Shown here: piece by piece, positions 1 through 64,000 of the stretch
Numbering within the stretch: position 1 is the stretch's first letter
Layout of the letters: each line of letters opens with the position of its first letter
Assembly (NCBI GenBank): GCA_020636105.1
Contig: JACJYL010000002.1
Location: 496,001-560,000 of the forward strand
Source of the DNA: Lewinellaceae bacterium
GTDB taxonomy: Bacteria; Bacteroidota; Bacteroidia; Chitinophagales; Saprospiraceae
Length of the DNA stretch: 64,000 bases
Direction of reading: 5' to 3'
Program-made: the position numbers and the translations under genes
Notes under the pieces: model-generated
The model's database searches: none
What the model saw: the letters and a program-made list of their open reading frames with translations, nothing else
What the model was told of the DNA's origin: nothing

Positions 1-508
1 GCGCTGCAATAATTCTTTCCGCTGAATCCGTCTGAATCCTGCTCTTCGGAAATATGGCATCCGTGGCACCAATGAAAGCCGTCCGGTAAAACGCCCAGAT
101 CCTGGGAGGCACATCAGTCGGCGCATGAAATACAAAAAACAGATCCAGCATTTTGTGGCGGAAGTCGATCAGGAGCCTCTTAAGGTAAATATCACTGTCC
201 ACGTTGCTGGTCAGATAACCCCGGCAGTCATCAAAAACAATAATCCCGTCCCTGAAATATTTGTGAATGTATTTCATGGTATCCTTCTCCTGGCGCATAT
301 AGTACACCTGTTTGATGCCCTTTTTGAATTTCCAGCTTTCTTTTTTGGTAATATCAATTTCCTCATACTGCCGCCAGATGGCGGGAGCGCCATTTAGGGT
401 AATTACAATGACCCTTTCCTTCATCGCTTTGATGATGGTATGCGCCAAATAACTTTTGCCGGTCCCGTTGCGCCCCATGACCATGGTCACCTGTGCGTCT
501 CTGTGCAT
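1..508 (-). CDS. P-loop NTPase, possible A32/FtsK-HerA-like genome-packaging ATPase (N-terminal part; C-terminus beyond window edge)
   Basis: Absent from the ORF track because it runs off the window. Reverse-strand ATG at 508 gives MHRDAQVTMVMGRNGTGKSYLAH (Walker A GRNGTGKS), followed by IIVFDDC (Walker B-like) and FRHKMLDLFFVFH..VPPRI. A 3-nt gap separates it from the upstream gene. Confidence 0.6.
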   Translation of the reverse strand, partial: MHRDAQVTMVMGRNGTGKSYLAHTIIKAMKERVIVITLNGAPAIWRQYEEIDITKKESWKFKKGIKQVYYMRQEKDTMKYIHKYFRDGIIVFDDCRGYLTSNVDSDIYLKRLLIDFRHKMLDLFFVFHAPTDVPPRIWAFYRTAFIGATDAIFPKSRIQTDSAERIIAA

Positions 509-511
509 TGA

Positions 512-1105
512 TTATGATTTTATCGGTTGTACAGTCTGTTTTTTGGCTTCCACTTCCTTGCGGTCCTTCATGGCCTTATTCATCATCGGGGCATAACCAA
601 TCACCATGGCAGAAATAAACATCCATTCCAAGCTGAGGCGCATTTGATACTTTTTGACCAGGGCAGCCCCAAGCTCCACCTCATAATCATTCCCCTGGAT
701 CTTCTCTTTCCGGCGCCGGTATCGGTCGCTATCCATGCCGGAGATCATTCCAAAAGAAAAAGCAAATACTTTATCTATCTGGATCAACAGAAACTCCGCC
801 GTGAATTTGTGTTCTTCGGTATAATCCAAATGGTCCGCCATTTGCTCGTCGGATTCTCCCGGGAGATCATCGTCCGGGTTATCTGGATCCATTTCGTCCT
901 GATCATCCGATTCAAAGGCCGGAGGCGGGTCGATCTTCTCCCTGGGAGCTTTCATTTCTTTTATAAATGAATCTACGTCACCCGTTGCCTGTTTGGCCGT
1001 AAAAAAATCATCGGCATTGGTGGCGGTTTGTTCCTCGATAACTTCCGCTGGTTTGATTTCCTCAACCGGTTGGGTCGGGTTTTCTTTTTCTGCTTGTTTG
1101 GCCAT
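512..1105 (-). CDS. Hypothetical acidic protein with C-terminal hydrophobic segment
   Basis: 197-aa ORF with a D/E/P-rich N-terminal half and a WMFISAMVIGYAPMM segment. Tightly packed in the minus-strand operon 1671->1. Confidence 0.6.
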   Translation of the reverse strand: MAKQAEKENPTQPVEEIKPAEVIEEQTATNADDFFTAKQATGDVDSFIKEMKAPREKIDPPPAFESDDQDEMDPDNPDDDLPGESDEQMADHLDYTEEHKFTAEFLLIQIDKVFAFSFGMISGMDSDRYRRRKEKIQGNDYEVELGAALVKKYQMRLSLEWMFISAMVIGYAPMMNKAMKDRKEVEAKKQTVQPIKS

Positions 1106-1106
1106 T

Positions 1107-1427
1107 TTATTTTGCGTTTAAAAGTTCACTTAGGGGAAAAGAAGAAAAGGGGGCACTCATGGTCATGGTCCCGTTTTCGTCCCGTTTAAGGGCATGCACG
1201 GATAAATTCAACTGTCCGTTAATAGCCACCACGCTATAAGCGATTTTATCCCAACCTTCCGGTAGTTTGCCGCCTTCGCTTTCCGGCCTTTCCATACCTT
1301 CCAATTTTTCGACAAATTGTTTTTCCAGTCCGGGAAGCATATTGGCGGCCATGCCCACCATTGCCGATTGAGGATTAAAATGTTCTTTAAAGCCCTTGAG
1401 CTTGTCCAATAGATTTTTGTCCGCCAT
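1107..1427 (-). CDS. Hypothetical protein
   Basis: 106-aa ORF with a 1-nt gap to the downstream gene. Overlaps the upstream ORF by 41 nt. Confidence 0.5.
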   Translation of the reverse strand: MADKNLLDKLKGFKEHFNPQSAMVGMAANMLPGLEKQFVEKLEGMERPESEGGKLPEGWDKIAYSVVAINGQLNLSVHALKRDENGTMTMSAPFSSFPLSELLNAK

Positions 1428-1671
1428 TGATCTTGTATTTAGTTACGAAAATATTTTTTTGCCCCATCCGGTGAGGCTCCAGGGAAATAATTTTGTTTTC
1501 GAGTAGTTTGATGATCGAAGCCCGGACCCGCCTTTCCAGGTTGTATTGTTCCCGCCTGGTTTCATAGATGTGAATGAGCAGAGCCAGCTCCCTTACTGAT
1601 AGTGCTTTGTTGGCCGTTTGCAGCTTTTTTTTGATTAAATAGCTTAAGTAGGTTCCGTACAATTCCATCAA
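1387..1671 (-). CDS. Small putative DNA-binding (winged-helix-like) protein, first gene of the leftward operon
   Basis: 94-aa basic ORF (LSVRELALLIHIYETRREQYNLERRVRASIIKLLENKII) that starts next to the palindromic divergent control region. Confidence 0.45.
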   Translation of the reverse strand: MMELYGTYLSYLIKKKLQTANKALSVRELALLIHIYETRREQYNLERRVRASIIKLLENKIISLEPHRMGQKNIFVTKYKINGGQKSIGQAQGL

Positions 1672-1676
1672 AATAG

Positions 1677-1696
1677 TTATATTTGTACAAATATAA
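1677..1696. promoter_or_regulatory. Perfect 20-bp palindrome TTATATTTGTACAAATATAA in the 45-bp divergent intergenic region
   Basis: Read directly from the sequence. Each half contains TATATTTG, which matches the Bacteroidota -7 box TAnnTTTG, once on each strand. Confidence 0.65.
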
Positions 1697-1716
1697 ACAA
1701 ATTAGTTGTAATAATC

Positions 1717-1995
1717 ATGGGTTTAAACATTTCGAATAAAGTAGTATCACCCACTGGCAAAAGAATAGACTGCCGGGTAAAAGTCTCCGGTTTATTCGTC
1801 GAACCGTATGAAATCGATTTGAGGATTCTCAGCCGTGAGGTAATAAATGAAAACCAGATTGAGGATCTGATCGACCAGGTGATCGATCGAAAAAAGAATT
1901 GGAAACAAGGCAAGAAAAATCTGTCATTGAATCTAAATGGAATCAATGCCAATGCTTATATAACCAAAATCAAAAGCGATGCAGATAACAGCTAA
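1717..1995 (+). CDS. Hypothetical protein (rightward early gene)
   Basis: 92-aa ORF that starts 21 nt after the palindrome. Confidence 0.5.
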   Translation: MGLNISNKVVSPTGKRIDCRVKVSGLFVEPYEIDLRILSREVINENQIEDLIDQVIDRKKNWKQGKKNLSLNLNGINANAYITKIKSDADNS

Positions 1996-2389
1996 AGACA
2001 CGGCCGATTTTTACAACAGCCTGTTTTTTGATGAAGAAAAGAACCTGGTGGAGCCCCATGTTTCCCTTTTCATCAAAAGCGGGGAAAATCAACTGGTTAT
2101 CCCAGACATAAAAATTACTGCCAAAAAAGAATTTCACCAGATCATTCTTGATTTCCACAACCGACTGTTAAAAAATGGGCCATTGGTATTGGAAGAGGCT
2201 GCAGAGCCTCCGAAGTCGGAAACGCCCCTGATCGACTTCAAAAGGGTGGAATACCGCGACAACGCCTATTTTGTGGAACAGCTCGATCTGGAGACGTTCA
2301 GGATCCTCAATGAAGAAAGGACTAAAGAGATCAGTTTGAAGAGTCCAACGGCAAAGGCCATCATCAAAAGATTTAAAGAAGCATTTTAA
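1979..2389 (+). CDS. Hypothetical protein
   Basis: 136-aa ORF that overlaps the previous gene by 17 nt and is followed by a strong terminator. Confidence 0.55.
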   Translation: MQITAKDTADFYNSLFFDEEKNLVEPHVSLFIKSGENQLVIPDIKITAKKEFHQIILDFHNRLLKNGPLVLEEAAEPPKSETPLIDFKRVEYRDNAYFVEQLDLETFRILNEERTKEISLKSPTAKAIIKRFKEAF

Positions 2390-2407
2390 AAAGGTTGATT
2401 GATTTAC

Positions 2408-2447
2408 AAGGCCCTCACCGCCCGGTGATGGGCCTTTTTTCGTTTTT
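2408..2447 (+). terminator. Rho-independent terminator
   Basis: Hairpin AAGGCCCTCACCG-CC-CGGTGATGGGCCTT followed by TTTTCGTTTTT. Confidence 0.7.
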
Positions 2448-2558
2448 ATACCCATCATTCGCCCCGTGTCGGTTTATCGCCTTCTATCGCTTTGCCCGAG
2501 GATGTAATTTAACATTGTGTTTTATTACGCAAACGATTTTTCATAAAATACAATTCGT

Positions 2559-3149
2559 ATGTACAATCAAAGAGTTGCAAGGCGAGTAAATAAAGTTCCT
2601 GCAAATATTCAAATGATCAACAGCCCGACGGTCGTACCCGTCTCTAAGGAGGTTGGTCCTTCCGTACCTGCCGATCCTTATATCTCCCTGACGGTAGATA
2701 CTACCGATGCCGGTATTTTGGCCCCTGTGACTGTTGTTTTGTTTGATGCCTCAATGGGCTATCAACTGGCCAATAGTTTTGCCATGAACCCACTCATCAA
2801 GATCGTAGGGAATACCGCGGTTTATCAGTTCATCCTGAACGACCTTGGATCAAGCAACGGAAGTTACTTCGACACCATCCAGCAAAGGATTGATGATGAA
2901 AACGTGGCCATGACCCAATTCGGTCACCCAATCGAGATCCACGAATCCACCAAGGGCAGTCGTCCGAGGTTGCTTCAAACCATCCATCCGGGAATGGGTA
3001 TCCACGAAGGGCAGTATCAGAAGGGTATCAATACCTTTTCTTTCCCTTTCACCGTAGGCAACAGGACCGCATTTGTATATGTCCAGGAACCTGGTATCAA
3101 GATCACCTGGGGATTCTACCAAAAGGCAGAACTGGGACGTATCAAGTAA
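2559..3149 (+). CDS. Hypothetical beta-rich protein, candidate virion structural (capsid-like) protein
   Basis: 196-aa ORF and first gene after the terminator. It has no TM segment and a composition typical of beta-sandwich proteins. The function is inference only. Confidence 0.55.
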   Translation: MYNQRVARRVNKVPANIQMINSPTVVPVSKEVGPSVPADPYISLTVDTTDAGILAPVTVVLFDASMGYQLANSFAMNPLIKIVGNTAVYQFILNDLGSSNGSYFDTIQQRIDDENVAMTQFGHPIEIHESTKGSRPRLLQTIHPGMGIHEGQYQKGINTFSFPFTVGNRTAFVYVQEPGIKITWGFYQKAELGRIK

Positions 3150-3179
3150 TCCGATTGCATAAATCGAAAAAAAAGCGAT

Positions 3180-3491
3180 ATGCTTTTACAAAATAATCCA
3201 ACCTACTCAGGGTATTACAACCCGTGGGAAGGTCAAGGCGATACAATTGACACAGGTGGCGGATTTTCTTCCCCTGCGGATGCTCCTTCCGGTTTTTGGG
3301 ACTGGTGGGGGGACCATGGAGATGAAGCAACAGATTTCGGCAAAAGTATTTTATGTATGATAAAACCGGAAACTTGCCGTCAAAATAGCGGCTATCCGCC
3401 ATCTGGTCAACCAGCGCAAAACAATACCATTATGTATGTCTTGCTGGGGATTGTAGTCGTTTTGTTGATTGTTTTCATGTTCAAAAAGTAA
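3180..3491 (+). CDS. Small membrane protein (C-terminal TM anchor)
   Basis: 103 aa; G/W/D-rich N-terminus; C-terminal IMYVLLGIVVVLLIVFMF. Confidence 0.6.
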   Translation: MLLQNNPTYSGYYNPWEGQGDTIDTGGGFSSPADAPSGFWDWWGDHGDEATDFGKSILCMIKPETCRQNSGYPPSGQPAQNNTIMYVLLGIVVVLLIVFMFKK

Positions 3492-3495
3492 TAGA

Positions 3496-3762
3496 ATGAA
3501 CAATAATCTTTCTGTAAAAAACTCAGCGATCAGGCAGTTAAATGCCAATAAAGGATATGCAGCCACCTCAGAGGTTCCTGGTAAGGAAACCGTTGAAGCC
3601 ATTGCAGCCGGATCACAAATCGAAAACAATCAGGGCTGGGACTGGAAGAAATTTGTCAACGGCACCACGGAGAAACGCACCTATTGGATTGCGGCAGGGA
3701 TTTCCCTGGCATTGATCGTGTTGTTTATCCTGGCCGTCAAATACCGTTTTATCAAACTTTAA
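3496..3762 (+). CDS. Small membrane protein (C-terminal TM anchor)
   Basis: In-frame ATG at 3496 (MNNNLSVKN...) within track ORF 3469-3762. TM segment YWIAAGISLALIVLFILAV. Confidence 0.55.
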   Translation: MNNNLSVKNSAIRQLNANKGYAATSEVPGKETVEAIAAGSQIENNQGWDWKKFVNGTTEKRTYWIAAGISLALIVLFILAVKYRFIKL

Positions 3763-3766
3763 GGGC

Positions 3767-3874
3767 ATGAGAATAACGCTAAACTGGTATATCATTGGCA
3801 TTATTGCCATTATTCTAATAATCTTCATCCGGGCCTTTGATGTAGATCAGCTACTCGGTAGGGATTCGGATTAA
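3767..3874 (+). CDS. 35-aa single-pass membrane peptide (sORF below track cutoff)
   Basis: Hand translation: MRITLNWYIIGIIAIILIIFIRAFDVDQLLGRDSD. Starts 4 nt after the previous stop. Confidence 0.4.
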   Translation: MRITLNWYIIGIIAIILIIFIRAFDVDQLLGRDSD

Positions 3875-3887
3875 AAAAATTTATACA

Positions 3888-4010
3888 ATGAAAAATTTGC
3901 ATTGGGCAGTACAGTTCATCCTTTTGTTTGCAGTCATTACAGCGGCCTTTTACGCTGGTGATGTCCTTCTCGAAAAGAGATATGCCAAAAACCTGCCGGC
4001 AGGGGAATAA
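3888..4010 (+). CDS. 40-aa single-pass membrane peptide (sORF)
   Basis: Hand translation: MKNLHWAVQFILLFAVITAAFYAGDVLLEKRYAKNLPAGE. Confidence 0.4.
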   Translation: MKNLHWAVQFILLFAVITAAFYAGDVLLEKRYAKNLPAGE

Positions 4011-4035
4011 CATTCATTCAAAAAAAGAATAGATC

Positions 4036-4182
4036 ATGTTGGAAGACTTATTCACCATCGAAAACGGCAAGGTAAAATTCACCGTAAATGTGGCCTTCGA
4101 TCCGGTCAGTGCCTTATGGCTCGCAGGTGCCATTTTTGTCGGTCTGGTGCTGGCTCTTTTGATTTATTCCAAAATTCGCTAA
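4036..4182 (+). CDS. 48-aa membrane peptide (sORF)
   Basis: Hand translation: MLEDLFTIENGKVKFTVNVAFDPVSALWLAGAIFVGLVLALLIYSKIR. The stop lies 3 nt before the next ATG. Confidence 0.4.
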   Translation: MLEDLFTIENGKVKFTVNVAFDPVSALWLAGAIFVGLVLALLIYSKIR

Positions 4183-4185
4183 ACG

Positions 4186-4563
4186 ATGAAAAGCATTTTT
4201 GTCGGTGGAATAGGTGTTTTAGGGCTTGGTTTACTGCTTTGGTATTTTTTGAAACCTCAGAAAGAAGGCAGCGACGACGCCGGAAATACCTGCATTAAAG
4301 TGAACCGCGAAAAGTTCAAGGTCAGGTGGATGGAAGACAACATTCCGGGCGGAATAATCGGGAATATTGCAAAAAGTATCTTCGGTTCTTCCGATCCAAA
4401 ATTTGGCAATATAGTCAGCGGATTTTTTAAGTCTATCGATGTATATCCGTCGGAAGGAGCTGGAAAGTATTACAAAAACCAGATCACAGCCTATTACAAT
4501 AGCCCTAACGGACTTCCCAGGTGGGAGGTGGTACAGGGGGAGCTGGCTTGTGATTCATTTTAA
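4186..4563 (+). CDS. Small protein with N-terminal TM/signal anchor
   Basis: 125 aa; MKSIFVGGIGVLGLGLLLWYFL. Confidence 0.6.
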   Translation: MKSIFVGGIGVLGLGLLLWYFLKPQKEGSDDAGNTCIKVNREKFKVRWMEDNIPGGIIGNIAKSIFGSSDPKFGNIVSGFFKSIDVYPSEGAGKYYKNQITAYYNSPNGLPRWEVVQGELACDSF

Positions 4564-4575
4564 AAAATTATCATT

Positions 4576-5001
4576 ATGGCAATCGAAAAATTTGGTTCCG
4601 GTGCTTATCAGGATTATTTCAAAATCAAAGGAAGCGGAACAACGCAGTCCATTGCCGCATTCGTCCAGGACATCGACGATGGCGGAACCGATGCGATTGA
4701 AGAAATTTACCAGGGAGCTAACCAGGGCATGGTCCTGACTTCCGGTGGAAATGTAGTGTCAATCACCGAATTCGTAAAATATGCGGAACTCGGCGGAACG
4801 GATACCATAACGGGCCAACTAATCGGTGCCGGGTCAAATGTAATTGTGGACGGAGGAGTGATGAAGAACCTGGTAGAAAAACAATCCGGCAATATCCAGG
4901 TACTCGAAGAAGGTCCTGAGATCAGCCTTTTAGAAACAGATGAACCCAGCGGCGACCTATCAGGAGGCGAGGATCCAGAAGCCAGCGATGAGCCGGAGTA
5001 G
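4576..5001 (+). CDS. Hypothetical protein with acidic C-terminal tail
   Basis: 141 aa; G/T-rich; ends DEPSGDLSGGEDPEASDEPE. Confidence 0.6.
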   Translation: MAIEKFGSGAYQDYFKIKGSGTTQSIAAFVQDIDDGGTDAIEEIYQGANQGMVLTSGGNVVSITEFVKYAELGGTDTITGQLIGAGSNVIVDGGVMKNLVEKQSGNIQVLEEGPEISLLETDEPSGDLSGGEDPEASDEPE

Positions 5002-5004
5002 TTG

Positions 5005-5038
5005 AGGGGCCAAGATGCCCCTTAATTGATTTTTTTTC
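5005..5038 (+). terminator. Possible rho-independent terminator
   Basis: Hairpin AGGGGC-CAAGAT-GCCCCT followed by TAATTGATTTTTTTT. Confidence 0.45.
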
Positions 5039-5059
5039 AAAAGTAAAATTTAAACTGTC

Positions 5060-5209
5060 ATGAGTTTATCAAATTTGACAAGTAATAAAGTGGTCCAGGT
5101 GCTTTTTGTTATCGCTGCAGTATTAAGCATAATTGTGGCAGTAAAAACCCTGAGTAAAAAGAAATGCAGTTGCAATGATGACCAAGACCTAACTCCAATT
5201 GAAACTTAA
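5060..5209 (+). CDS. 49-aa single-pass membrane protein, holin-like by position (sORF)
   Basis: Hand translation: MSLSNLTSNKVVQVLFVIAAVLSIIVAVKTLSKKKCSCNDDQDLTPIET. Overlaps the amidase start by 11 nt. Confidence 0.45.
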   Translation: MSLSNLTSNKVVQVLFVIAAVLSIIVAVKTLSKKKCSCNDDQDLTPIET

Positions 5210-5774
5210 TCCGAAAATATTATTCTTTGTCCTGGTCATTGTCTTACTGTCGGTCGTGGTGTACTACAACCTTGGAATTGGTATCAAAAATATCACCAAA
5301 TTCCTGCCAAAACACCCGACAAAACAATTTGACAAAAGGAGTTTAACTGTGATAACGGAGGCCGTGGTTCATCACACGGGCACAGATAGCAAAAGTACAA
5401 CGATTGAAAGCATTGCAAAATATCACGTTGAACCCGGCAATCATATTTGTGACGATGGATGCCCCGGAATTTCTTATCATTTTATGATAAAACCAAACGG
5501 GACCATTTACCAGGTAAACGAATTGGAAACGGTAAGTTATCAGTGTGGCGGTTGTAATTACAATACTATCGGCATTTGCCTGATTGGCAACTTTAACGAA
5601 GAGGTGCCGACTGAAAAGGCCCTGAAAGCAGTGGCCAAAACAATAAAATACGTAAACAGGAGATTAGGCCGGAGTTTGGCCATTTCCGCCCATTACGATC
5701 ATAAAAGTACATCATGTCCGGGCGACAACACCAACATGGACAAAATCATTGAAATGGTGTATCCTATGGCATGA
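5199..5774 (+). CDS. N-acetylmuramoyl-L-alanine amidase (Amidase_2/PGRP fold) with N-terminal TM anchor; endolysin candidate
   Basis: Motifs AVVHHTG, ISYHFMI..NGTIYQ and HYDHKSTSCPG (zinc-ligand pattern). N-terminal ILFFVLVIVLLSVVVYY. TTG start. Confidence 0.85.
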   Translation: MKLNPKILFFVLVIVLLSVVVYYNLGIGIKNITKFLPKHPTKQFDKRSLTVITEAVVHHTGTDSKSTTIESIAKYHVEPGNHICDDGCPGISYHFMIKPNGTIYQVNELETVSYQCGGCNYNTIGICLIGNFNEEVPTEKALKAVAKTIKYVNRRLGRSLAISAHYDHKSTSCPGDNTNMDKIIEMVYPMA

Positions 5775-5792
5775 CCAAAAAAGTATGGAATC

Positions 5793-6362
5793 ATGCAAAA
5801 TATAGAAGTTTGGGTTATCAATGATGTATCAGTCCTTCAAGGTAACAGTAGTTGCCAAAATCCTACCTATTCATCAATATGTAATAAAATTACATCTGCT
5901 TATCAATCAGCTCAAACAAATGTAAATTTAGTTGATGCCTTTGCCCTGCCTGGCAGAAGCCAGGAAATAAGTCCAGTCGTAGAATATTTCAAATTAAAAC
6001 ATTTTCCCGCCCTTGTATTTTATGATCCAGATGGTGGATTGGGCTTTTACGCTATTGACGGCAATAAGATTACTGAAAAAAGGATAAAAAAAGCCTTTGA
6101 AATGGCTGAAAATTACACCTGGGATAACGCAACTGGAGGGTATATCAATGCTGATGGTGACAATGCAAACATAACGGATGATATGGAAACAAAAATAGGC
6201 GGATTAATGGGAGGAGATTGGGGTCTTCCCCTCGGTGGAATGTGGGGCGATTGTAAATCATATCTACCTGATTCCATGGACAAGGTTTGCGACATTCCTG
6301 TATGGCTTTATGCCTTGATCCTTTTATTGATCCTTATTTTATTAATCAAAATTGTGAGCTGA
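5793..6362 (+). CDS. Hypothetical protein with C-terminal TM anchor
   Basis: 189 aa; C-terminal IPVWLYALILLLILILLIKIV. Same reading frame as the amidase, from which it is separated by TGA plus 6 codons. Confidence 0.6.
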   Translation: MQNIEVWVINDVSVLQGNSSCQNPTYSSICNKITSAYQSAQTNVNLVDAFALPGRSQEISPVVEYFKLKHFPALVFYDPDGGLGFYAIDGNKITEKRIKKAFEMAENYTWDNATGGYINADGDNANITDDMETKIGGLMGGDWGLPLGGMWGDCKSYLPDSMDKVCDIPVWLYALILLLILILLIKIVS

Positions 6363-6724
6363 TGGGATTTTGTTTAGGCGGAAAATGGTGCAGAACACAG
6401 GACTGCAAAGAACGTTGCAAAGGATGGTTTGGAGCTCAACCCGACATTGAAAGGTCATGTAAAAATGCCTGCAAGGCAAATTCTGGCTTAACCAAAGATG
6501 ATTTTTTGTGCTCGGGTAACTGGATAGATCAGCAGATCATTTTTGCGGCTTATGGATACGATCCATGCACTGGAGACAATACTACGATTGAAGATTATTT
6601 CGATCCGCTGGATGACCGGGCAAGGGAAGACGCAAAACCTGAAAAATACAAAGATTTAATCATCATAGTAGCTGCCATCTTACTATTGGCATTGGCCGCT
6701 TTGATTTATATAAAAATGAAGTAA
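6362..6724 (+). CDS. Cys-rich protein with C-terminal TM anchor
   Basis: ATG at 6362 overlaps the previous stop (TGATG). Sequence MGFCLGGKWCRTQDCKERCKGW..., C-terminal LIIIVAAILLLALAALIYI. Confidence 0.55.
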   Translation: MGFCLGGKWCRTQDCKERCKGWFGAQPDIERSCKNACKANSGLTKDDFLCSGNWIDQQIIFAAYGYDPCTGDNTTIEDYFDPLDDRAREDAKPEKYKDLIIIVAAILLLALAALIYIKMK

Positions 6725-6940
6725 ATGGAACCCGTTAGCGCGATAGCAAATGCAGTATCTGATATTTTCGGAGGAGTCGTGGCCCTCATTGAAGGAAGGC
6801 GGGAATCTAAATTTGGGAGGCTCCCGGACTGGCTCAGTCCCCGGGACTTCCAGCGCAATGACTACACCGTTGATATCATTATCGGCGCCATGCTTTTGGT
6901 GTTGATTATTGTGATCATCGGCATAACGAGAGCAAAATAA
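6725..6940 (+). CDS. Small membrane protein
   Basis: 71 aa; ATG immediately follows the TAA of the previous gene; TM segment IIIGAMLLVLIIVIIGI. Confidence 0.55.
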   Translation: MEPVSAIANAVSDIFGGVVALIEGRRESKFGRLPDWLSPRDFQRNDYTVDIIIGAMLLVLIIVIIGITRAK

Positions 6941-6952
6941 ACGATAGAGGCG

Positions 6953-7180
6953 ATGTTGAAGAATTATTTCGCAGAAAGGGCCACATTATTAGGATACAGT
7001 GGCTCGGCAACTTATTGGATCATGGAGCATTTTGAAACTGCAGCCGGAATTGTGCTTTCCGTGGCGATGATCGTTGCCTCGATCGTGCTACACGGAATAA
7101 AAATCAGGACGGCATTGAACCGTGAAAAACGTGAACAGGAAATACACGAATTGAAAATTAAAAAGGAACGAAATGGCTGA
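6953..7180 (+). CDS. Small membrane protein
   Basis: 75 aa; TM segment AAGIVLSVAMIVASIVLHGI. Confidence 0.55.
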   Translation: MLKNYFAERATLLGYSGSATYWIMEHFETAAGIVLSVAMIVASIVLHGIKIRTALNREKREQEIHELKIKKERNG

Positions 7181-7460
7181 TTTAAGCGGCATCACAGATT
7201 TGAACTTTATTGGCCTCATGCGCGGAGCTTATAAAGATCCTGTTTTTGGTCTGGAAGGAGTGGACGAGCTGGCCACTCTCGTGGAGATTCTTGAATGGCT
7301 TGGCAATAACGTCGGAGGCGGAGGCGGAGGCAGTGCAGGACCCTATGATGTTTATGACGATGATGCGGCGGCCGCATCCGGAGGGGTGCCCATCGGCGGT
7401 ATTTATGTCCGATCGGCAGCAAGCGGTTTTAGCGGATTATTGGCTCAAAGATTAATTTAA
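7173..7460 (+). CDS. Gly/Ala-rich hypothetical protein
   Basis: 95 aa; overlaps the previous gene by 8 nt (ATGGCTGA); contains a GGGGGSAG tract. Confidence 0.5.
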   Translation: MADLSGITDLNFIGLMRGAYKDPVFGLEGVDELATLVEILEWLGNNVGGGGGGSAGPYDVYDDDAAAASGGVPIGGIYVRSAASGFSGLLAQRLI

Positions 7461-7467
7461 ATTCAAC

Positions 7468-9921
7468 ATGACTATAAAAATGAACTTCTTTAAAGATAGC
7501 GACAAATGGCTTTGGATAGCCATTTTCCTGTTGTTCTCCTGGGCAGCTTCATCCCAAACGATCATCAAAGGAACGGGCATAATTTATTTTGCGGACACCA
7601 CCCAAATGAATGCCTTTGTGCCGAATATAGCCTATGCGGCGGAAATGGCCGTGGTGGTGAATAATGGCCGGCCATATACCTGGGACAGAATCCAAAGCAA
7701 ATGGGTATTGATCGATAACGGAGGCACGGACGATCAAATTTTGTCTTTCGCCGGGACTACCTTATCCATCGAGAACGGCAACAGCGTCAATCTTTCCTCC
7801 CTGCAGGATGGAACCGGGACCGATGACCAGGTGCTAAGCCTGGCCGGAACGACCCTGACCCTTGAAAACGGGGGAAGCGTCAATCTTTCGGTCCTGCAGG
7901 ATGGGACCGGGACCGATGACCAGGTGCTAAGCCTGGCCGGAACGACCCTAACCCTTGAAAACGGGGGAAGCGTCAATCTTTCGGTCTTGCAGGATGGAAC
8001 CGGTACGGATGATCAGACCCTCAACCTGGTCGGTACAACCCTTTCCATCGAGAATGGCAACAGCGTCAATCTATCTTCTGTACAAGATGGCACTGGCACC
8101 GATGACCAGACCCTTGGGCTTACCGGTACAACCCTCAGTATCGAGAATGGCAACAGCGTTAATCTGTCCTTTATTCAGGATGGAACCGGCACGGATGATC
8201 AGACTATTAATCTGGTGGGCGATACATTGAGTATCGAAAACGGTAACAGCGTAATCCTGTCTGGATTCTTGAATACGGACGATCAGACCCTGAGCCTGGC
8301 CGGAACGACTCTGTCTATTGAAGACGGCAATAGTGTGGATCTGTCCGGATTGCAGGACGGTACCGGTACCGATAACCAGACCATCAACCTGGTCGGCACA
8401 ACCTTATCCATCGAAGATGGCAACAGCGTGGATCTATCCGGATTGCAAGATGGCACCGGGACGGATGATCAAACCCTCAACCTGGTGGGCACAACCTTAT
8501 CCATCGAGGACGGCAATAGCGTGGATCTGTCTGGATTACAGGATGGCACCGGAACGGATGACCAGACTCTGGGTCTGGCAGGAACAACCCTTTCCATCGA
8601 GGACGGCAACAGCGTGGACCTATCCGGATTGCAGGATGGTACAGGAACCGACGACCAGCAGCTGAGCCTGGCCAGCAATATCCTGACACTTGAAGACGGC
8701 GGAAGCGTAAATCTTAGCGGATACCTGGACAATACCGATGACCAAACCCTCAACCTGGTCGGCACAACTTTATCCATAGAAGACGGCAACAGTGTAGATC
8801 TTTCAGGACTCCAGGATGGCACCGGCACGGATGACCAAACCCTCAACCTGGTCGGCACAACTTTATCCATAGAAGACGGAAACAGCGTGGATCTTTCAGG
8901 ACTCCAGGATGGCACCGGCACCGATGATCAAACCCTGAATCTAGTCGGCACAACTTTATCAATAGAAGACGGAAACAGCGTGGATCTTTCAGGACTCCAG
9001 GATGGCAATACTAATATTTATAATGCCAATGGCAGCTTACCGGCAGCAACGATAAGAAGCATTCAATTCGGCAGCAACGCCAGCCGTTTCAGATACCTGG
9101 ATCCTGATAACGCGGATCAGTATTTTGAACTTTTTAATAACTCTACGCTCTCAGGAAAAGCCGGAATGTACATCCTTGATGATGACCTGGGATCAAATGG
9201 AAATATTGGCGAAATTGGCCCTTCTGTTTATGGGGTTCTGACGGCGGCCACCGCCAGTGTAAAAGGAGGTTTTGCCTCCCTGATCAATACTCCCGGAACG
9301 ACATTTTTTGCAGTGGATGGTTCAAATATAGCCAGGATTCAGTCTTCCGCAGCTGATTATCGAATAGGGAACCCGGGAACTTCTGCAACCCTATTGCAAA
9401 CTTCAACACAAAGCTGGGTAGTTACCTATGATGATCATACTGGAAATTTATATAAACAAGCATTTCCAACCCCTACAACTTTAACACATTATCACGCACA
9501 ACTGGATAAGGGTAATACCTCTACCGGCGATAGTTTCACGGGTGGTTCATATAAATTTTTAGTTGGTGGATATGGTTTAAATGCGTCAGAATTAAATGGT
9601 TTTTCTTATAATTCTGGAACCGGAGAACTTACATACACAGGCGCAAGTGGAAAAAATTTTCTTATTAATATTTCTATGAATATTAAAACTTCTTCTAAAT
9701 TGACAGAAGTAGTTTTTGATCTATGGCAGGGTGGTACAATCTCTACCACCACTGGAGAATTTGTAATTTCTCCAAACACAGAAAGTTCCTGGCAAACTCT
9801 AAGTTTCAATAAAGTAGTACGTAATTTATCTACCAGTACAATATTTAAGTTTTCTCTTAAATCAACATATTCTGAAACATTAGAGTATAAAAATATACAC
9901 ATATCTTTTACTGAATTTTAA
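7468..9921 (+). CDS. Fibre/spike-like repeat protein with signal peptide (receptor-binding candidate)
   Basis: 817 aa. N-terminal WLWIAIFLLFSWAASSQ, then 14 tandem 31-aa units with consensus DDQTLNLVGTTLSIEDGNSVDLSGLQDGTGT, then a roughly 300-aa non-repetitive C-terminal domain. Confidence 0.8.
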   Translation: MTIKMNFFKDSDKWLWIAIFLLFSWAASSQTIIKGTGIIYFADTTQMNAFVPNIAYAAEMAVVVNNGRPYTWDRIQSKWVLIDNGGTDDQILSFAGTTLSIENGNSVNLSSLQDGTGTDDQVLSLAGTTLTLENGGSVNLSVLQDGTGTDDQVLSLAGTTLTLENGGSVNLSVLQDGTGTDDQTLNLVGTTLSIENGNSVNLSSVQDGTGTDDQTLGLTGTTLSIENGNSVNLSFIQDGTGTDDQTINLVGDTLSIENGNSVILSGFLNTDDQTLSLAGTTLSIEDGNSVDLSGLQDGTGTDNQTINLVGTTLSIEDGNSVDLSGLQDGTGTDDQTLNLVGTTLSIEDGNSVDLSGLQDGTGTDDQTLGLAGTTLSIEDGNSVDLSGLQDGTGTDDQQLSLASNILTLEDGGSVNLSGYLDNTDDQTLNLVGTTLSIEDGNSVDLSGLQDGTGTDDQTLNLVGTTLSIEDGNSVDLSGLQDGTGTDDQTLNLVGTTLSIEDGNSVDLSGLQDGNTNIYNANGSLPAATIRSIQFGSNASRFRYLDPDNADQYFELFNNSTLSGKAGMYILDDDLGSNGNIGEIGPSVYGVLTAATASVKGGFASLINTPGTTFFAVDGSNIARIQSSAADYRIGNPGTSATLLQTSTQSWVVTYDDHTGNLYKQAFPTPTTLTHYHAQLDKGNTSTGDSFTGGSYKFLVGGYGLNASELNGFSYNSGTGELTYTGASGKNFLINISMNIKTSSKLTEVVFDLWQGGTISTTTGEFVISPNTESSWQTLSFNKVVRNLSTSTIFKFSLKSTYSETLEYKNIHISFTEF
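7729..9006 (+). repeat. 14 tandem copies of a 93-bp (31-codon) coding repeat
   Basis: Counted directly in the translation. There are three sub-families (IENGNSVNLS, LENGGSVNLS, IEDGNSVDLS) and two shortened units. Confidence 0.95.
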
Positions 9922-9934
9922 TTAAAAAACAATT

Positions 9935-11482
9935 ATGAAACGCTTTTTGATCATTTTGATGACCGTGCTTTTTACGGTTCAGTTATTTTCCCAGGAAATC
10001 GAAATTCCCCGAAGTTACGAACGTCAAATTAAACGCCAGTCCAAAAAGGTGGAACGCCTTGAGGAAAAGCATGACGTAGTATTAGACCCGGAGGCTACCA
10101 TCCCGCTTTTACAAACCTTTGATAATGATCCGACAGCCATTGAAAACTGGGGGATAAAATACCTGGAATTTGACCAATACAGGGACAAAATCAAGGCAAA
10201 AAAAGATAAAAGGAAGGTCCTGATCGTCATCTTTGACACCGCCGGGGAATTGACGCATCCCTCACTTTTAAAGGCAGCCCTGAAAGGATATTCATACACG
10301 GGTGAACCCCTGGCGGATGAGCATGGCCACGCCACCCATGTAGCGGGAATTATGGCTTCCGATTTTACCAATATCGGGCTTTTGCAGGTTTTGATCGATG
10401 AAGGTTATGTGAAACTTCTCCCGGCCAAAATATTGCACAACCAGGGATGGGGCGATAAACCCGAAATCATTGCAGGTGTAAAGGATATTCTCAATAAAGT
10501 CCAGGTATATGTGGACAATGGATGGCTGGTGATTTTCAACAACTCCTGGGGATGATCGCAGCTGATTGAGGAATTGGTTCCCCTTTATGCGGAAGCCGAA
10601 AAAAAGGGTATTATCGTATGCGCCGCTTCCGGAAATAATGGCAGCAGTCAGGTATCCAATCCGGCCTCCATCAAAAATGTTATTGCCGTCGGGGCCTTGC
10701 AACAGAATGAAAAGGGGGAAGTGAGCCGGGCACCTTATTCCCAATACGGGGAAGCGTTGGAATTCGTGGCCCCGGGTTCTAATATTTACAGCACCTATAA
10801 AAATGGCAGTTTTGCCTTTCTTTCCGGTACCTCGATGGCAACACCGGAAGAAGTCGCTTGTCTGGCCATAACAGGGTCATACCACAGTCAAAACACCCCT
10901 TTGGAAATTGTTTCTCATGTAAGAAAAAACGCCAATGATCTTCCCCCTGCAGGTAAGGATATTTTTACAGGCTACGGAAGTACCCCCATTGGCAACCTAC
11001 TCGATAATATTCCTGAAAAAATTGGTGATGAACCCGACGACCCGGAAGATCCAGGCCAGGATAGCATTGTGATTAAAAAGGAACGCATCATTACCCTTCC
11101 GGTTAATGATCTGAAAATGGTTTGGGGTATTGGTTCCTTCAACGATCAGCGCCCTATCATGGTGGATCTGGTTTTAAATATCACTTCCAACCGCTTGGCA
11201 GAATTAACCTATGATGAGGCCGTTAATCTTGCGAATACCTTTTTCGGACGAACGGGATTGACGTTCTCAGACAAGAAGGCCGACGTTTACGACGCAGCAG
11301 AATGGACCGCAAGGTTTTACCACCGACACGCCAACGAAAAACAGGATGTTTATAAAGTAGGCATCAAACAGATTACCGTGACGGATGAAAAAGGCCGCAC
11401 ATTTACCCGGTTTGGAGAAGATCTAAAGATTTCCGAAAATGTAAGATTTGAAGATATTCCGATCCTGACGCAATTGAAGTAA
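9935..11482 (+). pseudogene. S8 (subtilisin-like) serine peptidase interrupted by one in-frame TGA at 10553-10555
   Basis: Track ORFs 9935-10555 and 10574-11482 share one frame. Catalytic D (IFDTAG), H (HGHATHVAG) and oxyanion N (NNSWG) lie before the stop; the AASGNNG block and S (GTSMATPEE) lie after it. Signal peptide MKRFLIILMTVLFTVQLFSQ. Confidence 0.75.
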
Positions 11483-11514
11483 ATCGATTTATAAAATTCA
11501 AAACCACTCACACT

Positions 11515-11733
11515 ATGTTCACTAAAGATAAAAACACAACAATCGCCGGGATACTGGCCTTTGTTTCCTTGCTGGCCGGCCAGCTTCAATCAATGTTTGA
11601 TGCAGATCCTTTGACCAATCCGGAATGGTCCTTAATTGTTTCAGCGCTTTTTGTGTTGATCGGATTGCTTAGGGCCAAAGATTCTGTAAAAGAAAATCCG
11701 GAAACAAAAGAATTGAACCGAAGAAACGCTTAA
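11515..11733 (+). CDS. Small two-TM membrane protein
   Basis: 72 aa; TM segments IAGILAFVSLLAGQL and WSLIVSALFVLIGLL. Confidence 0.5.
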   Translation: MFTKDKNTTIAGILAFVSLLAGQLQSMFDADPLTNPEWSLIVSALFVLIGLLRAKDSVKENPETKELNRRNA

Positions 11734-11831
11734 TCAAAAGGGCGGTACATTAGTTTTCATAAGTTTACAATAAGCAGCGGGTAATTCACCTTTGGGTGGA
11801 CTGCCCGTTTTTTGCTTAAACCTAAATCAAT

Positions 11832-14714
11832 ATGCCATACAATTTTTCAAAATCGGATATTCCTTACCAAACGGCTTATGAGGCCCATAGAGGCACCTCT
11901 TTTTCTCCTGAACGGCGGGCGAAGAGTGATCAGGAAAGTTATTATCAGGATTTAAAAAATGCGTATGATGAACTTCATGCCCTGGCGGTCAAATGGGATG
12001 CCGTAGATAAGTTTGAAAAGCGGTTTGGCTATTTTGTGGATGGGTATAAAAAGAGGTACCTCGATTATTTGTACAGCCAACACGGCTGGGTAAGTACCAT
12101 GATTGCGGGACCATCCAATTTCCCTGCGGCCCGGATGAATAAAAAAGGGGACCAGGTGCATAAGAAATTGAATGAACTGTTGTCTTATTACAACCTGCAG
12201 CTCAAAAAGATCAAACAGTACCTTAAACCCGCCCACCTCAAGCCGGTCAAGACCGGTCAGGATGGAGCCATCGACATCCTTCAAAAACAACTGGATGACC
12301 GCCTGGCTACGCAGGAAGCCATGAAGGCCGTCAATAAGATCGCCAAATCAAAGACCTTGAGTCGGGAGAAAAAGATCGAAAAGCTAAAAACCGATCTCAA
12401 ATTATCTGATAAGCAGATCGTCGAGGTTATGACCCCGGATTATGCCGGACGCATCGGATATCCGGGTTACCTGCTCACCAATAACAACGCCAACATCAAA
12501 AGGCTCAAAGGCCGGATCAGCGAAGAAAAGAAGCTGGCCGTTCAAAAAGACCAGGGCAACAAAGAACATACATTCGACGGCGGCATGGTGATCGAAAACT
12601 TTGAGCAAAACCGCCTGCAGATCAAACACGATGAAAAGCCCTCCAGGGAGATTATCCAGAAACTCAAAGCCCGTGGTTTTCGCTGGTCACCCTATTACGG
12701 AGTTTGGCAGCGTAATTTGAATACTACTCCGATGTTTTATGCCACCAATATTGTTGGGGAATTGACCCCGGTTGCAAAAGAACCGGAACCAGCCGAAAAC
12801 GTAGAAGATATTGAACTTTCCAAATCCGAGCAGGAAGCCATTGAAAAGCAGGTCAAAAAGCGGATGGAAGAAGTTGAAGAAGAGCCCATAAAGCCAGCAA
12901 AAAAAGAACCAGGGCAAAAAGAAAAAAATTCAACTTTAGCGGAAGAAGCAAAGATTGTCAGGGATTTCATAAAAAAGAAATGGCCCACTTCTTCCAAAAA
13001 AATAAAAGTCCTGAGCAAGGTGGATAAAAATTTATCTGCGAGAACGCATGTATTGATCGATTCCGGCAATACCCCACTGGACTATAAACTAAAAAACTGG
13101 TTTTTCAAAGTCCTGGGAGAACCAAAGGAACCCAATAATGTGGTAAAAGCTTATGGCATTGTTTTATACAGGCCCGAGCTGGTTGTCATTGTAAAGGCTA
13201 TTCAAAAAGAAAATGAAAAATCAGAGCCGGCCGAGGAAAAAGAAGAATGTTCTCGAAACTTTTACATCAATAAGATCCACACCGACCCGGCACGTTTCCA
13301 AAACCGGGAAAAACTTAACAAGGAGATCATCAACGAGATTGCGGAGAACTTCGATGCCAACCAGTTCGACCCAGTGGTGATCTGGTATGATAAGCAAAAA
13401 GAAAACTGGTTTTTATTAGCTGGCCACCACCGACTGAAAGGAGCCGAAAAAGCAGGCCGCAAGATGGTTAAAACCCGCTGCTTTGAGGGAAGTGAGGCCG
13501 AAGCCGTCAAATACGCTAAGGAACTGTCAAACGCCAACAGAACGCTGGAAACGCCAATGGAGCGGGCAAAAATATACAGGGCTGACATTCCAGGAATGCA
13601 CAAAAAGAAACTGGAAAATAAAGCTAAACGCCTGGAAGGTAAAAACTGGAATTTCATTCTTAACCTCGCATATTTAAAGCCGATAGGAAAGGTTTTAACG
13701 GCCCTGGCTGCCCTCGATCATAACAGCGACAAAACAACCCAGCAAAACCTGGAAAAGATTGCAGACTGGACGGGAGAAGCCCGCAGGATGTTTTCACAGC
13801 TCACCGATGCCCATGAAAATGAAATGTATGACTTCCTTTTGTCCAACTTTGCTAAAACTAAAAGTATTTCCCGAAAAACGGACTGGATCACCAAAATAAA
13901 TGCCATGGTCCACCGCCTGGACTTCAATCCGGACGAACCGTTAAACCTCAAAAGGATTGCCTACAAAACGCAAGGAGAAAGCGAATACGAGGCGCAGATG
14001 TTTGCCATAGACGAAGAGATCAAAGCCGTTGAGAAAAGCAAACAGGCGTTAAAGGATCGTTTTAATGATCCAAAGGTTCCTGGGTATGTTCACCCGGATC
14101 TTCCGAGTTACGAGCAAATGCAAAAAGAGGCGGAAGTTATTTCGGAAAAACTGGATCAGAAACTTAAGGCGCTGAGAAAGAAGAAACTCGACCTCATGCA
14201 GCAAAAGGGCCGAATGATAAAAGGAGGCCTGGACCAGGGAAATTTATTTGCCCAGGTAATAAACAAAGTAGATTCAAAGGTCATTGAGATCAGGAAGGAG
14301 CAAAATAGACCGTCTGGCCAGTCTTACGACCTTTTACATAAAGAAATCCACATTCTATTCAGGAAAAAAGAGGATGAACCGAATGGCTTTATTTTTGTAC
14401 GGCAAAATCTGAAATACATTAAAAACATTTTAGAAGTTGCCAAAAATGATAAGGTTGAATTTTCGACATCGGATGTTATAAAATTGGGCGTGATCATTCA
14501 GCCAATTTTGCAAGGAGATGAAGCAATAAAAAATGATGTAGGACGCTCAAATAAAAGAACGCTGGCCCCCACGTTTAATAATCTGCTCCGCTGGACAGGA
14601 AACCCCGGCAGATACGATTTAATTGGCGTAGATACCTTTAAAAATGAAAAACCGACCATCCTTGCCCGGAAGGTCAAAAAAGCACGAATATTTAATCTTT
14701 TAGGAATAAAATAA
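11832..14714 (+). CDS. Large multidomain (polyvalent-type) protein with ParB/Srx-like nuclease domain
   Basis: 960 aa. The ParB-type block is IHTDPARFQNRE...WFLLAGHHRLKGAEKAG. The N-terminal ~300 aa end in RGFRWSPYYGVWQR, which from memory resembles the DUF3560 modules of plasmid and phage proteins. Charged linkers and a long helical C-terminus follow. Confidence 0.75.
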   Translation: MPYNFSKSDIPYQTAYEAHRGTSFSPERRAKSDQESYYQDLKNAYDELHALAVKWDAVDKFEKRFGYFVDGYKKRYLDYLYSQHGWVSTMIAGPSNFPAARMNKKGDQVHKKLNELLSYYNLQLKKIKQYLKPAHLKPVKTGQDGAIDILQKQLDDRLATQEAMKAVNKIAKSKTLSREKKIEKLKTDLKLSDKQIVEVMTPDYAGRIGYPGYLLTNNNANIKRLKGRISEEKKLAVQKDQGNKEHTFDGGMVIENFEQNRLQIKHDEKPSREIIQKLKARGFRWSPYYGVWQRNLNTTPMFYATNIVGELTPVAKEPEPAENVEDIELSKSEQEAIEKQVKKRMEEVEEEPIKPAKKEPGQKEKNSTLAEEAKIVRDFIKKKWPTSSKKIKVLSKVDKNLSARTHVLIDSGNTPLDYKLKNWFFKVLGEPKEPNNVVKAYGIVLYRPELVVIVKAIQKENEKSEPAEEKEECSRNFYINKIHTDPARFQNREKLNKEIINEIAENFDANQFDPVVIWYDKQKENWFLLAGHHRLKGAEKAGRKMVKTRCFEGSEAEAVKYAKELSNANRTLETPMERAKIYRADIPGMHKKKLENKAKRLEGKNWNFILNLAYLKPIGKVLTALAALDHNSDKTTQQNLEKIADWTGEARRMFSQLTDAHENEMYDFLLSNFAKTKSISRKTDWITKINAMVHRLDFNPDEPLNLKRIAYKTQGESEYEAQMFAIDEEIKAVEKSKQALKDRFNDPKVPGYVHPDLPSYEQMQKEAEVISEKLDQKLKALRKKKLDLMQQKGRMIKGGLDQGNLFAQVINKVDSKVIEIRKEQNRPSGQSYDLLHKEIHILFRKKEDEPNGFIFVRQNLKYIKNILEVAKNDKVEFSTSDVIKLGVIIQPILQGDEAIKNDVGRSNKRTLAPTFNNLLRWTGNPGRYDLIGVDTFKNEKPTILARKVKKARIFNLLGIK

Positions 14715-14723
14715 ATTTGAATT

Positions 14724-14834
14724 ATGGAGAATGAAATTTCAACCACGCAGGTAATTATATCTTATTTAATTTTTGCAATGGTGATCGCTTTGGGTGTCAC
14801 TGTTGGGATAGCTGTTAGCAATAAGCTTTTATAG
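14724..14834 (+). CDS. 36-aa membrane peptide (sORF)
   Basis: Hand translation: MENEISTTQVIISYLIFAMVIALGVTVGIAVSNKLL. Its convergent 6-nt overlap with the integrase stop makes this a weak call. Confidence 0.3.
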   Translation: MENEISTTQVIISYLIFAMVIALGVTVGIAVSNKLL

Positions 14835-16001
14835 AAAAAAGTCAAAATCTTTTGCCACTGCAGCCGAATCCAGACCGGAGGCTCTCAAATAACTCCTTAA
14901 GGTTCTAATGTCCGTCCATCCCCCCAGGTCGGCAATTATTTTAATATTCATATTTTGCATGGCCAAATTTGTTGCTGCACTGCGCCTCGCTGTATGTGTA
15001 GTAACAAATTTCCATTTGGGGCCGCTTTCTTCTCCCTGCTTCACCTGAGCATCCACCTTCGCCAAAGCACACACCGTTTTAATATTTCTATTGCTTTGTG
15101 CATTGCTCCCAAAATCCATATCAAAGCCTCTTTTTTCCAGTATTTCCCAGGCTTCTGATTTTACCGGCACTATACATTCGTGACCGGTCTTTTGCTGTTT
15201 GTATTTCAAATAACGTTGTCCTGATTTTTCGAAAAAACTTTCCCGTTTTATGTTCCTGGAATCCTCAAACCGCATAAGGAAATAATAACTCACCAAAAAC
15301 CGATCCCTTTCCTTTTCCAGCCAGACATCACTTTCCAGATTGACGTTTTTAATCGCTTCTATTTCATCCTCGTTAAGATATATCTTGTTTGATGGTTTAC
15401 TTTGATGGACTTTGAATCTGTGGTGCTTATAAATCTCATTAGAATGCAATTCTTTATCCTCGGCAATCCTCATGACCGTTTTAATCACTTTGATGTGTTT
15501 TCCAAATCCGGGCAACCCACACCCTACCCCACCCAAAAGGAAGTTTCTGAAATTATCATAAAATTCCAGATCAATATCGTTAAAAGAAATATCCTTAAGT
15601 TTCTTTTCATCTTTGAACTGATTGATGCGAGTGATCAGGGATTTATAACTTTTTGCGGTATTAGGTTTGTGATCAGTAAACCCGTTTTGGATATCGTTGT
15701 AATAAGAGTTGAGAAAGTCGATAAAACTGGTTTGCTTGGTTTTACCGATCAAATTAATATCACCGGATTCAATTAATTGGGTTTCAATTATCCGTTTTTG
15801 TTCTCCAATTTTTGCATTGATCCGAACATGGTTAGGATGAGTTTTTTTGACAAGTCCTTTTTTATTGTCAAACTCGGAAGGTAAGACGTGAAATTTGGTT
15901 TTTATGTATTTTTTTTCACCATTTGCATTAACATACAGCTTTATGTTACAACTGCCATCAGCTCGGGGTACATAGGTCCAAAGAATAGGTTTTACTTGCA
16001 T
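14829..16001 (-). CDS. Tyrosine site-specific integrase (Bacteroidota phage-integrase type)
   Basis: 390 aa. C-terminal HTARRSAATNL (HxxR) and GGWTDIRTLRSYLR (catalytic Tyr). N-terminal arm-type domain. Adjacent to the tRNA 3' end. Confidence 0.9.
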   Translation of the reverse strand: MQVKPILWTYVPRADGSCNIKLYVNANGEKKYIKTKFHVLPSEFDNKKGLVKKTHPNHVRINAKIGEQKRIIETQLIESGDINLIGKTKQTSFIDFLNSYYNDIQNGFTDHKPNTAKSYKSLITRINQFKDEKKLKDISFNDIDLEFYDNFRNFLLGGVGCGLPGFGKHIKVIKTVMRIAEDKELHSNEIYKHHRFKVHQSKPSNKIYLNEDEIEAIKNVNLESDVWLEKERDRFLVSYYFLMRFEDSRNIKRESFFEKSGQRYLKYKQQKTGHECIVPVKSEAWEILEKRGFDMDFGSNAQSNRNIKTVCALAKVDAQVKQGEESGPKWKFVTTHTARRSAATNLAMQNMNIKIIADLGGWTDIRTLRSYLRASGLDSAAVAKDFDFFL

Positions 16002-16056
16002 CTTTGAAAAATTAAGAATTCTTTGAGGAAATAAGAAATAATTAAGAATAATTAGG

Positions 16057-16106
16057 CCAAATATACCCCAAAAAGACCAAAAAAACCCAAATACAACCCA
16101 AAAAAA
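16057..16106. repeat. Five 10-bp phased CC+A-tract units (predicted intrinsically bent DNA)
   Basis: CCAAATATAC CCCAAAAAGA CCAAAAAAAC CCAAATACAA CCCAAAAAAA, read directly from the sequence. Confidence 0.85.
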
Positions 16107-16133
16107 TAGATGTCATAAACACCTGATAATCAA

Positions 16134-16167
16134 TAAAAAAAGCCCTTGAACGTTGATATTCAAGGGC
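16134..16167 (-). terminator. Rho-independent terminator downstream of tRNA-Glu
   Basis: Minus-strand hairpin GCCCTTGAA-N8-TTCAAGGGC followed by TTTTTTT. Confidence 0.6.
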
Positions 16168-16186
16168 TTATGTCTTGGGTATTGAG

Positions 16187-16258
16187 TAGTCCGTACGGGA
16201 ATCGAACCCGTGTTACCAGGATGAAAACCTGGCGTCCTAACCCCTAGACGAACGGACC
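16187..16258 (-). tRNA. tRNA-Glu (anticodon UUC)
   Basis: Hand-folded 72-nt cloverleaf: GGTCCGT/TC/GTCT-AGGGGTTA-GGAC/G/CCAGG-TTTTCAT-CCTGG/TAAC/ACGGG-TTCGATT-CCCGT/ACGGACT/A. No encoded CCA. Position 1:72 is a G-T (G.U) pair. Confidence 0.9.
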
Positions 16259-16288
16259 ATTTAAGTGGGCTTTTCTTCAAAAGCGATG

Positions 16289-16296
16289 CAAATATA
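16289..16296 (-). promoter_or_regulatory. Candidate -7 box (TATATTTG) for tRNA-Glu
   Basis: The reverse complement of CAAATATA matches TAnnTTTG, about 31 nt upstream of the tRNA 5' end. Confidence 0.4.
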
Positions 16297-16440
16297 AATG
16301 CTTTAGAAATAAAACTCCAAACTTTTTGATTTTTTTTTTCAGGTTTTATCTATAACCACTTTTTCAAAGGTTTAGTTCCTCTCTAATTCGTTGAAAGTCA
16401 GCGTTATCTAAAAAAACACAAAAAGGGAGTTAGGGAATTT

Positions 16441-16480
16441 ACTTTTTAAAGAACAAACCGGAGCGATAGATGCTCCGGTT
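16441..16480 (-). terminator. Terminator hairpin after the T9SS cargo gene
   Basis: AACCGGAGC-N7-GCTCCGGTT followed on the minus strand by TGTTCTTT. Confidence 0.5.
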
Positions 16481-16505
16481 CGTTTCTTAAAAGTGCTTCG
16501 ATTTT

Positions 16506-19500
16506 TTAGCGTTGTACCTTGACCATTTTTTTCATGATCACATGACCTCCCATATTTATTTTCAAGGCATAAAGCCCTGCAGGAAGCTCACTCACTGAAA
16601 TCTGATTCGTATTGTATTGGATGGTGCCAAACTGGACCCCTGACATATCGTAAACCGCCACTGATTCCACCGCAATGTATTGCTTGTTCATGATCGTAAT
16701 AAGATCACTTGCCGGGTTGGGATGAATCCAGGTGTCACGCATGAGGCTGATAAACCCGGCGTCCTCGTCTCTAAGTTTGGTGATTACGCTTGTCTTGTAA
16801 GGATTGTTCAGCGGAATGGGGCTTTGCGACAAGTCAATGGCATTGATCCCTGTTGCCCGTAAATCCATTTCTCCATGAATGCCCGCAATATCATCTATGA
16901 TCCCGTGCAGGATGACGATGGGCCCGTGGCCGGAAACATTATTCTGGTCGGTACGACTGATGGCAATATCAATGCTGTTGGTTTCCAGGTTAAGCCTGCT
17001 AAAGGTTATGGTATTCACCTCTGGCTCTCCCATCCAGCTTACCGGGAAAGAAACCGTCAGGTCGGCTACATTGATAATCTCCGGATCCAGTTCAATGCTG
17101 AAAGCGATGCCGTAAATATCATTCACCGGCTCCCCTTCGGTTCCCAGCATCACAGGAATTTCAAATGGATTGCCAGTAGTAAGATTCTCGGGAACATCCA
17201 TGTACACAGGCGGATCGATATCCGTTCCTTCCAGCGGAGTGAAATTCTCCACTTCACCATGCGTAAGATTGTAATTTTGCTGGATAGCAGCAATATCTGC
17301 ATTATTTACCACGCCATCCCCATTGGTATCCGCATGTTTATAATTGTTATTGTCTTCAAAGAAATGAGTCCAATTATAAGCTGACATGGCATTCCAGTCC
17401 GTAGTGGCTTCCGGACGCTGCGGGCCTTCCGATCCAAAGGCGATACCAATGTTGAGCAGGTCAAAATGATTGGCAATATTGTCGGTATTGGTATCTCCGG
17501 GCCAGACATCCTCATCGCACTCAAAGGTACCGAATTCATAATAGGTGTAACAGGCAGGATTACCAATATCGAGGATGAGAAAATCATACTCGGTACTGCC
17601 ATCTCCTTCAAATGGACCAATAGTCACAAAGGGCAAAGCATAGCTGAATGGACCAAAAATATCCCCATTGGCAAAAATGTAGTATCCCAGCGGACCGTTA
17701 TTGGTTGTATGGAACGCGACATCCACACTAAAAATATCATTATTGCAATCCGTTATATGAGGTTCTACCACCACATCCCAGAAATTGCATCCCCCCGGGT
17801 TACAGGCCGGTGTTTCTACTAAGAAATCAGTACAGCAGTCCGGGTGGTCATTATCACAGATCCTGACATGGAAGTTTTCTCCTTCAAAAGGACCCACACC
17901 TTCTATAAACTGGGTCAGATTATCATAGGCATAAGAGCCTTGGAATTCATTATTGATAAAAAGCTGGTAATAATTGTTGATCGTATTGACGGGGATGAAG
18001 TTCAAAGCGAAGTTATAAGAACCATTGTCATTACAACCCTCGAAGTTCATGGTGATGTCATGGAAGCCACAGCCCTCTGGAGAACAATCAATAGGTCCAA
18101 TAATATCATAGTTCTGGCAGTCAGGGAATTGGTTGTCGGTGACCACAAATTCGTAAACCGTCTCTCCGTTGCCGGCAAAGGGTCCCAGGGTAATGAAAGG
18201 CAACTCATAACTGAAATTGCCATAATTGTTGCCGTTGCCATTAACATGGAATCCTTCATTGCCGTGGTTGGGTGCTACGACTTCAAGGTCAACGAAGAAA
18301 AAACCGTCTTCGTTGCAGTCATGCGCTTCCACGATGACATGGTTGATGGCACAGTCTCCACCGCCGCAGTTCGGCGTTTCCACATTGTGGTCCCAGCAAC
18401 AATCGGGATTGTCATTGTCGCATATCCGAATATTGAAATGGTTGTCGTTGAAAGGTCCTATATTTTCCAGGAAAATCGGCAGATCAGCATAAGAATAATA
18501 TCCATAGAACTCATTATTGAGGTAGAAATCGAAATGGGTATTCGTGGTATTCACCGGAGTGAAGTTCAGAATGTAGTTGTACCCGCCGTTGTCATGGCAG
18601 CCTTCAAAGTTGAAGGTCACCTCTTGAAAACCGCAATCATTGGGGAAGCAATCGATCGGGCCAACAAGTCCGTAATTCTGACAATCCGGAAATTCCAGGT
18701 CAGTGACGATGAATTCATAAACAGTTGTGCCATTGCCTTGAAGAGGTCCTATGGTAACAAACTCAGGCTCATAGCTGAAGTTGCCGTACTCATGACCGTT
18801 GCCGTGAACGCTGAAGCCCTGGGTGCCCAGATTAGCGCCCTGTACCGAAAGGAATACATAAAACAGTCCATCCGCATTACATTCACCGGCCTGCACCGCA
18901 ACATTTTCGATTACACAATTATCAGAAACCGGGCAGTTCGGCGTTTCCACATTGTGGTCCCAGCAACAATCAGCATTGTCATTGTCGCATATCCGAATAT
19001 TGAAATGGTTGTCGTTGAAAGGTCCTATATTTTCCAGGAAAATCGGCAGATCAGCATAGGAATAATATCCATAGAACTCATTATTGAGGTAGAAATCGAA
19101 ATGGGTATTCGTGGTATTCACCGGAGTGAAGTTCAGAATATAATTGTAACCACCATTATCGTGACAGCCTTCAAAATTGAAGGTCACCTCTTGAAAACCA
19201 CAATCGAGAGGAGGGCAAACCGGAGTTGGCACTTCAACTGAAGCACAGCAATCTGTAAGGGCATTGTCGCAAATGGTAAGGGTAAAAAAATCTGTATTGA
19301 GTGGCCCAAAAGAAACCAGGTGAACCGGAAGGTTTTCATAAGCATAAGTGCCAAGAAATTGCTCTCCTAAAAATACATCGAATCCATCGAAACCCGTATT
19401 GGTATAATTAAAATTCAATAAATAATTATAGGCACCAATCGTTCCCTCACTGGTACATGACTGAAAATCAAGCACCACATCATAAATATTACATTGCGGA

Positions 19501-19844
19501 GGGGCGCAATCGACTGTACCGATTTCCACAAAATTGGAGCATTCTCCAAATTGGTTATCAATAACCACAAACTCATAAGAAGTGGTACCATTGCCTTCCA
19601 GGGGGCCGATAGTGATGAAGTTGGGTTCATAACTGAAATCCCCGTAATCATGGCCGTTTCCAAGTACACTAAATCCTTCGCCACCGTGATTGGTCGCCTG
19701 GACATGAAGGAACACGTTAAAAAAGCCGTCCACACAATCAGATTGCTCTACAAGGATATTATCTATGGAGCAATCCTGGGCATGATTCAAAAAGGGTACC
19801 CATAAAAATATTAACAGGAAAAATAACTTTGAAAATTTGAACAT
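16506..19844 (-). CDS. Large secreted modular Cys-rich protein with dockerin-like, cohesin-like and T9SS C-terminal sorting domains
   Basis: Start trimmed to MFKFSKLFFLLIFLWVPFLNHAQ (signal peptide). Eight ~95-aa Cys-framed modules of two alternating types. DTNGDGVVNNADIAAIQQNY is dockerin/EF-hand-like. C-terminal HPNPASDLITI...LYALKINMGG...KVQR is a T9SS CTD. Confidence 0.85.
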   Translation of the reverse strand: MFKFSKLFFLLIFLWVPFLNHAQDCSIDNILVEQSDCVDGFFNVFLHVQATNHGGEGFSVLGNGHDYGDFSYEPNFITIGPLEGNGTTSYEFVVIDNQFGECSNFVEIGTVDCAPPQCNIYDVVLDFQSCTSEGTIGAYNYLLNFNYTNTGFDGFDVFLGEQFLGTYAYENLPVHLVSFGPLNTDFFTLTICDNALTDCCASVEVPTPVCPPLDCGFQEVTFNFEGCHDNGGYNYILNFTPVNTTNTHFDFYLNNEFYGYYSYADLPIFLENIGPFNDNHFNIRICDNDNADCCWDHNVETPNCPVSDNCVIENVAVQAGECNADGLFYVFLSVQGANLGTQGFSVHGNGHEYGNFSYEPEFVTIGPLQGNGTTVYEFIVTDLEFPDCQNYGLVGPIDCFPNDCGFQEVTFNFEGCHDNGGYNYILNFTPVNTTNTHFDFYLNNEFYGYYSYADLPIFLENIGPFNDNHFNIRICDNDNPDCCWDHNVETPNCGGGDCAINHVIVEAHDCNEDGFFFVDLEVVAPNHGNEGFHVNGNGNNYGNFSYELPFITLGPFAGNGETVYEFVVTDNQFPDCQNYDIIGPIDCSPEGCGFHDITMNFEGCNDNGSYNFALNFIPVNTINNYYQLFINNEFQGSYAYDNLTQFIEGVGPFEGENFHVRICDNDHPDCCTDFLVETPACNPGGCNFWDVVVEPHITDCNNDIFSVDVAFHTTNNGPLGYYIFANGDIFGPFSYALPFVTIGPFEGDGSTEYDFLILDIGNPACYTYYEFGTFECDEDVWPGDTNTDNIANHFDLLNIGIAFGSEGPQRPEATTDWNAMSAYNWTHFFEDNNNYKHADTNGDGVVNNADIAAIQQNYNLTHGEVENFTPLEGTDIDPPVYMDVPENLTTGNPFEIPVMLGTEGEPVNDIYGIAFSIELDPEIINVADLTVSFPVSWMGEPEVNTITFSRLNLETNSIDIAISRTDQNNVSGHGPIVILHGIIDDIAGIHGEMDLRATGINAIDLSQSPIPLNNPYKTSVITKLRDEDAGFISLMRDTWIHPNPASDLITIMNKQYIAVESVAVYDMSGVQFGTIQYNTNQISVSELPAGLYALKINMGGHVIMKKMVKVQR
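18367..18638. repeat. 272-bp intragenic direct repeat, copy 1
   Basis: Near-identical to 18934-19205 at an offset of 567 bp. Encodes the module CGFQEVTFNFEGCHDNGGYNYILNF...CCWDHNVETPNC. Confidence 0.9.
18934..19205. repeat. 272-bp intragenic direct repeat, copy 2
   Basis: See copy 1. There are only a few mismatches in the first ~190 bp. Confidence 0.9.
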
Positions 19845-20003
19845 AGCGGGATGTTTTTCTTTTAGGATTTTTTGATGATACAAAAATGTAACCTGGCACA
19901 CCAAATTAAAACTACATTTCAATACATTTTTTGTAAAAAACAAGTAATATTGCGATACATATTTTGACTTAAAAAATTGATTTACAATTTATTATAACAA
20001 ATA

Positions 20004-20011
20004 TAAATTTG
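20004..20011 (+). promoter_or_regulatory. Candidate -7 box TAAATTTG
   Basis: Matches TAnnTTTG 10 nt upstream of the ATG at 20021. Confidence 0.4.
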
Positions 20012-20020
20012 TAAAAAATT

Positions 20021-21478
20021 ATGATAAATCATAAAATATTTGAAGTACTTTCCACCTTTTCAAGGAAAGAAATGAGCCGATTCGAAGCTTTTGTTCATTC
20101 TCCCTATTTCAACAAGCATAAAGGCGTAAGTATTCTGGTCGCTTATCTGAGTAAAATTTACCCGGATTTCCATGCCGGGAATTGCTCTAAAGAGACGCTG
20201 ATCAGGAAGGGTTACACTCCCAAAGGTACGGATTTTAAACAACTGGCTCTTATTTTCACTTACACGAAGCGCCTGCTCGATCAATTTATGATCACCGAAG
20301 CTCATAATAAACAGACCTTTGAAGGGAGGCTTTTGTTGCTTAAGGAATTGCGCCAGCGTAAATGCATGAAGGTTTACAGAAAAACCCTCGTCAAATTACA
20401 GGAGGAAATGGAGCAGGAAGATAAAAAAGACAGCGCTGCCCTCCAAAATCAATATGCCCTGGCAAAGGAGGCTGATAACTTTTACCTCCAGACCGATGGC
20501 CGAAAAAGCGACCCCAGCCTGGAACTTAAAATGCGTAAACTCGACTATTTCTATATGACAGAAAAACTGAAGGATGCAGTAGAAGTACACAACCGTACTA
20601 ATATTTTGCGGGGCAATTATTCCAACAGGATGCTCGATGGTGTGCTGAAGGAGATCTCCGACAATTTAAAGGAATACGAAAGCGTACCGGTCGTATTTAT
20701 TTATTATAAAATTTTTCAACTGGTTTTCAATGACGAGGAACGATTCTATTTCGAGGCGCTGGAATTTATGCGAAAAAACGAACAATATTTAAGAACCGAA
20801 GAACGCATTGTCATCTATAATTATTTTCAAAATTACTGCATCAAACAAATCAATCGCAACCAACTTCCTTTCCTTTCCGAACTTTTCCAGTTGTATCAAT
20901 TACAGTTGAAGGAAGAATTGATCTTTGATGACCAGTATCTTTCGGAATGGCATTATAAAAACATCGTCACCACAGCCATCCGGCTCGACGAAACGGAATG
21001 GGTCCGTCAATTCATCTACGAATACAAAGAAAGATTAAGACCCGAATCGGTGGAAAACGCCTTTAGGTTTAACCTGGCTTCATACTACCATGCCATCGGG
21101 GAATACGGGAAAGTACTTGAATTATTGTTGCGCCTGGAATACAGTGATCTCCGCTACAACCTTGGCGCCAAAGCCCTCCTGCTGAGAACCTATTACGAAA
21201 TGGAAGAATTTGAAGCCCTGAATTCCCTTACCGCTTCATTCTATCAATACCTCCAAAGGAACCAACTGATGGCCGATACCCGCAAGGATGCCTATTACGA
21301 TCTTTTTCGGTTCACCAAAAGAGTGGCCCAACTGCGGTTTGACCTCCCTTATACCAATACAGACAAACTGAGGCAAACCCTGACCAAACTGCAAAAGGAT
21401 ATCAAAAATGCTCCCATTATTTTTAACCAGGGCTGGCTGGAAAAGAAGGTTCAGGAACTTGATGGTAAAATATTTTAA
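20021..21478 (+). CDS. Hypothetical all-alpha (TPR-like) protein
   Basis: 485-aa uninterrupted ORF with helical repeat-like composition. I recognise no catalytic motif. Confidence 0.7.
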   Translation: MINHKIFEVLSTFSRKEMSRFEAFVHSPYFNKHKGVSILVAYLSKIYPDFHAGNCSKETLIRKGYTPKGTDFKQLALIFTYTKRLLDQFMITEAHNKQTFEGRLLLLKELRQRKCMKVYRKTLVKLQEEMEQEDKKDSAALQNQYALAKEADNFYLQTDGRKSDPSLELKMRKLDYFYMTEKLKDAVEVHNRTNILRGNYSNRMLDGVLKEISDNLKEYESVPVVFIYYKIFQLVFNDEERFYFEALEFMRKNEQYLRTEERIVIYNYFQNYCIKQINRNQLPFLSELFQLYQLQLKEELIFDDQYLSEWHYKNIVTTAIRLDETEWVRQFIYEYKERLRPESVENAFRFNLASYYHAIGEYGKVLELLLRLEYSDLRYNLGAKALLLRTYYEMEEFEALNSLTASFYQYLQRNQLMADTRKDAYYDLFRFTKRVAQLRFDLPYTNTDKLRQTLTKLQKDIKNAPIIFNQGWLEKKVQELDGKIF

Positions 21479-21481
21479 TGC

Positions 21482-21529
21482 GAGGATGTGAGGATGTGAG
21501 GATGTGAGGATGTGAGGATGTGAGGATGT
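21482..21529. repeat. Tandem octamer (GAGGATGT) x5 plus one variant
   Basis: Read directly from the sequence. Starts 4 nt after the stop codon at 21478. Confidence 0.95.
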
Positions 21530-21739
21530 GAGGATGCGGGAATGAAAAAAACTCCCCAATCCTGAATATCCAAAAATCCTGAAAATCCTGATCCTGACAA
21601 GAGAAAAATTGAAGATGAATAAATGCGAGGAAGAAGCGATTTGAGCGTACCAAAAGCTGTTTTCTCAACGGTAAATAGAAAAATCGTAATCCCAAAACGG
21701 TAAATAGCCATTTTTAATTCATAATTGTCGCTCCTTTTT

Positions 21740-21747
21740 TATATTTG
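21740..21747 (+). promoter_or_regulatory. Candidate -7 box TATATTTG
   Basis: Matches TAnnTTTG 27 nt upstream of the ATG at 21774. Confidence 0.5.
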
Positions 21748-21773
21748 CAGCGAATAAAAAATCAAATTAAGTT

Positions 21774-22490
21774 ATGGGACGTGCATTTGAATTTCGTAAA
21801 GAAAGAAAGATGAAACGCTGGGCCAATATGGCCAGGGTTTTTACCAAAATTGGCAGAGAGATAGCCATTGCCGTAAAAGAAGGTGGAGTAGATCCTAATT
21901 ATAATTCCAGGTTGCGCATTGCTATACAGAATGCCAAGGCAGCCAACATGCCAAAAACCAATATTGAAAGCGCCATCAAAAAAGCGAGTTCAAAAGATGC
22001 AGAGGATTATAAAGAAGTAGTATTTGAAGGATATGCCCCTCATGGCATCGCCGTAATTGTTGAAACCGCCACAGATAATAATAAACGAACTGTCGCTAAT
22101 GTGCGGATGATTTTCTCCAAATACGGAGGTTCACTGGGCACTTCAGGTTCTGTCGATTATATGTTTACCCGCAGAGGTGTCTTTAAACTCGACCCGGAAG
22201 GACTGGATCCCGAAGAACTAGAACTGGATCTGATCGATTTTGGTTTGGAGGAACTCAAAATTGACGAAGACGGTGTCATTGAATTATTTACCGCTTTTGA
22301 AGATTACGGCAAACTGCAAAAAGCACTCGAGGAAAAAAATATTGAAGTCAAAGAATCAGAATTGATTCGCGTCCCGGGACATACGACTTCCCTCTCCGAC
22401 GAGGAAGTGGAAGAAGTCATCAGGCTCATCGATAAAATGGAAGAAGACGAAGATGTGCTCAATGTGTTCCATAATATGGATATGGAGTAG
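21774..22490 (+). CDS. YebC/PmpR family DNA-binding transcriptional regulator
   Basis: 238 aa; MGRAFEFRKERKMKRWANMARVFTKIGREIAIAVKEGG.DPNYNSRLR is the characteristic family N-terminus. Confidence 0.9.
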   Translation: MGRAFEFRKERKMKRWANMARVFTKIGREIAIAVKEGGVDPNYNSRLRIAIQNAKAANMPKTNIESAIKKASSKDAEDYKEVVFEGYAPHGIAVIVETATDNNKRTVANVRMIFSKYGGSLGTSGSVDYMFTRRGVFKLDPEGLDPEELELDLIDFGLEELKIDEDGVIELFTAFEDYGKLQKALEEKNIEVKESELIRVPGHTTSLSDEEVEEVIRLIDKMEEDEDVLNVFHNMDME

Positions 22491-22497
22491 GATATTC

Positions 22498-22538
22498 AGC
22501 CACGATTGTACGATAAAAATAGGCGTGCAATCGTGGCT
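22498..22538. terminator. Hairpin between convergent genes
   Basis: AGCCACGATTG-N19-CAATCGTGGCT, an 11-bp stem with no clear T tract. Confidence 0.4.
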
Positions 22539-22547
22539 AACCCTCTT

Positions 22548-23159
22548 CTATTCCGCAAAAAACAATTCAATACCTTCCATCCCATCGGGTGTAGCAAAAA
22601 TCGCCAGTTGCTGGCTAAGGGTCCACAGGTATTTTTCAACCACTGCTTCCCGTGAAAGATTTTCATAACTCAAAAAGGCCTCCTGTATCCAAAATCTTGA
22701 AAAAAGCGAGATGAACGAAACCATAAAATCACTCCCTTTTTCATTCAACGTCAACTCCCCTGCTTTGGTCAGTCTTTGAAAAATATCTTTTTGCATCGCT
22801 TTTCGCTCCTTTTCAACCTTTTCGTAATCAAACAAATTCTGATAGATCTTCTTAATGTCCAGTGGAGAGATGACCACTCCCCGAAAATTGTATTGATTGA
22901 GAAAGACACCCCGCATAAGGGTTAAATAAGCAAACAATGTTGGTTCACCTGAAAAAAAGATCTCGTATTGAACCGTATTTCGGGCCCGGAGGTGCACCAA
23001 TATTTCTGCTACAATATCTTCTTTCCGGGGAAAATGATAAGATAAGTTCCCCACGCTAATCGACAATGAACGCGCAATTTCCCGGACTCCTACGTTATGG
23101 ATACCGGATTCATTAAACATTTTCAAGGCAGTGAGTATGATTTCGTCTCTTCTTTTCAT
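22548..23159 (-). CDS. TetR/AcrR family transcriptional regulator
   Basis: N-terminal HTH: ILTALKMFNESGIHNVGVREIARSLSISVGNLSYHFPRKEDI. Confidence 0.9.
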   Translation of the reverse strand: MKRRDEIILTALKMFNESGIHNVGVREIARSLSISVGNLSYHFPRKEDIVAEILVHLRARNTVQYEIFFSGEPTLFAYLTLMRGVFLNQYNFRGVVISPLDIKKIYQNLFDYEKVEKERKAMQKDIFQRLTKAGELTLNEKGSDFMVSFISLFSRFWIQEAFLSYENLSREAVVEKYLWTLSQQLAIFATPDGMEGIELFFAE

Positions 23160-23189
23160 ATGACAAAGATATGTTTTTCATTCAAAAAA

Positions 23190-23204
23190 TAGTACATCGT
23201 ACTA
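23190..23204. promoter_or_regulatory. Inverted repeat TAGTAC-ATC-GTACTA (candidate TetR operator 1)
   Basis: Read directly from the sequence, in the tetR-cupin divergent region. Confidence 0.6.
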
Positions 23205-23221
23205 AAATAATTTGCATTAAT

Positions 23222-23236
23222 TAGTACAATGTACTA
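23222..23236. promoter_or_regulatory. Perfect 15-bp palindrome TAGTACAATGTACTA (candidate TetR operator 2)
   Basis: Overlaps the candidate -7 box TATTTTTG (23235-23242) of the cupin gene. Confidence 0.6.
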
Positions 23237-23274
23237 TTTTTGTACAGCATATTAATTCATCAAAAAAATAAATC

Positions 23275-23826
23275 ATGAAAATTGAATATCCAGTTACGAT
23301 TGAAAATTATGGTGAGCGCCTGAGCTTCCTGGAAATTATTAAGGAAAAAGATGGCGACAAAGTCATCGTGGAAGCTTCAACAACTCCCGGCAATGGTCCG
23401 GCCATGCACACCCATTTACTTCAGGATGAATGCTTAACCGTAGAGAGCGGAAAAATGGGCTACCAAATACCCGGGGAAGAAGAAAAATTCATCGGCCCGG
23501 GAGAAACGGTCCTGTTCAAAAGAGGGGTTCCCCATAAATTTTGGAACGCCGGGGAAAGCGAACTTAAAATGAAGGGGTGGATCAAACCTGCTGATAACAT
23601 AGCTTTTTTTCTGTCCGGTGTTTATCAGGCCCAGAATAAAACCGGTGGCCCGCAGCCCGAAATCTTTGATGCTTCATATCTGCTGACCAGGTATTCCAAA
23701 GAATACGATATGCCTGAAATCCCTGTGTTTGTCAAAAAAGTAATCATGCCCATAATCGTATTCATCGGCAAACTTCTCGGCAAATACAAACATTTTGAGG
23801 GTGCACCTGCTCCGATCAAAGGCTAA
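23275..23826 (+). CDS. Cupin domain protein
   Basis: GPAMHTHLLQDECLTVESGKMGY...GVPHKFWNAG has a cupin motif spacing. C-terminal hydrophobic segment. Confidence 0.75.
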   Translation: MKIEYPVTIENYGERLSFLEIIKEKDGDKVIVEASTTPGNGPAMHTHLLQDECLTVESGKMGYQIPGEEEKFIGPGETVLFKRGVPHKFWNAGESELKMKGWIKPADNIAFFLSGVYQAQNKTGGPQPEIFDASYLLTRYSKEYDMPEIPVFVKKVIMPIIVFIGKLLGKYKHFEGAPAPIKG

Positions 23827-24087
23827 CCAAAGTTGCAGACAACAAGTTTCGGGGGGTGTAAACGTAAGTAACTCATGTTACACGCTAAATCTATGCAAAT
23901 TGAAAAATTGCCTGAATTCCTTCAAAAGAAATCTCTCAAAAGCTCGTGTCAATACGTCAAAGTACCGATATTCGTCTAAAAAAGTAGATTGCTGTACATT
24001 TTTCAGGCACTTTTAAGTTCAGCCAGGCAGTATTCTTAACGTAAATCCTTGTAACAACCGATTTCCTGGTTTCAAAAAAACAATAAA

Positions 24088-24450
24088 ATGAGAGATAGAA
24101 GTTCCCGCAGAAGCAACAGAAGATCCCGCGAATTCAACCCGGCAGAGGAAAAGGTGAAATTTTACCGGCACCTGTCCTCTTACGTCATCGTCAACGTAAT
24201 GATGATGGCGGTCAATGCCCTTTCCGGCACCTATCGCAACTGGCTGCCTGTCATCTTCTTCTGGGGAATCGGACTGGCCTTCCATTATGTAAAAGCCTTT
24301 GGTTTTGGCCGACAAGGGGTAGGCAGTAAAGAATGGGAAAATAAAATGCTCAACAAAGGAGGAAAAACTACTGAAAAGGAGGAATACCTCGATCTGAAAG
24401 AGCTGGAAAAAGACCCCCAGAAAAACTGGAGTGAGGAAGACCTGGTTTAG
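24088..24450 (+). CDS. 2TM domain-containing protein
   Basis: FYRHLSSYVIVNVMMMAVNALSG..WLPVIFFWGIGLAFHYVKAF. Confidence 0.7.
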   Translation: MRDRSSRRSNRRSREFNPAEEKVKFYRHLSSYVIVNVMMMAVNALSGTYRNWLPVIFFWGIGLAFHYVKAFGFGRQGVGSKEWENKMLNKGGKTTEKEEYLDLKELEKDPQKNWSEEDLV

Positions 24451-24459
24451 AAAAGGGAA

Positions 24460-24494
24460 AAGATTAAAGATTAAAGGTTAAAGGTTAAAGACTA
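24460..24494. repeat. Tandem heptamer AAGRTTA x5
   Basis: AAGATTA AAGATTA AAGGTTA AAGGTTA AAGACTA, starting 10 nt after the stop codon. Confidence 0.9.
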
Positions 24495-24729
24495 AATTAA
24501 AAGAATATCCATTGGAAAACCGTCCTGTATTCCCATTGCTCAACGGAATTAATTTTCAACTTAAAGTTAAAGTGTGAATATTAAAAAATAATCTATCTTT
24601 GAACCGTTATACTGGTCATTGATTAGTTTACCAATTTTTTCAAAACTATTTTTCCAGGTCCGATCCTGTCAGGACGGCAGGTGACCAGATTGCGAGGGAA
24701 TTTTAGAAATCCCGGGTGATCAAGTAAAA

Positions 24730-25479
24730 TTGTTATTAAATCCAACAACTTTGTCTGATAGCCTTGTCATAATACCTACCTATAACGAAAAAGAAAATAT
24801 CGTTTCTATCATTGAAGCCGTATTTTCCCTTCCGAAAAAATTCCATGTACTGGTAGTGGACGATGATTCTCCAGATGGCACGGCCGACCTGGTAAAAGCA
24901 TTACAAAAAATATATTCAGACCGCCTTTTCCTGGTGGAACGACAGGGAAAACTTGGGCTGGGAACGGCTTATATCGCCGGTTTTCGCTGGGGGCTTGAAC
25001 GGGATTATGATTTTTTTATTGAAATGGATGCCGATTTTTCCCACAATCCCAGCGATCTCAGCCGGCTTTACCTTGCTTGTATGGAACAAAACGGTGACGT
25101 GGCAGTAGGCTCCAGGTATATACACGGCGGTAAAGTTAAAAATTGGCCATTCAAAAGAATTTTCCTCTCCTTCGGAGCCTCGTTATATGTCAGATTGCTT
25201 ACCTGGATGCCGGTGAAAGACCCTACTGCAGGGTTTGTCTGCTACCGCCGGAAAGTATTGCAGGCCATTAATTTGGATAAGATCAAATTTATCGGTTATG
25301 CTTTCCAGATCGAAATGAAATTTGCCTCCCGGATGCTGGGTTTTAAGATTGTTGAAGTGCCTATTACATTCACTGACCGGGTGGAAGGAATCTCCAAAAT
25401 GACCAAAGGCATCGTCAAAGAAGCCATCTTTGGGGTACTCGAAATGCGCTGGCGCAGCTTTTTTGCCAGTTACCGCTAA
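24730..25479 (+). CDS. GT2 polyprenol-phosphate mannosyltransferase-like glycosyltransferase
   Basis: IIPTYNEKENI...VVDDDSPDGTADLV...EMDADFSH; TTG start. Confidence 0.85.
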   Translation: MLLNPTTLSDSLVIIPTYNEKENIVSIIEAVFSLPKKFHVLVVDDDSPDGTADLVKALQKIYSDRLFLVERQGKLGLGTAYIAGFRWGLERDYDFFIEMDADFSHNPSDLSRLYLACMEQNGDVAVGSRYIHGGKVKNWPFKRIFLSFGASLYVRLLTWMPVKDPTAGFVCYRRKVLQAINLDKIKFIGYAFQIEMKFASRMLGFKIVEVPITFTDRVEGISKMTKGIVKEAIFGVLEMRWRSFFASYR

Positions 25480-25501
25480 ACCTTTTCTGACCTGATTTAA
25501 T

Positions 25502-25882
25502 ATGGAATTCCTGACCAACAAAAATTTTGATCAAAAAGTACTTCATAATGAAAAACCGGTGCTCGTTGAGATTATGACTTCCTCTTGTCCCAATTGCGCC
25601 GCTTTTGATCCTATCTATAAAGCAACCGAACAAGCCAATGCCGAAAAGGCCGATTTCTTTCAATTAAATGCTGAAGATTATCTAAGTATTGCCAAAAGAT
25701 ATAAAGTTTTTGGAGTCCCTACCCTGCTCTATTTTCGTCATGGAATTCTCGTCAAAAAAAAATCAGGCATCCAAAGCCAGGAAAAAATGGAAAAATCCAT
25801 TTCCCTAATTATCGGTTTTTCCCCGGAAGAAGCCGCAGCCCATGAACACAAAAGCCTTATTCAAAAGCTTTTTGGAAAATAA
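25502..25882 (+). CDS. Thioredoxin family protein
   Basis: CPNC redox motif in LVEIMTSSCPNCAAF, and FGVPTLLYF. Confidence 0.8.
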   Translation: MEFLTNKNFDQKVLHNEKPVLVEIMTSSCPNCAAFDPIYKATEQANAEKADFFQLNAEDYLSIAKRYKVFGVPTLLYFRHGILVKKKSGIQSQEKMEKSISLIIGFSPEEAAAHEHKSLIQKLFGK

Positions 25883-26013
25883 CTTTCCTCGTTTTCTTCT
25901 CTGACAAAGCCAAATTCCTTTGGCCTGTTCTCCCGTATATGCTAGTTTTCTACCCTACTTTCATTCGATAGAAAAGCCCGCCTGCAAAAAAAATAATTAT
26001 TTTTTTTCTTTAG

Positions 26014-26025
26014 ATGTTGCAACAT
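26014..26025. promoter_or_regulatory. 12-bp palindrome ATGTTGCAACAT upstream of the yceI-like gene
   Basis: Lies 15 bp upstream of the candidate -7 box TATATTTG (26040-26047). Confidence 0.4.
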
Positions 26026-26084
26026 TTATTGTTTAGACTTATATTTGCATCATAAATTTTTACACCAAACAAAAAAACGATATC

Positions 26085-26696
26085 ATGAAAGGAATTAACT
26101 TGTTTATCATCGCGCTCTTTTTTACCATTTCGGCTGGTGCGCAGACTACTTCCTGGTCTTTTGACAAAGCACACACCAATGTAAGATTTTCAGTAGATCA
26201 CATGGTCATTTCAGAAGTGGAAGGAAATTTCAACCAGTTTGATGGTACTGTATGGGCCACTAAAGAGGATTTTTCTGACTTAAAAGCACAATTCACCATC
26301 CAGACAGCAAGTGTGGACACCGATCAGGAAAAACGTGACGGTCACCTCAAAAGCGCCGATTTCTTTGATGTTGAAAAATATCCAACGATCACTTTTAAAA
26401 GTAAGGCAGTCAAAAAAATGGGGAATAACACCTTCAAACTCATTGGAGATTTTACCATGATCGGAGTCACCAAAGAGGTTGAATTGGAGGTTAAACACCT
26501 GGGAACCATTCAGGATCCATGGGGAAATACAAAAGCAGGGTTTAAAATTACAGGCACCCTCAATAGAAATGACTGGGGATTGAAATACAACTCCGTAATG
26601 GACAATGGCGGCATGCTGATCGGGGAAGAAGTGAATATCACATGTAATGTGGAGCTGGCTAAGGAAAAAACGAACCTTCTGGAAAACAAAAAATAA
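26085..26696 (+). CDS. YceI family periplasmic protein
   Basis: Signal peptide plus WSFDKAHTNVRFSVDHMVISEVEGNF...SVDTDQEKRDGHLKSADFFDVEKYP. Confidence 0.85.
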   Translation: MKGINLFIIALFFTISAGAQTTSWSFDKAHTNVRFSVDHMVISEVEGNFNQFDGTVWATKEDFSDLKAQFTIQTASVDTDQEKRDGHLKSADFFDVEKYPTITFKSKAVKKMGNNTFKLIGDFTMIGVTKEVELEVKHLGTIQDPWGNTKAGFKITGTLNRNDWGLKYNSVMDNGGMLIGEEVNITCNVELAKEKTNLLENKK

Positions 26697-26798
26697 CGGA
26701 TGTACCGTTTTTTAATACAAGAATAATAAACCACCCAAACAATCTTCATTCTTAATCACTCGAATTGACTACATATTTTTGTGTTTGAAAATTTAAGA

Positions 26799-26834
26799 GG
26801 TGTTCCGGGGGTTGCCCCCGGACACCTTTTTTTT
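26799..26834 (+). terminator. Rho-independent terminator
   Basis: GGTGTTCCGGGGG-TTG-CCCCCGGACACC followed by TTTTTTTT. It lies inside the N-terminal extension of track ORF 26781, which supports the later MarR start. Confidence 0.75.
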
Positions 26835-26912
26835 GATCTGAATTTTGGATGTTTTACAAATAGGTACATTTCATATTTTTATCTATATTTATGGCTCAAA
26901 TTTTGCCTGACA

Positions 26913-27359
26913 ATGAAAATTGAAGAAGAATTAAAAACCAGCTTCCGAAACGAATATCATAAAGCATTTGTCAATTTACATTATACAAATGCACAACTTC
27001 ACGGAAAATTGGCCGATTTGGTCAGTGAATATGACCTGACTGGAACCCAATTTAATGCACTTCGAATTTTGAGGGGTCAGTATCCCAAGGCCATTTGTCT
27101 TCGTGTACTAAAAGAAAGAATGATTGAAAAAAATTCCGATGTGAGCCGCATTGTTGATCGCCTGTATCACAAACAATTGATTGACAGAACCGAGAGTGCT
27201 GCGGACCGAAGGCATAAAGACGTAAAAATCAATCAAAAAGGATTGGATCTTTTAGGGCAAATGGATCACTGTATTGAGCAATTGGATTTGTTGCTCTCCA
27301 ATTTAGACGAATCAGAAATACTTCAATTCAACCATTTACTGAATAAGATCAGAGAATAA
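26913..27359 (+). CDS. MarR family transcriptional regulator
   Basis: ATG at 26913 (MKIEEELK). wHTH: LTGTQFNALRILRGQ...VSRIVDRLYHKQLIDR..DRRHKDVKINQKG. Confidence 0.85.
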   Translation: MKIEEELKTSFRNEYHKAFVNLHYTNAQLHGKLADLVSEYDLTGTQFNALRILRGQYPKAICLRVLKERMIEKNSDVSRIVDRLYHKQLIDRTESAADRRHKDVKINQKGLDLLGQMDHCIEQLDLLLSNLDESEILQFNHLLNKIRE

Positions 27360-27849
27360 GGCTTACACTATCTATTCTTTCTTTTTTCCTTTCCCCATCA
27401 TCGGAATTTTCCCTATTTACAAAAACTAAAATATCCGCTATTCCCATGGTCATTTTTCACCTTTATCCTTTCATTCTCTAAAAATACAACCCACTTAAAA
27501 TCAATATTTTATACTCTACAGAGCGCTCCTTTTACGCTTAAAGAGACATAATGCCCAAAATCACTATGAAACACTGACTTTCATTAGTTTTTTTCATTCT
27601 TTTTTTATCGAAAATTGTGCCCGGAACGCAAAGGCGTACAGGTGGAAATTTAATGACCCGGAAGGCACTGTAACAAAGAAAAAGAAGCGAGCGTCCTGCC
27701 TTTAATAGTGATTCAGAGGATTTTCATTTACCCTAAATTAATTAATTTACCAAAAGTTGAATTGTCCGAAAAAGCCATGCCTGCCTAAACCCGACAGTCA
27801 TAAGAACCGGACATTTCCTCTCTAACCGTAAAACAAAAAAGTCTGACTA

Positions 27850-30111
27850 ATGAACAAAGAAGGTCTAAAAAATGCAGCACTTCAATACCACGAGCAAAAT
27901 CGCCCGGGCAAAATAGAAGTCATTTCCTCAAAACCCTGCCTCTCCCAGCACGATTTATCCCTTGCCTACACCCCGGGGGTAGCAGCCCCATGTCTGGAGA
28001 TCGAGCGCGATCCCGCCAATGCCTTAAAATATACCGCCAAGGGGAACCTGGTAGCCGTGATCAGTAACGGTACCGCTGTGTTGGGATTAGGCAACATTGG
28101 CGCCCTCGCCTCTAAACCGGTTATGGAGGGTAAAGGTGTTTTATTCAAAAGATTCGCGGACATCGATGTCTTTGATATCGAAATTCAAAGCCTTGATCCC
28201 GATGTGGTGATCAATACCGTAGAACAAATTGCCCCGACTTTTGGAGGCATTAACCTGGAAGACATCAAGGCTCCTGAATGTTTTTATATTGAGGAAACGC
28301 TAAAGAAAAGACTGGACATCCCTGTCTTCCATGATGACCAGCACGGAACTGCAATTATTTCAGGGGCTGCCCTGATCAATGCCGTTGAAATTGCAGAAAA
28401 GAAAATGGAAGACATCAAAGTTGTTTTCAGTGGAGCCGGAGCAGCCGGTATTGCCTGCGCCAATTTTTACATTTCCCTGGGAGTAAAACCTGAAAATGTC
28501 TTAATGACCGATAGTAAGGGAGTGCTGTGGAAAGGAAGAGGCGATGAAGGCACCAACAAATACAAAGACAAATTCTTCAGGACTACTGAAACCAGAACAC
28601 TAGAGGATGCCATGAAGGGGGCTGATGCGTTTTGTGGTGTTTCTGCCAAAGATGTATTGAGTAAGGATATGGTTAAAACCATGGCTAAAAATCCGATCGT
28701 TTTTGCCATGGCCAATCCAGACCCGGAAATCTCCTATCCCGATGCCGTAGAAGCCCGGCCGGATGTCATTATGGCCACCGGACGCAGTGATTATCCTAAC
28801 CAGGTCAACAATGTTTTGGGATTTCCATACATTTTCAGAGGAACCCTCGATGTACAGGCGACCAATATCAATGAAGAGATGAAACTGGCCGCGGCGCACG
28901 CCCTGGCAAAACTGGCTAAAGAAGATGTTCCGGAGGGAGTTCGGCAAGCCTATGGAGATAAGGAAATGAACTATGGCCGCGAATATATTATCCCTAAACC
29001 TTTTGATCCAAGGGTTTTGGTCTGGACAGCCTCCGCTGTGGCAGAAGCAGCCATGAAAACCGGGGTAGCTAAAAAGCCCATTGATATTGAAGAATACCGG
29101 GAAGAACTTCGCAAAAAAATCGACTGGTCCCGACAGGTCATGCGCAAGATTTTCATCCAGGCAAAAAAAGACCCGAAACGCATTGTTTTTCCGGAAGGTA
29201 CCAACTCAAAAATCATGTGGGCCGCAGCAGAGGTAGCCGCAGAGGGCATCGCTAAGCCTATTTTATTGGGAAGGAGCAGGCAGGAAATTTTGGACCTGTT
29301 TGAAGAAAACAAACACAGTACAGATGGAATCGAAATCATTGAGCCGAAAAATGCAGCTTTTAGAAGTGACCTGACAAATGCCTATTTCAAACTCCGTCAA
29401 AGGAAAGGGATAACCATGAACCAGGCTGCGCAGGATATGAAAAATTATTACCATTTCGGCACCATGATGGTCAAAGAAGGATATGCGGATGGTATGGTTG
29501 CGGGAGTAGACTCAAGCTTCCCGGATGTACTGAGACCCGCCCTACAGATCATTGGTCGTCAGAAAGAAGGACCGCTGGTCGCAGGATTGTATATGGTTCA
29601 GCATGGCAACAGACAATATTTCTTTGGAGATTGCGCGGTTAACATCAACCCTAGTGCTACCGACCTGGCTGAGATTACACTGATGGGGGCCAGAGAAATG
29701 GAACGCCTGGGCATTAAACCCAATGTAGCGATGCTTTCCTTCTCCAACTTCGGATCCGTTCGGGTCCCTGAAACGCAAAAAATAATCGATGCCATCAAAA
29801 TTGTCAACGAAAAGCGGCCGGATTTGAATATTGATGGTCCGGTACAGGCGGGAATGGCTCTTGACCCGACCCTTTTGCAGAAAACATTCCCGTTTTCCAG
29901 CATTGACACAAGGCCAAACCTGTTAATATTCCCGAACCTTGATGCAGCCAATATCGGTTTGTTTATGCTTAGGGCGATGAGTAACATTCATTCCATAGGA
30001 CCTATCATGGTGGGCTTCTCTCAGCCTATTCACCTGATTACGCGCAGTACTCCTGTTAATAATATCGTTAATTTGACGGGCATCGCCTGTGTGGATGCAC
30101 AAAAGTCATAA
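27850..30111 (+). CDS. maeB: NADP-dependent malic enzyme (malic enzyme plus PTA-like domain)
   Basis: 753 aa; [29 protein letters not shown], and a C-terminal phosphate-acetyltransferase-like half. Confidence 0.95.
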
Positions 30112-30158
30112 CTGGCCCATTAGCTGGTTAAACTGATTTTTTTCTCATCATGTTAAAT

Positions 30159-30197
30159 GCCTGGAAAAGTAAACAGATGCTTTTCCGGGCATTTTTT
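30159..30197 (+). terminator. Rho-independent terminator after maeB
   Basis: GCCTGGAAAAG-N10-CTTTTCCGGGC followed by ATTTTTT. Confidence 0.75.
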
Positions 30198-30468
30198 ATC
30201 GGCCAACTGTTTTTTATGCAAAAAGAATTTCTGCCAACTCAACTTTCCACTTTAGCCATTTTGCTGCTGATATAATTCCGGCATTTTCTTACATTTGCCT
30301 TTCGTAGGAGTTGTCTCGATCGACGGGTGGATAAAAACCCATCCTGACAGTAAACAAGCGGTAAGTATATAACGTTTCCTAATAGTCAGTGAATAACCAT
30401 TTTGCGATCCACGTTTTATGAAGCCTTACGATCTGATTTTGTAGGGTACAGGGCCAATAATAGAAAAT

Positions 30469-32505
30469 ATGCAATTTTTATATCCGACATTTTTATTTGC
30501 ACTGGCCGCACTGGCCATTCCGATAATCATTCACCTTTTTTACTTTCGCAGGTTTAAGAAAGTTTACTTTACGAATGTACGATTCCTGAAAGAGGTGAAA
30601 GAGGAGACGAGCGCCCGCTCAAAACTGAGAAACCTCCTGGTACTCTTAATGCGTTTGCTGGCTATCGCTTTTTTGGTTTTTGCTTTTGCACAACCTTTCC
30701 TCCCCGCCAAAAATGCCGCAGTCAAAAAAGGATCTAAAGCCGTGAGTGTGTTTATTGACAACTCCTTCAGTATGAAAGCGCTCAGCAGCGATGTGCCGCT
30801 GATAGAAAAAGCGAAGCAGCGTGCCCGGGAAATCGTGGAAGCCTACCCCGTCGATGCAAGGTTCCAGGTGCTGACCAATGATTTTGAAGGCCGTCACCAG
30901 AGACTTTACAGCAAGGATGAAGCCCTCAATCTGGTGGAAGAAATTAAAATTTCTCCTGCAGTAAAAAAGCTGTCTTCGGTATTGGGCCGCCAAAAGCAAA
31001 CTTTAAATTCAGGGGATGCCGACAACCGGACCATTTACCTGCTCTCCGATTTTCAAAGAAATATTACCGATCTGGAGAACGAAGCAGATACCACCATTGA
31101 AATAAATTTGTTGCCGCTCCAGGCCGTCCGGGAAAATAATGTTGGCATCGATTCGGCCTGGTTTGAAGCACCTGTACAAATGCTCAATCAACTGAATACC
31201 CTACTGGTCAGGGTGAGGAATTATACCAATGAAGATGCTGAAAATATCCGGTTATCCATGCTTTACACCGGGGAAAATAAACCCGTTGGCACCATGAATA
31301 TTCCTGCCAAATCCTTCGTGATTGATACCATAAATTTAACGGTTCTAAAGCCGGGTTGGCAAAATGTCACCCTCAATATCACAGATTATCCTATTCAATT
31401 CGATGATAAATACTTCCTGTCCTTCCTCGTGGCGGAACAGATCAATGTTTTAGCGATTAACGATTTAGCGGCCAATCCGAACATGGAGGCTGCCTTCAGA
31501 GGTTTTGGCAATTACGTACTGACCAATGCGACTTCCAATCAATTGGACTATTCCAAAATGTCAGGTTATCAGCTGATCGTACTCAACGAATTGACTTCCA
31601 TTTCTACAGGTTTGGCCTTTGAACTGCAGCAATTTGTTAAAAACGGAGGAAATTTACTGGTGTTTCCCAACAAAAATGCAACCATAGCCTCCTACAGGAG
31701 TTTCCTTAGCGGTTTTCCGGCAGATGAACTGGAACGTTTTGAGGAAACCGCTAAAAAAGTAAGTTATATCAATACCGATGAATTCATTTTCCACGATGTC
31801 TATGAAAATAAATCGGCCAATTTCAATTTACCTTCCACCACGGGAAGTTTCAGGTTATCCAGCTATCAAAGCAGGAAGGCGGAACCCCTGCTCACTTTCC
31901 GCGACGGAGAACCTTATCTGTCAAAATACCAGGTTGAACAGGGTAATCTCTACCTCTGCGCTTCGCCCCTCAACACAAATTTTAATGACCTGGTGCGCAA
32001 CGGAGAGATCTTTGTTCCGCTTTTGTATAAGACCGCTATTTCTTCCGGGCAGACAAGGCCCGTAGCATATACCATAGGCAAGGACGAACAGGTAAGTTAT
32101 CCCATCACCCAGGCCATTGGCAATGAAACGGTTTACAAACTGAAAGGCAAAGCAGAAGAATTTATTCCGGAACAACGCATCATTGGAGCTCGGGCCATTT
32201 TGGGCGTACACCAACAAATCCCGGATGCAGGTTTTTATGAATTGTTTCTTACTCCTGAGGAAAAACTGTATCAATATGCCTTCAATTACGACCGCCAGGA
32301 ATCAGACCTGGAATACTATTCGGGGGAAGACCTGGAAAATATCGCGGGGCCAACCACCAGCGTCATCGATATTACAGATGAAGCCTATTTGACCCAAACC
32401 ATTGCCGAACGGAGCCAGGGCATTGTGCTTTGGCGCTGGTGTATCATTGCCGTATTGATTTTCCTCGGACTTGAAGTGCTGTTGCTGAGATTTTGGAAAG
32501 TTTAA
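30469..32505 (+). CDS. BatA-type N-terminal double-TM domain membrane protein
   Basis: MQFLYPTFLFALAALAIPIIIHLFYFRR is the characteristic N-terminus. 678 aa with a C-terminal TM. Confidence 0.7.
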   Translation: MQFLYPTFLFALAALAIPIIIHLFYFRRFKKVYFTNVRFLKEVKEETSARSKLRNLLVLLMRLLAIAFLVFAFAQPFLPAKNAAVKKGSKAVSVFIDNSFSMKALSSDVPLIEKAKQRAREIVEAYPVDARFQVLTNDFEGRHQRLYSKDEALNLVEEIKISPAVKKLSSVLGRQKQTLNSGDADNRTIYLLSDFQRNITDLENEADTTIEINLLPLQAVRENNVGIDSAWFEAPVQMLNQLNTLLVRVRNYTNEDAENIRLSMLYTGENKPVGTMNIPAKSFVIDTINLTVLKPGWQNVTLNITDYPIQFDDKYFLSFLVAEQINVLAINDLAANPNMEAAFRGFGNYVLTNATSNQLDYSKMSGYQLIVLNELTSISTGLAFELQQFVKNGGNLLVFPNKNATIASYRSFLSGFPADELERFEETAKKVSYINTDEFIFHDVYENKSANFNLPSTTGSFRLSSYQSRKAEPLLTFRDGEPYLSKYQVEQGNLYLCASPLNTNFNDLVRNGEIFVPLLYKTAISSGQTRPVAYTIGKDEQVSYPITQAIGNETVYKLKGKAEEFIPEQRIIGARAILGVHQQIPDAGFYELFLTPEEKLYQYAFNYDRQESDLEYYSGEDLENIAGPTTSVIDITDEAYLTQTIAERSQGIVLWRWCIIAVLIFLGLEVLLLRFWKV

Positions 32506-32546
32506 ATTCACTTTCCAAAATCTTTGTTCAATGTTTCCTTTTACCC

Positions 32547-32996
32547 TCAGTTTGCTTCTTCCAGTTTGAAGAACGCCCTGACCGCATTTTGTTGAGCATC
32601 AGAAGAAAAATTAAAAGAAAGTAAGGTTTTCTTTTTCTGCTTCATTTTGATCATTTCCAAAATACCGGAGAAAGCTTCAATAGGATAATTGGCCACAATT
32701 TGCCGGGTAGTTTTGTCAAAAGCAGGCTTTTGATTTAACCGCTGATCGCCGGAATCAAAAAAATTGATCTCTGCCGAAATAACAGTTGATCCGCTTGTCG
32801 CTGGTTCCCCTTTCAATACGATGGTAATTCCATGGATCGGGTTGTTGCCACTTTTTACAAAGGCAAACATTTCATTGGTGATGCTGTAATTCCTGACCAG
32901 CAAAGATTCATTGGTAACGACAGCCATTCCACCGGCATCCTGGCCGAAAAGCCCCTGGGAGGCCAAAAACCCCAGTAATAAAAATAAATGCTTCAT
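32547..32996 (-). CDS. Hypothetical secreted protein
   Basis: 149 aa with signal peptide MKHLFLLLGFLASQGLFGQ. Confidence 0.55.
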   Translation of the reverse strand: MKHLFLLLGFLASQGLFGQDAGGMAVVTNESLLVRNYSITNEMFAFVKSGNNPIHGITIVLKGEPATSGSTVISAEINFFDSGDQRLNQKPAFDKTTRQIVANYPIEAFSGILEMIKMKQKKKTLLSFNFSSDAQQNAVRAFFKLEEAN

Positions 32997-33112
32997 CTTC
33001 TTTTTGAGCGCAAGTTTACAATTTATCCGGAAGAATTAATTCAAAATGAATATTAAAATTCCCCCTTGCTTCCCGCGGTGCCTGTAACGGGTAGCTGTTT
33101 TTTTGTTGGTTA

Positions 33113-34606
33113 TTATTGCAAAATTATCTTTTCAACGATCACGCCTTCCTTCTTTTGCACTTTAAGAAAATAAAGCCCTTTTGTCAACCCTGATAAATTC
33201 AAATGATCCGGATTAACTTCCGTCCTGAATACAACTTTGCCCTGGATATCGATGATTTCGACCGCACGTAAATCCGGGGTTTCAATCCTCAAAACACCAC
33301 TGGTCGGATTGGGATAAATATTACAATCAATATTTTCATTCGTATTTTCTACCATAGTGGTTCCATCTGTCACTTTAACCACCCAAAAATCGGCACCTCC
33401 ATGGTTGTCCGCCACAATTTGGCCATCCTGTGTACAGCTATAACCGGCCACCAGGTAATTGTTATTGCCCATGGGAACCAAAGAAGTCGCCACCTCTCTG
33501 CCCAGACTGTCTCCCAAACACAATTCCCAAAGAATATTGTATTGATGATCAAAATCGACGATCCAGAAATCTCCAAAATCATCCTCATTTTTGAGATCCC
33601 CGTTGTCAGATTCCGCCACACCGACCATGATAAACTCCGTATTGTTTTTGGGGATCACATCATAGGCAGTTTCCGGATCACTTCCCCCAAAACAATGGCT
33701 GGAAACCAGTTCCCCATCCTCGTCGATCATAACCGCCCAATAATCAAAAGAACCATGGTTGCCCAAAACATAACCATCCTGGGAAGCGGTAGAACCGACC
33801 ACAATATATCCCCCACCATACGTAGGTTTAATAGAATGGGGATAATCGTTCAGACTGCCTCCGTATTCTTTTTGCCAAAGCATATTGCCGTTTTCATCGA
33901 GTTTGACAATGAGATAATTGCTATTACTCTCACAAACATCTGCGGTAAAAACAACCCCGTTGTCGGGTGTCAGTAGCGCTGAGCCAAAATTCACACAATC
34001 ACTAATGAAAAAACTTTTTTCCCAAAGTAGATTTCCCAGCTGATCAATTTTAATGATCCAGGCCGCCCACTTGTTGGGATCATTACCGGTCACATCTCCA
34101 TCATGGGAGTTGGTCACTCCTGAAATAATGAAACCATTATCAATGGTCTTCATGATATTGGAAGGAATGTCAAATGAACTGCCTCCATAACTTTTTTGCC
34201 AGATTACTCCTCCGAAATCGTTGATCTTAACGATCCAGAAATCGGTATTCATTGGATCTCCCCCCACCATGTTTTTCCGACCTGCGATGATATAATTCCC
34301 GTCCTGGGTTCCGGTGATAGACGAGGCACTTTCGTAAACTTCAGTACCATAGGTTTCTTCCCAAAGAATCTCCCCGTTGTCATCTATTTTTATGACCCAA
34401 AAGTCGCTGCTTCCGTGGTTCATAGAAATATCTCCGTCATCCGACCGGGTATTCCCTGCAATGAGGAAACCTCCATTGTGGGATTGGATGATCGCGTAGG
34501 CCATATCATCATCGCTTCCCCCAAAACATTTGTTCCACTCCATATGTTGTGCGAAGGCAAAAAATGGCCACAACACCAATACTAATAACTTGATTATCTT
34601 TTTCAT
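33113..34606 (-). CDS. T9SS C-terminal-domain secreted repeat (beta-propeller-like) protein
   Basis: Repeated GGSxxD...GG(F/Y)IIAG.T.S.DGD units. C-terminal CNIYPNPTSGVLRIE...GLYFLKVQ. Confidence 0.8.
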   Translation of the reverse strand: MKKIIKLLVLVLWPFFAFAQHMEWNKCFGGSDDDMAYAIIQSHNGGFLIAGNTRSDDGDISMNHGSSDFWVIKIDDNGEILWEETYGTEVYESASSITGTQDGNYIIAGRKNMVGGDPMNTDFWIVKINDFGGVIWQKSYGGSSFDIPSNIMKTIDNGFIISGVTNSHDGDVTGNDPNKWAAWIIKIDQLGNLLWEKSFFISDCVNFGSALLTPDNGVVFTADVCESNSNYLIVKLDENGNMLWQKEYGGSLNDYPHSIKPTYGGGYIVVGSTASQDGYVLGNHGSFDYWAVMIDEDGELVSSHCFGGSDPETAYDVIPKNNTEFIMVGVAESDNGDLKNEDDFGDFWIVDFDHQYNILWELCLGDSLGREVATSLVPMGNNNYLVAGYSCTQDGQIVADNHGGADFWVVKVTDGTTMVENTNENIDCNIYPNPTSGVLRIETPDLRAVEIIDIQGKVVFRTEVNPDHLNLSGLTKGLYFLKVQKKEGVIVEKIILQ

Positions 34607-34749
34607 AATGTAAAAGTTTTAAGTTAGTACCTGTAGGGTGTTCCTTCCAAAATCGGACCATAAAAAAAGTTGCATAAAAAGAACTGATTGGCAAAACATG
34701 CGGCACTTTCAGCTGTGTCTGCCAGGAAAATTCCTAAAGTTTTTCTGTG

Positions 34750-35757
34750 TCAAAACGGGTTAGAGAATAGCGGGTTATGAATAAAAGCAGTATCTGTCAG
34801 CGTTTTCAGGAAAGCGACCATATCACTCTTTTCCTGATCAGTCAGACGCACCCCTCCCTGGTGTACGTTCTTCATCAAAGGATCTACTGTATCGGAAAAC
34901 TTTAGCCCGTCGCTATAAAAATCCACCACGTCCTCCAGGGTGGCATAACGTCCGTCGTGCATATAAGGGGCTGTCAGTTCAATATTCCTTAAGGTTGGCG
35001 TTTTAAAGCGTCCCATATCCGTATTTTTCCCGGTGATGGCGGCGTAACCAATGTCTTCGAATGTTTCATCCAGCCCGTTGTTGTGGAACAAATTATCCGT
35101 CAACAACACGCCTCCGTGACAATGAAAACAGTCCCCTTCTTCTGTAAAGAATAACTCGTAACCGTGTAATTCCTCATCGGTAAAAAATTCGGTGTTCTGG
35201 TAAACCACACGGTCAAATTTGGAATTGCTGCACACCAGGGTTCTTTCAAATTGGGCAAGGGCCTTTGCAGCCAGTTCATGCGTAATGGTTTTGGTACCAA
35301 ATGCTTCGAAAAAGAGATCCGGGTATAAAGGATCATGGTTCAATTTATCCAGGTCTGTCGCAAAAAAAGAGGCTACCTCAAAGAACATGATATCCTCAAG
35401 GGTACCGCTTATTTTACCATTCCAAAGGAAATTATTGTACCAGCCGAAATTCATGTGAGGCAGGACTGTAGGATCACTGGTAAAGGATTTTGACTGTAAG
35501 TGACAATCGGCACAGGAGTGGGTCTCGTTGCTGTGTAATTTTTTATCATAAAAAAGCATGCGTCCCAGTTCCACCCCTTCAACCGTCATGGGATTGTCTT
35601 CCGGGATTTCAAGGATAGGCATATGAGCAGGAACCACCATATCATAAGCCGTAGGATTGAACACTGCATCAGGAACAGGAGGGGTTTCCTCTCCGCAGGA
35701 ACCGATCAAAACCATTGAAGCAATTAGGACTGAAAGTATATATTTATTTACAAACAT
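34750..35757 (-). CDS. Di-haem cytochrome c peroxidase family protein
   Basis: Two CxxCH motifs (CADCH, CFHCH) and TPTLRNIELTAPYMHDG. Confidence 0.9.
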   Translation of the reverse strand: MFVNKYILSVLIASMVLIGSCGEETPPVPDAVFNPTAYDMVVPAHMPILEIPEDNPMTVEGVELGRMLFYDKKLHSNETHSCADCHLQSKSFTSDPTVLPHMNFGWYNNFLWNGKISGTLEDIMFFEVASFFATDLDKLNHDPLYPDLFFEAFGTKTITHELAAKALAQFERTLVCSNSKFDRVVYQNTEFFTDEELHGYELFFTEEGDCFHCHGGVLLTDNLFHNNGLDETFEDIGYAAITGKNTDMGRFKTPTLRNIELTAPYMHDGRYATLEDVVDFYSDGLKFSDTVDPLMKNVHQGGVRLTDQEKSDMVAFLKTLTDTAFIHNPLFSNPF

Positions 35758-35921
35758 AACCCTGATTTTTTTAGATTACCGCACAATGGTAAAATACCAC
35801 TATTTGGCCTTTTTATCAAGGGTGGAAGTCACACAAAGCAACCATAATTTGGCTAAATAATATGTTTTACAGCATAGTCTTCACAAATTTTTTCCAATAC
35901 GCCAGACGGAAGCATTTTATC

Positions 35922-36122
35922 CTAATCCCCTTCCTCCAGTTCAAAAATATCATTTACAGTTTTGGCAAATACCTTTGCGATTTTCAGGGCCAGTACCGTG
36001 GAGGGAACATACCTGTTCTTTTCAATGGAATTGATCGTCTGACGCGATACCCCAACCAGTTGAGCCAAATCCTCCTGGGTGAGATCCTTTATGGCCCGCT
36101 CTATTTTTATTTTATTTTGCAT
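35922..36122 (-). CDS. XRE-family HTH transcriptional regulator (66 aa)
   Basis: IERAIKDLTQEDLAQLVGVSRQTINSIEKNRYVPS. Confidence 0.85.
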   Translation of the reverse strand: MQNKIKIERAIKDLTQEDLAQLVGVSRQTINSIEKNRYVPSTVLALKIAKVFAKTVNDIFELEEGD

Positions 36123-36568
36123 TACCTCATCCGCTTTAAAAGTTCAAAAAAACCTATCTGAATAAGGAGCATAAAAATCAGCACCTGGAAACCCCCTAAC
36201 TCCTCGAAACCAATTTCCTGTCCTTTCAGGTAAACCCTCACCAGGTAATTTACATACGGCTGGATCACCGCATAGATCACTCCGCAAATAAACGCCATGG
36301 AATAAGACTGGGATCTCAGCTTTAGGGTAAGTTCGTCCTCCGTTTTATCCCTGGACAACGAAACCAATATCAGCCCGATCAACAACAGTTTACGGAATGC
36401 AGTTCTTATGATTTCCTGCTCCGGTTCCATTTTGGAAGTGAAAATCAAGGCTAAAAAACCAAGGCCAAACAGGACAATTCCGATCTGCTTGAAGTAATTG
36501 GGTAATTTAAAGGCACTAAGTTTGTCCAGGCGGCTTTGCTCCGCTTCGCAAAATTGATTCTTATTCAT
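36122..36568 (-). CDS. Multi-pass membrane protein co-transcribed with the XRE regulator
   Basis: 148 aa with four hydrophobic segments. Its stop overlaps the regulator start by 1 nt. Confidence 0.65.
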   Translation of the reverse strand: MNKNQFCEAEQSRLDKLSAFKLPNYFKQIGIVLFGLGFLALIFTSKMEPEQEIIRTAFRKLLLIGLILVSLSRDKTEDELTLKLRSQSYSMAFICGVIYAVIQPYVNYLVRVYLKGQEIGFEELGGFQVLIFMLLIQIGFFELLKRMR

Positions 36569-36597
36569 GTTAATTAAGATTTGATTAATGGATCAAA

Positions 36598-36647
36598 AAG
36601 ACAAAAAAACTGTTCTTTAAGACAAATTATTTTTACTAAAAGACAAA
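36598..36647. promoter_or_regulatory. Three AAGACAAA direct repeats phased at exactly 21 bp
   Basis: Copies start at 36598, 36619 and 36640. An inverted core copy lies at 36699-36705. Confidence 0.65.
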
Positions 36648-36763
36648 TATACTTTACATTTTTATTTAAATCAAGCCTTATTCAATAATTCTTCAAATTT
36701 TGTCTACCATGACTTATTTGGTTACTTTTGACAAATAAGTCTAATTCCTCAAATCCTCGGCAC

Positions 36764-38041
36764 ATGAGCACAAAATCAGGGATCATTGAAGATTTCAAAA
36801 CCCACGTTTCCTCCGGGAAAGCAGCCTTTTTTAGCAAATACAAAATGGATTTTGTGATGGGAGAAAGATCCGGCATTTTTTTGTCGGACATGGATGGTGA
36901 AAAACAATTGCTGAATCTGCATTCAAACGGAGGGGTTTTCAACCTGGGACACCGTAATCCTGCCCTCATTGAAGTCTTGAAAAACAGCCTTGACCACCTT
37001 GATATCGGCAACCACCACCTCATGAGCAGGCATCGCTCGAAACTGGCAAAATTGTTGTCGCAAACCATGCCCGGCGACCTCAACTATGTCGTTTTCGGAG
37101 TAGGTGGAGGGGAAGCCGTGGACCTGGCCATAAAAGTGGCCAGAGCATTTACCGGACGACAAAAGATCATTTCTGCCAACGGAGGATATCACGGCCATAC
37201 CGGGCTGGCACTGGCTACGGGCGATCCAAAATACCGTGACCCTTTCGGACCTCCTTCTGCAGATTTTGAACAAATCCCTTTCGGGGATGCGTTGGCCATG
37301 GAAAATTCCGTCACCCCCGATACAGCTGCGGTCATTTTGGAAACCATTCCAGCAACGTTGGGCATGCTTATTCCATCGACTGAATACCTGCAACAGGTGA
37401 GATCAGTTTGCGATAAAAATGGCGCCCTGCTGATCCTCGACGAGGTACAGTCCGGTTTGGGCAGGACAGGTAAGCTCTGGGCCTTCGAGCATTTCGAAGT
37501 GGTTCCGGATATTGTGGTCATTGGCAAGGGATTGTCCGGGGGCCTCTACCCTATTTCTGCCACGGTCCTCCGCCAGCCGCTGGAGACTGTTTTTCACGAG
37601 GATCCTTTCATTCATATCTCCACCTTTGGAGGAGCGGAGCTGGGATGCCTGGTCGCCCAAAAAGTATTGGAAATTTCCTCGGATCCGGAATTTCTGGATC
37701 ATGTAAACCATATGGCTGCCCTGTTTGCAGAGCGAACCGAAATCCTGAAAAAGAAACACAAGGGATTCCTCGTAGGCCTGCGTCAAAAAGGCCTGATGAT
37801 GGGACTGGAACTCAGCCACGAACTGGCTGGTCCTATCCTGACCAAAACGGCTTTTGATAATAACCTGTTGATGGTTTACGCCAATAATGACACACGGATA
37901 TGCCAGTTTTTACCGCCATTGATCATAGCCAAAAACCAACTGGATGACTTATTTGTAAAACTGGATAAGGCACTGAAAGAAGCACGAAAACTTATGCCTC
38001 TTGTTAAAGCACAACGTTTTGTGAAAGGGATTTTCAGGTAG
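36764..38041 (+). CDS. Class-III PLP-dependent aminotransferase
   Basis: ATG at 36764. Motifs GGEAVDLAIK, ILDEVQSGLGRTGKLWAFEH, GKGLSGG. Confidence 0.85.
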   Translation: MSTKSGIIEDFKTHVSSGKAAFFSKYKMDFVMGERSGIFLSDMDGEKQLLNLHSNGGVFNLGHRNPALIEVLKNSLDHLDIGNHHLMSRHRSKLAKLLSQTMPGDLNYVVFGVGGGEAVDLAIKVARAFTGRQKIISANGGYHGHTGLALATGDPKYRDPFGPPSADFEQIPFGDALAMENSVTPDTAAVILETIPATLGMLIPSTEYLQQVRSVCDKNGALLILDEVQSGLGRTGKLWAFEHFEVVPDIVVIGKGLSGGLYPISATVLRQPLETVFHEDPFIHISTFGGAELGCLVAQKVLEISSDPEFLDHVNHMAALFAERTEILKKKHKGFLVGLRQKGLMMGLELSHELAGPILTKTAFDNNLLMVYANNDTRICQFLPPLIIAKNQLDDLFVKLDKALKEARKLMPLVKAQRFVKGIFR

Positions 38042-39026
38042 GGGTTTCTAATTCGTGGATCAGCTTAATTCTTTGTTGATCCGACAGCCCATAAGCAGGG
38101 GTATGCCAATTCAAGGAATCGTAATATTTTCGGCACACCGTCATACTATCTTTTAAGTTTGTGAGCCGTAGGTCAAAATTTTCCTGAAGTCGTTGGTTGC
38201 TGTACGTGAAATAGTCGTTATCAATCCAAAGCGGCATATCGGTCCACTCGCTGATTCCGGAAGCTTTTAAAAATTCGGGACCGGCATTGATCCAATCCAC
38301 TTTTTTTCCCAATTCCCCCGCAGCAGCATTTACTATTTCACGAATGGAGGTTTGCGGGCTGGAAATAATGTTATAAACGCCGCCGGACACACCTGGATTT
38401 AAAGCCCGAATAATAGCTTCGGCAAGATCTTCCACGTAGGTGACCGAAAAAGAACGGTCCCCGTTATCCGGCAACAATAGAAGATCATTGAACTTTACCT
38501 GGTGCATCCAGTAATAAAACCGATCAGTATGGTCAAACGGACCATAAACAAGCGCGGGTCGAAAAATGACATTATCTAACCCTGATTTAATTAAAATACG
38601 TTCACATTCTGCTTTCCTGTTCCCATAGGACTGTGGAGAAAGATCCGTCATTTCTTCCCGCGAACATCCCAATACGGGAGTTTCCTCGGCCCTCATTTTT
38701 CCCTGGTATTTTTGATTATCATAAACGGAACAGGTGGAAATAAAGATATAGCGTTTGACCGAATCCGATAATTGCTCAAGCCCCCCTTTCATATCCTCCG
38801 GAAAATAACACGACAGGTCGATGATAAAATCCCAGTCTTTCCCGGCAATTTGTTGGATATCGTCGGTGCTCCTGTCTCCTTTAATTTTTTGAACGTCCTG
38901 AAACAACTCAGCTCCGGTCATTTGACGGTTGAACAACGTAAGTTCAAAATCATCTTCCTTCTGCAATCGCTCGACCAGGTTGCGGCCAATGAATTGAGTC
39001 CCTCCGAGGATAAGTAATTTTTTCAT
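38034..39026 (-). CDS. NAD-dependent epimerase/dehydratase family protein
   Basis: N-terminal Rossmann motif MKKLLILGGTQFIGRNLV; 330 aa. Confidence 0.85.
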   Translation of the reverse strand: MKKLLILGGTQFIGRNLVERLQKEDDFELTLFNRQMTGAELFQDVQKIKGDRSTDDIQQIAGKDWDFIIDLSCYFPEDMKGGLEQLSDSVKRYIFISTCSVYDNQKYQGKMRAEETPVLGCSREEMTDLSPQSYGNRKAECERILIKSGLDNVIFRPALVYGPFDHTDRFYYWMHQVKFNDLLLLPDNGDRSFSVTYVEDLAEAIIRALNPGVSGGVYNIISSPQTSIREIVNAAAGELGKKVDWINAGPEFLKASGISEWTDMPLWIDNDYFTYSNQRLQENFDLRLTNLKDSMTVCRKYYDSLNWHTPAYGLSDQQRIKLIHELETPT

Positions 39027-40174
39027 TATATATTCTTCTTGAAGACCTTTGACAAGGTTTTAAACCCCAGTTTATTTAAAAACTGGTGAGCGGGTTCGTT
39101 ATGCAGGTTACTCTCGGCAAATAATTGTGGTATGTTATTTTCCTTCAGGTGATTGAAAATCCAATGAACTATTTGCTCTCCGATGTTTAATTTCCGATAG
39201 GTCTTATCCACAGCAATATCTGAAAGCGTGGCGTACCATCCATTTGGGTTTTCATCGTATTCAACCAATGCAAGTCCGACAAGCTTTCCATCATAGTAGG
39301 CTCCAATCAATCTTGAAGGGCCAAAGGGGGATTTTTTTAGGGCATCTTTAAATTCCGTAGCCATACGGGCCGCTATATCCTGGATCCATTCTTTTTCGTT
39401 GATGGCCCGGCCTACCTGGATTTCTCCGTGAGAAATATAGTTCTTTTTTGAATTTTCAACAAACAGCTTTACCATGGCCTGCACTTCAGAATCATCCGTC
39501 ACCCACCAGATGGCCAGTTGGGTCATATCGAGCTCTTTCCCTTTGTTACGGTTGTGTTTTGGGTTGTTCCTTCTCCAGAAATCATCAAAAGGAGTATCTT
39601 CTGAAGCATCCGTCCAGCCAGCCACCACATCACATTTAAAAACATGGGAAACGTACTCATAAAACCGGCTTTCCATGACCTCTTCATCCGGCTCTTCCTC
39701 GATCAGGTGTAAACCGGAATTCATGATATTCCTCAGTTGAGGAAGATAATCCCACTTCTGATCCTCCCAAAAAACAGGAAATCCCGGCGCCGTGACCAGA
39801 TCGTGGAACCAGGCCACCCAGGACCCAAAGACATCAGGGGGCAAAATTTTATCTTCCCGAAATTTGATGGCCAGTTCGAACAGGTTCAGCATCTGGCACA
39901 CATAATTGGAGGTTGCCTTGAATTCCGCAGTGCCTTGCGCTGGTATCGGTTCATCTTTTTCCCATACTGGTCTGATCAGATCCAGATTCGTAGCCTCAAA
40001 GCGGAATAGATCAATGGATGCCAGTTCGAGTTTTTGATAGGTATCCCGGTTAGCGATCCGCCTATCTCTTTTTTTCTCAATAGCTCTGGCGATAATAAAT
40101 GTCGCTAAGGCAATAAATAAAGAAATGATTTGAAGGAGGGTATCGTTTTCGATAATCAATAATATTTTACCCAT
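39026..40174 (-). CDS. Membrane-anchored protein with unknown central domain and C-terminal GNAT acetyltransferase domain
   Basis: N-terminal TM IISLFIALATFIIA. C-terminal LVGLALVEY...IAVDKTYRKLNIGEQIV...FLNKLGFK. Confidence 0.7.
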   Translation of the reverse strand: MGKILLIIENDTLLQIISLFIALATFIIARAIEKKRDRRIANRDTYQKLELASIDLFRFEATNLDLIRPVWEKDEPIPAQGTAEFKATSNYVCQMLNLFELAIKFREDKILPPDVFGSWVAWFHDLVTAPGFPVFWEDQKWDYLPQLRNIMNSGLHLIEEEPDEEVMESRFYEYVSHVFKCDVVAGWTDASEDTPFDDFWRRNNPKHNRNKGKELDMTQLAIWWVTDDSEVQAMVKLFVENSKKNYISHGEIQVGRAINEKEWIQDIAARMATEFKDALKKSPFGPSRLIGAYYDGKLVGLALVEYDENPNGWYATLSDIAVDKTYRKLNIGEQIVHWIFNHLKENNIPQLFAESNLHNEPAHQFLNKLGFKTLSKVFKKNI

Positions 40175-40228
40175 TGATTTTTATTTTTTTATCCCAACCA
40201 AAATATTCAAATACGAAAATGTGAAATT

Positions 40229-41572
40229 TTAATGAATTTCAGCGGAAATCAGATGTTTTTCAATCTCCTCCAGACTCTTGTTCTTTGTTTCCGGAATAAA
40301 GAACCTGACAAAGAAAAACGCCACCAGAGTGATCCCCGCAAAAACGACAAAGGCGCCCCACTCTGACCAGGCGTTCATCCTTGGGAAAACCTGGGCAATT
40401 AAAACGTTGGTCAACCAAAGCGATAAAGTCGCAATGGACATGGCCGTTCCTCTTACTTTTGTTGGATAAATTTCGGAAATAATGATCCAGGTCACCGGCC
40501 CGTAGGAAAATGCAAAACAGGCGATGAAGGCGGTAATGAAAATAATGATAAGAAAGGGTTGTTCCATTCCGTAAAAAAAGTAACTGCCGCACATCACCAA
40601 AGAAAGGAATACGCCGATAATGCCGGAAAGCAGCAATGGTTTTCTGCCCCAGGCATCAATTTTCCAAATGGCCAGAAAGGTGAACAAAACATTCACCATC
40701 CCAATGGTGACCTGCCCTCCAAGGGAATCACTCAGGGTAAGGCCGGCATTGCTCAGGATATCAGGACCATAATAAATGATGGCATTGATTCCGCTCAACT
40801 GTGAAAAAGAAGCTAACAGGGCACCGATCAGCAACAACCAAAGCAGGGATCTGTTTTTCATGATGTCCCAGAAACGGCTCTTTTCCAACTGTTCCTCCTC
40901 TGAAAACCGGATCTGGTCCGCCGCTTCCCCGGCCGGAAGGTATTGATTCAGGATGACCCTGGCTTTTTCAATTTTATTTTTGGACAACAGCCACCGGGGG
41001 CTTTCCGGAATATAAAACAACATGAACAGGAAAAGAAGCGCAGGCGCGGCCTCCATGCCGAACATCCATCGCCAGGTTTCTTTGCTTTCCGCACCTATGA
41101 TTTGTACGATGGCAGCATTGGATAAATAAGCCGAAAGAATACCTATGGTGATGGCCAACTGGTATAAAGCGACCAGCCGTCCCCTTAATTTTGAGGGAGA
41201 CAATTCAGCGATGTACAAAGGAGAAAGAATAGAGGCAATTCCAATACCTGTGCCCCCAATAATTCTATAAAAGACCAATGAAGAAACCAAACCGGCCAGT
41301 GCACTACCCACCGCAGAGACCAGGAAAAATATGGCAGAGGCCAATAAAACCTTCTTTCTGCCGAAAGCATCGCTGGCCATCCCGGAGAGGGAAACGCCGA
41401 TCATACACCCGACTAAAGCTGAACTTACAAACCATCCTTCCATATCCACCCCCAGCAAAAAATGGTCCCTAACCGGGGCAATAGTCCCTGAAATGACGGC
41501 GGTATCAAAGCCGAACAACAATCCACCCAAAGCGGAGATCACGCTTATCAGAACGACGTTTCTATTTTCCAT
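40229..41572 (-). CDS. Sugar-porter family MFS transporter
   Basis: GRKKVLL, PESPRWL and PETKNKSLEEIE signatures; 12 predicted TM segments. Confidence 0.9.
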   Translation of the reverse strand: MENRNVVLISVISALGGLLFGFDTAVISGTIAPVRDHFLLGVDMEGWFVSSALVGCMIGVSLSGMASDAFGRKKVLLASAIFFLVSAVGSALAGLVSSLVFYRIIGGTGIGIASILSPLYIAELSPSKLRGRLVALYQLAITIGILSAYLSNAAIVQIIGAESKETWRWMFGMEAAPALLFLFMLFYIPESPRWLLSKNKIEKARVILNQYLPAGEAADQIRFSEEEQLEKSRFWDIMKNRSLLWLLLIGALLASFSQLSGINAIIYYGPDILSNAGLTLSDSLGGQVTIGMVNVLFTFLAIWKIDAWGRKPLLLSGIIGVFLSLVMCGSYFFYGMEQPFLIIIFITAFIACFAFSYGPVTWIIISEIYPTKVRGTAMSIATLSLWLTNVLIAQVFPRMNAWSEWGAFVVFAGITLVAFFFVRFFIPETKNKSLEEIEKHLISAEIH

Positions 41573-41582
41573 AATCCGGATT

Positions 41583-43361
41583 TTATGCTTTTACAAAAGC
41601 TTTGATCACTTTACAAATGCCCATTCCTTCATTGATCATCTTATATTTTCTACAGGCTGCGGGAACCACAAAAGTCTCTGCAAAATTGAATCTTTGTGTT
41701 AATCCTCCGGCGGTTTCCAAAAGGATGGATTCCCCTTCCACCAAAGATAATACATGGCATTGATTTTGGGTATCCACCTCCACAAGGGAATGAAATTCCA
41801 TCCGGTGAACGTCATAAAAATGGTCCTTATGGGTGGGCAGGTGGAATAATACCCAGTCTTCCCCTTTTTCCATCAACTCAGGCCTGGCAATGTGTTCCCG
41901 GTCAATGACCTCCCCTTTTCGGGCAAAGTTCAGGTTTAAAAACCCCCGATCCAGGTTCAGTGGCCTTGGCTGTCCGTCCAGGTCAAGGCGCAGCCAGTCA
42001 TAAAGTTTGAAGGTAAAAATATATGGGGTTGCGCTAATTTCAAGTACCAGGTTATTTTTTCCCGAGCTGTGGATCGTGCCTGCAGGGATCAGGAATAAAT
42101 CATGTTTCCGTACTTTTACCTTATTAACATATTTTTCAATATCTACTTCAGTCGTATTTTTGAGACTGCTTTCCAATTCAACACGGAACAAAGAAGGATC
42201 AATATCTCCCTTAAATCCGAGGAATACTTCTGAGTCTTCCTTGGTATCGAGCATATAATAACACTCATCCTGGGTAAAATTTTCCCCGAAGGCTTCTTTA
42301 ATAAAATCTTCCCGCGGATGTACCTGGACGGATAAATTCCCGCCGTCAAAGGTATCGAGGAAATCAAAACGTATGGGAAACTCGACGCCAAAACGGTCAG
42401 CCGCGGCTCCCAGCACGTTTTCATGGGCCTGGAACATGAGGAAATCAAAAGAGCATTCCAAAACTTTGCCGTTGTCTACCAGTAAAAGCCCGTTTTCAGG
42501 AACGATTAATTCAAAGGACCATGCGTAATTGGGAACCTCCCTGCTCAATTGCGTAATATGATTTTTCATCCAACTACCGCCCCAGGCGCCAGGCTCAAAC
42601 CAGGGTCTGACCCTGAAAAAATTGACACTCATTGCTTCGAGGCTGCTTCGCAGGCATTCTCCTGTCGTCCAGAAAGGCTTTTCCGGTCTTTGGTCATCGA
42701 CCAGGAGGTCAATACGGGGCAATAATTGTTGTTTATGAAGATTCAGCACCACCCAATCCACAAAATAAAACCTTTTGTACATGGATTTGGGCGAGGTACA
42801 TTCGACCGCACCCAGGTTGGTGGTCGCCCCGGCGCGCATTCTGAATTGCAGTTCATTTTTAGGCAGATCGACATAACAAACCAATCCCTCCCATTGACAC
42901 AGGGCCGCACCCGGCCCATAAACGATATTGATATCTGCCGTCGGGTCCGGGATCATTTTTTCAATTTGCCCAATATCATAAAAATCAATGAGGGTGAGGG
43001 TAGTTTTTTTTCCAAAAACCGGATCGTCCCCTCCCAGAAAAGGCGCAATGATGGTTTCAACCTCTCCGACCGGTTTAAAGGCACTGGCCATCTTTTGCCA
43101 TTTGACCTTCAGCCCCCGTTCCTGTAAATGAGCATCTATGCCGTTGCGCAAATCCTCCCAGAAAACGCCCACGTAACCTTCTAAAATGACGTGTTGGTGT
43201 TTTTCGAAAACACCAGCCAAAGATTCATAACCTGCCTGGATTGAATGATCCGGCACTTTAAATCCAGGATAAATATCATAACTGCCCGGAGCTGTCGGAA
43301 CAACTGATTCGGGGATTAGCCATTGAGTGGTTTTTCTTTTGTTGGATTTCATTGTTCCCAT
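41583..43361 (-). CDS. Class I mannose-6-phosphate isomerase-like cupin protein (long form)
   Basis: LSVQVHPRED, ECYYML and IPAGTIHSSG match type I PMI motifs; 592 aa. Confidence 0.7.
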   Translation of the reverse strand: MGTMKSNKRKTTQWLIPESVVPTAPGSYDIYPGFKVPDHSIQAGYESLAGVFEKHQHVILEGYVGVFWEDLRNGIDAHLQERGLKVKWQKMASAFKPVGEVETIIAPFLGGDDPVFGKKTTLTLIDFYDIGQIEKMIPDPTADINIVYGPGAALCQWEGLVCYVDLPKNELQFRMRAGATTNLGAVECTSPKSMYKRFYFVDWVVLNLHKQQLLPRIDLLVDDQRPEKPFWTTGECLRSSLEAMSVNFFRVRPWFEPGAWGGSWMKNHITQLSREVPNYAWSFELIVPENGLLLVDNGKVLECSFDFLMFQAHENVLGAAADRFGVEFPIRFDFLDTFDGGNLSVQVHPREDFIKEAFGENFTQDECYYMLDTKEDSEVFLGFKGDIDPSLFRVELESSLKNTTEVDIEKYVNKVKVRKHDLFLIPAGTIHSSGKNNLVLEISATPYIFTFKLYDWLRLDLDGQPRPLNLDRGFLNLNFARKGEVIDREHIARPELMEKGEDWVLFHLPTHKDHFYDVHRMEFHSLVEVDTQNQCHVLSLVEGESILLETAGGLTQRFNFAETFVVPAACRKYKMINEGMGICKVIKAFVKA

Positions 43362-43388
43362 TAAATAAACGACAACTGCCTACTAAGG

Positions 43389-44435
43389 CTAAACAACCTC
43401 CACCAGGTGATCTCCCTGATCGGTAATTACCCCGAATGCTTCCAATTCAAATCCGTTCAGGTTCATGGTATGCACGAACTCCTGTTCATGTTCAGGGGAT
43501 ACCGCTACGAGTAACCCACCGCTGGTTTGCGGATCGCATAACAAGTATTTTTGCTGATCGGAAAGGGGGCCAATTTTATGTCCGTAAGACGCCCAGTTGC
43601 GTTGGGTGCCTCCCGGGATACAACCCATTTCCAGGTAATTGTCGAGGACGGCTTTGTTTATAAAGGGCACTTTTTCAAAATCAACACGGGCGCTTGCGCC
43701 ACTCGCCTCACACATTTCCGCAAGGTGCCCCAGCAAGCCAAAACCTGTAACATCGGTCATCGCCTTGACGTAAGGCAAGGTTCCGAGCATTTCACCGATG
43801 CTGTTCAACTGGACCATGCTGTTCCGTGCCAGCATATCGTGCTCAGGCAATCGTTTTTTTTGCTTTTGTGCCGTCGTCAGAATCCCCACGCCAATAGGCT
43901 TGGTGAGAAATAATTTACACCCGAGATCCGCACCTCCGTTCTTTTTCAGGTTTTTTATATCCACCCTTCCTGTGACCGCCAGGCCAAAAATGGGTTCCGG
44001 GCTGTCGATACTATGCCCGCCCGCCAGAGGGATTCCGGCTTCTTTGCAGGCGTTCCTTGCACCATTGATCACCTCGTTGGCCAACTCAGCGGGCAGTTTG
44101 TCAATCGGCCACCCCAGGATAGCGATCGCGAGGATGGGTTTACCTCCCATGGCATAAACATCACTGATGGCATTCACGGAAGCAATACGACCAAAATCGG
44201 CAGGATCATCCACAATGGGCATAAAAAAATCGGTCGTGCTTATTATTGCAGTGCCGTCCCCCAGGTCCATGACCGCCGCATCATCGCGTTCGTCATTCCC
44301 TACCAGCAGGGCTTCAAAAATCTGGTGATGCCCGTTGTTTGTCAGTATTGCGTCCAGTACCTTCGGCGCAATTTTGCAGCCACAGCCGGCACCATGGCTG
44401 TATTCTGTCAGTTTAATATCCTTTAACAAATCCAT
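43389..44435 (-). CDS. selD: Selenide, water dikinase
   Basis: N-terminal HGAGCGCKI (Cys-type active site) and an AIR-synthase-like fold pattern; 348 aa. Confidence 0.9.
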
Positions 44436-45459
44436 TCTTTACGAAATTTATAAGTTGTTTTGCAATAGCTTCCGGACTTTCCTCTGCAGTCTCAAAGGGA
44501 ATGACCTCACAAGTCTCCGCCCGTCGGCCCAGCGCGTTTGAATAAGCTTTATCGTAATAATTAAGGGCAATTTCGGCAGCCTTACCATAATCCTTCGCCT
44601 CTATTGCTTCCAATGCAGCATTGAGATGTTGTCCCCCCAACCGTTTTTTGATCTTTTCAAATGAATGAGTCAGCTCTTCAGGAGAATAACAAGCGTACCC
44701 CTTTACCAAATGATCCACCCGGTGCGACAACTTTCTTTTTAAAAAGATCACGGGCCGTTTGCGCATGGTTTCCCAAAATAGTTGAGGCACATAAACCCTT
44801 CCGATGGACCGGCTTTCATCCTCAACCCAGAACCGGGTGGCGGGATCAATGCCTTGAAAAGCTTTATACAGGTTATTCTCAAACTGCTCCACATGGGGTT
44901 GCTCTTCCTGCCCGAGGGCACCAAAGGCAGAACCCTTATGATGAGCAATGCCTTCAAGGTCCAGGAATTGTTCTCCAAGCCCTTTCATCGCATGCAAAAT
45001 TTCTGTTTTAGCCGACCCTGTAAAACCTCCCAGGATCAGCATATTTGAAAAGTCCTGCGATAACTGTTCATGAATATAATTCCTGTAGGATTTATACCCT
45101 CCATCCAGTACGTTTACCTCATAACCCGCCGTGTCGAGTAACCAGGCCATACTACCGCTTCTTTTCCCGCCACGCCAACAATGCACCGTCACCTTTTTTC
45201 CCGGTGCCATTTTTTCCGCTGCTTCTACGAAATGCCTCATTTTTCCTCCCACAAAATCAAGCCCTTTGAGCAGAGCTACCTGCGGGTTTTCCTGCTTATA
45301 GGCCGTACCGACCACTACCCTCTCTTCATCGGAAAACAAAGGAAGATTTAGGGCTCCCGGAATATGGCCTTTTTCAAACTCTGCCGGAGTCCGGACATCC
45401 AACAGCACCCTGTCTGTCAGGTCCTCCAAAAGCGTTTCTATTTGAATTTTTTTTACCAT
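44413..45459 (-). CDS. selU: tRNA 2-selenouridine synthase
   Basis: ATG at 45459. Rhodanese loop [11 protein letters not shown] and P-loop GGFTGSAKT. Overlaps selD by 23 nt. Confidence 0.85.
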
Positions 45460-45708
45460 AACTTTGAAACGGGTATAAGCTTTTATCAGTTTTATTAGCC
45501 GAAACAACAAAGCTAAATATTATTTTTACAATTACGGTAACACCAAAATTGAAAATACCCTCTCCTCATTTTTGCATCTTGCAAAAAAAATATCAGGTCA
45601 AATCAAATTATCCCCGTTTTATTTTTTATGTTGTGGGCTATTTTATATATTGGTGATATTAATTTTCATTCTACTTCTTAACTTTCAAAACGTAAAATTC
45701 CTACAACT

Positions 45709-46131
45709 ATGATGAATGAGCCCATCTCTTCGATTATGACTAAAGACGTGATCACGATTTCACCGGATGCCACGTTTAATGAGGTGAAAAAAATCCTTTT
45801 CACCAATAGGATTCATCATTTACCCGTTGTTGAAAAAACCAAACTGGTAGGTATTATAACCTCTTACGACCTCGTGAAAATAGATGAAGATTTTTCTAAA
45901 ATCCAGGGCAATAGTATCCGCTCTTTTATGACAAAGAAGATCGCCAAACTGGAGCCTGAGGATAAAATTGGTACCGCTGCCGAGGTATTTCTTGAAAATA
46001 TGTTCCACGGGATTCCTATCGTTGACAGCAATAATGTTTTAAAAGGAATTGTCACCACTCATGATGTGCTGATGTTTCTCTTTGACAGAGAGTATCCTGA
46101 TCATAAAATTAACTGGAGGGGCGGCAAATAG
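45709..46131 (+). CDS. CBS domain pair protein
   Basis: Two CBS repeats (IMTKDVITISPD..HHLPVV and FMTKKIAKLEPE..HGIPIV). Confidence 0.85.
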   Translation: MMNEPISSIMTKDVITISPDATFNEVKKILFTNRIHHLPVVEKTKLVGIITSYDLVKIDEDFSKIQGNSIRSFMTKKIAKLEPEDKIGTAAEVFLENMFHGIPIVDSNNVLKGIVTTHDVLMFLFDREYPDHKINWRGGK

Positions 46132-47230
46132 TCGCCGCTTTATACATCAGGTCAGCAGCTTTTTCAGAGGCACCATTTTCACCCAGAATCTTTTTCAGTT
46201 CATGGTAAGATTCGTGAATAAGGGTTGCATTTTTTTTATCCAAAATAAAAGAAAGTTCCTTGCGAAGGTTACTCCTGTTGAATTCCCCCTGAATCAGTTC
46301 TTTCAAAAACGACCGGTTGAGGATGAGATTGACCAAAGAGATATAGGGAACCTTTATCATTGCCCTGATCAAATAATAGGTAATATAACTCCCCCGGTAA
46401 CAGACTACCTGGGGTACATTAAACAAAGCAGTTTCAAGCGTAGCAGTCCCTGAAGTAACAAGGGCTGCCCTGGCTTCAGACAATAAATCATAGGTCTGTG
46501 CGAAAACCACCGATACCGGCCGTTTTCCAATAATTGCCTCATAAATATCCGGGGGTATCGATGGAGCCCCCGCCACCACGAATTGGTGATCGGGAAAATC
46601 CACCACCACCTTAAGCATCTCACTCAAGATAGCATTGATTTCCTGTTTCCTGCTGCCTGGCAGCAACGCGATCACAGGTCGGTCATCCAATTGATTTTTA
46701 ACCCGAAAATCCGGATCCTGTCGATAATTTGAAATGACATCCAACAGGGGATGCCCTACAAAATCAACTTCATAATCATATTTTTTATAAAAATCCTTTT
46801 CAAAAGGCAGAATGACATACATGCGGTTCACATGCTCCCTGATCTCGTGTACCCTTTTTTCTTTCCAGGCCCAAATCTGGGGCGAAATGTAATAAAATAC
46901 GCAGATACCGTGCGATTTAGCCCATTTGGCAATGCGAAGGTTGAACCCCGGATAATCTACCAGGATGATCACATCGGGCTTCCATTGCAGGATATCGGAT
47001 TTGCAAAACTTCATATTCCGCAAAATGGTACGAATATTTTTGGCCACCTCCCAAAAACCCATAAAAGCGAGTTCCCGGAAATGTTTTACCAAGTCCCCTC
47101 CTGCTGCCTGCATAAGATCACCGCCCCAGCATCTGAACTGAGCTTCAGGATCTTTTCGCGTCAGGCTTTTCATGAGATTGGAAGCGTGTAAATCGCCGGA
47201 AGCTTCCCCTGCTATGATGTAATACCGCAT
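46109..47230 (-). CDS. lpxB: Lipid-A-disaccharide synthase
   Basis: MRYYIIAGEASGDLHASNLM N-terminus; 373 aa. Confidence 0.9.
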   Translation of the reverse strand: MRYYIIAGEASGDLHASNLMKSLTRKDPEAQFRCWGGDLMQAAGGDLVKHFRELAFMGFWEVAKNIRTILRNMKFCKSDILQWKPDVIILVDYPGFNLRIAKWAKSHGICVFYYISPQIWAWKEKRVHEIREHVNRMYVILPFEKDFYKKYDYEVDFVGHPLLDVISNYRQDPDFRVKNQLDDRPVIALLPGSRKQEINAILSEMLKVVVDFPDHQFVVAGAPSIPPDIYEAIIGKRPVSVVFAQTYDLLSEARAALVTSGTATLETALFNVPQVVCYRGSYITYYLIRAMIKVPYISLVNLILNRSFLKELIQGEFNRSNLRKELSFILDKKNATLIHESYHELKKILGENGASEKAADLMYKAATICRPSS

Positions 47231-47346
47231 TGTAAATTTTTAATCAAAGGGAACAAGGAAATAAGAACACAAGGACGAAAGGAGCCCATGAACATTTATT
47301 TCCCGAAATCAATGTAGCCTTCATTCAATTTTCCATTGCATCATGC

Positions 47347-47649
47347 CTACCTGAACAGATAATGAGAAAAGTACCACACCCAAAAAATGGCGTATCCAAT
47401 GGTAGGCAAAACCAACCCACGGGTAGCCGTATCGAATTTTCTTTTTTGGAAAATATTCAACGGGATCAGGTTGAGGGCAATGGCCAGAATGCCACTGGTA
47501 CGCTGCCGGAAAAGAGGAGACACATCGCTTGCTCCACCGATCAGGTCTGCAGCTTCCAAAGCGTCAAAAATACTAAGGAAAACTGCATATCCAACGAAAG
47601 GCAATACCAACCCCGTCACCAATCCGAACCAGATCTTATTTTTTATCAT
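47347..47649 (-). CDS. Small membrane protein
   Basis: 100 aa, 3 hydrophobic segments. Abuts the surE stop. Confidence 0.5.
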   Translation of the reverse strand: MIKNKIWFGLVTGLVLPFVGYAVFLSIFDALEAADLIGGASDVSPLFRQRTSGILAIALNLIPLNIFQKRKFDTATRGLVLPTIGYAIFWVWYFSHYLFR

Positions 47650-48413
47650 TATTTATTGTTATTCAAATGCTTCAGTAATTCATAATTAGTCAAATCGTGC
47701 ATGGAAGGTACCACGGAAATAAATCCATCCTCCAAAGCGGCGATATCTGATCCAACTTCCTTATCACGGTGTACAAATTTTCCGGTCATCCAGTAGTATT
47801 TTTGTCCACGAGGGTCAGTAGCTTCCACAAATTCTTCCTCCCAGCGTGCATCGCCCTGCCGGCAATATTTTATTCCTTTTAAATCTTCAGCCGGCAAATT
47901 GGGAATATTGACATTCAACAAGGCCCCTTTACCAAACTTTCCATCCAGGGCATCCTGTATCAGCGTTTTAATAAAAGGTTTTGCCGGATCAAAATTGGCA
48001 TCAAAGCTGTAATCGAGCAAAGAAAATCCAATCGCTGTGGTTCCTTCGAGAGAGGCTTCCATGGCTGCAGAAACGGTTCCTGAGTACAGGATGTTTATCG
48101 AAGCATTGGACCCGTGGTTAATCCCCGAAACGCATAAATCAGGTCTTCTTTTTTTGAGCACAACATCCATGGCCAGTTTTACGCAATCCACAGGCGTACC
48201 CGTACATTCCCATGCTTCAACGTCCGAAAAAACCGACACCTTATGGAGCCGAAGAGGAGTAGAGAGGGTCACAGCATGTCCTTTCCCCGATTGAGGTGAG
48301 TCAGGAGCCACCACCACTACATCTGCCAGTTCCCTTGCGACCTCCACCAAATTGCGTATCCCCGGGGCTGCAATGCCATCATCATTTGTAACCAGTATTA
48401 ATTTACGTCCCAT
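47649..48413 (-). CDS. surE: 5'/3'-nucleotidase SurE
   Basis: ILVTNDDGIAAPGI and GINHGSN motifs. Confidence 0.9.
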   Translation of the reverse strand: MGRKLILVTNDDGIAAPGIRNLVEVARELADVVVVAPDSPQSGKGHAVTLSTPLRLHKVSVFSDVEAWECTGTPVDCVKLAMDVVLKKRRPDLCVSGINHGSNASINILYSGTVSAAMEASLEGTTAIGFSLLDYSFDANFDPAKPFIKTLIQDALDGKFGKGALLNVNIPNLPAEDLKGIKYCRQGDARWEEEFVEATDPRGQKYYWMTGKFVHRDKEVGSDIAALEDGFISVVPSMHDLTNYELLKHLNNNK

Positions 48414-48472
48414 GGTATTTTTTTTTGAAGCAACAAAGTTCTACTTTTGGAGATTAAAATTATAATTATACG

Positions 48473-49480
48473 GTGACATTCGAACAAATAGTTGGCAGCA
48501 TAAAGAAAAAAGAGTACCATCCGGTTTATTTCCTTCACGGAACAGAACCCTATTTCATTGATGTCATTTCCGATTTGATTGAAAAAAGCGTACTCACAGA
48601 AAGCGAGCGCGCCTTCAACCAGGTAATGTTATATGGAAAAGACTCCGATCACCTTGCCGTCATTGACCAGGCGAGACGCTACCCGATGATGTCTCAGTAC
48701 CAGGTGGTCATTATCAAAGAGGCCCAGGAGATGAAGAGCCTCAAGGAATTGCAAAATTATGTGGATCACCCAACGCCCTCTACCCTCCTTGTCATTTGCC
48801 ACAAACACAAAAAGCTGAATATGAGTACGACTTTGGGCAAAAAGCTCAAAGCCAAGGCTGTCGTTTTTGAATCCAGCCCCCTTTATGACAACCAGGTTCC
48901 TGAATGGATTATCAAATACCTCGGCAAAAAAAAGTTAAGCATCTCCGCCCAGGCCGCCGGTATTATCGCCGAATACCTGGGAACCGATCTGTCCAAAATT
49001 GTCAATGAACTGGACAAACTGGCCATAAACCTGGCTCCCGGCAGTGAAGTGACCCTGGCAAATATAGAAACCTATATCGGCATCAGTAAGGATTATAATA
49101 TTTTCGAATTGCAGCGTGCCCTTGCCGAACGTAATGTCTTAAAAGCCAACCGCATCGTCAATTATTTTGCCGACAACCCCAAAAAAGGACCAATGCCCAT
49201 GGTGATCAGCTCGCTTTACACCTTTTTTAGTAAAGTTTATATGCTCCATTTCCTGCGCAACCTGTCCGAACAGGAAGTGCTGCAGGCCTTACAGCTGCGC
49301 TCCGCCTGGTTCCTTAAAGAATTCCGCCTGGCGGCCAGGAATTTCAACCTGATCAAAACAGAACAGGTCATTGATATATTAAAAACGTACGACCTTAAAT
49401 CAAAAGGAGTGGGTTATAACAGTACAGGAAAACCAGAAGGTGATCTGTTGAAAGAAATGATCTGGAAATTATTGCACTGA
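48473..49480 (+). CDS. holA: DNA polymerase III delta subunit
   Basis: 335 aa; PVYFLHGTEPYFID N-terminus typical of HolA; GTG start. Confidence 0.8.
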   Translation: MTFEQIVGSIKKKEYHPVYFLHGTEPYFIDVISDLIEKSVLTESERAFNQVMLYGKDSDHLAVIDQARRYPMMSQYQVVIIKEAQEMKSLKELQNYVDHPTPSTLLVICHKHKKLNMSTTLGKKLKAKAVVFESSPLYDNQVPEWIIKYLGKKKLSISAQAAGIIAEYLGTDLSKIVNELDKLAINLAPGSEVTLANIETYIGISKDYNIFELQRALAERNVLKANRIVNYFADNPKKGPMPMVISSLYTFFSKVYMLHFLRNLSEQEVLQALQLRSAWFLKEFRLAARNFNLIKTEQVIDILKTYDLKSKGVGYNSTGKPEGDLLKEMIWKLLH

Positions 49481-49581
49481 CCCAAAAATATTTTTTTTAA
49501 TTTTAGGCAGGTTTTATAATTTGTACATTTTATATTCGTTCTTTACAGCATATTAAAAAACATCTAATAAATCAAGGATTC

Positions 49582-50268
49582 ATGTTTTTCAAAACAATTT
49601 TGCTTTTCCAGACCGCCGATATCGAGAGAGATATGGCTACTCAAAGCTTTTGGGATACGATCATCCAAAGTGGAGCCATGGGGATTATTATCATGGCGAT
49701 ATTACTATTCCTCTCCATCCTCGGCGTTTACATTTTTGTAGAAAGATACCTGACCATCAAGCGCGCAGCGCGCATTGATCAAAGTTTCATGAACAACATC
49801 CGCGCCAATGTATCTGCCGGAAACATTCAAGGGGCTATTGCCCTTTGCCAGTCGACAGACTCTCCTATCGCACGAATGGTGGAAAAAGGACTCCGACGCA
49901 TTGGAAAACCGCTGCGTGACATTGATGCCGCCATTGAAAATGTGGGCAACCTGGAGGTCTTTAAACTTGAAAAGAACCTTTCCACCCTGGCCAGCGTCGC
50001 CGGGGCTGCCCCGATGATCGGCTTTTTCGGAACGGTTACCGGTATGATCCTCGCCTTTATGAAAATGGCAACAGAACAAAACGTTACCCCAAGTGTACTG
50101 GCCGGAGGGATTTACCAGGCGTTGTTGACCACGGCTTTCGGGCTTTTTGTCGGCATCTTAGCCTTTGTTGGCTATAATATCCTCGTGGCTAATGTCGAAA
50201 AAGTAGTCTTCAAAATGGAACGATCTACCGTTGATTTTATGGATTTACTGCAGGAACCAACGTCCTAG
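49582..50268 (+). CDS. exbB: MotA/TolQ/ExbB proton-channel protein
   Basis: Three TM segments and the conserved AGAAPMIGFFGTVTGMI block. The exact start is uncertain (alternative ATG at 49633). Confidence 0.85.
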   Translation: MFFKTILLFQTADIERDMATQSFWDTIIQSGAMGIIIMAILLFLSILGVYIFVERYLTIKRAARIDQSFMNNIRANVSAGNIQGAIALCQSTDSPIARMVEKGLRRIGKPLRDIDAAIENVGNLEVFKLEKNLSTLASVAGAAPMIGFFGTVTGMILAFMKMATEQNVTPSVLAGGIYQALLTTAFGLFVGILAFVGYNILVANVEKVVFKMERSTVDFMDLLQEPTS

Positions 50269-50395
50269 AATTGGTTTGATGATTTGATATTATGATACTA
50301 CGATATTATGATACTAGGATTCCGGGAGGGTCTGATGTAGTAATCTAAATTTGAAGATTGAGGATTGTTGATTATTTTTTTGAAAAAAAATTACC

Positions 50396-50794
50396 GTGGG
50401 ACTCAAAAAAAGAAATAAAGTAAGTGCCGAATTCAGTATGTCGTCGTTGACGGACATTATTTTCCTGTTGTTGATCTTCTTCATGTTGACTTCAACCCTG
50501 GCCAATACGCCTCCATTCCAACTGCCTCAATCGGACTCCAAAACAGTGGCTCCGACTTCGGTCAATGTGGCCATCAGGACAGACGGAACCTTCATCCTCG
50601 ACAATGTGGAGGTGGATGAACGGGCATTGGAAAAAGTACTGCGGCAAAAGATCCGGATCATGGATAACCAGGAGGGAGTATCCATTACCATCGTGGCAGA
50701 AGTTGGCACCTCCTTTGACCAGGTCGTTAAAGTGATGAAAATCGCGGGAATACTTAAAGTAAAGGCCATTATTGCTACCCAACCAAAAACCTGA
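50396..50794 (+). CDS. exbD: ExbD/TolR biopolymer transport protein (paralog 1)
   Basis: SSLTDIIFLLLIFFMLTS anchor; GTG start. Confidence 0.85.
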   Translation: MGLKKRNKVSAEFSMSSLTDIIFLLLIFFMLTSTLANTPPFQLPQSDSKTVAPTSVNVAIRTDGTFILDNVEVDERALEKVLRQKIRIMDNQEGVSITIVAEVGTSFDQVVKVMKIAGILKVKAIIATQPKT

Positions 50795-50872
50795 TCCGCA
50801 ATAGCTATAGACTAAATACAATAAGTTAAAGTTAAGTTTTTAGGGGATTAAGGATTGAAATTGTTATGAAAA

Positions 50873-51271
50873 ATGGGAATTAAAAAAAGAAATAAAGTTA
50901 GTGCCGCTTTCAGCATGTCCTCTTTGACGGATATCATCTTTTTGTTGCTGATCTTCTTCATGCTGACTTCCTCTCTGGTTGCTCCTAACGGATTAAACCT
51001 GAAATTACCGGGGACTTCCAAAACAAAGGTGGTCACCACTTCCAAAATGGATAAAATCAGGATGATGCGCAACGGCGATTATTATCTCAACGGAAAAAGC
51101 ATTACCCTCGATATGATGGAAAGCGTGCTGGCGAGTAAGGCCCGGAAGGCATCCCCAAAACTGGATGTAATTCTTGCGCCGGACAAAGATACTCCCGTTG
51201 AATACGTAGTGGCGGTTATGGATATCGTTATGCGCCTGAACATCAACGGCATCTATTCCGCGGAAGAATAG
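50873..51271 (+). CDS. exbD: ExbD/TolR biopolymer transport protein (paralog 2)
   Basis: MGIKKRNKVSAAFSMSSLTDIIFLLLIFFMLTS. Confidence 0.85.
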   Translation: MGIKKRNKVSAAFSMSSLTDIIFLLLIFFMLTSSLVAPNGLNLKLPGTSKTKVVTTSKMDKIRMMRNGDYYLNGKSITLDMMESVLASKARKASPKLDVILAPDKDTPVEYVVAVMDIVMRLNINGIYSAEE

Positions 51272-51454
51272 GGATCAAAAAAGGGAAACAACGCATTATC
51301 TACCTGGGCAACCATTTTGATTTACCTTTAACATTTGTTAAAAAAAAATCAAAATATTAAAATGATTTGCCCTTTATGGTTAAAACTATCATAATTGTAT
51401 AGGCAGGCAGGTTACTAACAATAATTTTTACGTTCTTAATGAGAAAATACTCAG

Positions 51455-52378
51455 ATGGATACCATAATCACACCAAAAGAAAAAGAAGATAAGAAACGCG
51501 GGTTACGAACTAGTATCTTTGTACATATTGGTTTGATCCTGCTGGCCCTTTTGCCCCTTACCCGTTATGAGGATCCTCCTCCGGGACAGGAAGGTATTCT
51601 GGTAAATCTTGGCATTCCTGATGTGGGTGAGGGAGACGAAAATGCCGCTGCTGCGTCGGAATCCCAGCAGGAAGAAGCTGTCGTCGAGGAAAATCAGCCG
51701 GATGAGGTACAACCGGAAGAAGTGGTAGAGAAAACCAAGCCTGACCCGGAACCCGTTGAAAAGAAAATTGTCACTACAGAAGATCCTGACGCTATAGCCT
51801 TAAAAAAGAAAAAGGAACAAGACGCCAAAGCCCAGCAGGAAAAAGATGCCGAGGCTAAAAAGAAAGCCCAGGCAGCCGCCGAGGCAAAAGCTAAAGCCGA
51901 CGCCGAGGCAAAAGCCAAAGCTGATGCCGAAGCCAAAGCCAAAGCTGATGCCGAAGCCAAAGCCAAAGCTGAAGCCGACAAGTTAAAAGAAGGCCTGGGC
52001 CTTGGAGGACTCGGAAAAGGCAAGGGCAATACAGGAAAAGACGGCAACCAGGGAGATCCGGGAGGAGATCCTAATTCCGATATTTTAACCGGTGTAAGCA
52101 CCGGATCCGGTACCGTTGGTGGAGGACTTGGCTCAAGAGGACGGGTAAATTCGCCCCCCGTTAAAGAAAATTCCCAGGCGTCAGGTATAGTGGTCCTAAA
52201 CGTATGTGTCGATAGTGAGGGAAACGTAGTCAGTGCTACTTACACTCAAAAAGGCTCTACCACCGGGGACATTAACCTCAAAAATGCCGCGATAAAAAAT
52301 GCCAACCAGTGGAAATTTTCCAAAGGCGGACCTGATAAACAGTGCGGAACGATAACCTATAATTTTAAGGTGCAGTAA
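51455..52378 (+). CDS. TonB-like energy transducer
   Basis: N-terminal TM, a P/E-rich then (AEAKAKAD)n linker, and a C-terminal ~80-aa domain. Sits downstream of exbBDD. Confidence 0.75.
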   Translation: MDTIITPKEKEDKKRGLRTSIFVHIGLILLALLPLTRYEDPPPGQEGILVNLGIPDVGEGDENAAAASESQQEEAVVEENQPDEVQPEEVVEKTKPDPEPVEKKIVTTEDPDAIALKKKKEQDAKAQQEKDAEAKKKAQAAAEAKAKADAEAKAKADAEAKAKADAEAKAKAEADKLKEGLGLGGLGKGKGNTGKDGNQGDPGGDPNSDILTGVSTGSGTVGGGLGSRGRVNSPPVKENSQASGIVVLNVCVDSEGNVVSATYTQKGSTTGDINLKNAAIKNANQWKFSKGGPDKQCGTITYNFKVQ

Positions 52379-52654
52379 AATCTGGCTGCTGGTTACTCGT
52401 TTTTTTTCAATACCTTTTATTTTCCGATTGGATGCGGATAAGCTGCTCAACGCAACTTATCCGCACAGGAAAACCTTTATTTACTCCAAAAATTAGAATT
52501 ATGAAATCCCGGATATATTTTTTTGGACAACTCATGTTAATTCTGCTTTCTGTTTTACCTTTGATCCGTAGTAAAGCCGAGACTCCCGAAAAAAAATTCG
52601 AGGTTTCCGCTTACCAGGCCATTGAAGATAATCAAACTGCAGCGTTTACATTTA

Positions 52655-53953
52655 ATGAAAAATCAGTACGAGCAAACCCTTGAATATTTATTCACCCAAC
52701 TCCCGATGTTCCAACGGATCGGGCCCAAGGCCTTTAAAAAGGATCTGACTAATATCATTAAACTGGCCGAAGCACTCGGGTATCCCCAAGAAAAATTCCC
52801 TTCCATACATATTGCCGGCACCAACGGCAAAGGATCTACCGCCTTCGCACTTTCCGCCATCTTCCAGGCCCACGGGTATAAAACAGGGCTTTATGTTTCT
52901 CCACATTATAAAGATTTCAGGGAACGCATCCGGATAAACGGCCAATATGTTTCCAGGCGTTTTGTAATAGATTTCGTTGCCCAAAACAAATCTTTATTTA
53001 CAACCATCAAACCCTCCTTTTTTGAAATCACCGTAGCCATGGCCTTCGCTTATTTTGCCGCTCAAAAAGTGGATATTGCCATCATAGAAACCGGTCTTGG
53101 CGGTCGGCTGGACTCCACCAATATCCTGCATCCGCTTTTGAGCATCATTACCAATATCAGTTATGATCACCAAAATTTCCTCGGAGAAACGCTTCCGGAA
53201 ATTGCGGGCGAAAAAGCAGGCATCATCAAAAAAAATACCCCGGTAGTCATCGGGGAAACACAACCGGAAACACAACCTGTTTTTGAACGCGTTGCCCGGG
53301 AGAATAATGCGCCCATCTCTTTTGCCGATCAAACCCATAAACTTAAAGAAAAAGAGCAAACCCTGGAATTTACGAATTATGACATCTGGAAAAATGAAAA
53401 ACCGTATTTGAATGATCTGAAAGTAAATATGCACGGCCCTTTCCAACGAAAGAACCTGCTGACTGTTTTGGAAAGCCTCTCCGTTCTTGAACAGTACCAC
53501 CCGCAATATCATTTTACAGAAGATAATGTAAGAACAGGATTGTTTAATCTCAAAAAACTGACCCGTTATATTGGAAGATGGCAGGTGTTGCAGCAAAATC
53601 CGACGATTTTATGTGACAGCGCCCACAATGAAGGCGGCCTCGAAATGACCATCGGACAATTGAAGCAATTAGACTATTCCACCCTGCATTGTGTGCTGGG
53701 ATTTGTCAATGATAAAAATATAGACAAACCTTTGTCCTTTTTCCCGAAAAATGCACGTTATTACTTCGCAAAAGCAGACATCCCCAGGGGGCTGGATGCC
53801 CAATTGCTTCAAAAGACGGCCCTTAACCACCAATTGCATGGAAGAACCTACACTTCTGTTAAAAATGCACTGAGGGCGGCTAAAAGAGCAGCCGATCCGG
53901 ATGATCTTATTTTTGTGGGAGGCAGTGTTTTTACGGTTGCGGAAGTGGTGTAA
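52655..53953 (+). CDS. folC: Folylpolyglutamate synthase/dihydrofolate synthase
   Basis: ATG at 52655. Motifs HIAGTNGKGST, SPHY and ETGLGGRLDSTN. Confidence 0.9.
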   Translation: MKNQYEQTLEYLFTQLPMFQRIGPKAFKKDLTNIIKLAEALGYPQEKFPSIHIAGTNGKGSTAFALSAIFQAHGYKTGLYVSPHYKDFRERIRINGQYVSRRFVIDFVAQNKSLFTTIKPSFFEITVAMAFAYFAAQKVDIAIIETGLGGRLDSTNILHPLLSIITNISYDHQNFLGETLPEIAGEKAGIIKKNTPVVIGETQPETQPVFERVARENNAPISFADQTHKLKEKEQTLEFTNYDIWKNEKPYLNDLKVNMHGPFQRKNLLTVLESLSVLEQYHPQYHFTEDNVRTGLFNLKKLTRYIGRWQVLQQNPTILCDSAHNEGGLEMTIGQLKQLDYSTLHCVLGFVNDKNIDKPLSFFPKNARYYFAKADIPRGLDAQLLQKTALNHQLHGRTYTSVKNALRAAKRAADPDDLIFVGGSVFTVAEVV

Positions 53954-53989
53954 GCCAGGGAAGTTCGTCAGGAAGAAAATAAAAAACTT

Positions 53990-54661
53990 ATGAAAGAATT
54001 AGAAATCCTATTTGAAAACGGTGATTTCATCATCATCAATAAACCTGCCGGGCTGATCACGGAGGTGAATCCCTTTGAACCGGTTAATGTTGAATCCTTA
54101 GTGCTGGATTATATTTCCAAAAGCAAAAGAAAAGCTTTTGTCGGCGTGGTTCACCGGCTGGACCGGGTGACGAGCGGCGTGATGGTCTTCGCCAAAAAGA
54201 AAAGCATTTTAAAGCAAATCAATGCCTCCTTTGAGCACAAGCAGGTACAAAAAAACTATTGGACCATCGTCGGACAAAAACCACCTGAAGCCTCGGGAAC
54301 GCTTAAACATTTTTTAATAAAAGATCAGCAGAATAAACGAGCGGAAATATTCCCTACAAAAAGAAAGGACAGCAAACCCTGTAGCCTGCGTTACAAAATA
54401 ATTGATCAAAAAGATGGATTTTATCTCCTAGAAGTGAGTCCTGAGGGGGGAAAATACCATCAGATCCGGGCACAATTATCCTTCATCGGGTGCCCCATCA
54501 TCGGGGATGAAAAATATGGATCCAAAAAGAAGTACAAACCACTGTCCATCTGTCTTCATGCCAGGACACTCTCTTTCCCGGATCCTTTAAACCCGCAAAA
54601 TAAACTATCCTACACTGCCGATCACCCCATTGACACGCCCTGGAATTTATTTAAGGTGTAG
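53990..54661 (+). CDS. RluA-family pseudouridine synthase
   Basis: VHRLDRVTSGVMVFAK catalytic motif. Confidence 0.85.
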   Translation: MKELEILFENGDFIIINKPAGLITEVNPFEPVNVESLVLDYISKSKRKAFVGVVHRLDRVTSGVMVFAKKKSILKQINASFEHKQVQKNYWTIVGQKPPEASGTLKHFLIKDQQNKRAEIFPTKRKDSKPCSLRYKIIDQKDGFYLLEVSPEGGKYHQIRAQLSFIGCPIIGDEKYGSKKKYKPLSICLHARTLSFPDPLNPQNKLSYTADHPIDTPWNLFKV

Positions 54662-54730
54662 GTTTTTTGCCGTAACATGGAACATCCCGAATTTCATCTA
54701 ATCAGGTAAAATTCGGGATGGTTAATTCCA

Positions 54731-55585
54731 TTACAATTCTTTCCCGTCAATATCCACCTGCTCCCCAATTTCCACTTTTCCTCTATCACTTCGGGAAACC
54801 GTAATACAGGATACTGTGGGGTCATGTTCAAAAAACAAATAATCATCATTGGCCAATGCTTCCGTTAGCAATTGGTCTTTTTCTTTAATGGTTTCCAGTG
54901 GTCTAAGGTCATAACTCATCACATAAGGAGCCCCCAGGTGGCCTGAAGAAGGCAGCAGGTCGGCACAATACACCAGGGTTTTATTTTTTCCTTTCAAAAT
55001 GGGCAGCATCATAGCCTCCGTGTGCCCGTAAACAAACCGAATATCAATACCGGGAATCCATTCGGTATCTTCCTCCGTTACATCTATATATTTCAGCACA
55101 CCGGCCTCCTGCAATGGAACGAAATTTTCTTTGAGGAAGGAGGCACTTTCCCTGGGATTAGGAGTGAACGCCCAGTCGTAATGTTTTTGGTTAGACCAGT
55201 AAGTGGCATGAGGAAAAGTAGGAACCAGGTGATCATTCTCATCCTTTTTCACCGCTCCACCGACATGATCAAAGTGTAAATGGGTGAGCAAAACATCCGT
55301 AATATCTTCGGGAGCAAATCCCTTTTGGTTCAGGCTCCGCAAAAGCGTATGTTCACCATGAGGATGAAAGTGAGAACGGAATTTAGCATCCTGCTTGTCT
55401 CCCATGCCGGTGTCGATCAGGATTTTGCGGTCCCCTGTTTCGACAAGCAAACATCGCAGCGACCAGGTACATAAATTACCCTCATCAGGTGGGTTGATCC
55501 GCTGCCATAATTTTTTGGGTACGACGCCAAACATGGCTCCGCCGTCCAGTTTAAAAAAGCCTGTTTCTATGATATGTACGCGCAT
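54731..55585 (-). CDS. MBL-fold metallo-hydrolase
   Basis: THLHFDHVGG motif; 284 aa. Confidence 0.85.
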   Translation of the reverse strand: MRVHIIETGFFKLDGGAMFGVVPKKLWQRINPPDEGNLCTWSLRCLLVETGDRKILIDTGMGDKQDAKFRSHFHPHGEHTLLRSLNQKGFAPEDITDVLLTHLHFDHVGGAVKKDENDHLVPTFPHATYWSNQKHYDWAFTPNPRESASFLKENFVPLQEAGVLKYIDVTEEDTEWIPGIDIRFVYGHTEAMMLPILKGKNKTLVYCADLLPSSGHLGAPYVMSYDLRPLETIKEKDQLLTEALANDDYLFFEHDPTVSCITVSRSDRGKVEIGEQVDIDGKEL

Positions 55586-55718
55586 GAATTAAGCATTTAA
55601 CCGCCATGGACGCAAAGAAGGCGCGATGTGTACAGAGCAATCTATGCGTACTTACCGGAATTTTTTTAATATATCTTTAAACTCTTGTTTTCGTAATTTC
55701 CTATTCCCTACCGTACAC

Positions 55719-55877
55719 TTTTGTAAAAAGCCCTGGAAAATCATGTTAGGTTCTCGCAGAAAACGCAGATAAACGCAGATGGAATGAAATAACATTCCGT
55801 ACTTTAGTCGGCAAAACAAGACAAAATAACCGAAAATGATCAGCGAAAATCAGCGTGACACAAAAAAGTGTACGGTA
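55719..55877. repeat. MITE-like segment bounded by 14-bp perfect inverted repeats
   Basis: TACCGTACACTTTT (55719-55732) pairs with AAAAGTGTACGGTA (55864-55877). Inside are three CGCAGA copies at 55755, 55764 and 55774 and the hairpin GGAATG-N6-CATTCC. Confidence 0.5.
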
Positions 55878-55887
55878 ACGAAATTTC

Positions 55888-56403
55888 CTAAAAACCCATT
55901 TTAGTTTTAGCTCCCGAAAGCTCCCCTTTCAAAGAAGCCATGCGAATGGCCGTAACGGCTGCTTCGGTTCCTTTATTGCCGTATTTACCTCCAGACCTGT
56001 CTTTTGCCTGTTGCTCATCATTAGGCGTCAACACCCCGTAGATACAGGGCATTCCGGAAGCAACACTCAGCGTCATCAATCCCATCGCTACGGCATTATT
56101 GATATAATCATTGTGCCTGGTTTCTCCCTGGATGACACAGCCAATACAAATAACGGCATCCAGTTTTTGGCTTGAAGCCAGTATTTTAGCTCCGGTCGGC
56201 AATTCAAAAGCGCCAGGGACCTGCAGGGTCGTAATATTTCCCTCCGGCGCACCGTGTTTTACAAGCGTGTCAAAACACCCCTGATAAAGCGCATGGGTTA
56301 TTTCGGCGTGCCAGTCGGCCACCACAATACCAAACTTCATGTTGGAAATATCAGGAATACTGCTTTCGTCATAAGACGATAAATTTTTTAATGCACTTGC
56401 CAT
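55888..56403 (-). CDS. ribH: 6,7-dimethyl-8-ribityllumazine synthase
   Basis: 171 aa; FGIVVADWHAEIT and VPGAFELP motifs. Confidence 0.9.
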   Translation of the reverse strand: MASALKNLSSYDESSIPDISNMKFGIVVADWHAEITHALYQGCFDTLVKHGAPEGNITTLQVPGAFELPTGAKILASSQKLDAVICIGCVIQGETRHNDYINNAVAMGLMTLSVASGMPCIYGVLTPNDEQQAKDRSGGKYGNKGTEAAVTAIRMASLKGELSGAKTKMGF

Positions 56404-56481
56404 GTTGATTGTTTTTAGTTTTTCCGGACCTCCGAGGTTTCCCCCCCGGAGGTCTGGAAAACGGAAGGATGTTAGATTAAC

Positions 56482-56521
56482 AAAAAAAGGTAAGACCTTG
56501 TTGAAGACCTTACCTTTTTTT
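56482..56521. terminator. Bidirectional terminator-like hairpin
   Basis: AAAAAAAGGTAAG-N14-CTTACCTTTTTTT. Confidence 0.6.
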
Positions 56522-56580
56522 AGGCATAAAAACCCGCTGTCCGACTATTCTTTCACTGCTTGGCGTTTTTAATAGTCTTA

Positions 56581-57279
56581 TTATCCTTTTTTACCGTTTG
56601 CGCGAATGATAAACTTATCAATATCGGCACCATAAGGTGTTTTAGGAAATTCTTTTTTGATTCTTTCGTAAGCGGATAAAGCTTCCTGGATATTCCCCTG
56701 CTGCTCGTTCAGCATACCCAATTTTTTAAGGTAATAAGCGGTGAGGAAATCATTACTGCTGGTATTGATGGCTTTTTTGTAAAATTTAAGCGCATTGTCC
56801 ATATCCAGCAATTCGGAATAAGCATCGCCCATGGCGCCAAATTTCATCACCGGAGTGACGTCACCTTTAGGGTTATAATCCTTTAGGTAATCGAGTGCTG
56901 CTTCAAATTTACCCAAATTCAAATAGGCAATCCCTGCATAATAGAGCGACATATTTGCCGCTGGCGTACCGCCATAATTATCAATGATGTCAAGAAAACC
57001 ACTGTATCCTCCTCCCGGGTTGGTCAGGGATAATGCAAATGAATCTCGCTCAAATTGTTGTTGAGCCATAAACATTTGCTCTACAGCTTCAGCTTGTTTT
57101 GGCATTTGGTACAGGTGTCTGTAACCAAACCAACCACCAAATAATACGATAGCTCCCACTACCACACCAATGATGATATTCTTATTATCTTCGAAAAAAT
57201 CCCCCGCTGTTGCTCTCACCTCAACAATATCAACCAGCGTTGCGTCGTCCTTTTTTTTATTTTTTAATCTTCTTGCCAT
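56581..57279 (-). CDS. Membrane-anchored tetratricopeptide-repeat protein
   Basis: 232 aa, N-terminal TM IIIGVVVGAIVLFGGWFGY, then TPR-like helices. Confidence 0.75.
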   Translation of the reverse strand: MARRLKNKKKDDATLVDIVEVRATAGDFFEDNKNIIIGVVVGAIVLFGGWFGYRHLYQMPKQAEAVEQMFMAQQQFERDSFALSLTNPGGGYSGFLDIIDNYGGTPAANMSLYYAGIAYLNLGKFEAALDYLKDYNPKGDVTPVMKFGAMGDAYSELLDMDNALKFYKKAINTSSNDFLTAYYLKKLGMLNEQQGNIQEALSAYERIKKEFPKTPYGADIDKFIIRANGKKG

Positions 57280-57396
57280 TATGTATAAATTAGGTAATAT
57301 TTAAAAAAGCCCCGCAAAAGTAAATGTTTTTTACTAAACTAAGTACTTTTAATAAAAGGTTTTTTGTAATCCCATTCGTCCCGGAAGCCACAGGCA

Positions 57397-58416
57397 TCAT
57401 GTAATAAACGGATAGTCCTGCTGAACGTAATTATCTGTGTACAAATCAGCCCCATCCGGATAAGGGGATTCTTCCGCAAATTTTACCGCATCCTCAATTT
57501 CTTCCTTGATCCTTTGCTTGATCTCGAGGATTTCCTTTTCCGTGGCGATCTTTTCCTTTAAAAGTTTCAATTCCATCACCTTAACAGGATCCCTGTCCTT
57601 GTAAGACTCTACTTCTTCCTTGGTGCGATATTTCGCCGGGTCGGAAACGGAGTGTCCTTTGTAACGGTAAGTCCTGATTTCCAGGAAGTAAGGTCCTTTG
57701 CCTGAGCGAATATATTCCGCAGCTTTCTGAACGGCTTCATACACCGCTTCCTGATCCATGCCATCCACCGGCTCACTTGGGATATCATAAGCTTCTCCCA
57801 GTTTGTAAATCTCTGTCACATTACTGGTGCGCTTTACGGAAGTTCCCATCGCATAACCGTTGTTTTCACAAATGTAGAGTACAGGCAATTTCCAGGTCAT
57901 GGCCATATTGAAAGACTCGTGTAAAATACCCTGGCGCGCCGCACCGTCTCCGAACATGGTTACGCATAAATTTTTGGTTCCTTTGTACTGTTCGGCAAAA
58001 GCAATACCGGTTCCAATACCGATTTGCGCTCCTACAATGCCGTTGCCGCCAAAATATTTGTGTTCAGCAGAGAAAAAGTGCATTGATCCTCCTTTGCCCT
58101 TTACAATCCCGGTACTTTTTCCATAGAGTTCTGCCATAGCTTCCCGGGGTGTAATCCCTCTTGCAATAGCCGTTCCATGCTGACGGTAACCTGTGATGAC
58201 GCCGTCATCTTTGGTGATCGCCGTTTCTATGCCGGCAGCAAGGGCTTCCTGTCCAATATAAACATGACAGAATCCGCGAATTTTTTGCTGGCCGTAAGCC
58301 ATCAGTGCGCTTTCCTCGAAACGGCGCACCCGCAACATTAATTCATACCATTTAAGATTTTGCTCCTTTGAGTATTTGGATTTTGTCGCTGTTTTGGTCG
58401 ATGTTTTTTTTGCCAT
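57397..58416 (-). CDS. pdhA: Pyruvate dehydrogenase E1 component alpha subunit
   Basis: GFCHVYIGQEA, GKGGSMH, and the TPP-binding GDGAARQG...NNGYAMGT. Confidence 0.9.
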   Translation of the reverse strand: MAKKTSTKTATKSKYSKEQNLKWYELMLRVRRFEESALMAYGQQKIRGFCHVYIGQEALAAGIETAITKDDGVITGYRQHGTAIARGITPREAMAELYGKSTGIVKGKGGSMHFFSAEHKYFGGNGIVGAQIGIGTGIAFAEQYKGTKNLCVTMFGDGAARQGILHESFNMAMTWKLPVLYICENNGYAMGTSVKRTSNVTEIYKLGEAYDIPSEPVDGMDQEAVYEAVQKAAEYIRSGKGPYFLEIRTYRYKGHSVSDPAKYRTKEEVESYKDRDPVKVMELKLLKEKIATEKEILEIKQRIKEEIEDAVKFAEESPYPDGADLYTDNYVQQDYPFIT

Positions 58417-58566
58417 TTTTATCTTTTATACTGAATGTTCTTGAATAAGGGTAAAAAAAAAAGAGTATTTCCACTTTAAATAACACCTTTACACCATACT
58501 CTTGTTCAAATCCGATGCAAAGTAAAAGCTTTTCATTAAGTTATTAAAAAAATTACCCCAAAATCA

Positions 58567-58574
58567 TAATTTTG
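58567..58574 (+). promoter_or_regulatory. Candidate -7 box TAATTTTG
   Basis: Matches TAnnTTTG 15 nt upstream of the recF TTG start. Confidence 0.4.
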
Positions 58575-58588
58575 CAAAAACAGATGCT

Positions 58589-59692
58589 TTGTATCTATCC
58601 AAGCTCATACTGACCAACTTCAAGAATTACCCTTACCAGGAATTCGATTTGTCCCCTGCCATCAACTGCTTCACGGGCAATAATGGCATGGGAAAAACCA
58701 ATATCCTTGATGCCATTTATTATTTGTGCATGAGCAAAAGTTACTTTCTGGTTTCCGACAAAAATATCGCCAGGCTCGGAGAGGATTTTTTCAGGCTGGA
58801 AGGCCGGTTCGAGGTGGAAGGCAAAAAAGAAAAGATCGTGGCCAAGGTAATCCCTGGCAAAAAGAAGGAGTTGGAAATAAATGATAATCCTTACCTGAAA
58901 TTTTCTGATCATATCGGTTTTCTTCCGGTCGTCATCATTACCCCTGACGATACGGACATCATTTCAGAAGGCAGCGAAACCAGGCGTCGATTGATCGACA
59001 ACACCCTTTCTCAATTGAACAAAAAGTATCTTGATGACCTTATTCTGTACAATAAAATCATCAGGCAACGGAATGCCGCCCTGAAACAATTTGCTGAAAA
59101 AGGGGGATACAACAGGAATCTTCTCGACATCTACAACCGGCAACTGCTGGAACCCGCACGTTATATTCACGAGCAAAGACAAACTTTTCTTCAACATTTC
59201 ATCCCCATCCTGCGAGGGGTTCACCTGGAAATTTCCGGAAATTCGGAAGAGGTAGATTGCGAATACAAATCCCAGCTCAATGAAATGGCCTTCGAGCTCC
59301 TTTTAGACCGAACCAGCGAAAAAGACCGTATCCTCCAAAGAACCACTGCAGGCATCCATCGCGACGACCTGATTTTTACCCTTTCGGGCAACGCTCTCAA
59401 GCGTTTTGCTTCCCAGGGACAGTTAAAAACTTTTACCCTTGCCCTCAAAATTGCCCAGTACCAAATGTTAAAATTTGAAAAAAAGAAACCTCCTTTATTA
59501 CTTCTCGATGATATTTTTGATAAATTGGATAGCCAAAGAGTAAAATTCCTGCTTCAATTACTCATCAGGCAGGACTTTGGGCAGATATTCATTACTGATA
59601 CGCACCCCAACAGGGTAACACAAATCATAGAAAAGACTGGAGCCGACTTCAGGAAATTCAATATTTCCAAGGGTACGGCGACCCCGATTTAG
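58589..59692 (+). CDS. recF: DNA replication/repair protein RecF
   Basis: LILTNFKNY..., Walker A GNNGMGKTNILDAI, and signature SQGQLKT...LLLDDIFDKLD. Confidence 0.9.
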   Translation: MYLSKLILTNFKNYPYQEFDLSPAINCFTGNNGMGKTNILDAIYYLCMSKSYFLVSDKNIARLGEDFFRLEGRFEVEGKKEKIVAKVIPGKKKELEINDNPYLKFSDHIGFLPVVIITPDDTDIISEGSETRRRLIDNTLSQLNKKYLDDLILYNKIIRQRNAALKQFAEKGGYNRNLLDIYNRQLLEPARYIHEQRQTFLQHFIPILRGVHLEISGNSEEVDCEYKSQLNEMAFELLLDRTSEKDRILQRTTAGIHRDDLIFTLSGNALKRFASQGQLKTFTLALKIAQYQMLKFEKKKPPLLLLDDIFDKLDSQRVKFLLQLLIRQDFGQIFITDTHPNRVTQIIEKTGADFRKFNISKGTATPI

Positions 59693-59842
59693 GTTTTCCC
59701 TTTTTGTAAGGTTAAAAAGTTGACCGCGAAAGTTTGAAATAAGCAACACAACCTTAATACCCCGGATAAAAATCGGCCAACTGGCACTGAAAGCTGCATA
59801 CTAAACAAGCAATATTACTTATAAACAAAACCAATCCTTATT

Positions 59843-60133
59843 ATGACACATGCAGACGAACAAAGCCTGAAACACGCCCTATTACAAATGGTTGACCATT
59901 ACCGTATGCGTTCCCGCCTCACCCAGGTCAAAGTCAACAAATGCTGGGGCACTGTGATGGGACCTACCATAGCCCAATACACGACAGAGATCAAAGTCAG
60001 GAAAAACAAACTTTACGTCACCATTAATTCCGCTGCCCTCAAGCAGGAGTTGTCCTACGGGAAAGAAAAAATCCTCCGCAATCTGAATGATGAATTGGGA
60101 GAGGAACTGATCACAGCTATTGAGATCAGGTAA
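59843..60133 (+). CDS. DUF721-type protein (recF-associated)
   Basis: 96 aa in the conserved position after recF; LYVTINSAALKQEL pattern. Confidence 0.7.
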   Translation: MTHADEQSLKHALLQMVDHYRMRSRLTQVKVNKCWGTVMGPTIAQYTTEIKVRKNKLYVTINSAALKQELSYGKEKILRNLNDELGEELITAIEIR

Positions 60134-60200
60134 GTGTTATTGCCAAAAGGTCAACCTTTTTTTATTGTCCACTTTACTAAACATAAAATACGCTCTTAAT

Positions 60201-61937
60201 CTACCCCAAAACATTCCGCTTCACCGCACGGCCGATAAATCGTATTTTCTCTGCCAGCGGAAATCTCCTCAGGTTGGTTTTGACCACTCCTTTGGTGAGC
60301 ATTGTCTTTTGGGTATAATCTATCTTCACATCCACGATGACCGGCACATTTTCCGTCGCCAGTTGTTTGGCTTTTTTTATGACCTCATCAATCTCATTGT
60401 CATTGTTCATCGCCAGGTAACGGGCTCCCGTGGCGATGGCGACTCCTTCGACTTTCAAATCGCCCAAAGTGGTGCACGTCTTTCTGTTGAGCGGAATTTT
60501 CTGGAACTGTGATATTTGCCCCAATTCCCCGTCATGGAAAACAAAAACGATAATGCCTAATCCATAGGTCGTGGCGGTGATCAATTCCATACATGTCATC
60601 TGGAAAGCTCCGTCGCCTACGATGGTCACCACTGTCTTATCCGGGTTCCCGAATTTAGCCCCGATGGAAGCTGGAATGGCATAACCCATACAATTAAAAT
60701 CGGTGGGAGAAATGAGATGTCCGGCCGTATGCACAGGGAATAATTCTGCCGTCAGGAAGGTATGTTTACCGTCATCCACCACCATCAGTACATCATCAGG
60801 CATTTGTTGCCGCAAGGACTGAAAGAAAAATCCGGGAGAAACCATATCGTCCTGGGGGGCCTTCATCCAGGTGGCGCGGTAGGCTTCTTTTTCAGAAGCG
60901 ATCATTTGCTTCAAAGCATCATTGTCGTTATGAGCCTGGACACTTTCTTCTTCAAACTCTTTTTCGAGTGCCGTTAAAATAGCATGGGCATCTCCTTCAA
61001 TGGATAAAGTAGCCGGGTAGTTTTTATGAAAAACCTGGGGATTGATGTCAATATGGATAAGCTGTTCTGGCACATTCATGCCATAGCTGCCTGTGGCCAG
61101 TTCAGAAAACCTAACACCTATGGCCAGCAGACAATCACAATCGACAAAAGCTTTCCTTGCCGCCGGCAAGGCTGAAGCGCCAAACCCTACGCCCGTATGC
61201 ATCGGGTGAATAGCGCGAAATGCACTTAACCCTGAAAAAGTGGTAGACACCGGAGCGTTTAATCTTTCTGCCAGTTTTTCCAGTTCTTCCAACGATCCCA
61301 ATCCACCCCAACCGACATAAATGCCTGGTTTTTTAGCTTCATTCAACAACCTGGCCGCTTCTTTAATCTGTTCATCGGACCATGTTTTTTCTGCTTGCAC
61401 AGGATGGTATTCCGGCAGCCCATCCACTTCTCCTCTAAAAAGCTGGAGCTCAACAGGTATTTCTATGAACACAGGACCCGGCTCCCCGCTAATAGCCATT
61501 TCATAGGCCTTGTAAATAGTAGGGATGATGTCTTCGTGCTTTTCTACCAGGTAATATTGTTTGACAATGGCACCTACCAATTCCCCAAGGTCCAGTTGGT
61601 GTAGCTGGTAGTGTTTCCCGGTATCCCTGCGTGTGCCCCCGGAAATGACCATCATGGGAATTCCATCGAGGAAAGCCTCTCCTATCCCGCTCATGGCATG
61701 CGTGGTTCCGGCAGCAGGCACGATCACCACTGTACCGATGGAATCAGTGGTCCGTGAAATACCGTCGGCCATAAAACTTGCTCCGCCCTCATGAGTCACC
61801 AGAACAGGTTCAATAATAGAGGAATTATTGAGTTCATCGTAAATCTCGGTATTGTGTACACCGGGAATGCCAAAAGTATATTTCACCCCGATCTGTTCCA
61901 ATGCATAAACCGTGAGAAAGGATCCTGTTTTTTTCAT
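60201..61937 (-). CDS. Thiamine-pyrophosphate-binding enzyme (acetolactate synthase large-subunit-like)
   Basis: 578 aa; FGIPGVHNTEIYD and the TPP motif GDGAFQMT...FHDGELG. Confidence 0.85.
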   Translation of the reverse strand: MKKTGSFLTVYALEQIGVKYTFGIPGVHNTEIYDELNNSSIIEPVLVTHEGGASFMADGISRTTDSIGTVVIVPAAGTTHAMSGIGEAFLDGIPMMVISGGTRRDTGKHYQLHQLDLGELVGAIVKQYYLVEKHEDIIPTIYKAYEMAISGEPGPVFIEIPVELQLFRGEVDGLPEYHPVQAEKTWSDEQIKEAARLLNEAKKPGIYVGWGGLGSLEELEKLAERLNAPVSTTFSGLSAFRAIHPMHTGVGFGASALPAARKAFVDCDCLLAIGVRFSELATGSYGMNVPEQLIHIDINPQVFHKNYPATLSIEGDAHAILTALEKEFEEESVQAHNDNDALKQMIASEKEAYRATWMKAPQDDMVSPGFFFQSLRQQMPDDVLMVVDDGKHTFLTAELFPVHTAGHLISPTDFNCMGYAIPASIGAKFGNPDKTVVTIVGDGAFQMTCMELITATTYGLGIIVFVFHDGELGQISQFQKIPLNRKTCTTLGDLKVEGVAIATGARYLAMNNDNEIDEVIKKAKQLATENVPVIVDVKIDYTQKTMLTKGVVKTNLRRFPLAEKIRFIGRAVKRNVLG

Positions 61938-61975
61938 TATAAGTCTATTTAGATTGGTCTTTGTAAAAATACATT

Positions 61976-62265
61976 GAACCCTTTCAGGGTTCTCTTATTT
62001 TCGTTTTCAGTCTTCCGATTTCATCGGAAGTTATTCAAATTTTATCCCTTTGGGATAATGGGTACTTTCTAACAAAAGTAAAAAGAGAAACTTCCAAAAT
62101 CGGCGCCTGTCTGACGGCAAAGGCAGGTTCTTTTTTTCAATTCTTTTATTGAATGGTGGATATTGATTTAGGGGTGATTGCTTTTCTTTTTATACTTTTC
62201 ATTAACGATTGTTGCATGCGCAATACGGGTTTTGGAGCGAAAACGGTCAAACCGTTACTATGTTT
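61976..62265. repeat. Cluster of short triloop hairpins (left cluster)
   Basis: GAACCCT-TTC-AGGGTTC (61976-61992), CTTCCGAT-TTC-ATCGGAAG (62012-62030), TATCCC-TTT-GGGATA (62043-62057), AACGGT-CAA-ACCGTT (62251-62265). Confidence 0.75.
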
Positions 62266-62336
62266 ATCTGTTGCATTCATTTTCAATTTACCATACCGTC
62301 CTGCATTTGCATACGACTGGATGCTGTATGTGTTTT

Positions 62337-62936
62337 CTATTCATTACATCCATAATCCACTTCCAAAAATGTTTCACTTCCATTTTTATAAAGTCTTACA
62401 TTATTTTCACCTGTTCGTTTTGATATCAAGTCGCCTATCTCGATTAATTCAAAGTTTCCATTTTGGAATATTACCCAATTTTGAATTTTCTCAATCTTAT
62501 TATCATATTGAATTTCAATTGTTTTGTAATTGTGATTCGGGGTATCTCGGTATTTCTTTACTACAATTCCACTCCATTCTGATTGTTTAAAGTATCTAGC
62601 ATTTTCACATGGGTCTGATTGCATCAATGATGGAACAATAATAAAAAATGAAGCTATAAAAATTATTGTACCAATTGGTAATCCAACTGCCATCAAAAAG
62701 TATCTTGTTCTCAGAGTTGGGTTGTTGGTATTTTTCGCAAGTTTCCACATGTTTGGTATATCTTTGACGTGATTCCAAAACCAACTAACCTCATATCCGT
62801 TTTGTTTTAATGTGGATTTAACCCAGTACCATAATCCATTAAGTCCAATAACTAGCATCATCATTATTGGAAAAATCTTATCCATTTTATCCATAATTTT
62901 ATAATAATCATGCGGCATTCTCCAATTAGAAATCAA
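62337..62936 (-). CDS. Hypothetical membrane protein in AT-rich islet
   Basis: 199-aa ORF with two to three TM segments (IFPIMMMLVIGLNGLWYWV, FLMAVGLPIGTIIFIASFFIIV). Local AT-richness. Confidence 0.55.
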   Translation of the reverse strand: MISNWRMPHDYYKIMDKMDKIFPIMMMLVIGLNGLWYWVKSTLKQNGYEVSWFWNHVKDIPNMWKLAKNTNNPTLRTRYFLMAVGLPIGTIIFIASFFIIVPSLMQSDPCENARYFKQSEWSGIVVKKYRDTPNHNYKTIEIQYDNKIEKIQNWVIFQNGNFELIEIGDLISKRTGENNVRLYKNGSETFLEVDYGCNE

Positions 62937-63074
62937 TAGAAAAACTAATTTAATAACACCTGTTTTTAATCTCCTTACATTGTATCATTAAGGCAGTTTT
63001 TTTGTTAAATTACACAAAATGGAGTTCCACACATCTTTTACAAAAATTAAATAATTTCATCCTCATCCCTTTGA

Positions 63075-63265
63075 CAAAACCACGAAATGGTTCAATCTCC
63101 ATAACGGGGTTGTGTAAAAACTCAATTTTTCCAAAATATCTTGGAAAATGGAATATATAAAGCATGAAAAAACGACTTTTTACACATTGAATAATCATGT
63201 GATTTAAAAGATTTCTAGACTTTTTACACAACCCCAAAACCACGAAGTGGTTCAATCTCCATAAC
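63075..63265. repeat. Two 31-bp direct repeats flanking a segment bounded by perfect 15-bp inverted repeats
   Basis: DR CAAAACCACGAA(A/G)TGGTTCAATCTCCATAAC at 63075-63105 and 63235-63265. IR GGGGTTGTGTAAAAA (63106-63120) pairs with TTTTTACACAACCCC (63221-63235). Confidence 0.85.
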
Positions 63266-63321
63266 CGCCGATAAAATCGGCGGAGCCAACAAACCCTAAA
63301 TTCCGAACCCTGAAAGGGTTC
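63265..63321. repeat. Triloop hairpins (right cluster, opposite orientation to the left cluster)
   Basis: CCGCCGAT-AAA-ATCGGCGG (63265-63283) and GAACCCT-GAA-AGGGTTC (63305-63321). Confidence 0.75.
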
Positions 63322-63328
63322 AATCCTT

Positions 63329-64000
63329 TCATTTCGTTTTCACAATATCCGCTGCTGCCAGCCGGGCATTAATGATACATCCGGAGAGAAAAGTTCCCTC
63401 AAGCGCCCGTTTGCCATGTACTCCACCGCCGCCGAATCCAGCGGCTTCCCCCACCGCATAAAGTCCCGGAATGGGCTGCTGTTTTTGTGGATCGGGATGA
63501 TTGTCCAGTACCCTGCTTTGCAGATCCGTTTGAATCCCCCCTAAACTTTTGCGCGACAATATCCTGAGTTTGATGGCAATCAGCGGCATGGCCTTTGCAT
63601 CGACGATCTTCTGAAATTTGCAGGTTCTCACCTTATCCCCACGATACTGACGGGCATGAGCGATACGACGCAACTGTTCGTCATTGTGGTATTTTTGGCC
63701 ACGGTCGATCATCTGGTCGTAGGTGTGGACAGACTCCCGGAGCAAAGTCCCGGAAAATTCCTGGTGCTCCGGCGAAGCCTGGTGGATCTTATCGGTCAGT
63801 TCTTCCAGGGAGTTGGCCACAATAAAATCGGGGCAAGTGTTCAGCATTTCCTCCACCAGGGCCTTATTTCCCAAAAGAATGTTTTTCAGAAAAGCAAACA
63901 GCTTTTTATCCCTCACCGCAGGATTGTGTTCGGAACCGGAGATCGCAAATTCCTTGTAGGCGATCTTCCTGTTCATAACCTGCCAGGAATATTTTACAGG
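63329..64000 (-). CDS. FAD-binding dehydrogenase, C-terminal part (N-terminus beyond window)
   Basis: The frame stays open upstream of the listed Met through to the window end. C-terminal GLYAVGEAAGFGGGGVHGKRALEGTFLSGC. Confidence 0.7.
   Translation of the reverse strand, partial: PVKYSWQVMNRKIAYKEFAISGSEHNPAVRDKKLFAFLKNILLGNKALVEEMLNTCPDFIVANSLEELTDKIHQASPEHQEFSGTLLRESVHTYDQMIDRGQKYHNDEQLRRIAHARQYRGDKVRTCKFQKIVDAKAMPLIAIKLRILSRKSLGGIQTDLQSRVLDNHPDPQKQQPIPGLYAVGEAAGFGGGGVHGKRALEGTFLSGCIINARLAAADIVKTK

What the first reader, a model, noticed from the sequence alone, without database searches (positions are those of the whole stretch)
1..16258. Provirus at tRNA-Glu with the gene content of a tailless, membrane-containing virus rather than a tailed phage
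More than 16 kb of tightly packed genes end at a tyrosine integrase facing the tRNA-Glu 3' end. The visible content is a small P-loop ATPase, at least 14 short membrane-anchored proteins, one abundant-looking 196-aa beta-rich protein, a lysis pair, a signal-peptide-bearing repeat fibre, a secreted protease and a ParB-nuclease giant protein. I recognise no terminase large subunit, portal, tail tube, sheath or tape-measure gene by motif. This combination is what membrane-containing PRD1/PM2-lineage viruses or pleomorphic viruses look like, and such proviruses are poorly described in Bacteroidota. The left end, and possibly a jelly-roll capsid gene, lies outside the window.
Basis: partly seen in the sequence, partly recalled or inferred. 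Interest (0 to 1): 0.85.

Follow-up and report, generated by a model that had tools for sequence, protein, structure and literature searches.

The report
Tailless jelly-roll provirus in Saprospiraceae
The left 16 kb of the window is most of an integrated virus from an undescribed Saprospiraceae lineage whose DNA-packaging motor and likely coat protein resemble those of tailless, membrane-containing viruses (PRD1/STIV type), not tailed phages; standard viral databases miss it entirely.

Summary
Window 1-16258 is 94% coding and ends at a tyrosine integrase next to an intact tRNA-Glu, followed by ordinary host genes. Pfam and PHROGs give no portal, tail or HK97 capsid match. The only terminase-labelled match is a weak P-loop hit of the ATPase.

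Two structure predictions decide the reading. The 197-aa ATPase (pLDDT 91) has as its top 15 PDB matches only B204, the genome-packaging NTPase of STIV/STIV2. The 196-aa protein (pLDDT 82.5) is a beta-sandwich with a basic disordered N-arm, and its weak matches are all of jelly-roll class.

About 13 small membrane-anchored proteins, an amidase, a conserved adaptor domain and a variable repeat protein follow. The same gene order recurs in 12 Saprospiraceae genome loci and several metagenome contigs.

Relatives show what lies left of the window: an early operon, a cI-like repressor and, in one contig, the integrase contiguous with them. There is no room for tail genes. Neither hallmark protein was found in INPHARED or PHROGs, and the capsid candidate was not found in IMG/VR.

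Not shown: attL, a membrane, particles or activity. The protease gene carries a nonsense codon.

Verdict: a new, probably family-level lineage of Varidnaviria-like temperate viruses with a capsid protein the size of a single jelly-roll.

The parts
1..508 (-). Packaging-type P-loop ATPase, residues 1-169 of 197; the gene runs off the left edge of the window. Walker A is GRNGTGKS and Walker B is IIVFDD.
   Evidence: the full-length protein is P0045. AF2 pLDDT 91. The top 15 Foldseek PDB hits are all STIV/STIV2 B204, E 1e-7, TM 0.56-0.65.
512..1671 (-). Three conserved genes co-oriented with the ATPase: g197 (512-1105, acidic N-terminus), g106 (1107-1427) and g94 (1387-1671). Function unknown; assembly or regulatory roles are inferred only.
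   Evidence: Syntenic in 12-15 of 17 loci. No Pfam or PHROG match.
1717..2389 (+). Start of the late operon: g92 (1717-1995) and g136 (1979-2389). Both are conserved and of unknown function.
2390..2558 (.). Cargo hot spot between g136 and the capsid gene. It is empty in this element. Relatives carry a STAND NTPase, a pentapeptide-repeat protein or alpha/beta hydrolases here.
2559..3149 (+). Candidate major capsid protein, 196 aa. It is a jelly-roll-class beta-sandwich with a basic, disordered N-terminal arm of about 40 aa.
   Evidence: AF2 pLDDT 82.5. Foldseek matches are TNF/C1q, picorna-like and nepovirus coat proteins and STMV. It is among the most conserved core genes: 44-88% identity across 41 homologues. 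All family members are 186-220 aa.
3180..4563 (+). Six small membrane-anchored proteins: g103 (3180-3491), g97 (3469-3762), 35 aa (3767-3874), 40 aa (3888-4010), 48 aa (4036-4182) and g125 (4186-4563).
   Evidence: Hydropathy. Conservation.
4576..5001 (+). g141: soluble protein with three internal repeats of about 30 aa and an acidic tail. In L009/L010 it is fused to the C-terminal domain of g136.
5060..5774 (+). Lysis or peptidoglycan module: a 49-aa TM protein (5060-5209, holin-like by inference) and an N-acetylmuramoyl-L-alanine amidase with an N-terminal TM or signal anchor (5199-5774).
   Evidence: Pfam Amidase_2 E 4e-22. PHROG endolysin E 2.7e-26. Hydropathy.
5793..7180 (+). Four further membrane-anchored proteins: g189 (5793-6362), Cys-rich g145 (probable start 6362, end 6724), g71 (6725-6940) and g75 (6953-7180).
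   Evidence: The start of g145 is inferred from relatives.
7173..7460 (+). g95: a conserved N-terminal adaptor-type domain followed by a poly-Gly linker. In relatives this domain heads variable proteins of 256-440 aa. It is a putative vertex or spike anchor (inferred).
7468..9921 (+). 817-aa repeat protein with an N-terminal signal-like segment, 13.5 repeats of 31 aa and a beta-rich C-terminal domain. It is variable between relatives and is a putative host-recognition protein (inferred).
9935..11482 (+). Subtilisin-like S8 protease with a signal peptide. It is interrupted by an in-frame TGA at 10553-10555; the intact 515-aa homologue in L017 has GGA (Gly) there.
   Evidence: Pfam Peptidase_S8..
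11515..11733 (+). g72, a small protein with two TM segments.
11832..14714 (+). 960-aa protein with an N-terminal domain matching phrog_19458/phrog_6744 and a central ParB-like nuclease domain. Relatives carry giant proteins of 1268-1466 aa with ParB_N (L017) or methyltransferase (L016) domains at this position. Anti-restriction or partition roles are inferred.
14829..16001 (-). Tyrosine integrase (Arm-DNA-bind_5 + SAM_5 + catalytic domain).
   Evidence: There is a 44%-identical homologue in L027.
16001..16173 (.). attR arm region. It holds short direct repeats at 16001-16037 and 16067-16106 and a hairpin at 16142-16167 that is conserved upstream of the integrase in L027. Similarity to L027 stops at 16173.
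16186..16258 (-). Intact tRNA-Glu(UUC), the integration target. Its 3' end faces the element.

Best explanation
Window 1 to about 16180 is the right-hand two thirds of an integrated temperate dsDNA virus. It belongs to an undescribed lineage that, as far as sampled, occurs only in Saprospiraceae. It builds a tailless, jelly-roll-capsid particle and packages DNA with a PRD1/STIV-type (FtsK-HerA, A32/B204-like) ATPase.

Shown:
- A tyrosine integrase lies next to an intact tRNA-Glu, with host genes beyond it.
- The ATPase has a B204-like fold.
- The 196-aa protein is a conserved jelly-roll-class protein.
- About 13 small TM proteins, an amidase and variable large proteins follow in a late operon whose order is conserved across many genomes.
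- In relatives an early operon, a cI-like repressor and the integrase close the circle.

Inferred mechanism:
1. The integrase recombines an attP site upstream of its own gene with the 3' end of tRNA-Glu.
2. A cI-like repressor, expected left of the window, maintains lysogeny.
3. After induction, the early operon replicates a circular genome of about 24-30 kb. This operon includes a 414-459-aa winged-helix, Rep-like protein.
4. The late operon makes the 196-aa coat protein and the small membrane proteins. These proteins mark host membrane that becomes an internal vesicle under the shell.
5. The ATPase pumps DNA into the procapsid at one vertex.
6. The g95-type adaptor and the variable large proteins provide host recognition.
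7. The membrane-anchored amidase and the small TM proteins breach peptidoglycan at entry or exit.
8. The giant ParB-type protein protects or partitions the DNA.
For: - ATPase: AF2 pLDDT 91. Foldseek ranks 1-15 are all B204 of STIV/STIV2, at full length and the same size (E 1e-7, TM up to 0.65). HerA, TcpA and Zot follow.
- Capsid candidate: pLDDT 82.5 with nine strands. Only jelly-roll-class matches appear. It has no TM segment or signal peptide and a basic N-arm. It is among the most conserved core genes. The family has a constant size of 186-220 aa.
- The ATPase and the capsid candidate are the two best-conserved genes of a syntenic core found in 17 loci.
- Thirteen small TM proteins lie in the late operon.
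- No portal, tail or HK97 capsid hit was found in the window. None was found in 8-10 kb left of the ATPase in L015, L025, L027, L023, L028 or L030.
- Lysogeny module in relatives: HTH_3 repressors. In L027 the integrase is contiguous with the repressor and early operon, with no tRNA. In the window the integrase abuts tRNA-Glu and host genes. This is the pattern expected for integration through a site upstream of int.
- Two diverged copies per genome occur in two MAGs, and cargo hot spots carry defence-type genes. Both are typical of temperate viruses.
Against: - The jelly-roll assignment rests on weak structural matches (best E 8e-5, TM 0.2-0.43). The top classes include TNF/C1q-type domains, which can also be receptor-binding heads. 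No known PRD1-lineage capsid or penton protein is among the top 50 hits.
- Only one jelly-roll protein has been identified. Known single-jelly-roll members of the lineage use two, and hhalign finds no paralogue.
- The ATPase lies in a divergent operon rather than next to the capsid gene.
- The repeat protein and the S8 protease carry Sec-type signal peptides. That is unexpected for parts of a virion assembled in the cytoplasm.
- attL and the left third of the element could not be recovered.
- No free or circular genome was seen. The contigs of about 30 kb turned out to be fragments of an integrated copy.
- The S8 gene has a nonsense codon.
- There is no evidence for lipid, particles or induction.
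Confidence: 0.72

Rival explanations
1. It is the same virus lineage, but this copy is a defective, decaying provirus that can no longer form particles.
For: There is an in-frame TGA in the S8 protease where the closest relative has Gly. The left end and attL are unverified. Left of the ATPase, the closest relative L017 shares no homology with this genome. L009 is a copy lacking the ATPase block.
Against: All other core genes are intact and full length relative to L017 and L027. The ATPase is full length in the source MAG (P0045). The integrase and tRNA junction are intact. A single nonsense codon in a MAG could be a sequencing error, a population variant, or lie in a dispensable gene.
Confidence: 0.25
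2. It is a pleomorphic or enveloped virus (plasmavirus- or pleolipovirus-like), or a vesicle-type element that buds through the membrane without an icosahedral shell. The signal-peptide proteins would be the envelope spikes, and the ATPase would have another role.
For: Sec-type signal peptides on the 817-aa repeat protein and the protease, and many small membrane proteins. The capsid fold assignment is weak.
Against: The ATPase's best structural match is a capsid-packaging NTPase. The 196-aa protein is soluble, jelly-roll class and strongly conserved. The large secreted protein has no C-terminal membrane anchor. An amidase is present.
Confidence: 0.08
3. It is a non-viral integrative element, such as an integrative plasmid or a defence or secretion island. 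Its FtsK/HerA-type ATPase would serve DNA transfer or partition, and the late operon would encode surface proteins.
For: HerA, TcpA coupling protein and Zot are lower-ranked structural matches. There is a ParB-like giant protein, secreted repeat and protease proteins, and no relatives of the capsid candidate were found in IMG/VR.
Against: No relaxase, T4SS or replication-partition set was found. The ATPase is a 197-aa single domain like B204, not a multi-domain translocase. The cI-like switch, amidase, cargo hot spots and a strictly conserved small soluble beta-sandwich gene all fit a virus.
Confidence: 0.08
4. It is an ordinary tailed prophage whose head and tail genes are too divergent to recognise or lie left of the window.
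For: The ATPase gives a weak match to a PHROG labelled 'terminase large subunit' (phrog_2666, E 1.5e-6). Most genes are ORFans.
Against: The ATPase is 197 aa with no nuclease domain and folds like B204. Relatives show the complete gene circle (int, cI, early, ATPase block, late, protease, ParB), so no 10-15 kb block is left for portal, HK97 capsid and tail genes. No Pfam or PHROG hit to any such gene appeared in any locus examined.
Confidence: 0.04

Closest known systems
Helvetiavirae: Thermus phages P23-77/IN93 (Matshushitaviridae) and the haloarchaeal SH1/HHIV-2 group (Sphaerolipoviridae, Simuloviridae)
   Same: These are tailless viruses with an internal membrane, capsid proteins the size of a single jelly-roll (about 170-290 aa), a small FtsK-HerA packaging ATPase, many small membrane proteins and genomes of 16-31 kb. 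Some are temperate and carry an integrase. (The properties of the known viruses are from my own knowledge. The features of this element are.)
   Different: There is no sequence similarity. Only one jelly-roll protein has been found instead of two paralogous ones. None of their capsid proteins is among the top 50 structural matches. The ATPase is in a divergent operon, not directly upstream of the capsid genes. The host is a mesophilic Bacteroidota family.
STIV/STIV2 (Turriviridae) packaging NTPase B204
   Same: It is the best structural match of the 197-aa ATPase. It has the same length and aligns over the full length, with TM 0.56-0.65 and E about 1e-7.
   Different: Identity is 14-18%, and a sequence profile does not detect it. 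STIV has a double jelly-roll capsid protein and an archaeal host (own knowledge).
Corticoviridae (PM2) and PM2-like proviruses of aquatic bacteria (Vinavirales)
   Same: These are temperate tailless elements with an integrase, a packaging ATPase, a string of small membrane proteins and a lysis function (PMC1950889, PMC5894146).
   Different: The PM2 group has a double jelly-roll capsid protein of about 270 aa, a genome of about 10 kb and usually a rolling-circle Rep. Here the candidate is 196 aa, which is too short for two jelly-rolls, and the element is about 24-30 kb. No similarity was found.
Tectiviridae (PRD1, Bam35)
   Same: Internal membrane, small packaging ATPase, and a vertex spike with a conserved N-terminal anchoring domain (own knowledge). 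The last feature is analogous to the g95-type domain.
   Different: Tectiviruses have a linear genome with terminal proteins and a protein-primed family B polymerase (own knowledge). No polymerase was found in the window or in relatives. This element integrates by a tyrosine recombinase.
Finnlakeviridae (Flavobacterium phage FLiP) and Cellulophaga phi48:2-like elements
   Same: They are tailless viruses of Bacteroidota, and FLiP contains lipid (PMC7654751, PMC5894146).
   Different: They have ssDNA genomes of 9-17 kb, a double jelly-roll capsid protein, a rolling-circle Rep and no packaging ATPase (PMC5894146). This element has a packaging-type ATPase and no RCR Rep match.

Membership tests
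Varidnaviria (PRD1-adenovirus lineage), in the broad sense | Genome-packaging ATPase of the FtsK-HerA superfamily, A32/B204 clade | tested here: met
   The AF2 model (pLDDT 91) has B204 of STIV/STIV2 as Foldseek ranks 1-15, followed by HerA. The relationship is detectable by structure only, not by sequence.
Varidnaviria (PRD1-adenovirus lineage), in the broad sense | Major capsid protein with vertical jelly-roll fold(s) | tested here: inconclusive
   The 196-aa protein is a beta-sandwich with only jelly-roll-class matches, but these are weak (E 8e-5 to 1e-3, TM 0.2-0.43). None of the top 50 is a capsid protein of this lineage. Orientation in a shell cannot be tested computationally here.
Varidnaviria (PRD1-adenovirus lineage), in the broad sense | Internal lipid membrane (prokaryotic members) | not testable with these tools
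   Only indirect evidence: 13 small TM proteins in the late operon.
Bamfordvirae prokaryotic families (Corticoviridae, Tectiviridae, Turriviridae, Autolykiviridae) | [quoted passage not shown] | tested here: not met
   No conserved soluble protein of that size occurs in the core. The capsid-candidate family is uniformly 186-220 aa across 64 clusters. There are no sequence matches.
Helvetiavirae (Sphaerolipoviridae, Simuloviridae, Matshushitaviridae) | Two paralogous single-jelly-roll major capsid proteins encoded next to the ATPase | tested here: inconclusive
   One candidate of single-jelly-roll size was found. The ATPase is not adjacent to the capsid gene.
Tectiviridae | Protein-primed family B DNA polymerase and a linear genome with inverted terminal repeats | tested here: not met
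   No polymerase hit was found in the window or in the relatives' early blocks. The element is integrated by a tyrosine integrase.
Caudoviricetes (tailed phages) | Terminase large subunit with nuclease domain, portal, HK97-fold capsid protein and tail genes | tested here: not met
   None was detected in the window or in 8-10 kb left of the ATPase in six relatives. The single 'terminase' PHROG hit is a P-loop match to a 197-aa protein that folds like B204.
tRNA-targeting integrative elements (provirus or island) | Tyrosine integrase adjacent to an intact tRNA, with a direct repeat of the tRNA 3' part at the far end | tested here: inconclusive
   The integrase, the intact tRNA-Glu and host genes beyond are confirmed. 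The far-end repeat is not in the window. None was noticed in the 339 bp recovered to the left, which was read by eye only. The left end could not be fetched.

The most novel reading that the evidence does not exclude
This is the first representative of a new family-level or higher lineage of Varidnaviria in Bacteroidota. It would be a temperate, membrane-containing icosahedral virus whose shell is built from a single jelly-roll protein of about 200 aa, filled by a B204-like ATPase. That would extend the 'single jelly-roll' branch of the lineage, so far known only from Thermus and haloarchaea, to mesophilic bacteria. It would also offer an intermediate form relevant to how double jelly-roll capsids arose. 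The signal-peptide-bearing repeat protein and protease may point to a so far undescribed way of arming or releasing such particles through the periplasm.
Probability: 0.4. Interest if true: 0.85.

Novelty: new variant of a known kind. Interest (0 to 1): 0.7.

Why it matters
Tailless, membrane-containing viruses are badly under-sampled because annotation pipelines depend on tailed-phage hallmark genes.

Here a whole lineage goes unrecognised. It occurs in at least 12 Saprospiraceae genomes, sometimes twice per genome, and includes the cultured Flavilitoribacter nigricans DSM 23189. Its capsid candidate was not found in IMG/VR, and neither it nor the ATPase was found in INPHARED or PHROGs. All of its structural genes carry no functional annotation.

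Saprospiraceae are abundant in activated sludge and in marine particle and algal-associated communities, so their temperate viruses matter for community dynamics.

For virus evolution, a capsid protein the size of a single jelly-roll paired with a B204-type ATPase in a mesophilic bacterium would widen the known range of the single-jelly-roll branch of the PRD1-adenovirus lineage. Because a cultured strain carries a relative, the hypothesis can be tested directly.

Tried and rejected
- Extending the window leftwards failed. Exact-protein look-ups for window genes returned only short contigs. The best gave 339 bp, which holds the ATPase stop, a terminator-like hairpin and the 3' end of a converging TM ORF.
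- The attL search found no repeat of the tRNA segment in window 1-16000 or in any locus then held (L004-L017).
- Contig sizes of about 30 kb looked like free viral genomes at first. I rejected this because the 30,282-bp contig is 100% identical over 20.6 kb to part of a 112,729-bp contig.
- g136 and g141 clustered together as apparent paralogues. I rejected this because they are linked only through a domain fusion in L009/L010. hhalign shows no relation to the capsid candidate.
- Sequence-level links to known viruses all came back empty:
  - megablast and tblastn against 50,697 phage genomes;
  - IMG/VR scans with the family alignment and three distant members; two alignments were too diverse to use;
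  - PDB profile searches, which gave only P-loop noise;
  - PHROGs on all 47 family members;
  - NCBIfam.
- The metagenome scan with the ATPase alignment was swamped by generic Walker-A matches and returned one locus.
- A tRNA-like 3' half beside the early block of L028 was not confirmed as a tRNA or tmRNA.
- The literature searches found no description of such proviruses in Saprospiraceae.

Full report
**Observation**

The window comes from a Saprospiraceae MAG. The 196-aa protein is identical to a protein named 'MAG: hypothetical protein KDC85_18280 [Saprospiraceae bacterium]' on a 2.08-Mb contig.

ARAGORN and Rfam both find one intact tRNA-Glu(UUC) at 16186-16258 on the minus strand. A 390-aa tyrosine integrase with arm-binding, SAM-like and catalytic domains lies at 14829-16001 on the minus strand. 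Its start is 185 bp from the 3' end of the tRNA.

To the right of the tRNA are ordinary host genes. These include a T9SS-sorted protein, malic enzyme/PTA, BatA, LpxB, a Mur ligase and acetolactate synthase.

To the left, 94% of 16 kb is coding. Four genes on the minus strand end in a P-loop ATPase that runs off the window edge. From 1717 to 14714 there is one long plus-strand gene string.

- an Amidase_2 enzyme with an N-terminal anchor;
- 13 small proteins with a hydrophobic anchor, plus two large proteins with signal-like N-termini;
- an 817-aa protein with 13.5 repeats of 31 aa;
- an S8 protease;
- a 960-aa protein with a ParB-like domain.

Pfam and PHROGs report no portal, tail or HK97 capsid protein. 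The only terminase-labelled hit is a weak P-loop match of the ATPase to phrog_2666.

The closest relative has GGA (Gly) at that position.

**What the two hallmark proteins are**

The ATPase is 197 aa in full (P0045). Its family is narrow: 37 clusters in 5.8 billion proteins. Sequence searches see nothing beyond the P-loop.

An AlphaFold model built on the family alignment is confident (pLDDT 91, pTM 0.89). Its 15 best PDB matches are all B204, the genome-packaging NTPase of Sulfolobus turreted icosahedral viruses 1 and 2. The matches span the full length of both proteins (E about 1e-7, TM up to 0.65). HerA, the TcpA coupling protein and the Zot N-domain follow at E values 100 to 1000 times weaker. 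This is the ATPase clade that defines the PRD1-adenovirus lineage.

The 196-aa protein has 44 homologues in the word-indexed search. An exhaustive profile search of 1.84 billion representatives finds only 64 clusters, all 186-220 aa long. Its model (pLDDT 82.5) has a disordered, basic N-terminal arm of about 40 residues and a nine-strand beta-sandwich.

Foldseek finds only weak matches (best E 8e-5, TM 0.2-0.43). All are of jelly-roll class: TNF/CD40L and C1q domains, picorna-like and nepovirus coat proteins, and STMV.

The fold class therefore supports a capsid role without proving it. The size excludes a double jelly-roll.

**The element is a conserved unit**

A scan of one genome per prokaryotic species found 12 loci. 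Eleven are in Saprospiraceae, including Phaeodactylibacter, Lewinella and the cultured Flavilitoribacter nigricans DSM 23189. The twelfth is in a MAG labelled only 'Bacteroidetes bacterium'. Two MAGs carry two diverged copies each.

The gene order is conserved:
1. ATPase, g197, g106, g94 on one strand.
2. On the other strand: g92, g136, a variable cargo slot, the 196-aa protein, small TM proteins, the amidase and more TM proteins.
3. A conserved adaptor domain with a poly-Gly linker, then variable large proteins.
4. The S8 protease, a small TM protein, and a giant ParB- or methyltransferase-type protein.

The ATPase and the 196-aa protein are the best-conserved genes. The cargo slot holds a STAND NTPase, a pentapeptide-repeat protein or hydrolases in different relatives. 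It is empty in the window.

**What lies left of the window**

The left flank itself could not be fetched; only 339 bp were recovered. Relatives fill the gap.

In L027 the ATPase is 88% identical to the window's. There, the ATPase is met by a converging operon of 12 genes that includes a 433-aa Rep-like winged-helix protein. Next come a divergent cI-type HTH_3 repressor, a 53-aa gene and the start of an integrase 44% identical to the window's. L027 has no tRNA. L015, L025, L023, L028 and L030 show the same layout with methylases, nucleases and defence-type cargo.

Joining these maps gives a closed circle: int, cI, early operon, ATPase block, late operon, protease, ParB protein, and back to int. 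The total is roughly 24-30 kb. No 10-15 kb block is left for portal, capsid and tail genes.

In the window this circle is opened between int and cI, exactly at tRNA-Glu. A hairpin at 16142-16167 is conserved upstream of int in L027, and similarity stops at 16173, which is 12 nt before the tRNA. This pattern is what integration through an attP site upstream of int would produce.

Homology between pairs of relatives stops exactly at the ATPase stop codon. That position therefore appears to be a second variable junction.

**Mechanism**

The shown and inferred steps are set out in the best explanation. Briefly, this is a temperate virus that integrates into tRNA-Glu. It expresses a late operon for a jelly-roll shell and a set of small membrane proteins, and it fills the shell with a B204-type motor. 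The variable large proteins would serve host recognition and the anchored amidase would act on peptidoglycan.

The weakest links are four:
- The identity of the shell protein rests on weak structural matches.
- There is no second jelly-roll protein.
- The membrane is unproven.
- The repeat protein and protease carry Sec-type signal peptides, which do not fit cytoplasmic assembly.

**Comparison with known viruses, and novelty**

Functionally the closest analogues are the single-jelly-roll, membrane-containing viruses of Thermus and haloarchaea, and the temperate PM2-like proviruses.

Membership in Corticoviridae, Tectiviridae or Turriviridae fails: there is no double jelly-roll protein and no protein-primed polymerase. 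Membership in Helvetiavirae is undecided.

Neither hallmark protein matches INPHARED or PHROGs, and the capsid candidate was not found in IMG/VR. The literature library holds no description of such proviruses in Saprospiraceae.

I rate it a new variant of a known kind. It is probably a new family within, or next to, the PRD1-adenovirus lineage.

**Limits**

Not demonstrated:
- No attL was found.
- No circular form was seen. The contigs of about 30 kb are fragments of an integrated copy.
- There is no evidence of activity.
- The protease gene carries a nonsense codon, so this copy may be defective.

Noticed in passing
window 10553-10555: There is an in-frame TGA inside the S8 protease gene. The 92%-identical homologue in L017 has GGA (Gly). 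It could be a nonsense mutation, a population variant or a sequencing error.
   Followed up: partly
window 2390-2558; L010 5724-9856; L017 7981-8901; L028 5551-8198: The gap between g136 and the capsid-candidate gene is a cargo hot spot. It is empty in the window. Relatives hold a 1228-aa NB-ARC/TPR STAND NTPase, a pentapeptide-repeat protein or two alpha/beta hydrolases there.
   Followed up: partly
L008 2553-2682 and L011 959-1271: A second, partial copy of the ATPase gene's 3' end lies 2.5-5 kb beyond the intact ATPase gene. In three pairs of relatives, homology stops exactly at the ATPase stop codon. This might mark insertion of another element into the 3' end of that gene, or a remnant of an older copy.
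   Followed up: no
window 7468-9921 and 9935-11482: The 817-aa repeat protein and the S8 protease both begin with Sec-type signal peptides, and neither has a C-terminal anchor. This is unexpected for components of a virion assembled in the cytoplasm and remains unexplained.
   Followed up: partly
L028 about 17850-17930: A tRNA-like 3' half lies just beyond the Rep-like gene at the edge of the early block: T-arm GATGG-TTCGATC-CCATC plus an acceptor-like strand. Neither ARAGORN nor Rfam calls a tRNA or tmRNA. It is a possible att site.
   Followed up: partly
L005 and L006 (one 8.87-Mb chromosome); L009 and L010 (one 1.87-Mb contig): Two diverged copies of the element (about 82-94% identical over the aligned stretches) sit in the same genome. 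L009 lacks the ATPase block.
   Followed up: partly
L005 745-3096; L028 10601-12667; L030 10988-13564; L015 5720-6412; L016 2123-2854 and 5727-6536: The early and flanking regions of relatives carry defence- or counter-defence-type cargo. Examples are a DndB-like protein, EAD11-domain proteins, SNase-like nucleases and several DNA methyltransferases.
   Followed up: no
window 4576-5001; L009 11584-12183; L012 11898-13009: g141 consists of three repeats of about 30 aa (xGAYxxxVxLxDGxxVSLAxxxK). In L009/L010 it is fused to the C-terminal domain of g136. In the Phaeodactylibacter subgroup one such repeat heads two tandem 185-aa beta-rich proteins. These could be further shell components.
   Followed up: partly
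window 16001-16106: Short direct repeats (period 19, 1.9 copies; period 11, 4 copies, CCCAAAAAAA-like) lie between the integrase start and the tRNA. They are candidates for arm-type integrase binding sites.
   Followed up: no
window 62001-63000: G+C content drops to 0.32, against about 0.43 for the rest of the host region.
   Followed up: no

Follow-up and report, generated by a model that had tools for sequence, protein, structure and literature searches.

In-frame stop codons and the S8 peptidases

The best described relatives of the gene treated here are the classical subtilisins of the S8 family in MEROPS and Pfam, represented by Savinase, subtilisin BL, Carlsberg, and BPN'. They are built on one fold and one active site, in which the catalytic residues follow each other in the order Asp-His-Ser and the oxyanion Asn is contained in an A-A-S-G-N block. 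The oxyanion Asn is N155 in BPN' numbering, and the N-x-S-L-G-G motif corresponds to the substrate-binding segment (BPN' 123–128). S8 peptidases are also encoded by phages and are represented there by the PHROG family phrog_3677 (“protease”) and by phage subtilases in the BFVD structure collection.

In-frame stop codons in bacterial genes can have different origins. In selenoprotein genes an in-frame UGA and selD are accompanied by a SECIS hairpin, SelA, SelB, and tRNA-Sec, and relatives carry Cys or Sec at the same position. A tRNA-Trp with a 4-bp anticodon stem is the form that reads UGA (PMC13092985). In published surveys, bacterial in-frame stops persist mostly only at the time scales of population polymorphism, and the mobilome, with its phage and transposon genes, has more than its share of them (PMC7918605).

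The locus lies in a stretch of 64,000 nucleotides (the window, C2:496001–560000) of a 6.78 Mb genome that is assembled in 2 contigs and 98.5% complete. Here, an S8 peptidase gene of an integrated phage-like element is interrupted by a single in-frame TGA (Table 1), which very probably reflects a recent ordinary nonsense mutation in a redundant provirus gene and not genetic recoding. The gene product shares the fold, the active site, the Asp-His-Ser order, and the A-A-S-G-N oxyanion Asn with the classical subtilisins, as well as an S-L/W-G substrate-binding segment 28 residues before this Asn. Unlike them, it is provirus-encoded and truncated by TGA at codon 207, and it shows only ~30% identity, an extra ~70 aa at the N terminus, a C-terminal α/β domain of ~140 aa, and the sequence GTSMATPEEVA in place of the usual ...PHVAG. 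It matches phrog_3677 with an E-value of 4.8e-39, and Foldseek aligns it to phage subtilases such as that of Bacillus phage vB_BcoS-136 (9.7e-24). Compared with these phage peptidases, the local order (fibre-like, S8, small protein, ParB-like, integrase) is found only in related Bacteroidota elements, and the role of the protein is putative. Only the in-frame UGA and selD are held in common with bacterial selenoprotein genes; SECIS, SelA, SelB, and tRNA-Sec are missing, and the residue in the relatives is Gly instead of Cys or Sec. The closest class is that of the in-frame stop polymorphisms described by Belinky et al. in 2021, with which the locus shares a mobile-element gene that is conserved apart from one nonsense substitution, an occurrence only among near-identical sequences, and purifying selection on the gene as a whole; nothing essential is different (PMC7918605).

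Table 1. Positions of the S8 gene, its parts, and neighboring features in the window.
Feature	Position	Strand	Basis or remark
Amidase_2 endolysin	5199–5774		
Fibre-like protein, 817 aa, signal peptide, 31-aa tandem repeats	7468–9921	+	
S8 (subtilisin-family) peptidase gene, 515 codons, one interruption	9935–11482	+	PF00082, PDB subtilisins, AlphaFold, Foldseek
N-terminal fragment ORF, 206 aa; Asp101 and His132 present, Asn234 and Ser300 absent	9935–10555	+	
In-frame TGA, codon 207	10553–10555	+	one G-to-T transversion from paralogue GGA (Gly)
Same-frame remainder, 302 aa, without Asp and His	10574–11482	+	mechanical TTG-start ORF
72-aa protein between S8 and primase/ParB-like gene			element gene order
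Primase-like/ParB-like protein, 960 aa	11832–14714	+	PHROG primase 1.1e-34, ParB-like 2.7e-9; ParB_N weak
Tyrosine integrase, facing tRNA-Glu	14829–16001	-	PF00589, PF13102, PF17293
tRNA-Glu(ttc) (16186–16258) and right att-like repeat (16124–16199)	16124–16258	-	
selD	43389–44435	-	profile over cut-off
mnmH/selU, tRNA 2-selenouridine synthase gene	44413–45510	-	profile over cut-off

Structure of the interrupted gene

The sequence at 10541–10580 reads AAC TCC TGG GGA TGA TCG CAG CTG ATT GAG around the stop. When the TGA is read as one residue, a 515-aa protein with zero further stops results, and the stop is the sole interruption in the 515 codons, in agreement with an earlier note on this DNA that had described a single in-frame TGA in an otherwise intact S8 protease. 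The gene encodes a signal-peptide-like N terminus, a catalytic domain (approximately residues 93–348), an acidic Pro-rich linker, and the C-terminal domain. Pfam PF00082 (Peptidase_S8) covers residues 93–348 in a single stretch that crosses the TGA (E 4.7e-33, 115.2 bits against a cut-off of 21.8).

The alignment with the subtilisins of the PDB (Savinase, subtilisin BL; E ~1e-27) is free of gaps between NNSWG-x-SQLIEEL... and CAASGNNG, which bears out the claim that the spacing is kept only if the TGA counts as one residue. D101 (FDTAG), H132 (GHATH), the oxyanion N234 (AASGN), and S300 (GTSMATP) are assigned by this alignment and are invariant among the homologues in the protein's own family alignment, with the triad in Asp-His-Ser order. 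The catalytic residues and the frame on both sides of the stop are thus as intact as had been claimed. The earlier note was mistaken in placing the oxyanion Asn in N-x-S-L-G-G, as it is the N of A-A-S-G-N. The conserved S-W/L-G stretch of the substrate-binding segment is followed by the Gly of codon 207, which corresponds to BPN' position 128.

The AlphaFold model of the read-through sequence has a mean pLDDT of 85 and superimposes on Savinase (PDB-ID: 5arb) with a target-normalised TM-score of 0.90 and an rmsd of 2.5 Å in Foldseek, and it takes on the subtilisin α/β fold. The C-terminal α/β domain has no family match, and its fold search returned significant matches to the subtilisin domain only. 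T-fold/QueD-like viral matches to this domain were weak (E ~2e-3, TM ~0.15) and are not trusted. In a scan for consensus promoters and terminators around the S8 gene, the counts matched the expectation from shuffled sequence.

The TGA parts Asp and His from Asn and Ser, and the uninterrupted chain of an S8 enzyme is not found. By descent the window copy is thus an S8 gene, but it is predicted to lack an active enzyme product.

The provirus and its second copy

The S8 gene sits in an integrated phage-like element at a tRNA-Glu gene. A 77-bp att-like repeat (tRNA 3′ end and downstream sequence), which is 95% identical to its partner at the tRNA, is found at C2:482934–483010, ~13 kb upstream of the window, and this repeat pair bounds an element of ~29 kb. 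The element extends over window 1–16258 and C2:482934–496000 and encodes many small membrane proteins; a T9SS sorting domain occurs in a host gene next to it and, like the named source of one homologue, indicates a Bacteroidota host. The element is phage-like by its Amidase_2 endolysin and its small P-loop ATPase, for which a weak match to terminases was obtained; a PHROGs search of the element found no recognisable tailed-phage genes. The fibre-like gene ends 13 nt before the start of the S8 gene, and the two are probably co-transcribed because of this short gap.

A second, mosaic copy of the element is located at approximately C1:1088150–1115660 in the same genome, with 77–90% nucleotide identity over the shared blocks. 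Its integrase is different (65% aa identity) and lies ~16 kb further on. The primase/ParB-like protein has 960 aa in the window and 1271 aa in the second copy (C1:1111721–1115536), and only the C-terminal 497 aa align (90% identity); judging from this alignment, the N-terminal module is exchanged or expanded. The fibre-like protein is 817 aa long in the window, 782 aa in the metagenome-assembled genome (MAG) GCA_020436825.1, and 781 aa in the C1 copy, which reflects either variation in repeat number or repeats collapsed by short-read assembly. The other genes common to both elements are full length, follow each other in co-linear order, and have the same or nearly the same size; only the S8 gene is split.

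A related element is present on a Logan contig, where the S8 protein is 68% identical and the local order is the same (fibre-like SASA protein, 291 aa, S8, 64 aa, 244 aa, ParB_N protein, integrase). From this shared gene order, the protease is a conserved component of the element family.

Codon 207 in the relatives and the age of the stop

The S8 paralogue in the second element copy (C1:1109836–1111380) is uninterrupted and shares 92% aa and 90% DNA identity with the window gene. Its codon 207 is GGA, with flanks that are identical over 30 nt upstream and 22 nt downstream. Among 13 homologues (33–92% identity), the column of the TGA holds Gly in 12 and Ser in one, and a stop in none. The comparison of orthologous codons that had been proposed thus supports the view that the residue is normally Gly as far as the gene's own family and the paralogue are concerned. 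The broader form of the claim does not hold, since the PDB alignment places Ser at this column in Savinase and Gly is not universal in subtilisins.

Even distant S8 homologues (30–34%) occur in only 5 of 200 genomes of the host family, and none was found in the one other genome of the same genus that was searched. Such a sporadic distribution is expected for a mobile-element gene. Among the matches in these 200 genomes, an internal TGA is seen only in the window copy, and one distant homologue contains a TAA.

The paralogue pair differs in 88 synonymous and 41 nonsynonymous codons (dS 0.37). The dN/dS ratio against the paralogue is 0.112 for codons 1–206 and 0.107 for codons 208–515, and polarization with six outgroups assigns 12 derived residues to the TGA copy and 16 to the paralogue. 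There is no detectable relaxation of constraint in the TGA copy. Together with the 100% identity of S8 in three assemblies and the intact co-linear genes, this points to a mutation on the time scale of a strain or population.

The paralogue has peculiarities of its own. Two Gly residues that are otherwise invariant are replaced in it, Gly131 immediately ahead of the catalytic His by Cys (EHCHATH vs EHGHATH) and Gly340 by Asp. This same protein is found on 8 contigs of several metagenomes, and a close variant of it from another sample keeps Gly131. Both S8 copies of the genome, the TGA copy and the C1 paralogue, may thus be functionally impaired, and Cys131 and Asp340 hint that the protease may be under weak selection in the lysogen generally.

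Authenticity of the stop

The TGA is found in two further assemblies. Contig k141_81227 of ENA ERZ27309364 is 100% identical to window 9504–11528 (2025 bp), TGA included. In the fragmented short-read MAG GCA_020436825.1, contig JAGQXB010000164.1 contains the 206-aa ORF with the TGA and the first part of the remainder, and contig JAGQXB010000137.1 contains the rest of S8 together with the ParB gene, the integrase, and host flank; the intact S8 paralogue is on contig 200 of this MAG. Eight nearby differences separate the MAG from the window, all of them outside S8, and the MAG is therefore not a mere copy of the window assembly. It breaks inside S8, with contig 164 running up to window 10693 and contig 137 from 10570 on. 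At this point the paralogues share an identical stretch of >100 nt, and the break is a fork of the assembly graph, not biology.

The identical 206-aa product is called in both assemblies besides the window genome, the exact 302-aa fragment is likewise on record outside it, and the TGA allele is confined to these three assemblies (99.9–100% identity), which may come from the same or related samples. Exact-pattern scans of metagenome and genome contig collections, with N at the mutated base, found no intact version of the exact allele. In the 90% protein cluster, the only members are the paralogue type, one variant of the paralogue, and the 206-aa fragment. As no intact version of the exact allele is on record, the TGA may be fixed in the lineage rather than a rare variant. 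On the agreement of the assemblies, the T at 10553 is probably genuine.

Decoding of UGA in the host

Genes for the decoding of UGA were searched in the whole genome. The selA profile (TIGR00474) had no match, and the best match to selB (TIGR00475) reached 179 bits against a cut-off of 242 and covered only profile positions 2–265 of 581, as is expected from other translational GTPases. The earlier observation that neither gene is visible in the window thus extends to the genome. The best tRNA-Sec candidate (RF01852) scored 43.3 bits, below the gathering score of 47, and ARAGORN called no SeC tRNA and no tRNA with the anticodon tca (UCA) among the 39 tRNAs of the genome. The suggested genome search for selA, selB, tRNA-Sec, and suppressor tRNAs hence returned nothing over cut-off.

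The host does carry selD, as had been stated. The selD and mnmH/selU profile scores (523 bits for NF002098, 371 bits for NF008750) are both over their cut-offs, and the two genes form an operon with an overlap of 23 nt. The adjoining mnmH/selU explains the host selD by the use of selenouridine in tRNA, which is the standard use of selD in organisms without Sec. Judged by its gene content, the genome has the selenouridine trait but lacks that for selenocysteine.

UGA is in normal use as a stop. Release factor RF2 (prfB) is present (470.7 bits against a cut-off of 370), and TGA terminates 462 of the 2108 ORFs of ≥350 aa (22%). A T follows the TGA in 233 of these 462 ORFs, which makes the context of the S8 stop the commonest genuine one. 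Among the stops that part two long open stretches in the same frame genome-wide, TGA accounts for 64 of 290 (22%) and shows no excess over ordinary stops, although this list consists mostly of adjacent genes that share a frame by chance and is only weak evidence. The tRNA-Trp(cca) is present as a single copy, and its anticodon stem has the canonical 5 bp. The folding energy of the 81 nt that start with the stop is not beyond chance, and no SECIS-like hairpin or other structure was found there (minimum free energy -18.2 kcal/mol against a shuffle mean of -20.35 kcal/mol, z +0.74), and no Rfam match was found downstream of the TGA at E-values up to 1. The tmRNA of the host (C2:66094–66470, minus strand) has an ARAGORN tag, AAHQPTLRLAV, that looks unusual, and its resume codon may be mis-set.

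Origin of the stop and alternative readings

Two features expected of a recent nonsense pseudogene are found at this locus, as the stop is one substitution away from the sense codon of the relatives and the allele occurs only among near-identical sequences. In the proposed sequence of events, a single G-to-T transversion changed codon 207 from GGA (Gly) to TGA. As TGA is an ordinary RF2-read stop in the host, translation should end after residue 206. The signal-peptide-bearing fragment would contain Asp and His, would lack the oxyanion Asn and the nucleophile Ser, and should be catalytically dead. No restart could give an active enzyme because the first in-frame downstream ATG (10835) comes after Ser300. 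Basal near-cognate read-through of the S8 stop may occur, and misreading of UGA by tRNA-Trp would presumably place Trp at the family-conserved Gly beside the substrate-binding strand. A useful amount of full-length S8 protein is probably not made. The mutation is probably tolerated since the gene is an accessory one with a paralogue in the same genome; the paralogue probably covers the function, and the TGA allele appears to be neutral or only mildly deleterious. The option of a very recent nonsense mutation, raised in the earlier note, is thereby favored by the GGA of the paralogue, the Gly of the homologues, the dN/dS of ~0.11 before as well as after the stop, and the otherwise intact element.

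The other options of that note were a sequencing error, recoding, and programmed read-through. An error in sequencing or assembly, with G as the true base and the S8 gene intact, would fit a single-base difference from the paralogue and the paralogue-identical stretch just downstream, at which the short-read MAG breaks. It is nevertheless highly improbable, as the same T is present in the 2-contig genome, the fragmented MAG, and the k141 metagenome contig, no paralogue could donate a TGA by chimeric assembly, and an identical substitution error is improbable across assemblies made by different methods. The probability is practically negligible that UGA is recoded as Sec or reassigned genome-wide, either to Gly as in code 25 or to Trp as in code 4. 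The selD gene in the genome would suit the former, and the expected Gly is the meaning of UGA in code 25. Against Sec stand the unfound selA, selB, and tRNA-Sec, the pairing of selD with mnmH/selU, the missing SECIS-like hairpin, and homologues with Gly (12/13) or Ser instead of Cys or Sec, and a selenoprotein gene was rejected on these grounds. Reassignment is contradicted by the presence of RF2, the 22% of long ORFs that end in TGA, the absence of a tRNA with a UCA anticodon, and the ordinary TGA share among same-frame interrupting stops (64/290). Codes 4 and 25 were rejected on this basis, as was suppression by a 4-bp-stem tRNA-Trp given the 5-bp stem. Programmed read-through is likewise unsupported, since the stop is conserved in no orthologue or paralogue, its TGA-T context is ordinary, and a downstream structure or Rfam motif is lacking.

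A weaker form of read-through is the least improbable of the alternatives, albeit still unlikely. Here, the tRNA-Trp(CCA) would decode the stop at a low level and yield a Trp207 protease, so that the allele is kept as a down-regulated but functional one. Among bacterial stops UGA tends to be the leakiest, the allele is present in three assemblies with no intact version of its type on record, and the part downstream of the stop shows no decay. It has also been argued that many in-frame stops are read through (Belinky et al., PMC7918605). The lack of decay is, however, equally expected if the mutation is much younger than the paralogue divergence (dS 0.37). Moreover, no orthologue has kept a stop at this column, the TGA stands in the commonest genuine stop context of the genome without a stimulatory structure or motif, the tRNA-Trp has the ordinary 5-bp anticodon stem and not the 4-bp form, and the replacement of a Gly conserved in the family by the bulky Trp, near the substrate-binding segment, would probably be harmful. 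It is more doubtful still that the TGA allele is maintained as a regulatory nonsense allele, with read-through or the 206-aa fragment giving a selectable, attenuated provirus function. If such regulatory reading were true, it could dose a protease that harms the lysogen, or down-regulate the downstream replication/ParB gene by polarity.

Significance

With a recent nonsense mutation as the preferred explanation, the S8 gene should be annotated as a pseudogene or interrupted CDS rather than as recoded or encoding a selenoprotein, and the host selD should be credited to the selenouridine pathway. Beyond annotation the mutation has little significance; nonsense mutation in a mobile-element gene is already-known biology. 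It serves as a worked example of how an in-frame UGA is cleared of recoding by the codon of the relatives, the inventory of Sec and suppressor genes, the presence of RF2, the usage of stops, dN/dS before and after the stop, and independent assemblies. Of greater biological interest is the tail-less-looking family of Bacteroidota proviruses to which the element belongs, and which is present here in two diverged copies.

Follow-up and report, generated by a model that had tools for sequence, protein, structure and literature searches.

A multidomain protein of probable polyvalent type encoded beside the integrase of a temperate Bacteroidota element

We analyzed a 64,000-nucleotide stretch of DNA (the window) and show that a 960-aa protein encoded near the integrase of an integrated element consists of four modules, each of which is mobile among the proteins of mobile elements. 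Tailed phages and conjugative elements are the setting in which polyvalent proteins were defined (Iyer, Burroughs, Anand, de Souza and Aravind 2017, PMC5512222), and the 960-aa protein is probably polyvalent in the sense of these authors, i.e. it carries independently mobile modules on one polypeptide. Together with this identity, the explanation that we favor is that the protein is probably produced late, delivered along with the element DNA, and active on the incoming genome; both delivery with DNA and an anti-defence activity are inferred. The features on which this interpretation is based are listed in Table 1.

Table 1. Features of the 960-aa protein, its gene and the neighboring part of the element (positions in the window, except for the left att copy)
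Feature	Position	Strand	Basis or remark
S8 subtilase gene, upstream, with one in-frame TGA	9935..11482	+	Pfam, PHROG
Polyvalent-type protein gene, 960 aa, ATG start	11832..14714	+	ORF list; paralogue
N-module, aa 1-313: long helical hairpins and small C-terminal alpha/beta mini-domain, DUF3560-like fold	11832..12770	+	AF2, PHROG, BFVD
Sub-region A, aa 1-131, motifs H.GTSFSPERR and MI(A/T)GPSNFP	11832..12224	+	Conserved in 44 and 47 homologues
Sub-region B, aa 132-313, related by homology to DUF3560 proteins (their C-terminal half)	12225..12770	+	BLASTP, hhalign
GFRWSP...WQR mini-domain, aa 244-308, closing sub-region B			65-aa alpha/beta domain
Charged linker 1, aa 314-358	12771..12905	+	51% D/E/K/R; pLDDT drops as the N-module model ends
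Central small domain, aa 359-457, lineage-specific	12906..13202	+	Only in close relatives (P0001-P0003)
Charged linker 2, aa 458-477	13203..13262	+	55% charged residues
ParB/Srx-superfamily N-terminal domain, aa 478-600	13263..13631	+	Profile against PDB Noc/ParB/Spo0J
Helical extension of the ParB module, aa 601-810, motifs EGKN, LTDAHENE and PLNLKR	13632..14261	+	Alignments A3 and A10
Tail module, aa 811-960	14262..14711	+	126 representative proteins at E<=1e-3
Single-pass membrane sORF, 36 aa, directly downstream, conserved	14724..14834	+	C1 copy and loci L097, L100-L103, L124
Tyrosine integrase: Arm-DNA-bind_5, SAM_5 and catalytic domains	14829..16001	-	Pfam
att direct repeat, right copy, 25 bp, overlapping the tRNA-Glu 3' end	16175..16199	.	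Exact-match search
tRNA-Glu, beyond the integrase	16186..16258	-
att direct repeat, left copy, 29.2 kb upstream	C2:482986		Exact-match search

The gene and the element that carries it

The open reading frame, which has an ATG start, and its length were exactly as given in a preliminary description of this DNA. We confirmed by sequence comparison that it is a genuine gene rather than a chance reading frame, because contig C1 of the same genome encodes a paralogue 89% identical to the 960-aa protein, the dN/dS ratio of this pair was 0.05–0.13 across the modules (0.08 for the whole gene), and homologues were found for nearly every module (30–89% identical; for the central module, in close relatives only). 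On the same comparison, strong purifying selection acts on all modules. The preliminary description also placed the gene last before the integrase; since the 36-aa sORF intervenes, it is the last large gene and not strictly the last one.

The element occupies 29.2 kb (C2:482986-512199) of a Saprospiraceae-like Bacteroidota genome and its boundaries are marked by a direct repeat of 25 bp, located at tRNA-Glu. It is a temperate, integrated element with genes for lysis, for fibre-like and for many small membrane proteins, and it has no detectable hallmarks of tailed phages or conjugation. Using PHROG and Pfam scans of ~40 other proteins of the element, we could name only a repressor, an ImmA-like regulator, a methylase, an endolysin and the S8 protease; a weak packaging-ATPase-like match was obtained and no capsid protein was identified. 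Also encoded are a beta-rich protein of 196 aa (2559-3149 in the window) and an ATPase of 197 aa. Portal, terminase, HK97 capsid, relaxase and type IV secretion genes were not detected in the element. The lack of a portal-terminase system and of type IV secretion genes counts against the favored explanation, given that tailed phages and conjugative elements are the two contexts that define these proteins. The TGA in the S8 subtilase gene corresponds to Gly in the C1 copy, and therefore the copy of the element studied here may be decaying. This nonsense codon also weighs against the favored explanation, as does the near absence of the C-terminal tail from IMG/VR, in which it was found at one locus.

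Upstream of the 960-aa gene and on the same strand are the genes for the endolysin, the S8 protease and a fibre-like repeat protein, and the replication-like genes of the element are located in the other arm. This gene order is kept in loci L098-L103 and L124-L131; the S8 subtilase is syntenic with the polyvalent-type gene among relatives, and integrase homologues sit immediately downstream of the gene encoding the ParB and tail modules in related elements. Comparison of these loci showed that the position of the gene, at the end of a late-looking block and just before the integrase, is conserved.

Prophage accessory (moron) genes, too, typically occupy sites adjoining the integrase and att, which weighs against the favored explanation; such sites are the classical place for prophage defence and exclusion genes. 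The gene occupies such a position and might accordingly be expressed by the lysogen from the att-proximal end, with its ParB-like nuclease attacking or excluding other incoming elements. We consider this unlikely. Defence systems, GmrSD and DndB among them, do contain ParB-superfamily nuclease domains (PMC5512222), and relatives bearing the same tail carry Zeta-toxin and RelA/SpoT domains, which are also present in abortive-infection systems; however, no family in PADLOC-DB 2.0 matched the protein or its closest relatives at E<=1e-3, except for methylase models in one relative. Similarly, a terminator-like hairpin lies between the gene and the upstream operon, but such hairpins were no commoner there than in shuffled sequence, and the gene is co-oriented and syntenic with the lysis, fibre and protease block in diverged elements. 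Its modules, moreover, are those of the polyvalent-protein network, and the ParB module is present in a virion structural protein.

Modules of the 960-aa protein

The N-module was modeled by AF2 with high confidence (pLDDT 94.4), matched PHROG 19458 and 6744 (E 1e-34), and was found in at least 535 viral contigs of IMG/VR, either alone or within giants of up to 4662 aa. The preliminary description had compared it with DUF3560 modules on account of the motif RGFRWSPYYGVWQR, which we located at aa 281-294 near the end of the module. This assignment held only in part. The Pfam DUF3560 model (PF12083; membership threshold 27.2 bits) gave no match at E<=1 with hmmscan and none at E<=10 in a genome search, whereas the region downstream of that model and the overall fold did match: sub-region B aligned with Bacteroidota DUF3560 proteins (BLASTP E 3e-22, 39% identity; hhalign probability 99.9%), and the whole AF2 model aligned in a Foldseek search of BFVD with a viral protein annotated as DUF3560 (E 1.2e-13, 328 columns). 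The Pfam model spans the N-terminal 124 positions of the DUF3560 proteins; in profile comparison, sub-region A gave no alignment with this region, and the family of the 960-aa protein instead has the motifs H.GTSFSPERR and GPSNFP there.

A Foldseek search of the PDB with the N-module model returned nothing significant. The region of the mini-domain showed a local fold match with the DNA-binding domain of T4 MotA, which was weak (probability 0.97 but E 1.1). BFVD matches also weakly suggested HARP or DUF5710 for this mini-domain, and both were rejected as neither HMM touched the gene at E<=10. PHROG 19458 carries the label 'primase', which we likewise rejected for the N-module: there was no primase Pfam match, the AF2 model consists of helical hairpins and a 65-aa alpha/beta domain without a Toprim or archaeo-eukaryotic primase fold, and no primase was among the Foldseek matches.

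Highly charged linkers separate the modules, as had been described, and the two of them enclose the central small domain. The central domain had no Pfam match and no relatives beyond the closest homologues, and it weakly resembled (E 0.02) a small domain whose copy number varies in relatives. Two close relatives, 85-89% identical where they share sequence, differ by the gain or loss of small domains.

The motif DPARFQNRE, cited in the preliminary description as the ParB signature, was located at aa 485-493, and LLAGHHRLKGAEKAG from the same region at aa 528-542. The ParB assignment was borne out at the profile level, at which the domain was shown to belong to the ParB/Srx superfamily. A profile of 23 family sequences matched Noc, ParB and Spo0J structures in the PDB with E values from 2.8e-9 to 8e-5, the single sequence matched Noc (7nfu) with an E value of 9e-4, and the domain matched PHROG 1033 (E 2.7e-9). 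Pfam ParB_N (PF02195) scored 15.6-18 bits (E 0.003-0.017), under its gathering score of 26.3 bits, and close homologues carry a precomputed match to PF02195. The boxes that align with the CTP-dependent clamps ParB, Noc and Spo0J are RFQNR (RFQ.R), AGHHR (G..R; GERR in ParB) and SNANR, with the Asn of box III (ENLQR in ParB), all within their N-terminal nucleotide-binding domain, and the columns F, Q, R, G, H, R and N were invariant in alignments of the homologues. The Glu of GERR is, in contrast, replaced by an invariant His in the family of the 960-aa protein, GH(H/S)R.

The helical extension always accompanies the ParB N-terminal domain, and the unit formed by the two (aa 479-810) recurs in ~30 multidomain proteins and in gp43 of the Salisaeta phage SSIP-1, with methyltransferases, ArdC-N/MPTase and LPD domains as partners elsewhere. 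Past profile position ~130, the module had no PDB sequence match, including to the helix-turn-helix and the C-terminal dimerisation domain of ParB. A further difference from the clamps is that the ParB domain is here embedded in a 960-aa multidomain protein with no ParA: no CbiA-family match was found in C2:482986-512199, and the sole P-loop protein of the element has a classical GxxGxGKS Walker A and not the deviant ParA type.

These observations bear on the possibility that the protein serves maintenance or replication, as a ParB-like, centromere- or origin-binding NTP-dependent clamp fused to a DNA-binding helical module, which partitions or organises the circular form of the element or aids the start of replication and is not delivered. 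The lack of a ParA and of the ParB helix-turn-helix and dimerisation domains argues against this, although the best alignments of the ParB N-terminal domain are with the chromosomal, CTP-binding Noc, ParB and Spo0J. The 'primase' label of the N-module family and the presence of solo N-module genes in early or replication regions of some phages would also fit, as would contig L124, the gene order of which is that expected of a circular form; however, the N-module has no primase fold and the replication-like genes are in the opposite arm. A methyltransferase, moreover, replaces the N-module in otherwise syntenic Saprospiraceae elements, which fits a shuffling of effectors better than core replication. 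In summary, a role in maintenance or replication seems improbable.

The architecture of the protein instead points to the polyvalent class, as had been proposed. Neither of the two alternatives that the preliminary description would have taken as a refutation, a canonical partition ParB with a cognate ParA or a primase architecture, was borne out. Homologue coverage and AF2 models delimit four separately mobile modules, in line with the two or more disparate globular domains of the class, and domains of the polyvalent network are shared, because PF18818, PF08401, PF18760, PF18763, PF18847, PF18798 and PF18857 are present in proteins homologous to the N-module and the ParB module. Both modules are common to proteins with ArdC-N and MPTase-PolyVal, ART-PolyVal, ddrB-ParB, LPDs, Zeta toxin or methyltransferases. 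The position of the N-module (aa 2-310) varies in the proteins with ArdC-N plus MPTase-PolyVal, Zeta toxin, ART-PolyVal, ddrB-ParB or LPD29, and its nearest viral relatives are located within a 4662-aa giant with ddrB-ParB and SNF2 and a 4300-aa giant with ART-PolyVal, LPD38 and LPD23. The closest relatives of the complete ParB and tail block (51-56% identity over aa 470-960) are proteins of 1000-1466 aa with a methyltransferase N-terminal to this block, resembling the ParB-methyltransferase fusions such as Bce_0392 (cited in PMC5512222); the 960-aa protein has the DUF3560-like module and the small domain in place of the methyltransferase. The same modules are also encoded as separate genes: an N-module gene adjoins a tail gene in locus L139, a ParB gene is followed by a tail gene in L145, and a DarB-like methylase-helicase gene precedes the ParB and tail genes in L140.

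The protein thereby resembles known polyvalent proteins, such as DarB and DdrB of phage P1, in carrying several mobile modules on one polypeptide encoded by a mobile element, apparently beside late-type genes, in having a ParB-superfamily domain without a ParA partner, in sharing modules with proteins that bear Pfam 'PolyVal' and 'LPD' signature domains, and in its varying domain content among close relatives. However, its ParB domain is not DdrB-like (no PF18763 match at E<=1), its element has neither a portal-terminase system nor conjugation genes, and its N-module variant, ParB extension and tail module are outside every Pfam family; there was also no NCBIfam match for the protein. Its composition is unusually plain for a polyvalent protein, which weighs against the favored explanation: peptidases (MPTase included), methylases, helicases and ART domains are all lacking, and only the ParB-like domain looks enzymatic.

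The terminal tail module and the membrane micro-protein

The C-terminal part (600-960) had been described as matching nothing recognisable. This held only in part, because aa 600-810 are part of the conserved ParB module and aa 811-960 form a recurrent terminal tail, although the tail module belongs to no Pfam family and the C-terminal model had no significant fold match in the PDB (Foldseek). Its core (aa 902-960) reads NKR.L.PT..NLLRW...PG.YDLIGVD...PT...K..IFNLLGIK. In 102/121 proteins, the tail module ends <=15 aa from the C-terminus, and it is fused elsewhere to partners as varied as Zeta-toxin, RelA/SpoT, LPD1 and methylase domains. As the tail is short, locked in position and fused to many effectors, it is a candidate delivery or anchoring signal. 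In the AF2 model of the tail (pLDDT 77), the last ~22 residues were of low confidence; that these conserved residues are modeled poorly in isolation fits the expectation for a docking peptide. Two cohesin-scaffoldin proteins also appeared as tail homologues through many weak repeats, and they were treated as spurious since they weakened to E 0.01 with a shorter query.

Behind the tail-bearing gene, 12/17 loci have a transmembrane sORF, compared with a background of 12%. The C-terminal 60-100 residues may, if only tentatively, be regarded as an undescribed cargo tag that loads interchangeable effectors (ParB, methylases, Zeta-toxin kinases, RelA/SpoT and LPD1) into particles, and which docks on the single-pass membrane micro-protein whose gene, in most lineages, comes immediately after the tail-bearing one. 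The users of such a tag would be poorly catalogued temperate elements, probably tailless membrane-containing viruses that virus-detection pipelines mostly miss.

Another possibility is that the protein is a structural or scaffold component of a particle, in which the long helices and the membrane-proximal tail are architectural (e.g. length-determining, or vertex- or membrane-associated) and ParB does nothing but bind the packaged DNA. A comparison that bears on this is with gp43 of SSIP-1, a temperate phage with an integrase. Its database record marks gp43 as a structural protein, and gp43 is a large multidomain protein, encoded among structural genes, that has the ParB module in common with the 960-aa protein (31% identity over 272 aa, E 2e-23). 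However, gp43 is 2.4x larger (2319 aa), has its own methyltransferase, aligns with residues 475-746 of the query only, and has no tail-module match; in tblastx, SSIP-1 and the element had no similarity except in this ParB region, a single match by which synteny between the two was ruled out. The 960-aa protein is predicted to be largely helical in the AF2 models, and its gene is adjoined by a fibre-like gene and then by the conserved membrane micro-protein, as a particle component might be. A core architectural protein would nevertheless not be expected to exchange modules rapidly between close relatives or to have its tail fused to enzymes, and tailed phages whose architecture is unrelated commonly carry N-modules on their own. 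We therefore regard a purely structural role as very unlikely.

Proposed role and implications

As a polyvalent protein, the 960-aa protein would be made late and would travel with the element DNA through its conserved C-terminal tail, which would serve to target or anchor it; the tail may have as its partner either the membrane micro-protein encoded behind the gene or the DNA. Transfer with the DNA has indirect support in the record of SSIP-1 gp43 as structural. Once in the next cell, two DNA-directed modules would act on the incoming genome. One of these would be the ParB-like domain, with an NTP-binding or nicking activity and His in place of the catalytic Glu of ParB, and the other would be the DUF3560-like helical module, which includes a small domain of putative DNA-binding function. 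By analogy with P1 DarB and DdrB and with plasmid ArdC-type proteins, the genome might in this way be shielded from restriction, or its circularisation and establishment might be aided.

The analysis yielded clean module boundaries, and three of the units so delimited (variant N-module, extended ParB module, terminal tail) match no Pfam family. Among these, the tail module is the most useful lead, as it could be used to search metagenomes for related elements. Because a protein of probable polyvalent type is encoded by an element with the hallmarks of neither a tailed phage nor conjugation, the multi-tool delivery strategy may reach further than has been described.

Selection on the gene and the network of its N-module

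The 960-aa ORF is a genuine gene under selection. Its paralogue on C1, another contig of the same genome, is a 1272-aa open frame with 89% identity across the regions common to both and with two additional small-domain inserts; the comparison yielded dN/dS values of 0.07 for the N-module (aa 1–313), 0.13 for the linker and central domain, 0.07 for the ParB module (aa 478–810) and 0.05 for the C-terminus. The motifs quoted in the preliminary description were each found (aa 485–493, 528–542 and 281–294), as were the highly charged linkers that it placed between the modules (two linkers, 51–55% charged residues). The central domain (aa 359–457) was found in close relatives only, and weakly resembles (E 0.02) a small domain present in relatives at one to three copies.

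Coordinates of the gene and of the surrounding element (C2, contig bearing the window)
Feature	Coordinates	Strand	Remarks
Polyvalent gene	window 11832..14714	+	960 aa, ATG start, ORF list
Membrane sORF, unannotated	window 14724-14834	+	36 aa, single-pass (MENEISTTQVIISYLIFAMVIALGVTVGIAVSNKLL), directly 3' of polyvalent gene
S8 subtilase gene	window 9935-11482		in-frame TGA at 10556-10558
Whole element	G000:C2:482986-512199 (window -13014 to 16199)		29.2 kb, flanked by 25-bp direct repeats
Direct repeat	window 16175-16199		exact; overlaps tRNA-Glu 3' end
Direct repeat, other copy	G000:C2:482986		29.2 kb upstream, beyond window
Second element copy	G000:C1:1088152-1132800		syntenic, 77-90% nucleotide identity

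The N-module had been described as DUF3560-like, which holds for the fold and the C-terminal half but not for Pfam membership. The module had no Pfam match, and PF12083 (DUF3560) did not match the gene at E ≤ 10. When compared with three Bacteroidota DUF3560 proteins, aa 146–312 aligned downstream of the Pfam domain (39% identity, E 3e-22; hhalign probability for the C-terminal half, 99.9%), but aa 1–131 did not align to the Pfam-defined part. An AF2 model (pLDDT 94.4) consisted of long helical hairpins and a mini-domain at aa 244–308 with a beta-beta-beta-alpha-beta-beta-alpha topology; it had no significant PDB neighbour, and in BFVD it aligned with a DUF3560-annotated protein over 328 columns (E 1.2e-13). 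Matches to PHROG 19458, labelled 'primase', and PHROG 6744 were also obtained (E 1e-34); nothing in these results supported a primase, and no primase fold was seen.

Among homologues, the N-module is a discrete unit that occupies an N-terminal, internal or C-terminal position, with ArdC-N and MPTase-PolyVal, Zeta toxin, ART-PolyVal, ddrB-ParB and LPD29 as partners. It is encoded in at least 535 IMG/VR stretches; among the best 80 matches, 59 were solo proteins of ~300 aa and 15 lay in proteins of >700 aa (maximum 4662 aa). The two nearest giants carry ddrB-ParB with an SNF2 helicase, and ART-PolyVal with LPD38 and LPD23, respectively. The proposed polyvalent-type architecture is thus borne out by a module network shared with ArdC-N and MPTase-PolyVal, ART-PolyVal and ddrB-ParB proteins and, because of this network and its anatomy, the 960-aa protein belongs among the polyvalent proteins (Iyer et al. 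2017, PMC5512222).

The ParB and tail modules

The ParB domain was confirmed by a 23-sequence profile, positions 8–130 of which matched the N-domain of the Noc, ParB and Spo0J structures (E 2.8e-9). Conserved positions comprise box I (RFQ.R), the box II Gly and final Arg, and the box III Asn; an invariant His replaces the Glu of GERR. Because this Glu is required for CTP hydrolysis in ParB, the chemistry of the module, judged from its residues, probably differs from that of ParB. The domain always travels with the 210 residues that follow it, which contain the invariant motifs EGKN, LTDAHENE and PLNLKR and matched no solved structure. The unit is present in ~30 multidomain proteins and in gp43 of the Salisaeta phage SSIP-1, marked structural in its record.

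A ParB domain might indicate a partition or replication factor, and the gp43 record a structural role alone; a defence moron was also considered. All three readings are weakened jointly by the absence of both a ParA and a primase fold, by a PADLOC search of the protein without a match, and by the swapping of modules among close relatives.

When 1.84 billion representative proteins were searched, the tail module (aa 811–960) had 126 matches, and in 102 of 121 proteins it ended ≤15 residues from the C-terminus. In a Pfam scan of 84 tail-bearing matches no family covered the tail itself; partners were Zeta-toxin (12/84), RelA/SpoT (6/84), LPD1 (4/84) and DUF3560, MutS_I, methylase, LPD29 and EcoRII-N domains. 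The tail is rare: it was found at one IMG/VR locus and 30 metagenome loci, and a sample of 400 other Bacteroidota genomes had no copy. Its AF2 model (pLDDT 77), a helical bundle with a small confident hairpin-helix unit, had no PDB neighbour; the last ~22 residues are conserved, yet modelled with low confidence. At metagenome tail loci, the modules are also encoded as separate adjacent genes. At one locus (L140:1420-10171), three large genes in a row resemble a polyvalent protein cut in pieces: a 1318-aa DarB-like methylase with SNF2 helicase, an 840-aa ParB-like protein and a protein of 746 aa with a terminal tail module.

The element, its relatives and the membrane sORF

One arm of the element carries genes for a repressor-like protein and an ImmA-like regulator. 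A long plus-strand block encodes a methylase, a 197-aa ATPase, an endolysin of the amidase type, a repeat protein of 817 aa, the S8 protease and numerous proteins that contain one or two transmembrane segments, and is followed by the polyvalent gene and then the integrase; ~18 element proteins contain at least one transmembrane-like segment. The ATPase has a classical P-loop and a weak match (E 2e-6) to a PHROG family labelled terminase large subunit. Within the 29.2 kb, no HMM match to a capsid, portal, terminase or relaxase was found; the HK97 capsid, Terminase_6N, relaxase and CbiA/ParA HMMs all gave no match there. This content is compatible with, but does not prove, a tailless provirus that contains a membrane. 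In the C1 copy, ~16 kb of other DNA separates the polyvalent paralogue from the integrase homologue; a third copy, on C2, is degraded. The TGA that splits the S8 gene stands where the C1 copy, 92% identical, encodes Gly, so the window gene is either a nonsense mutant or would require read-through.

Related elements in Lewinella, Flavilitoribacter nigricans and Saprospiraceae MAGs share the order endolysin, S8 protease, ParB-tail protein and opposite-strand integrase adjoining a tRNA. In F. nigricans (L099, 8941-11434), the ParB-tail gene appears to lie in several ORF pieces and is probably a pseudogene. A 32.4-kb metagenome contig (L124, WBZL01000915.1) carries at 4461-19385 the S8 protease, polyvalent gene, integrase, repressor and a 451-aa-protein homologue, an order that matches expectation for a related element assembled in circular, excised form.

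The membrane sORF shares a few bases with the integrase stop and is conserved both in the C1 copy and among Saprospiraceae relatives; distant tail-bearing loci contain unrelated transmembrane sORFs at the same position. A 32–41-aa single-pass membrane sORF lay ≤60 nt behind the tail-bearing gene in 12 of 17 loci (5 of ~8 lineages, grouped by eye), compared with 12% of other genes in the same loci; because the loci are related, this association is a lead rather than a statistic.

We infer that the polyvalent protein may be delivered together with the element DNA, with the tail acting as a putative targeting signal, and that it might exert anti-restriction or establishment activity.
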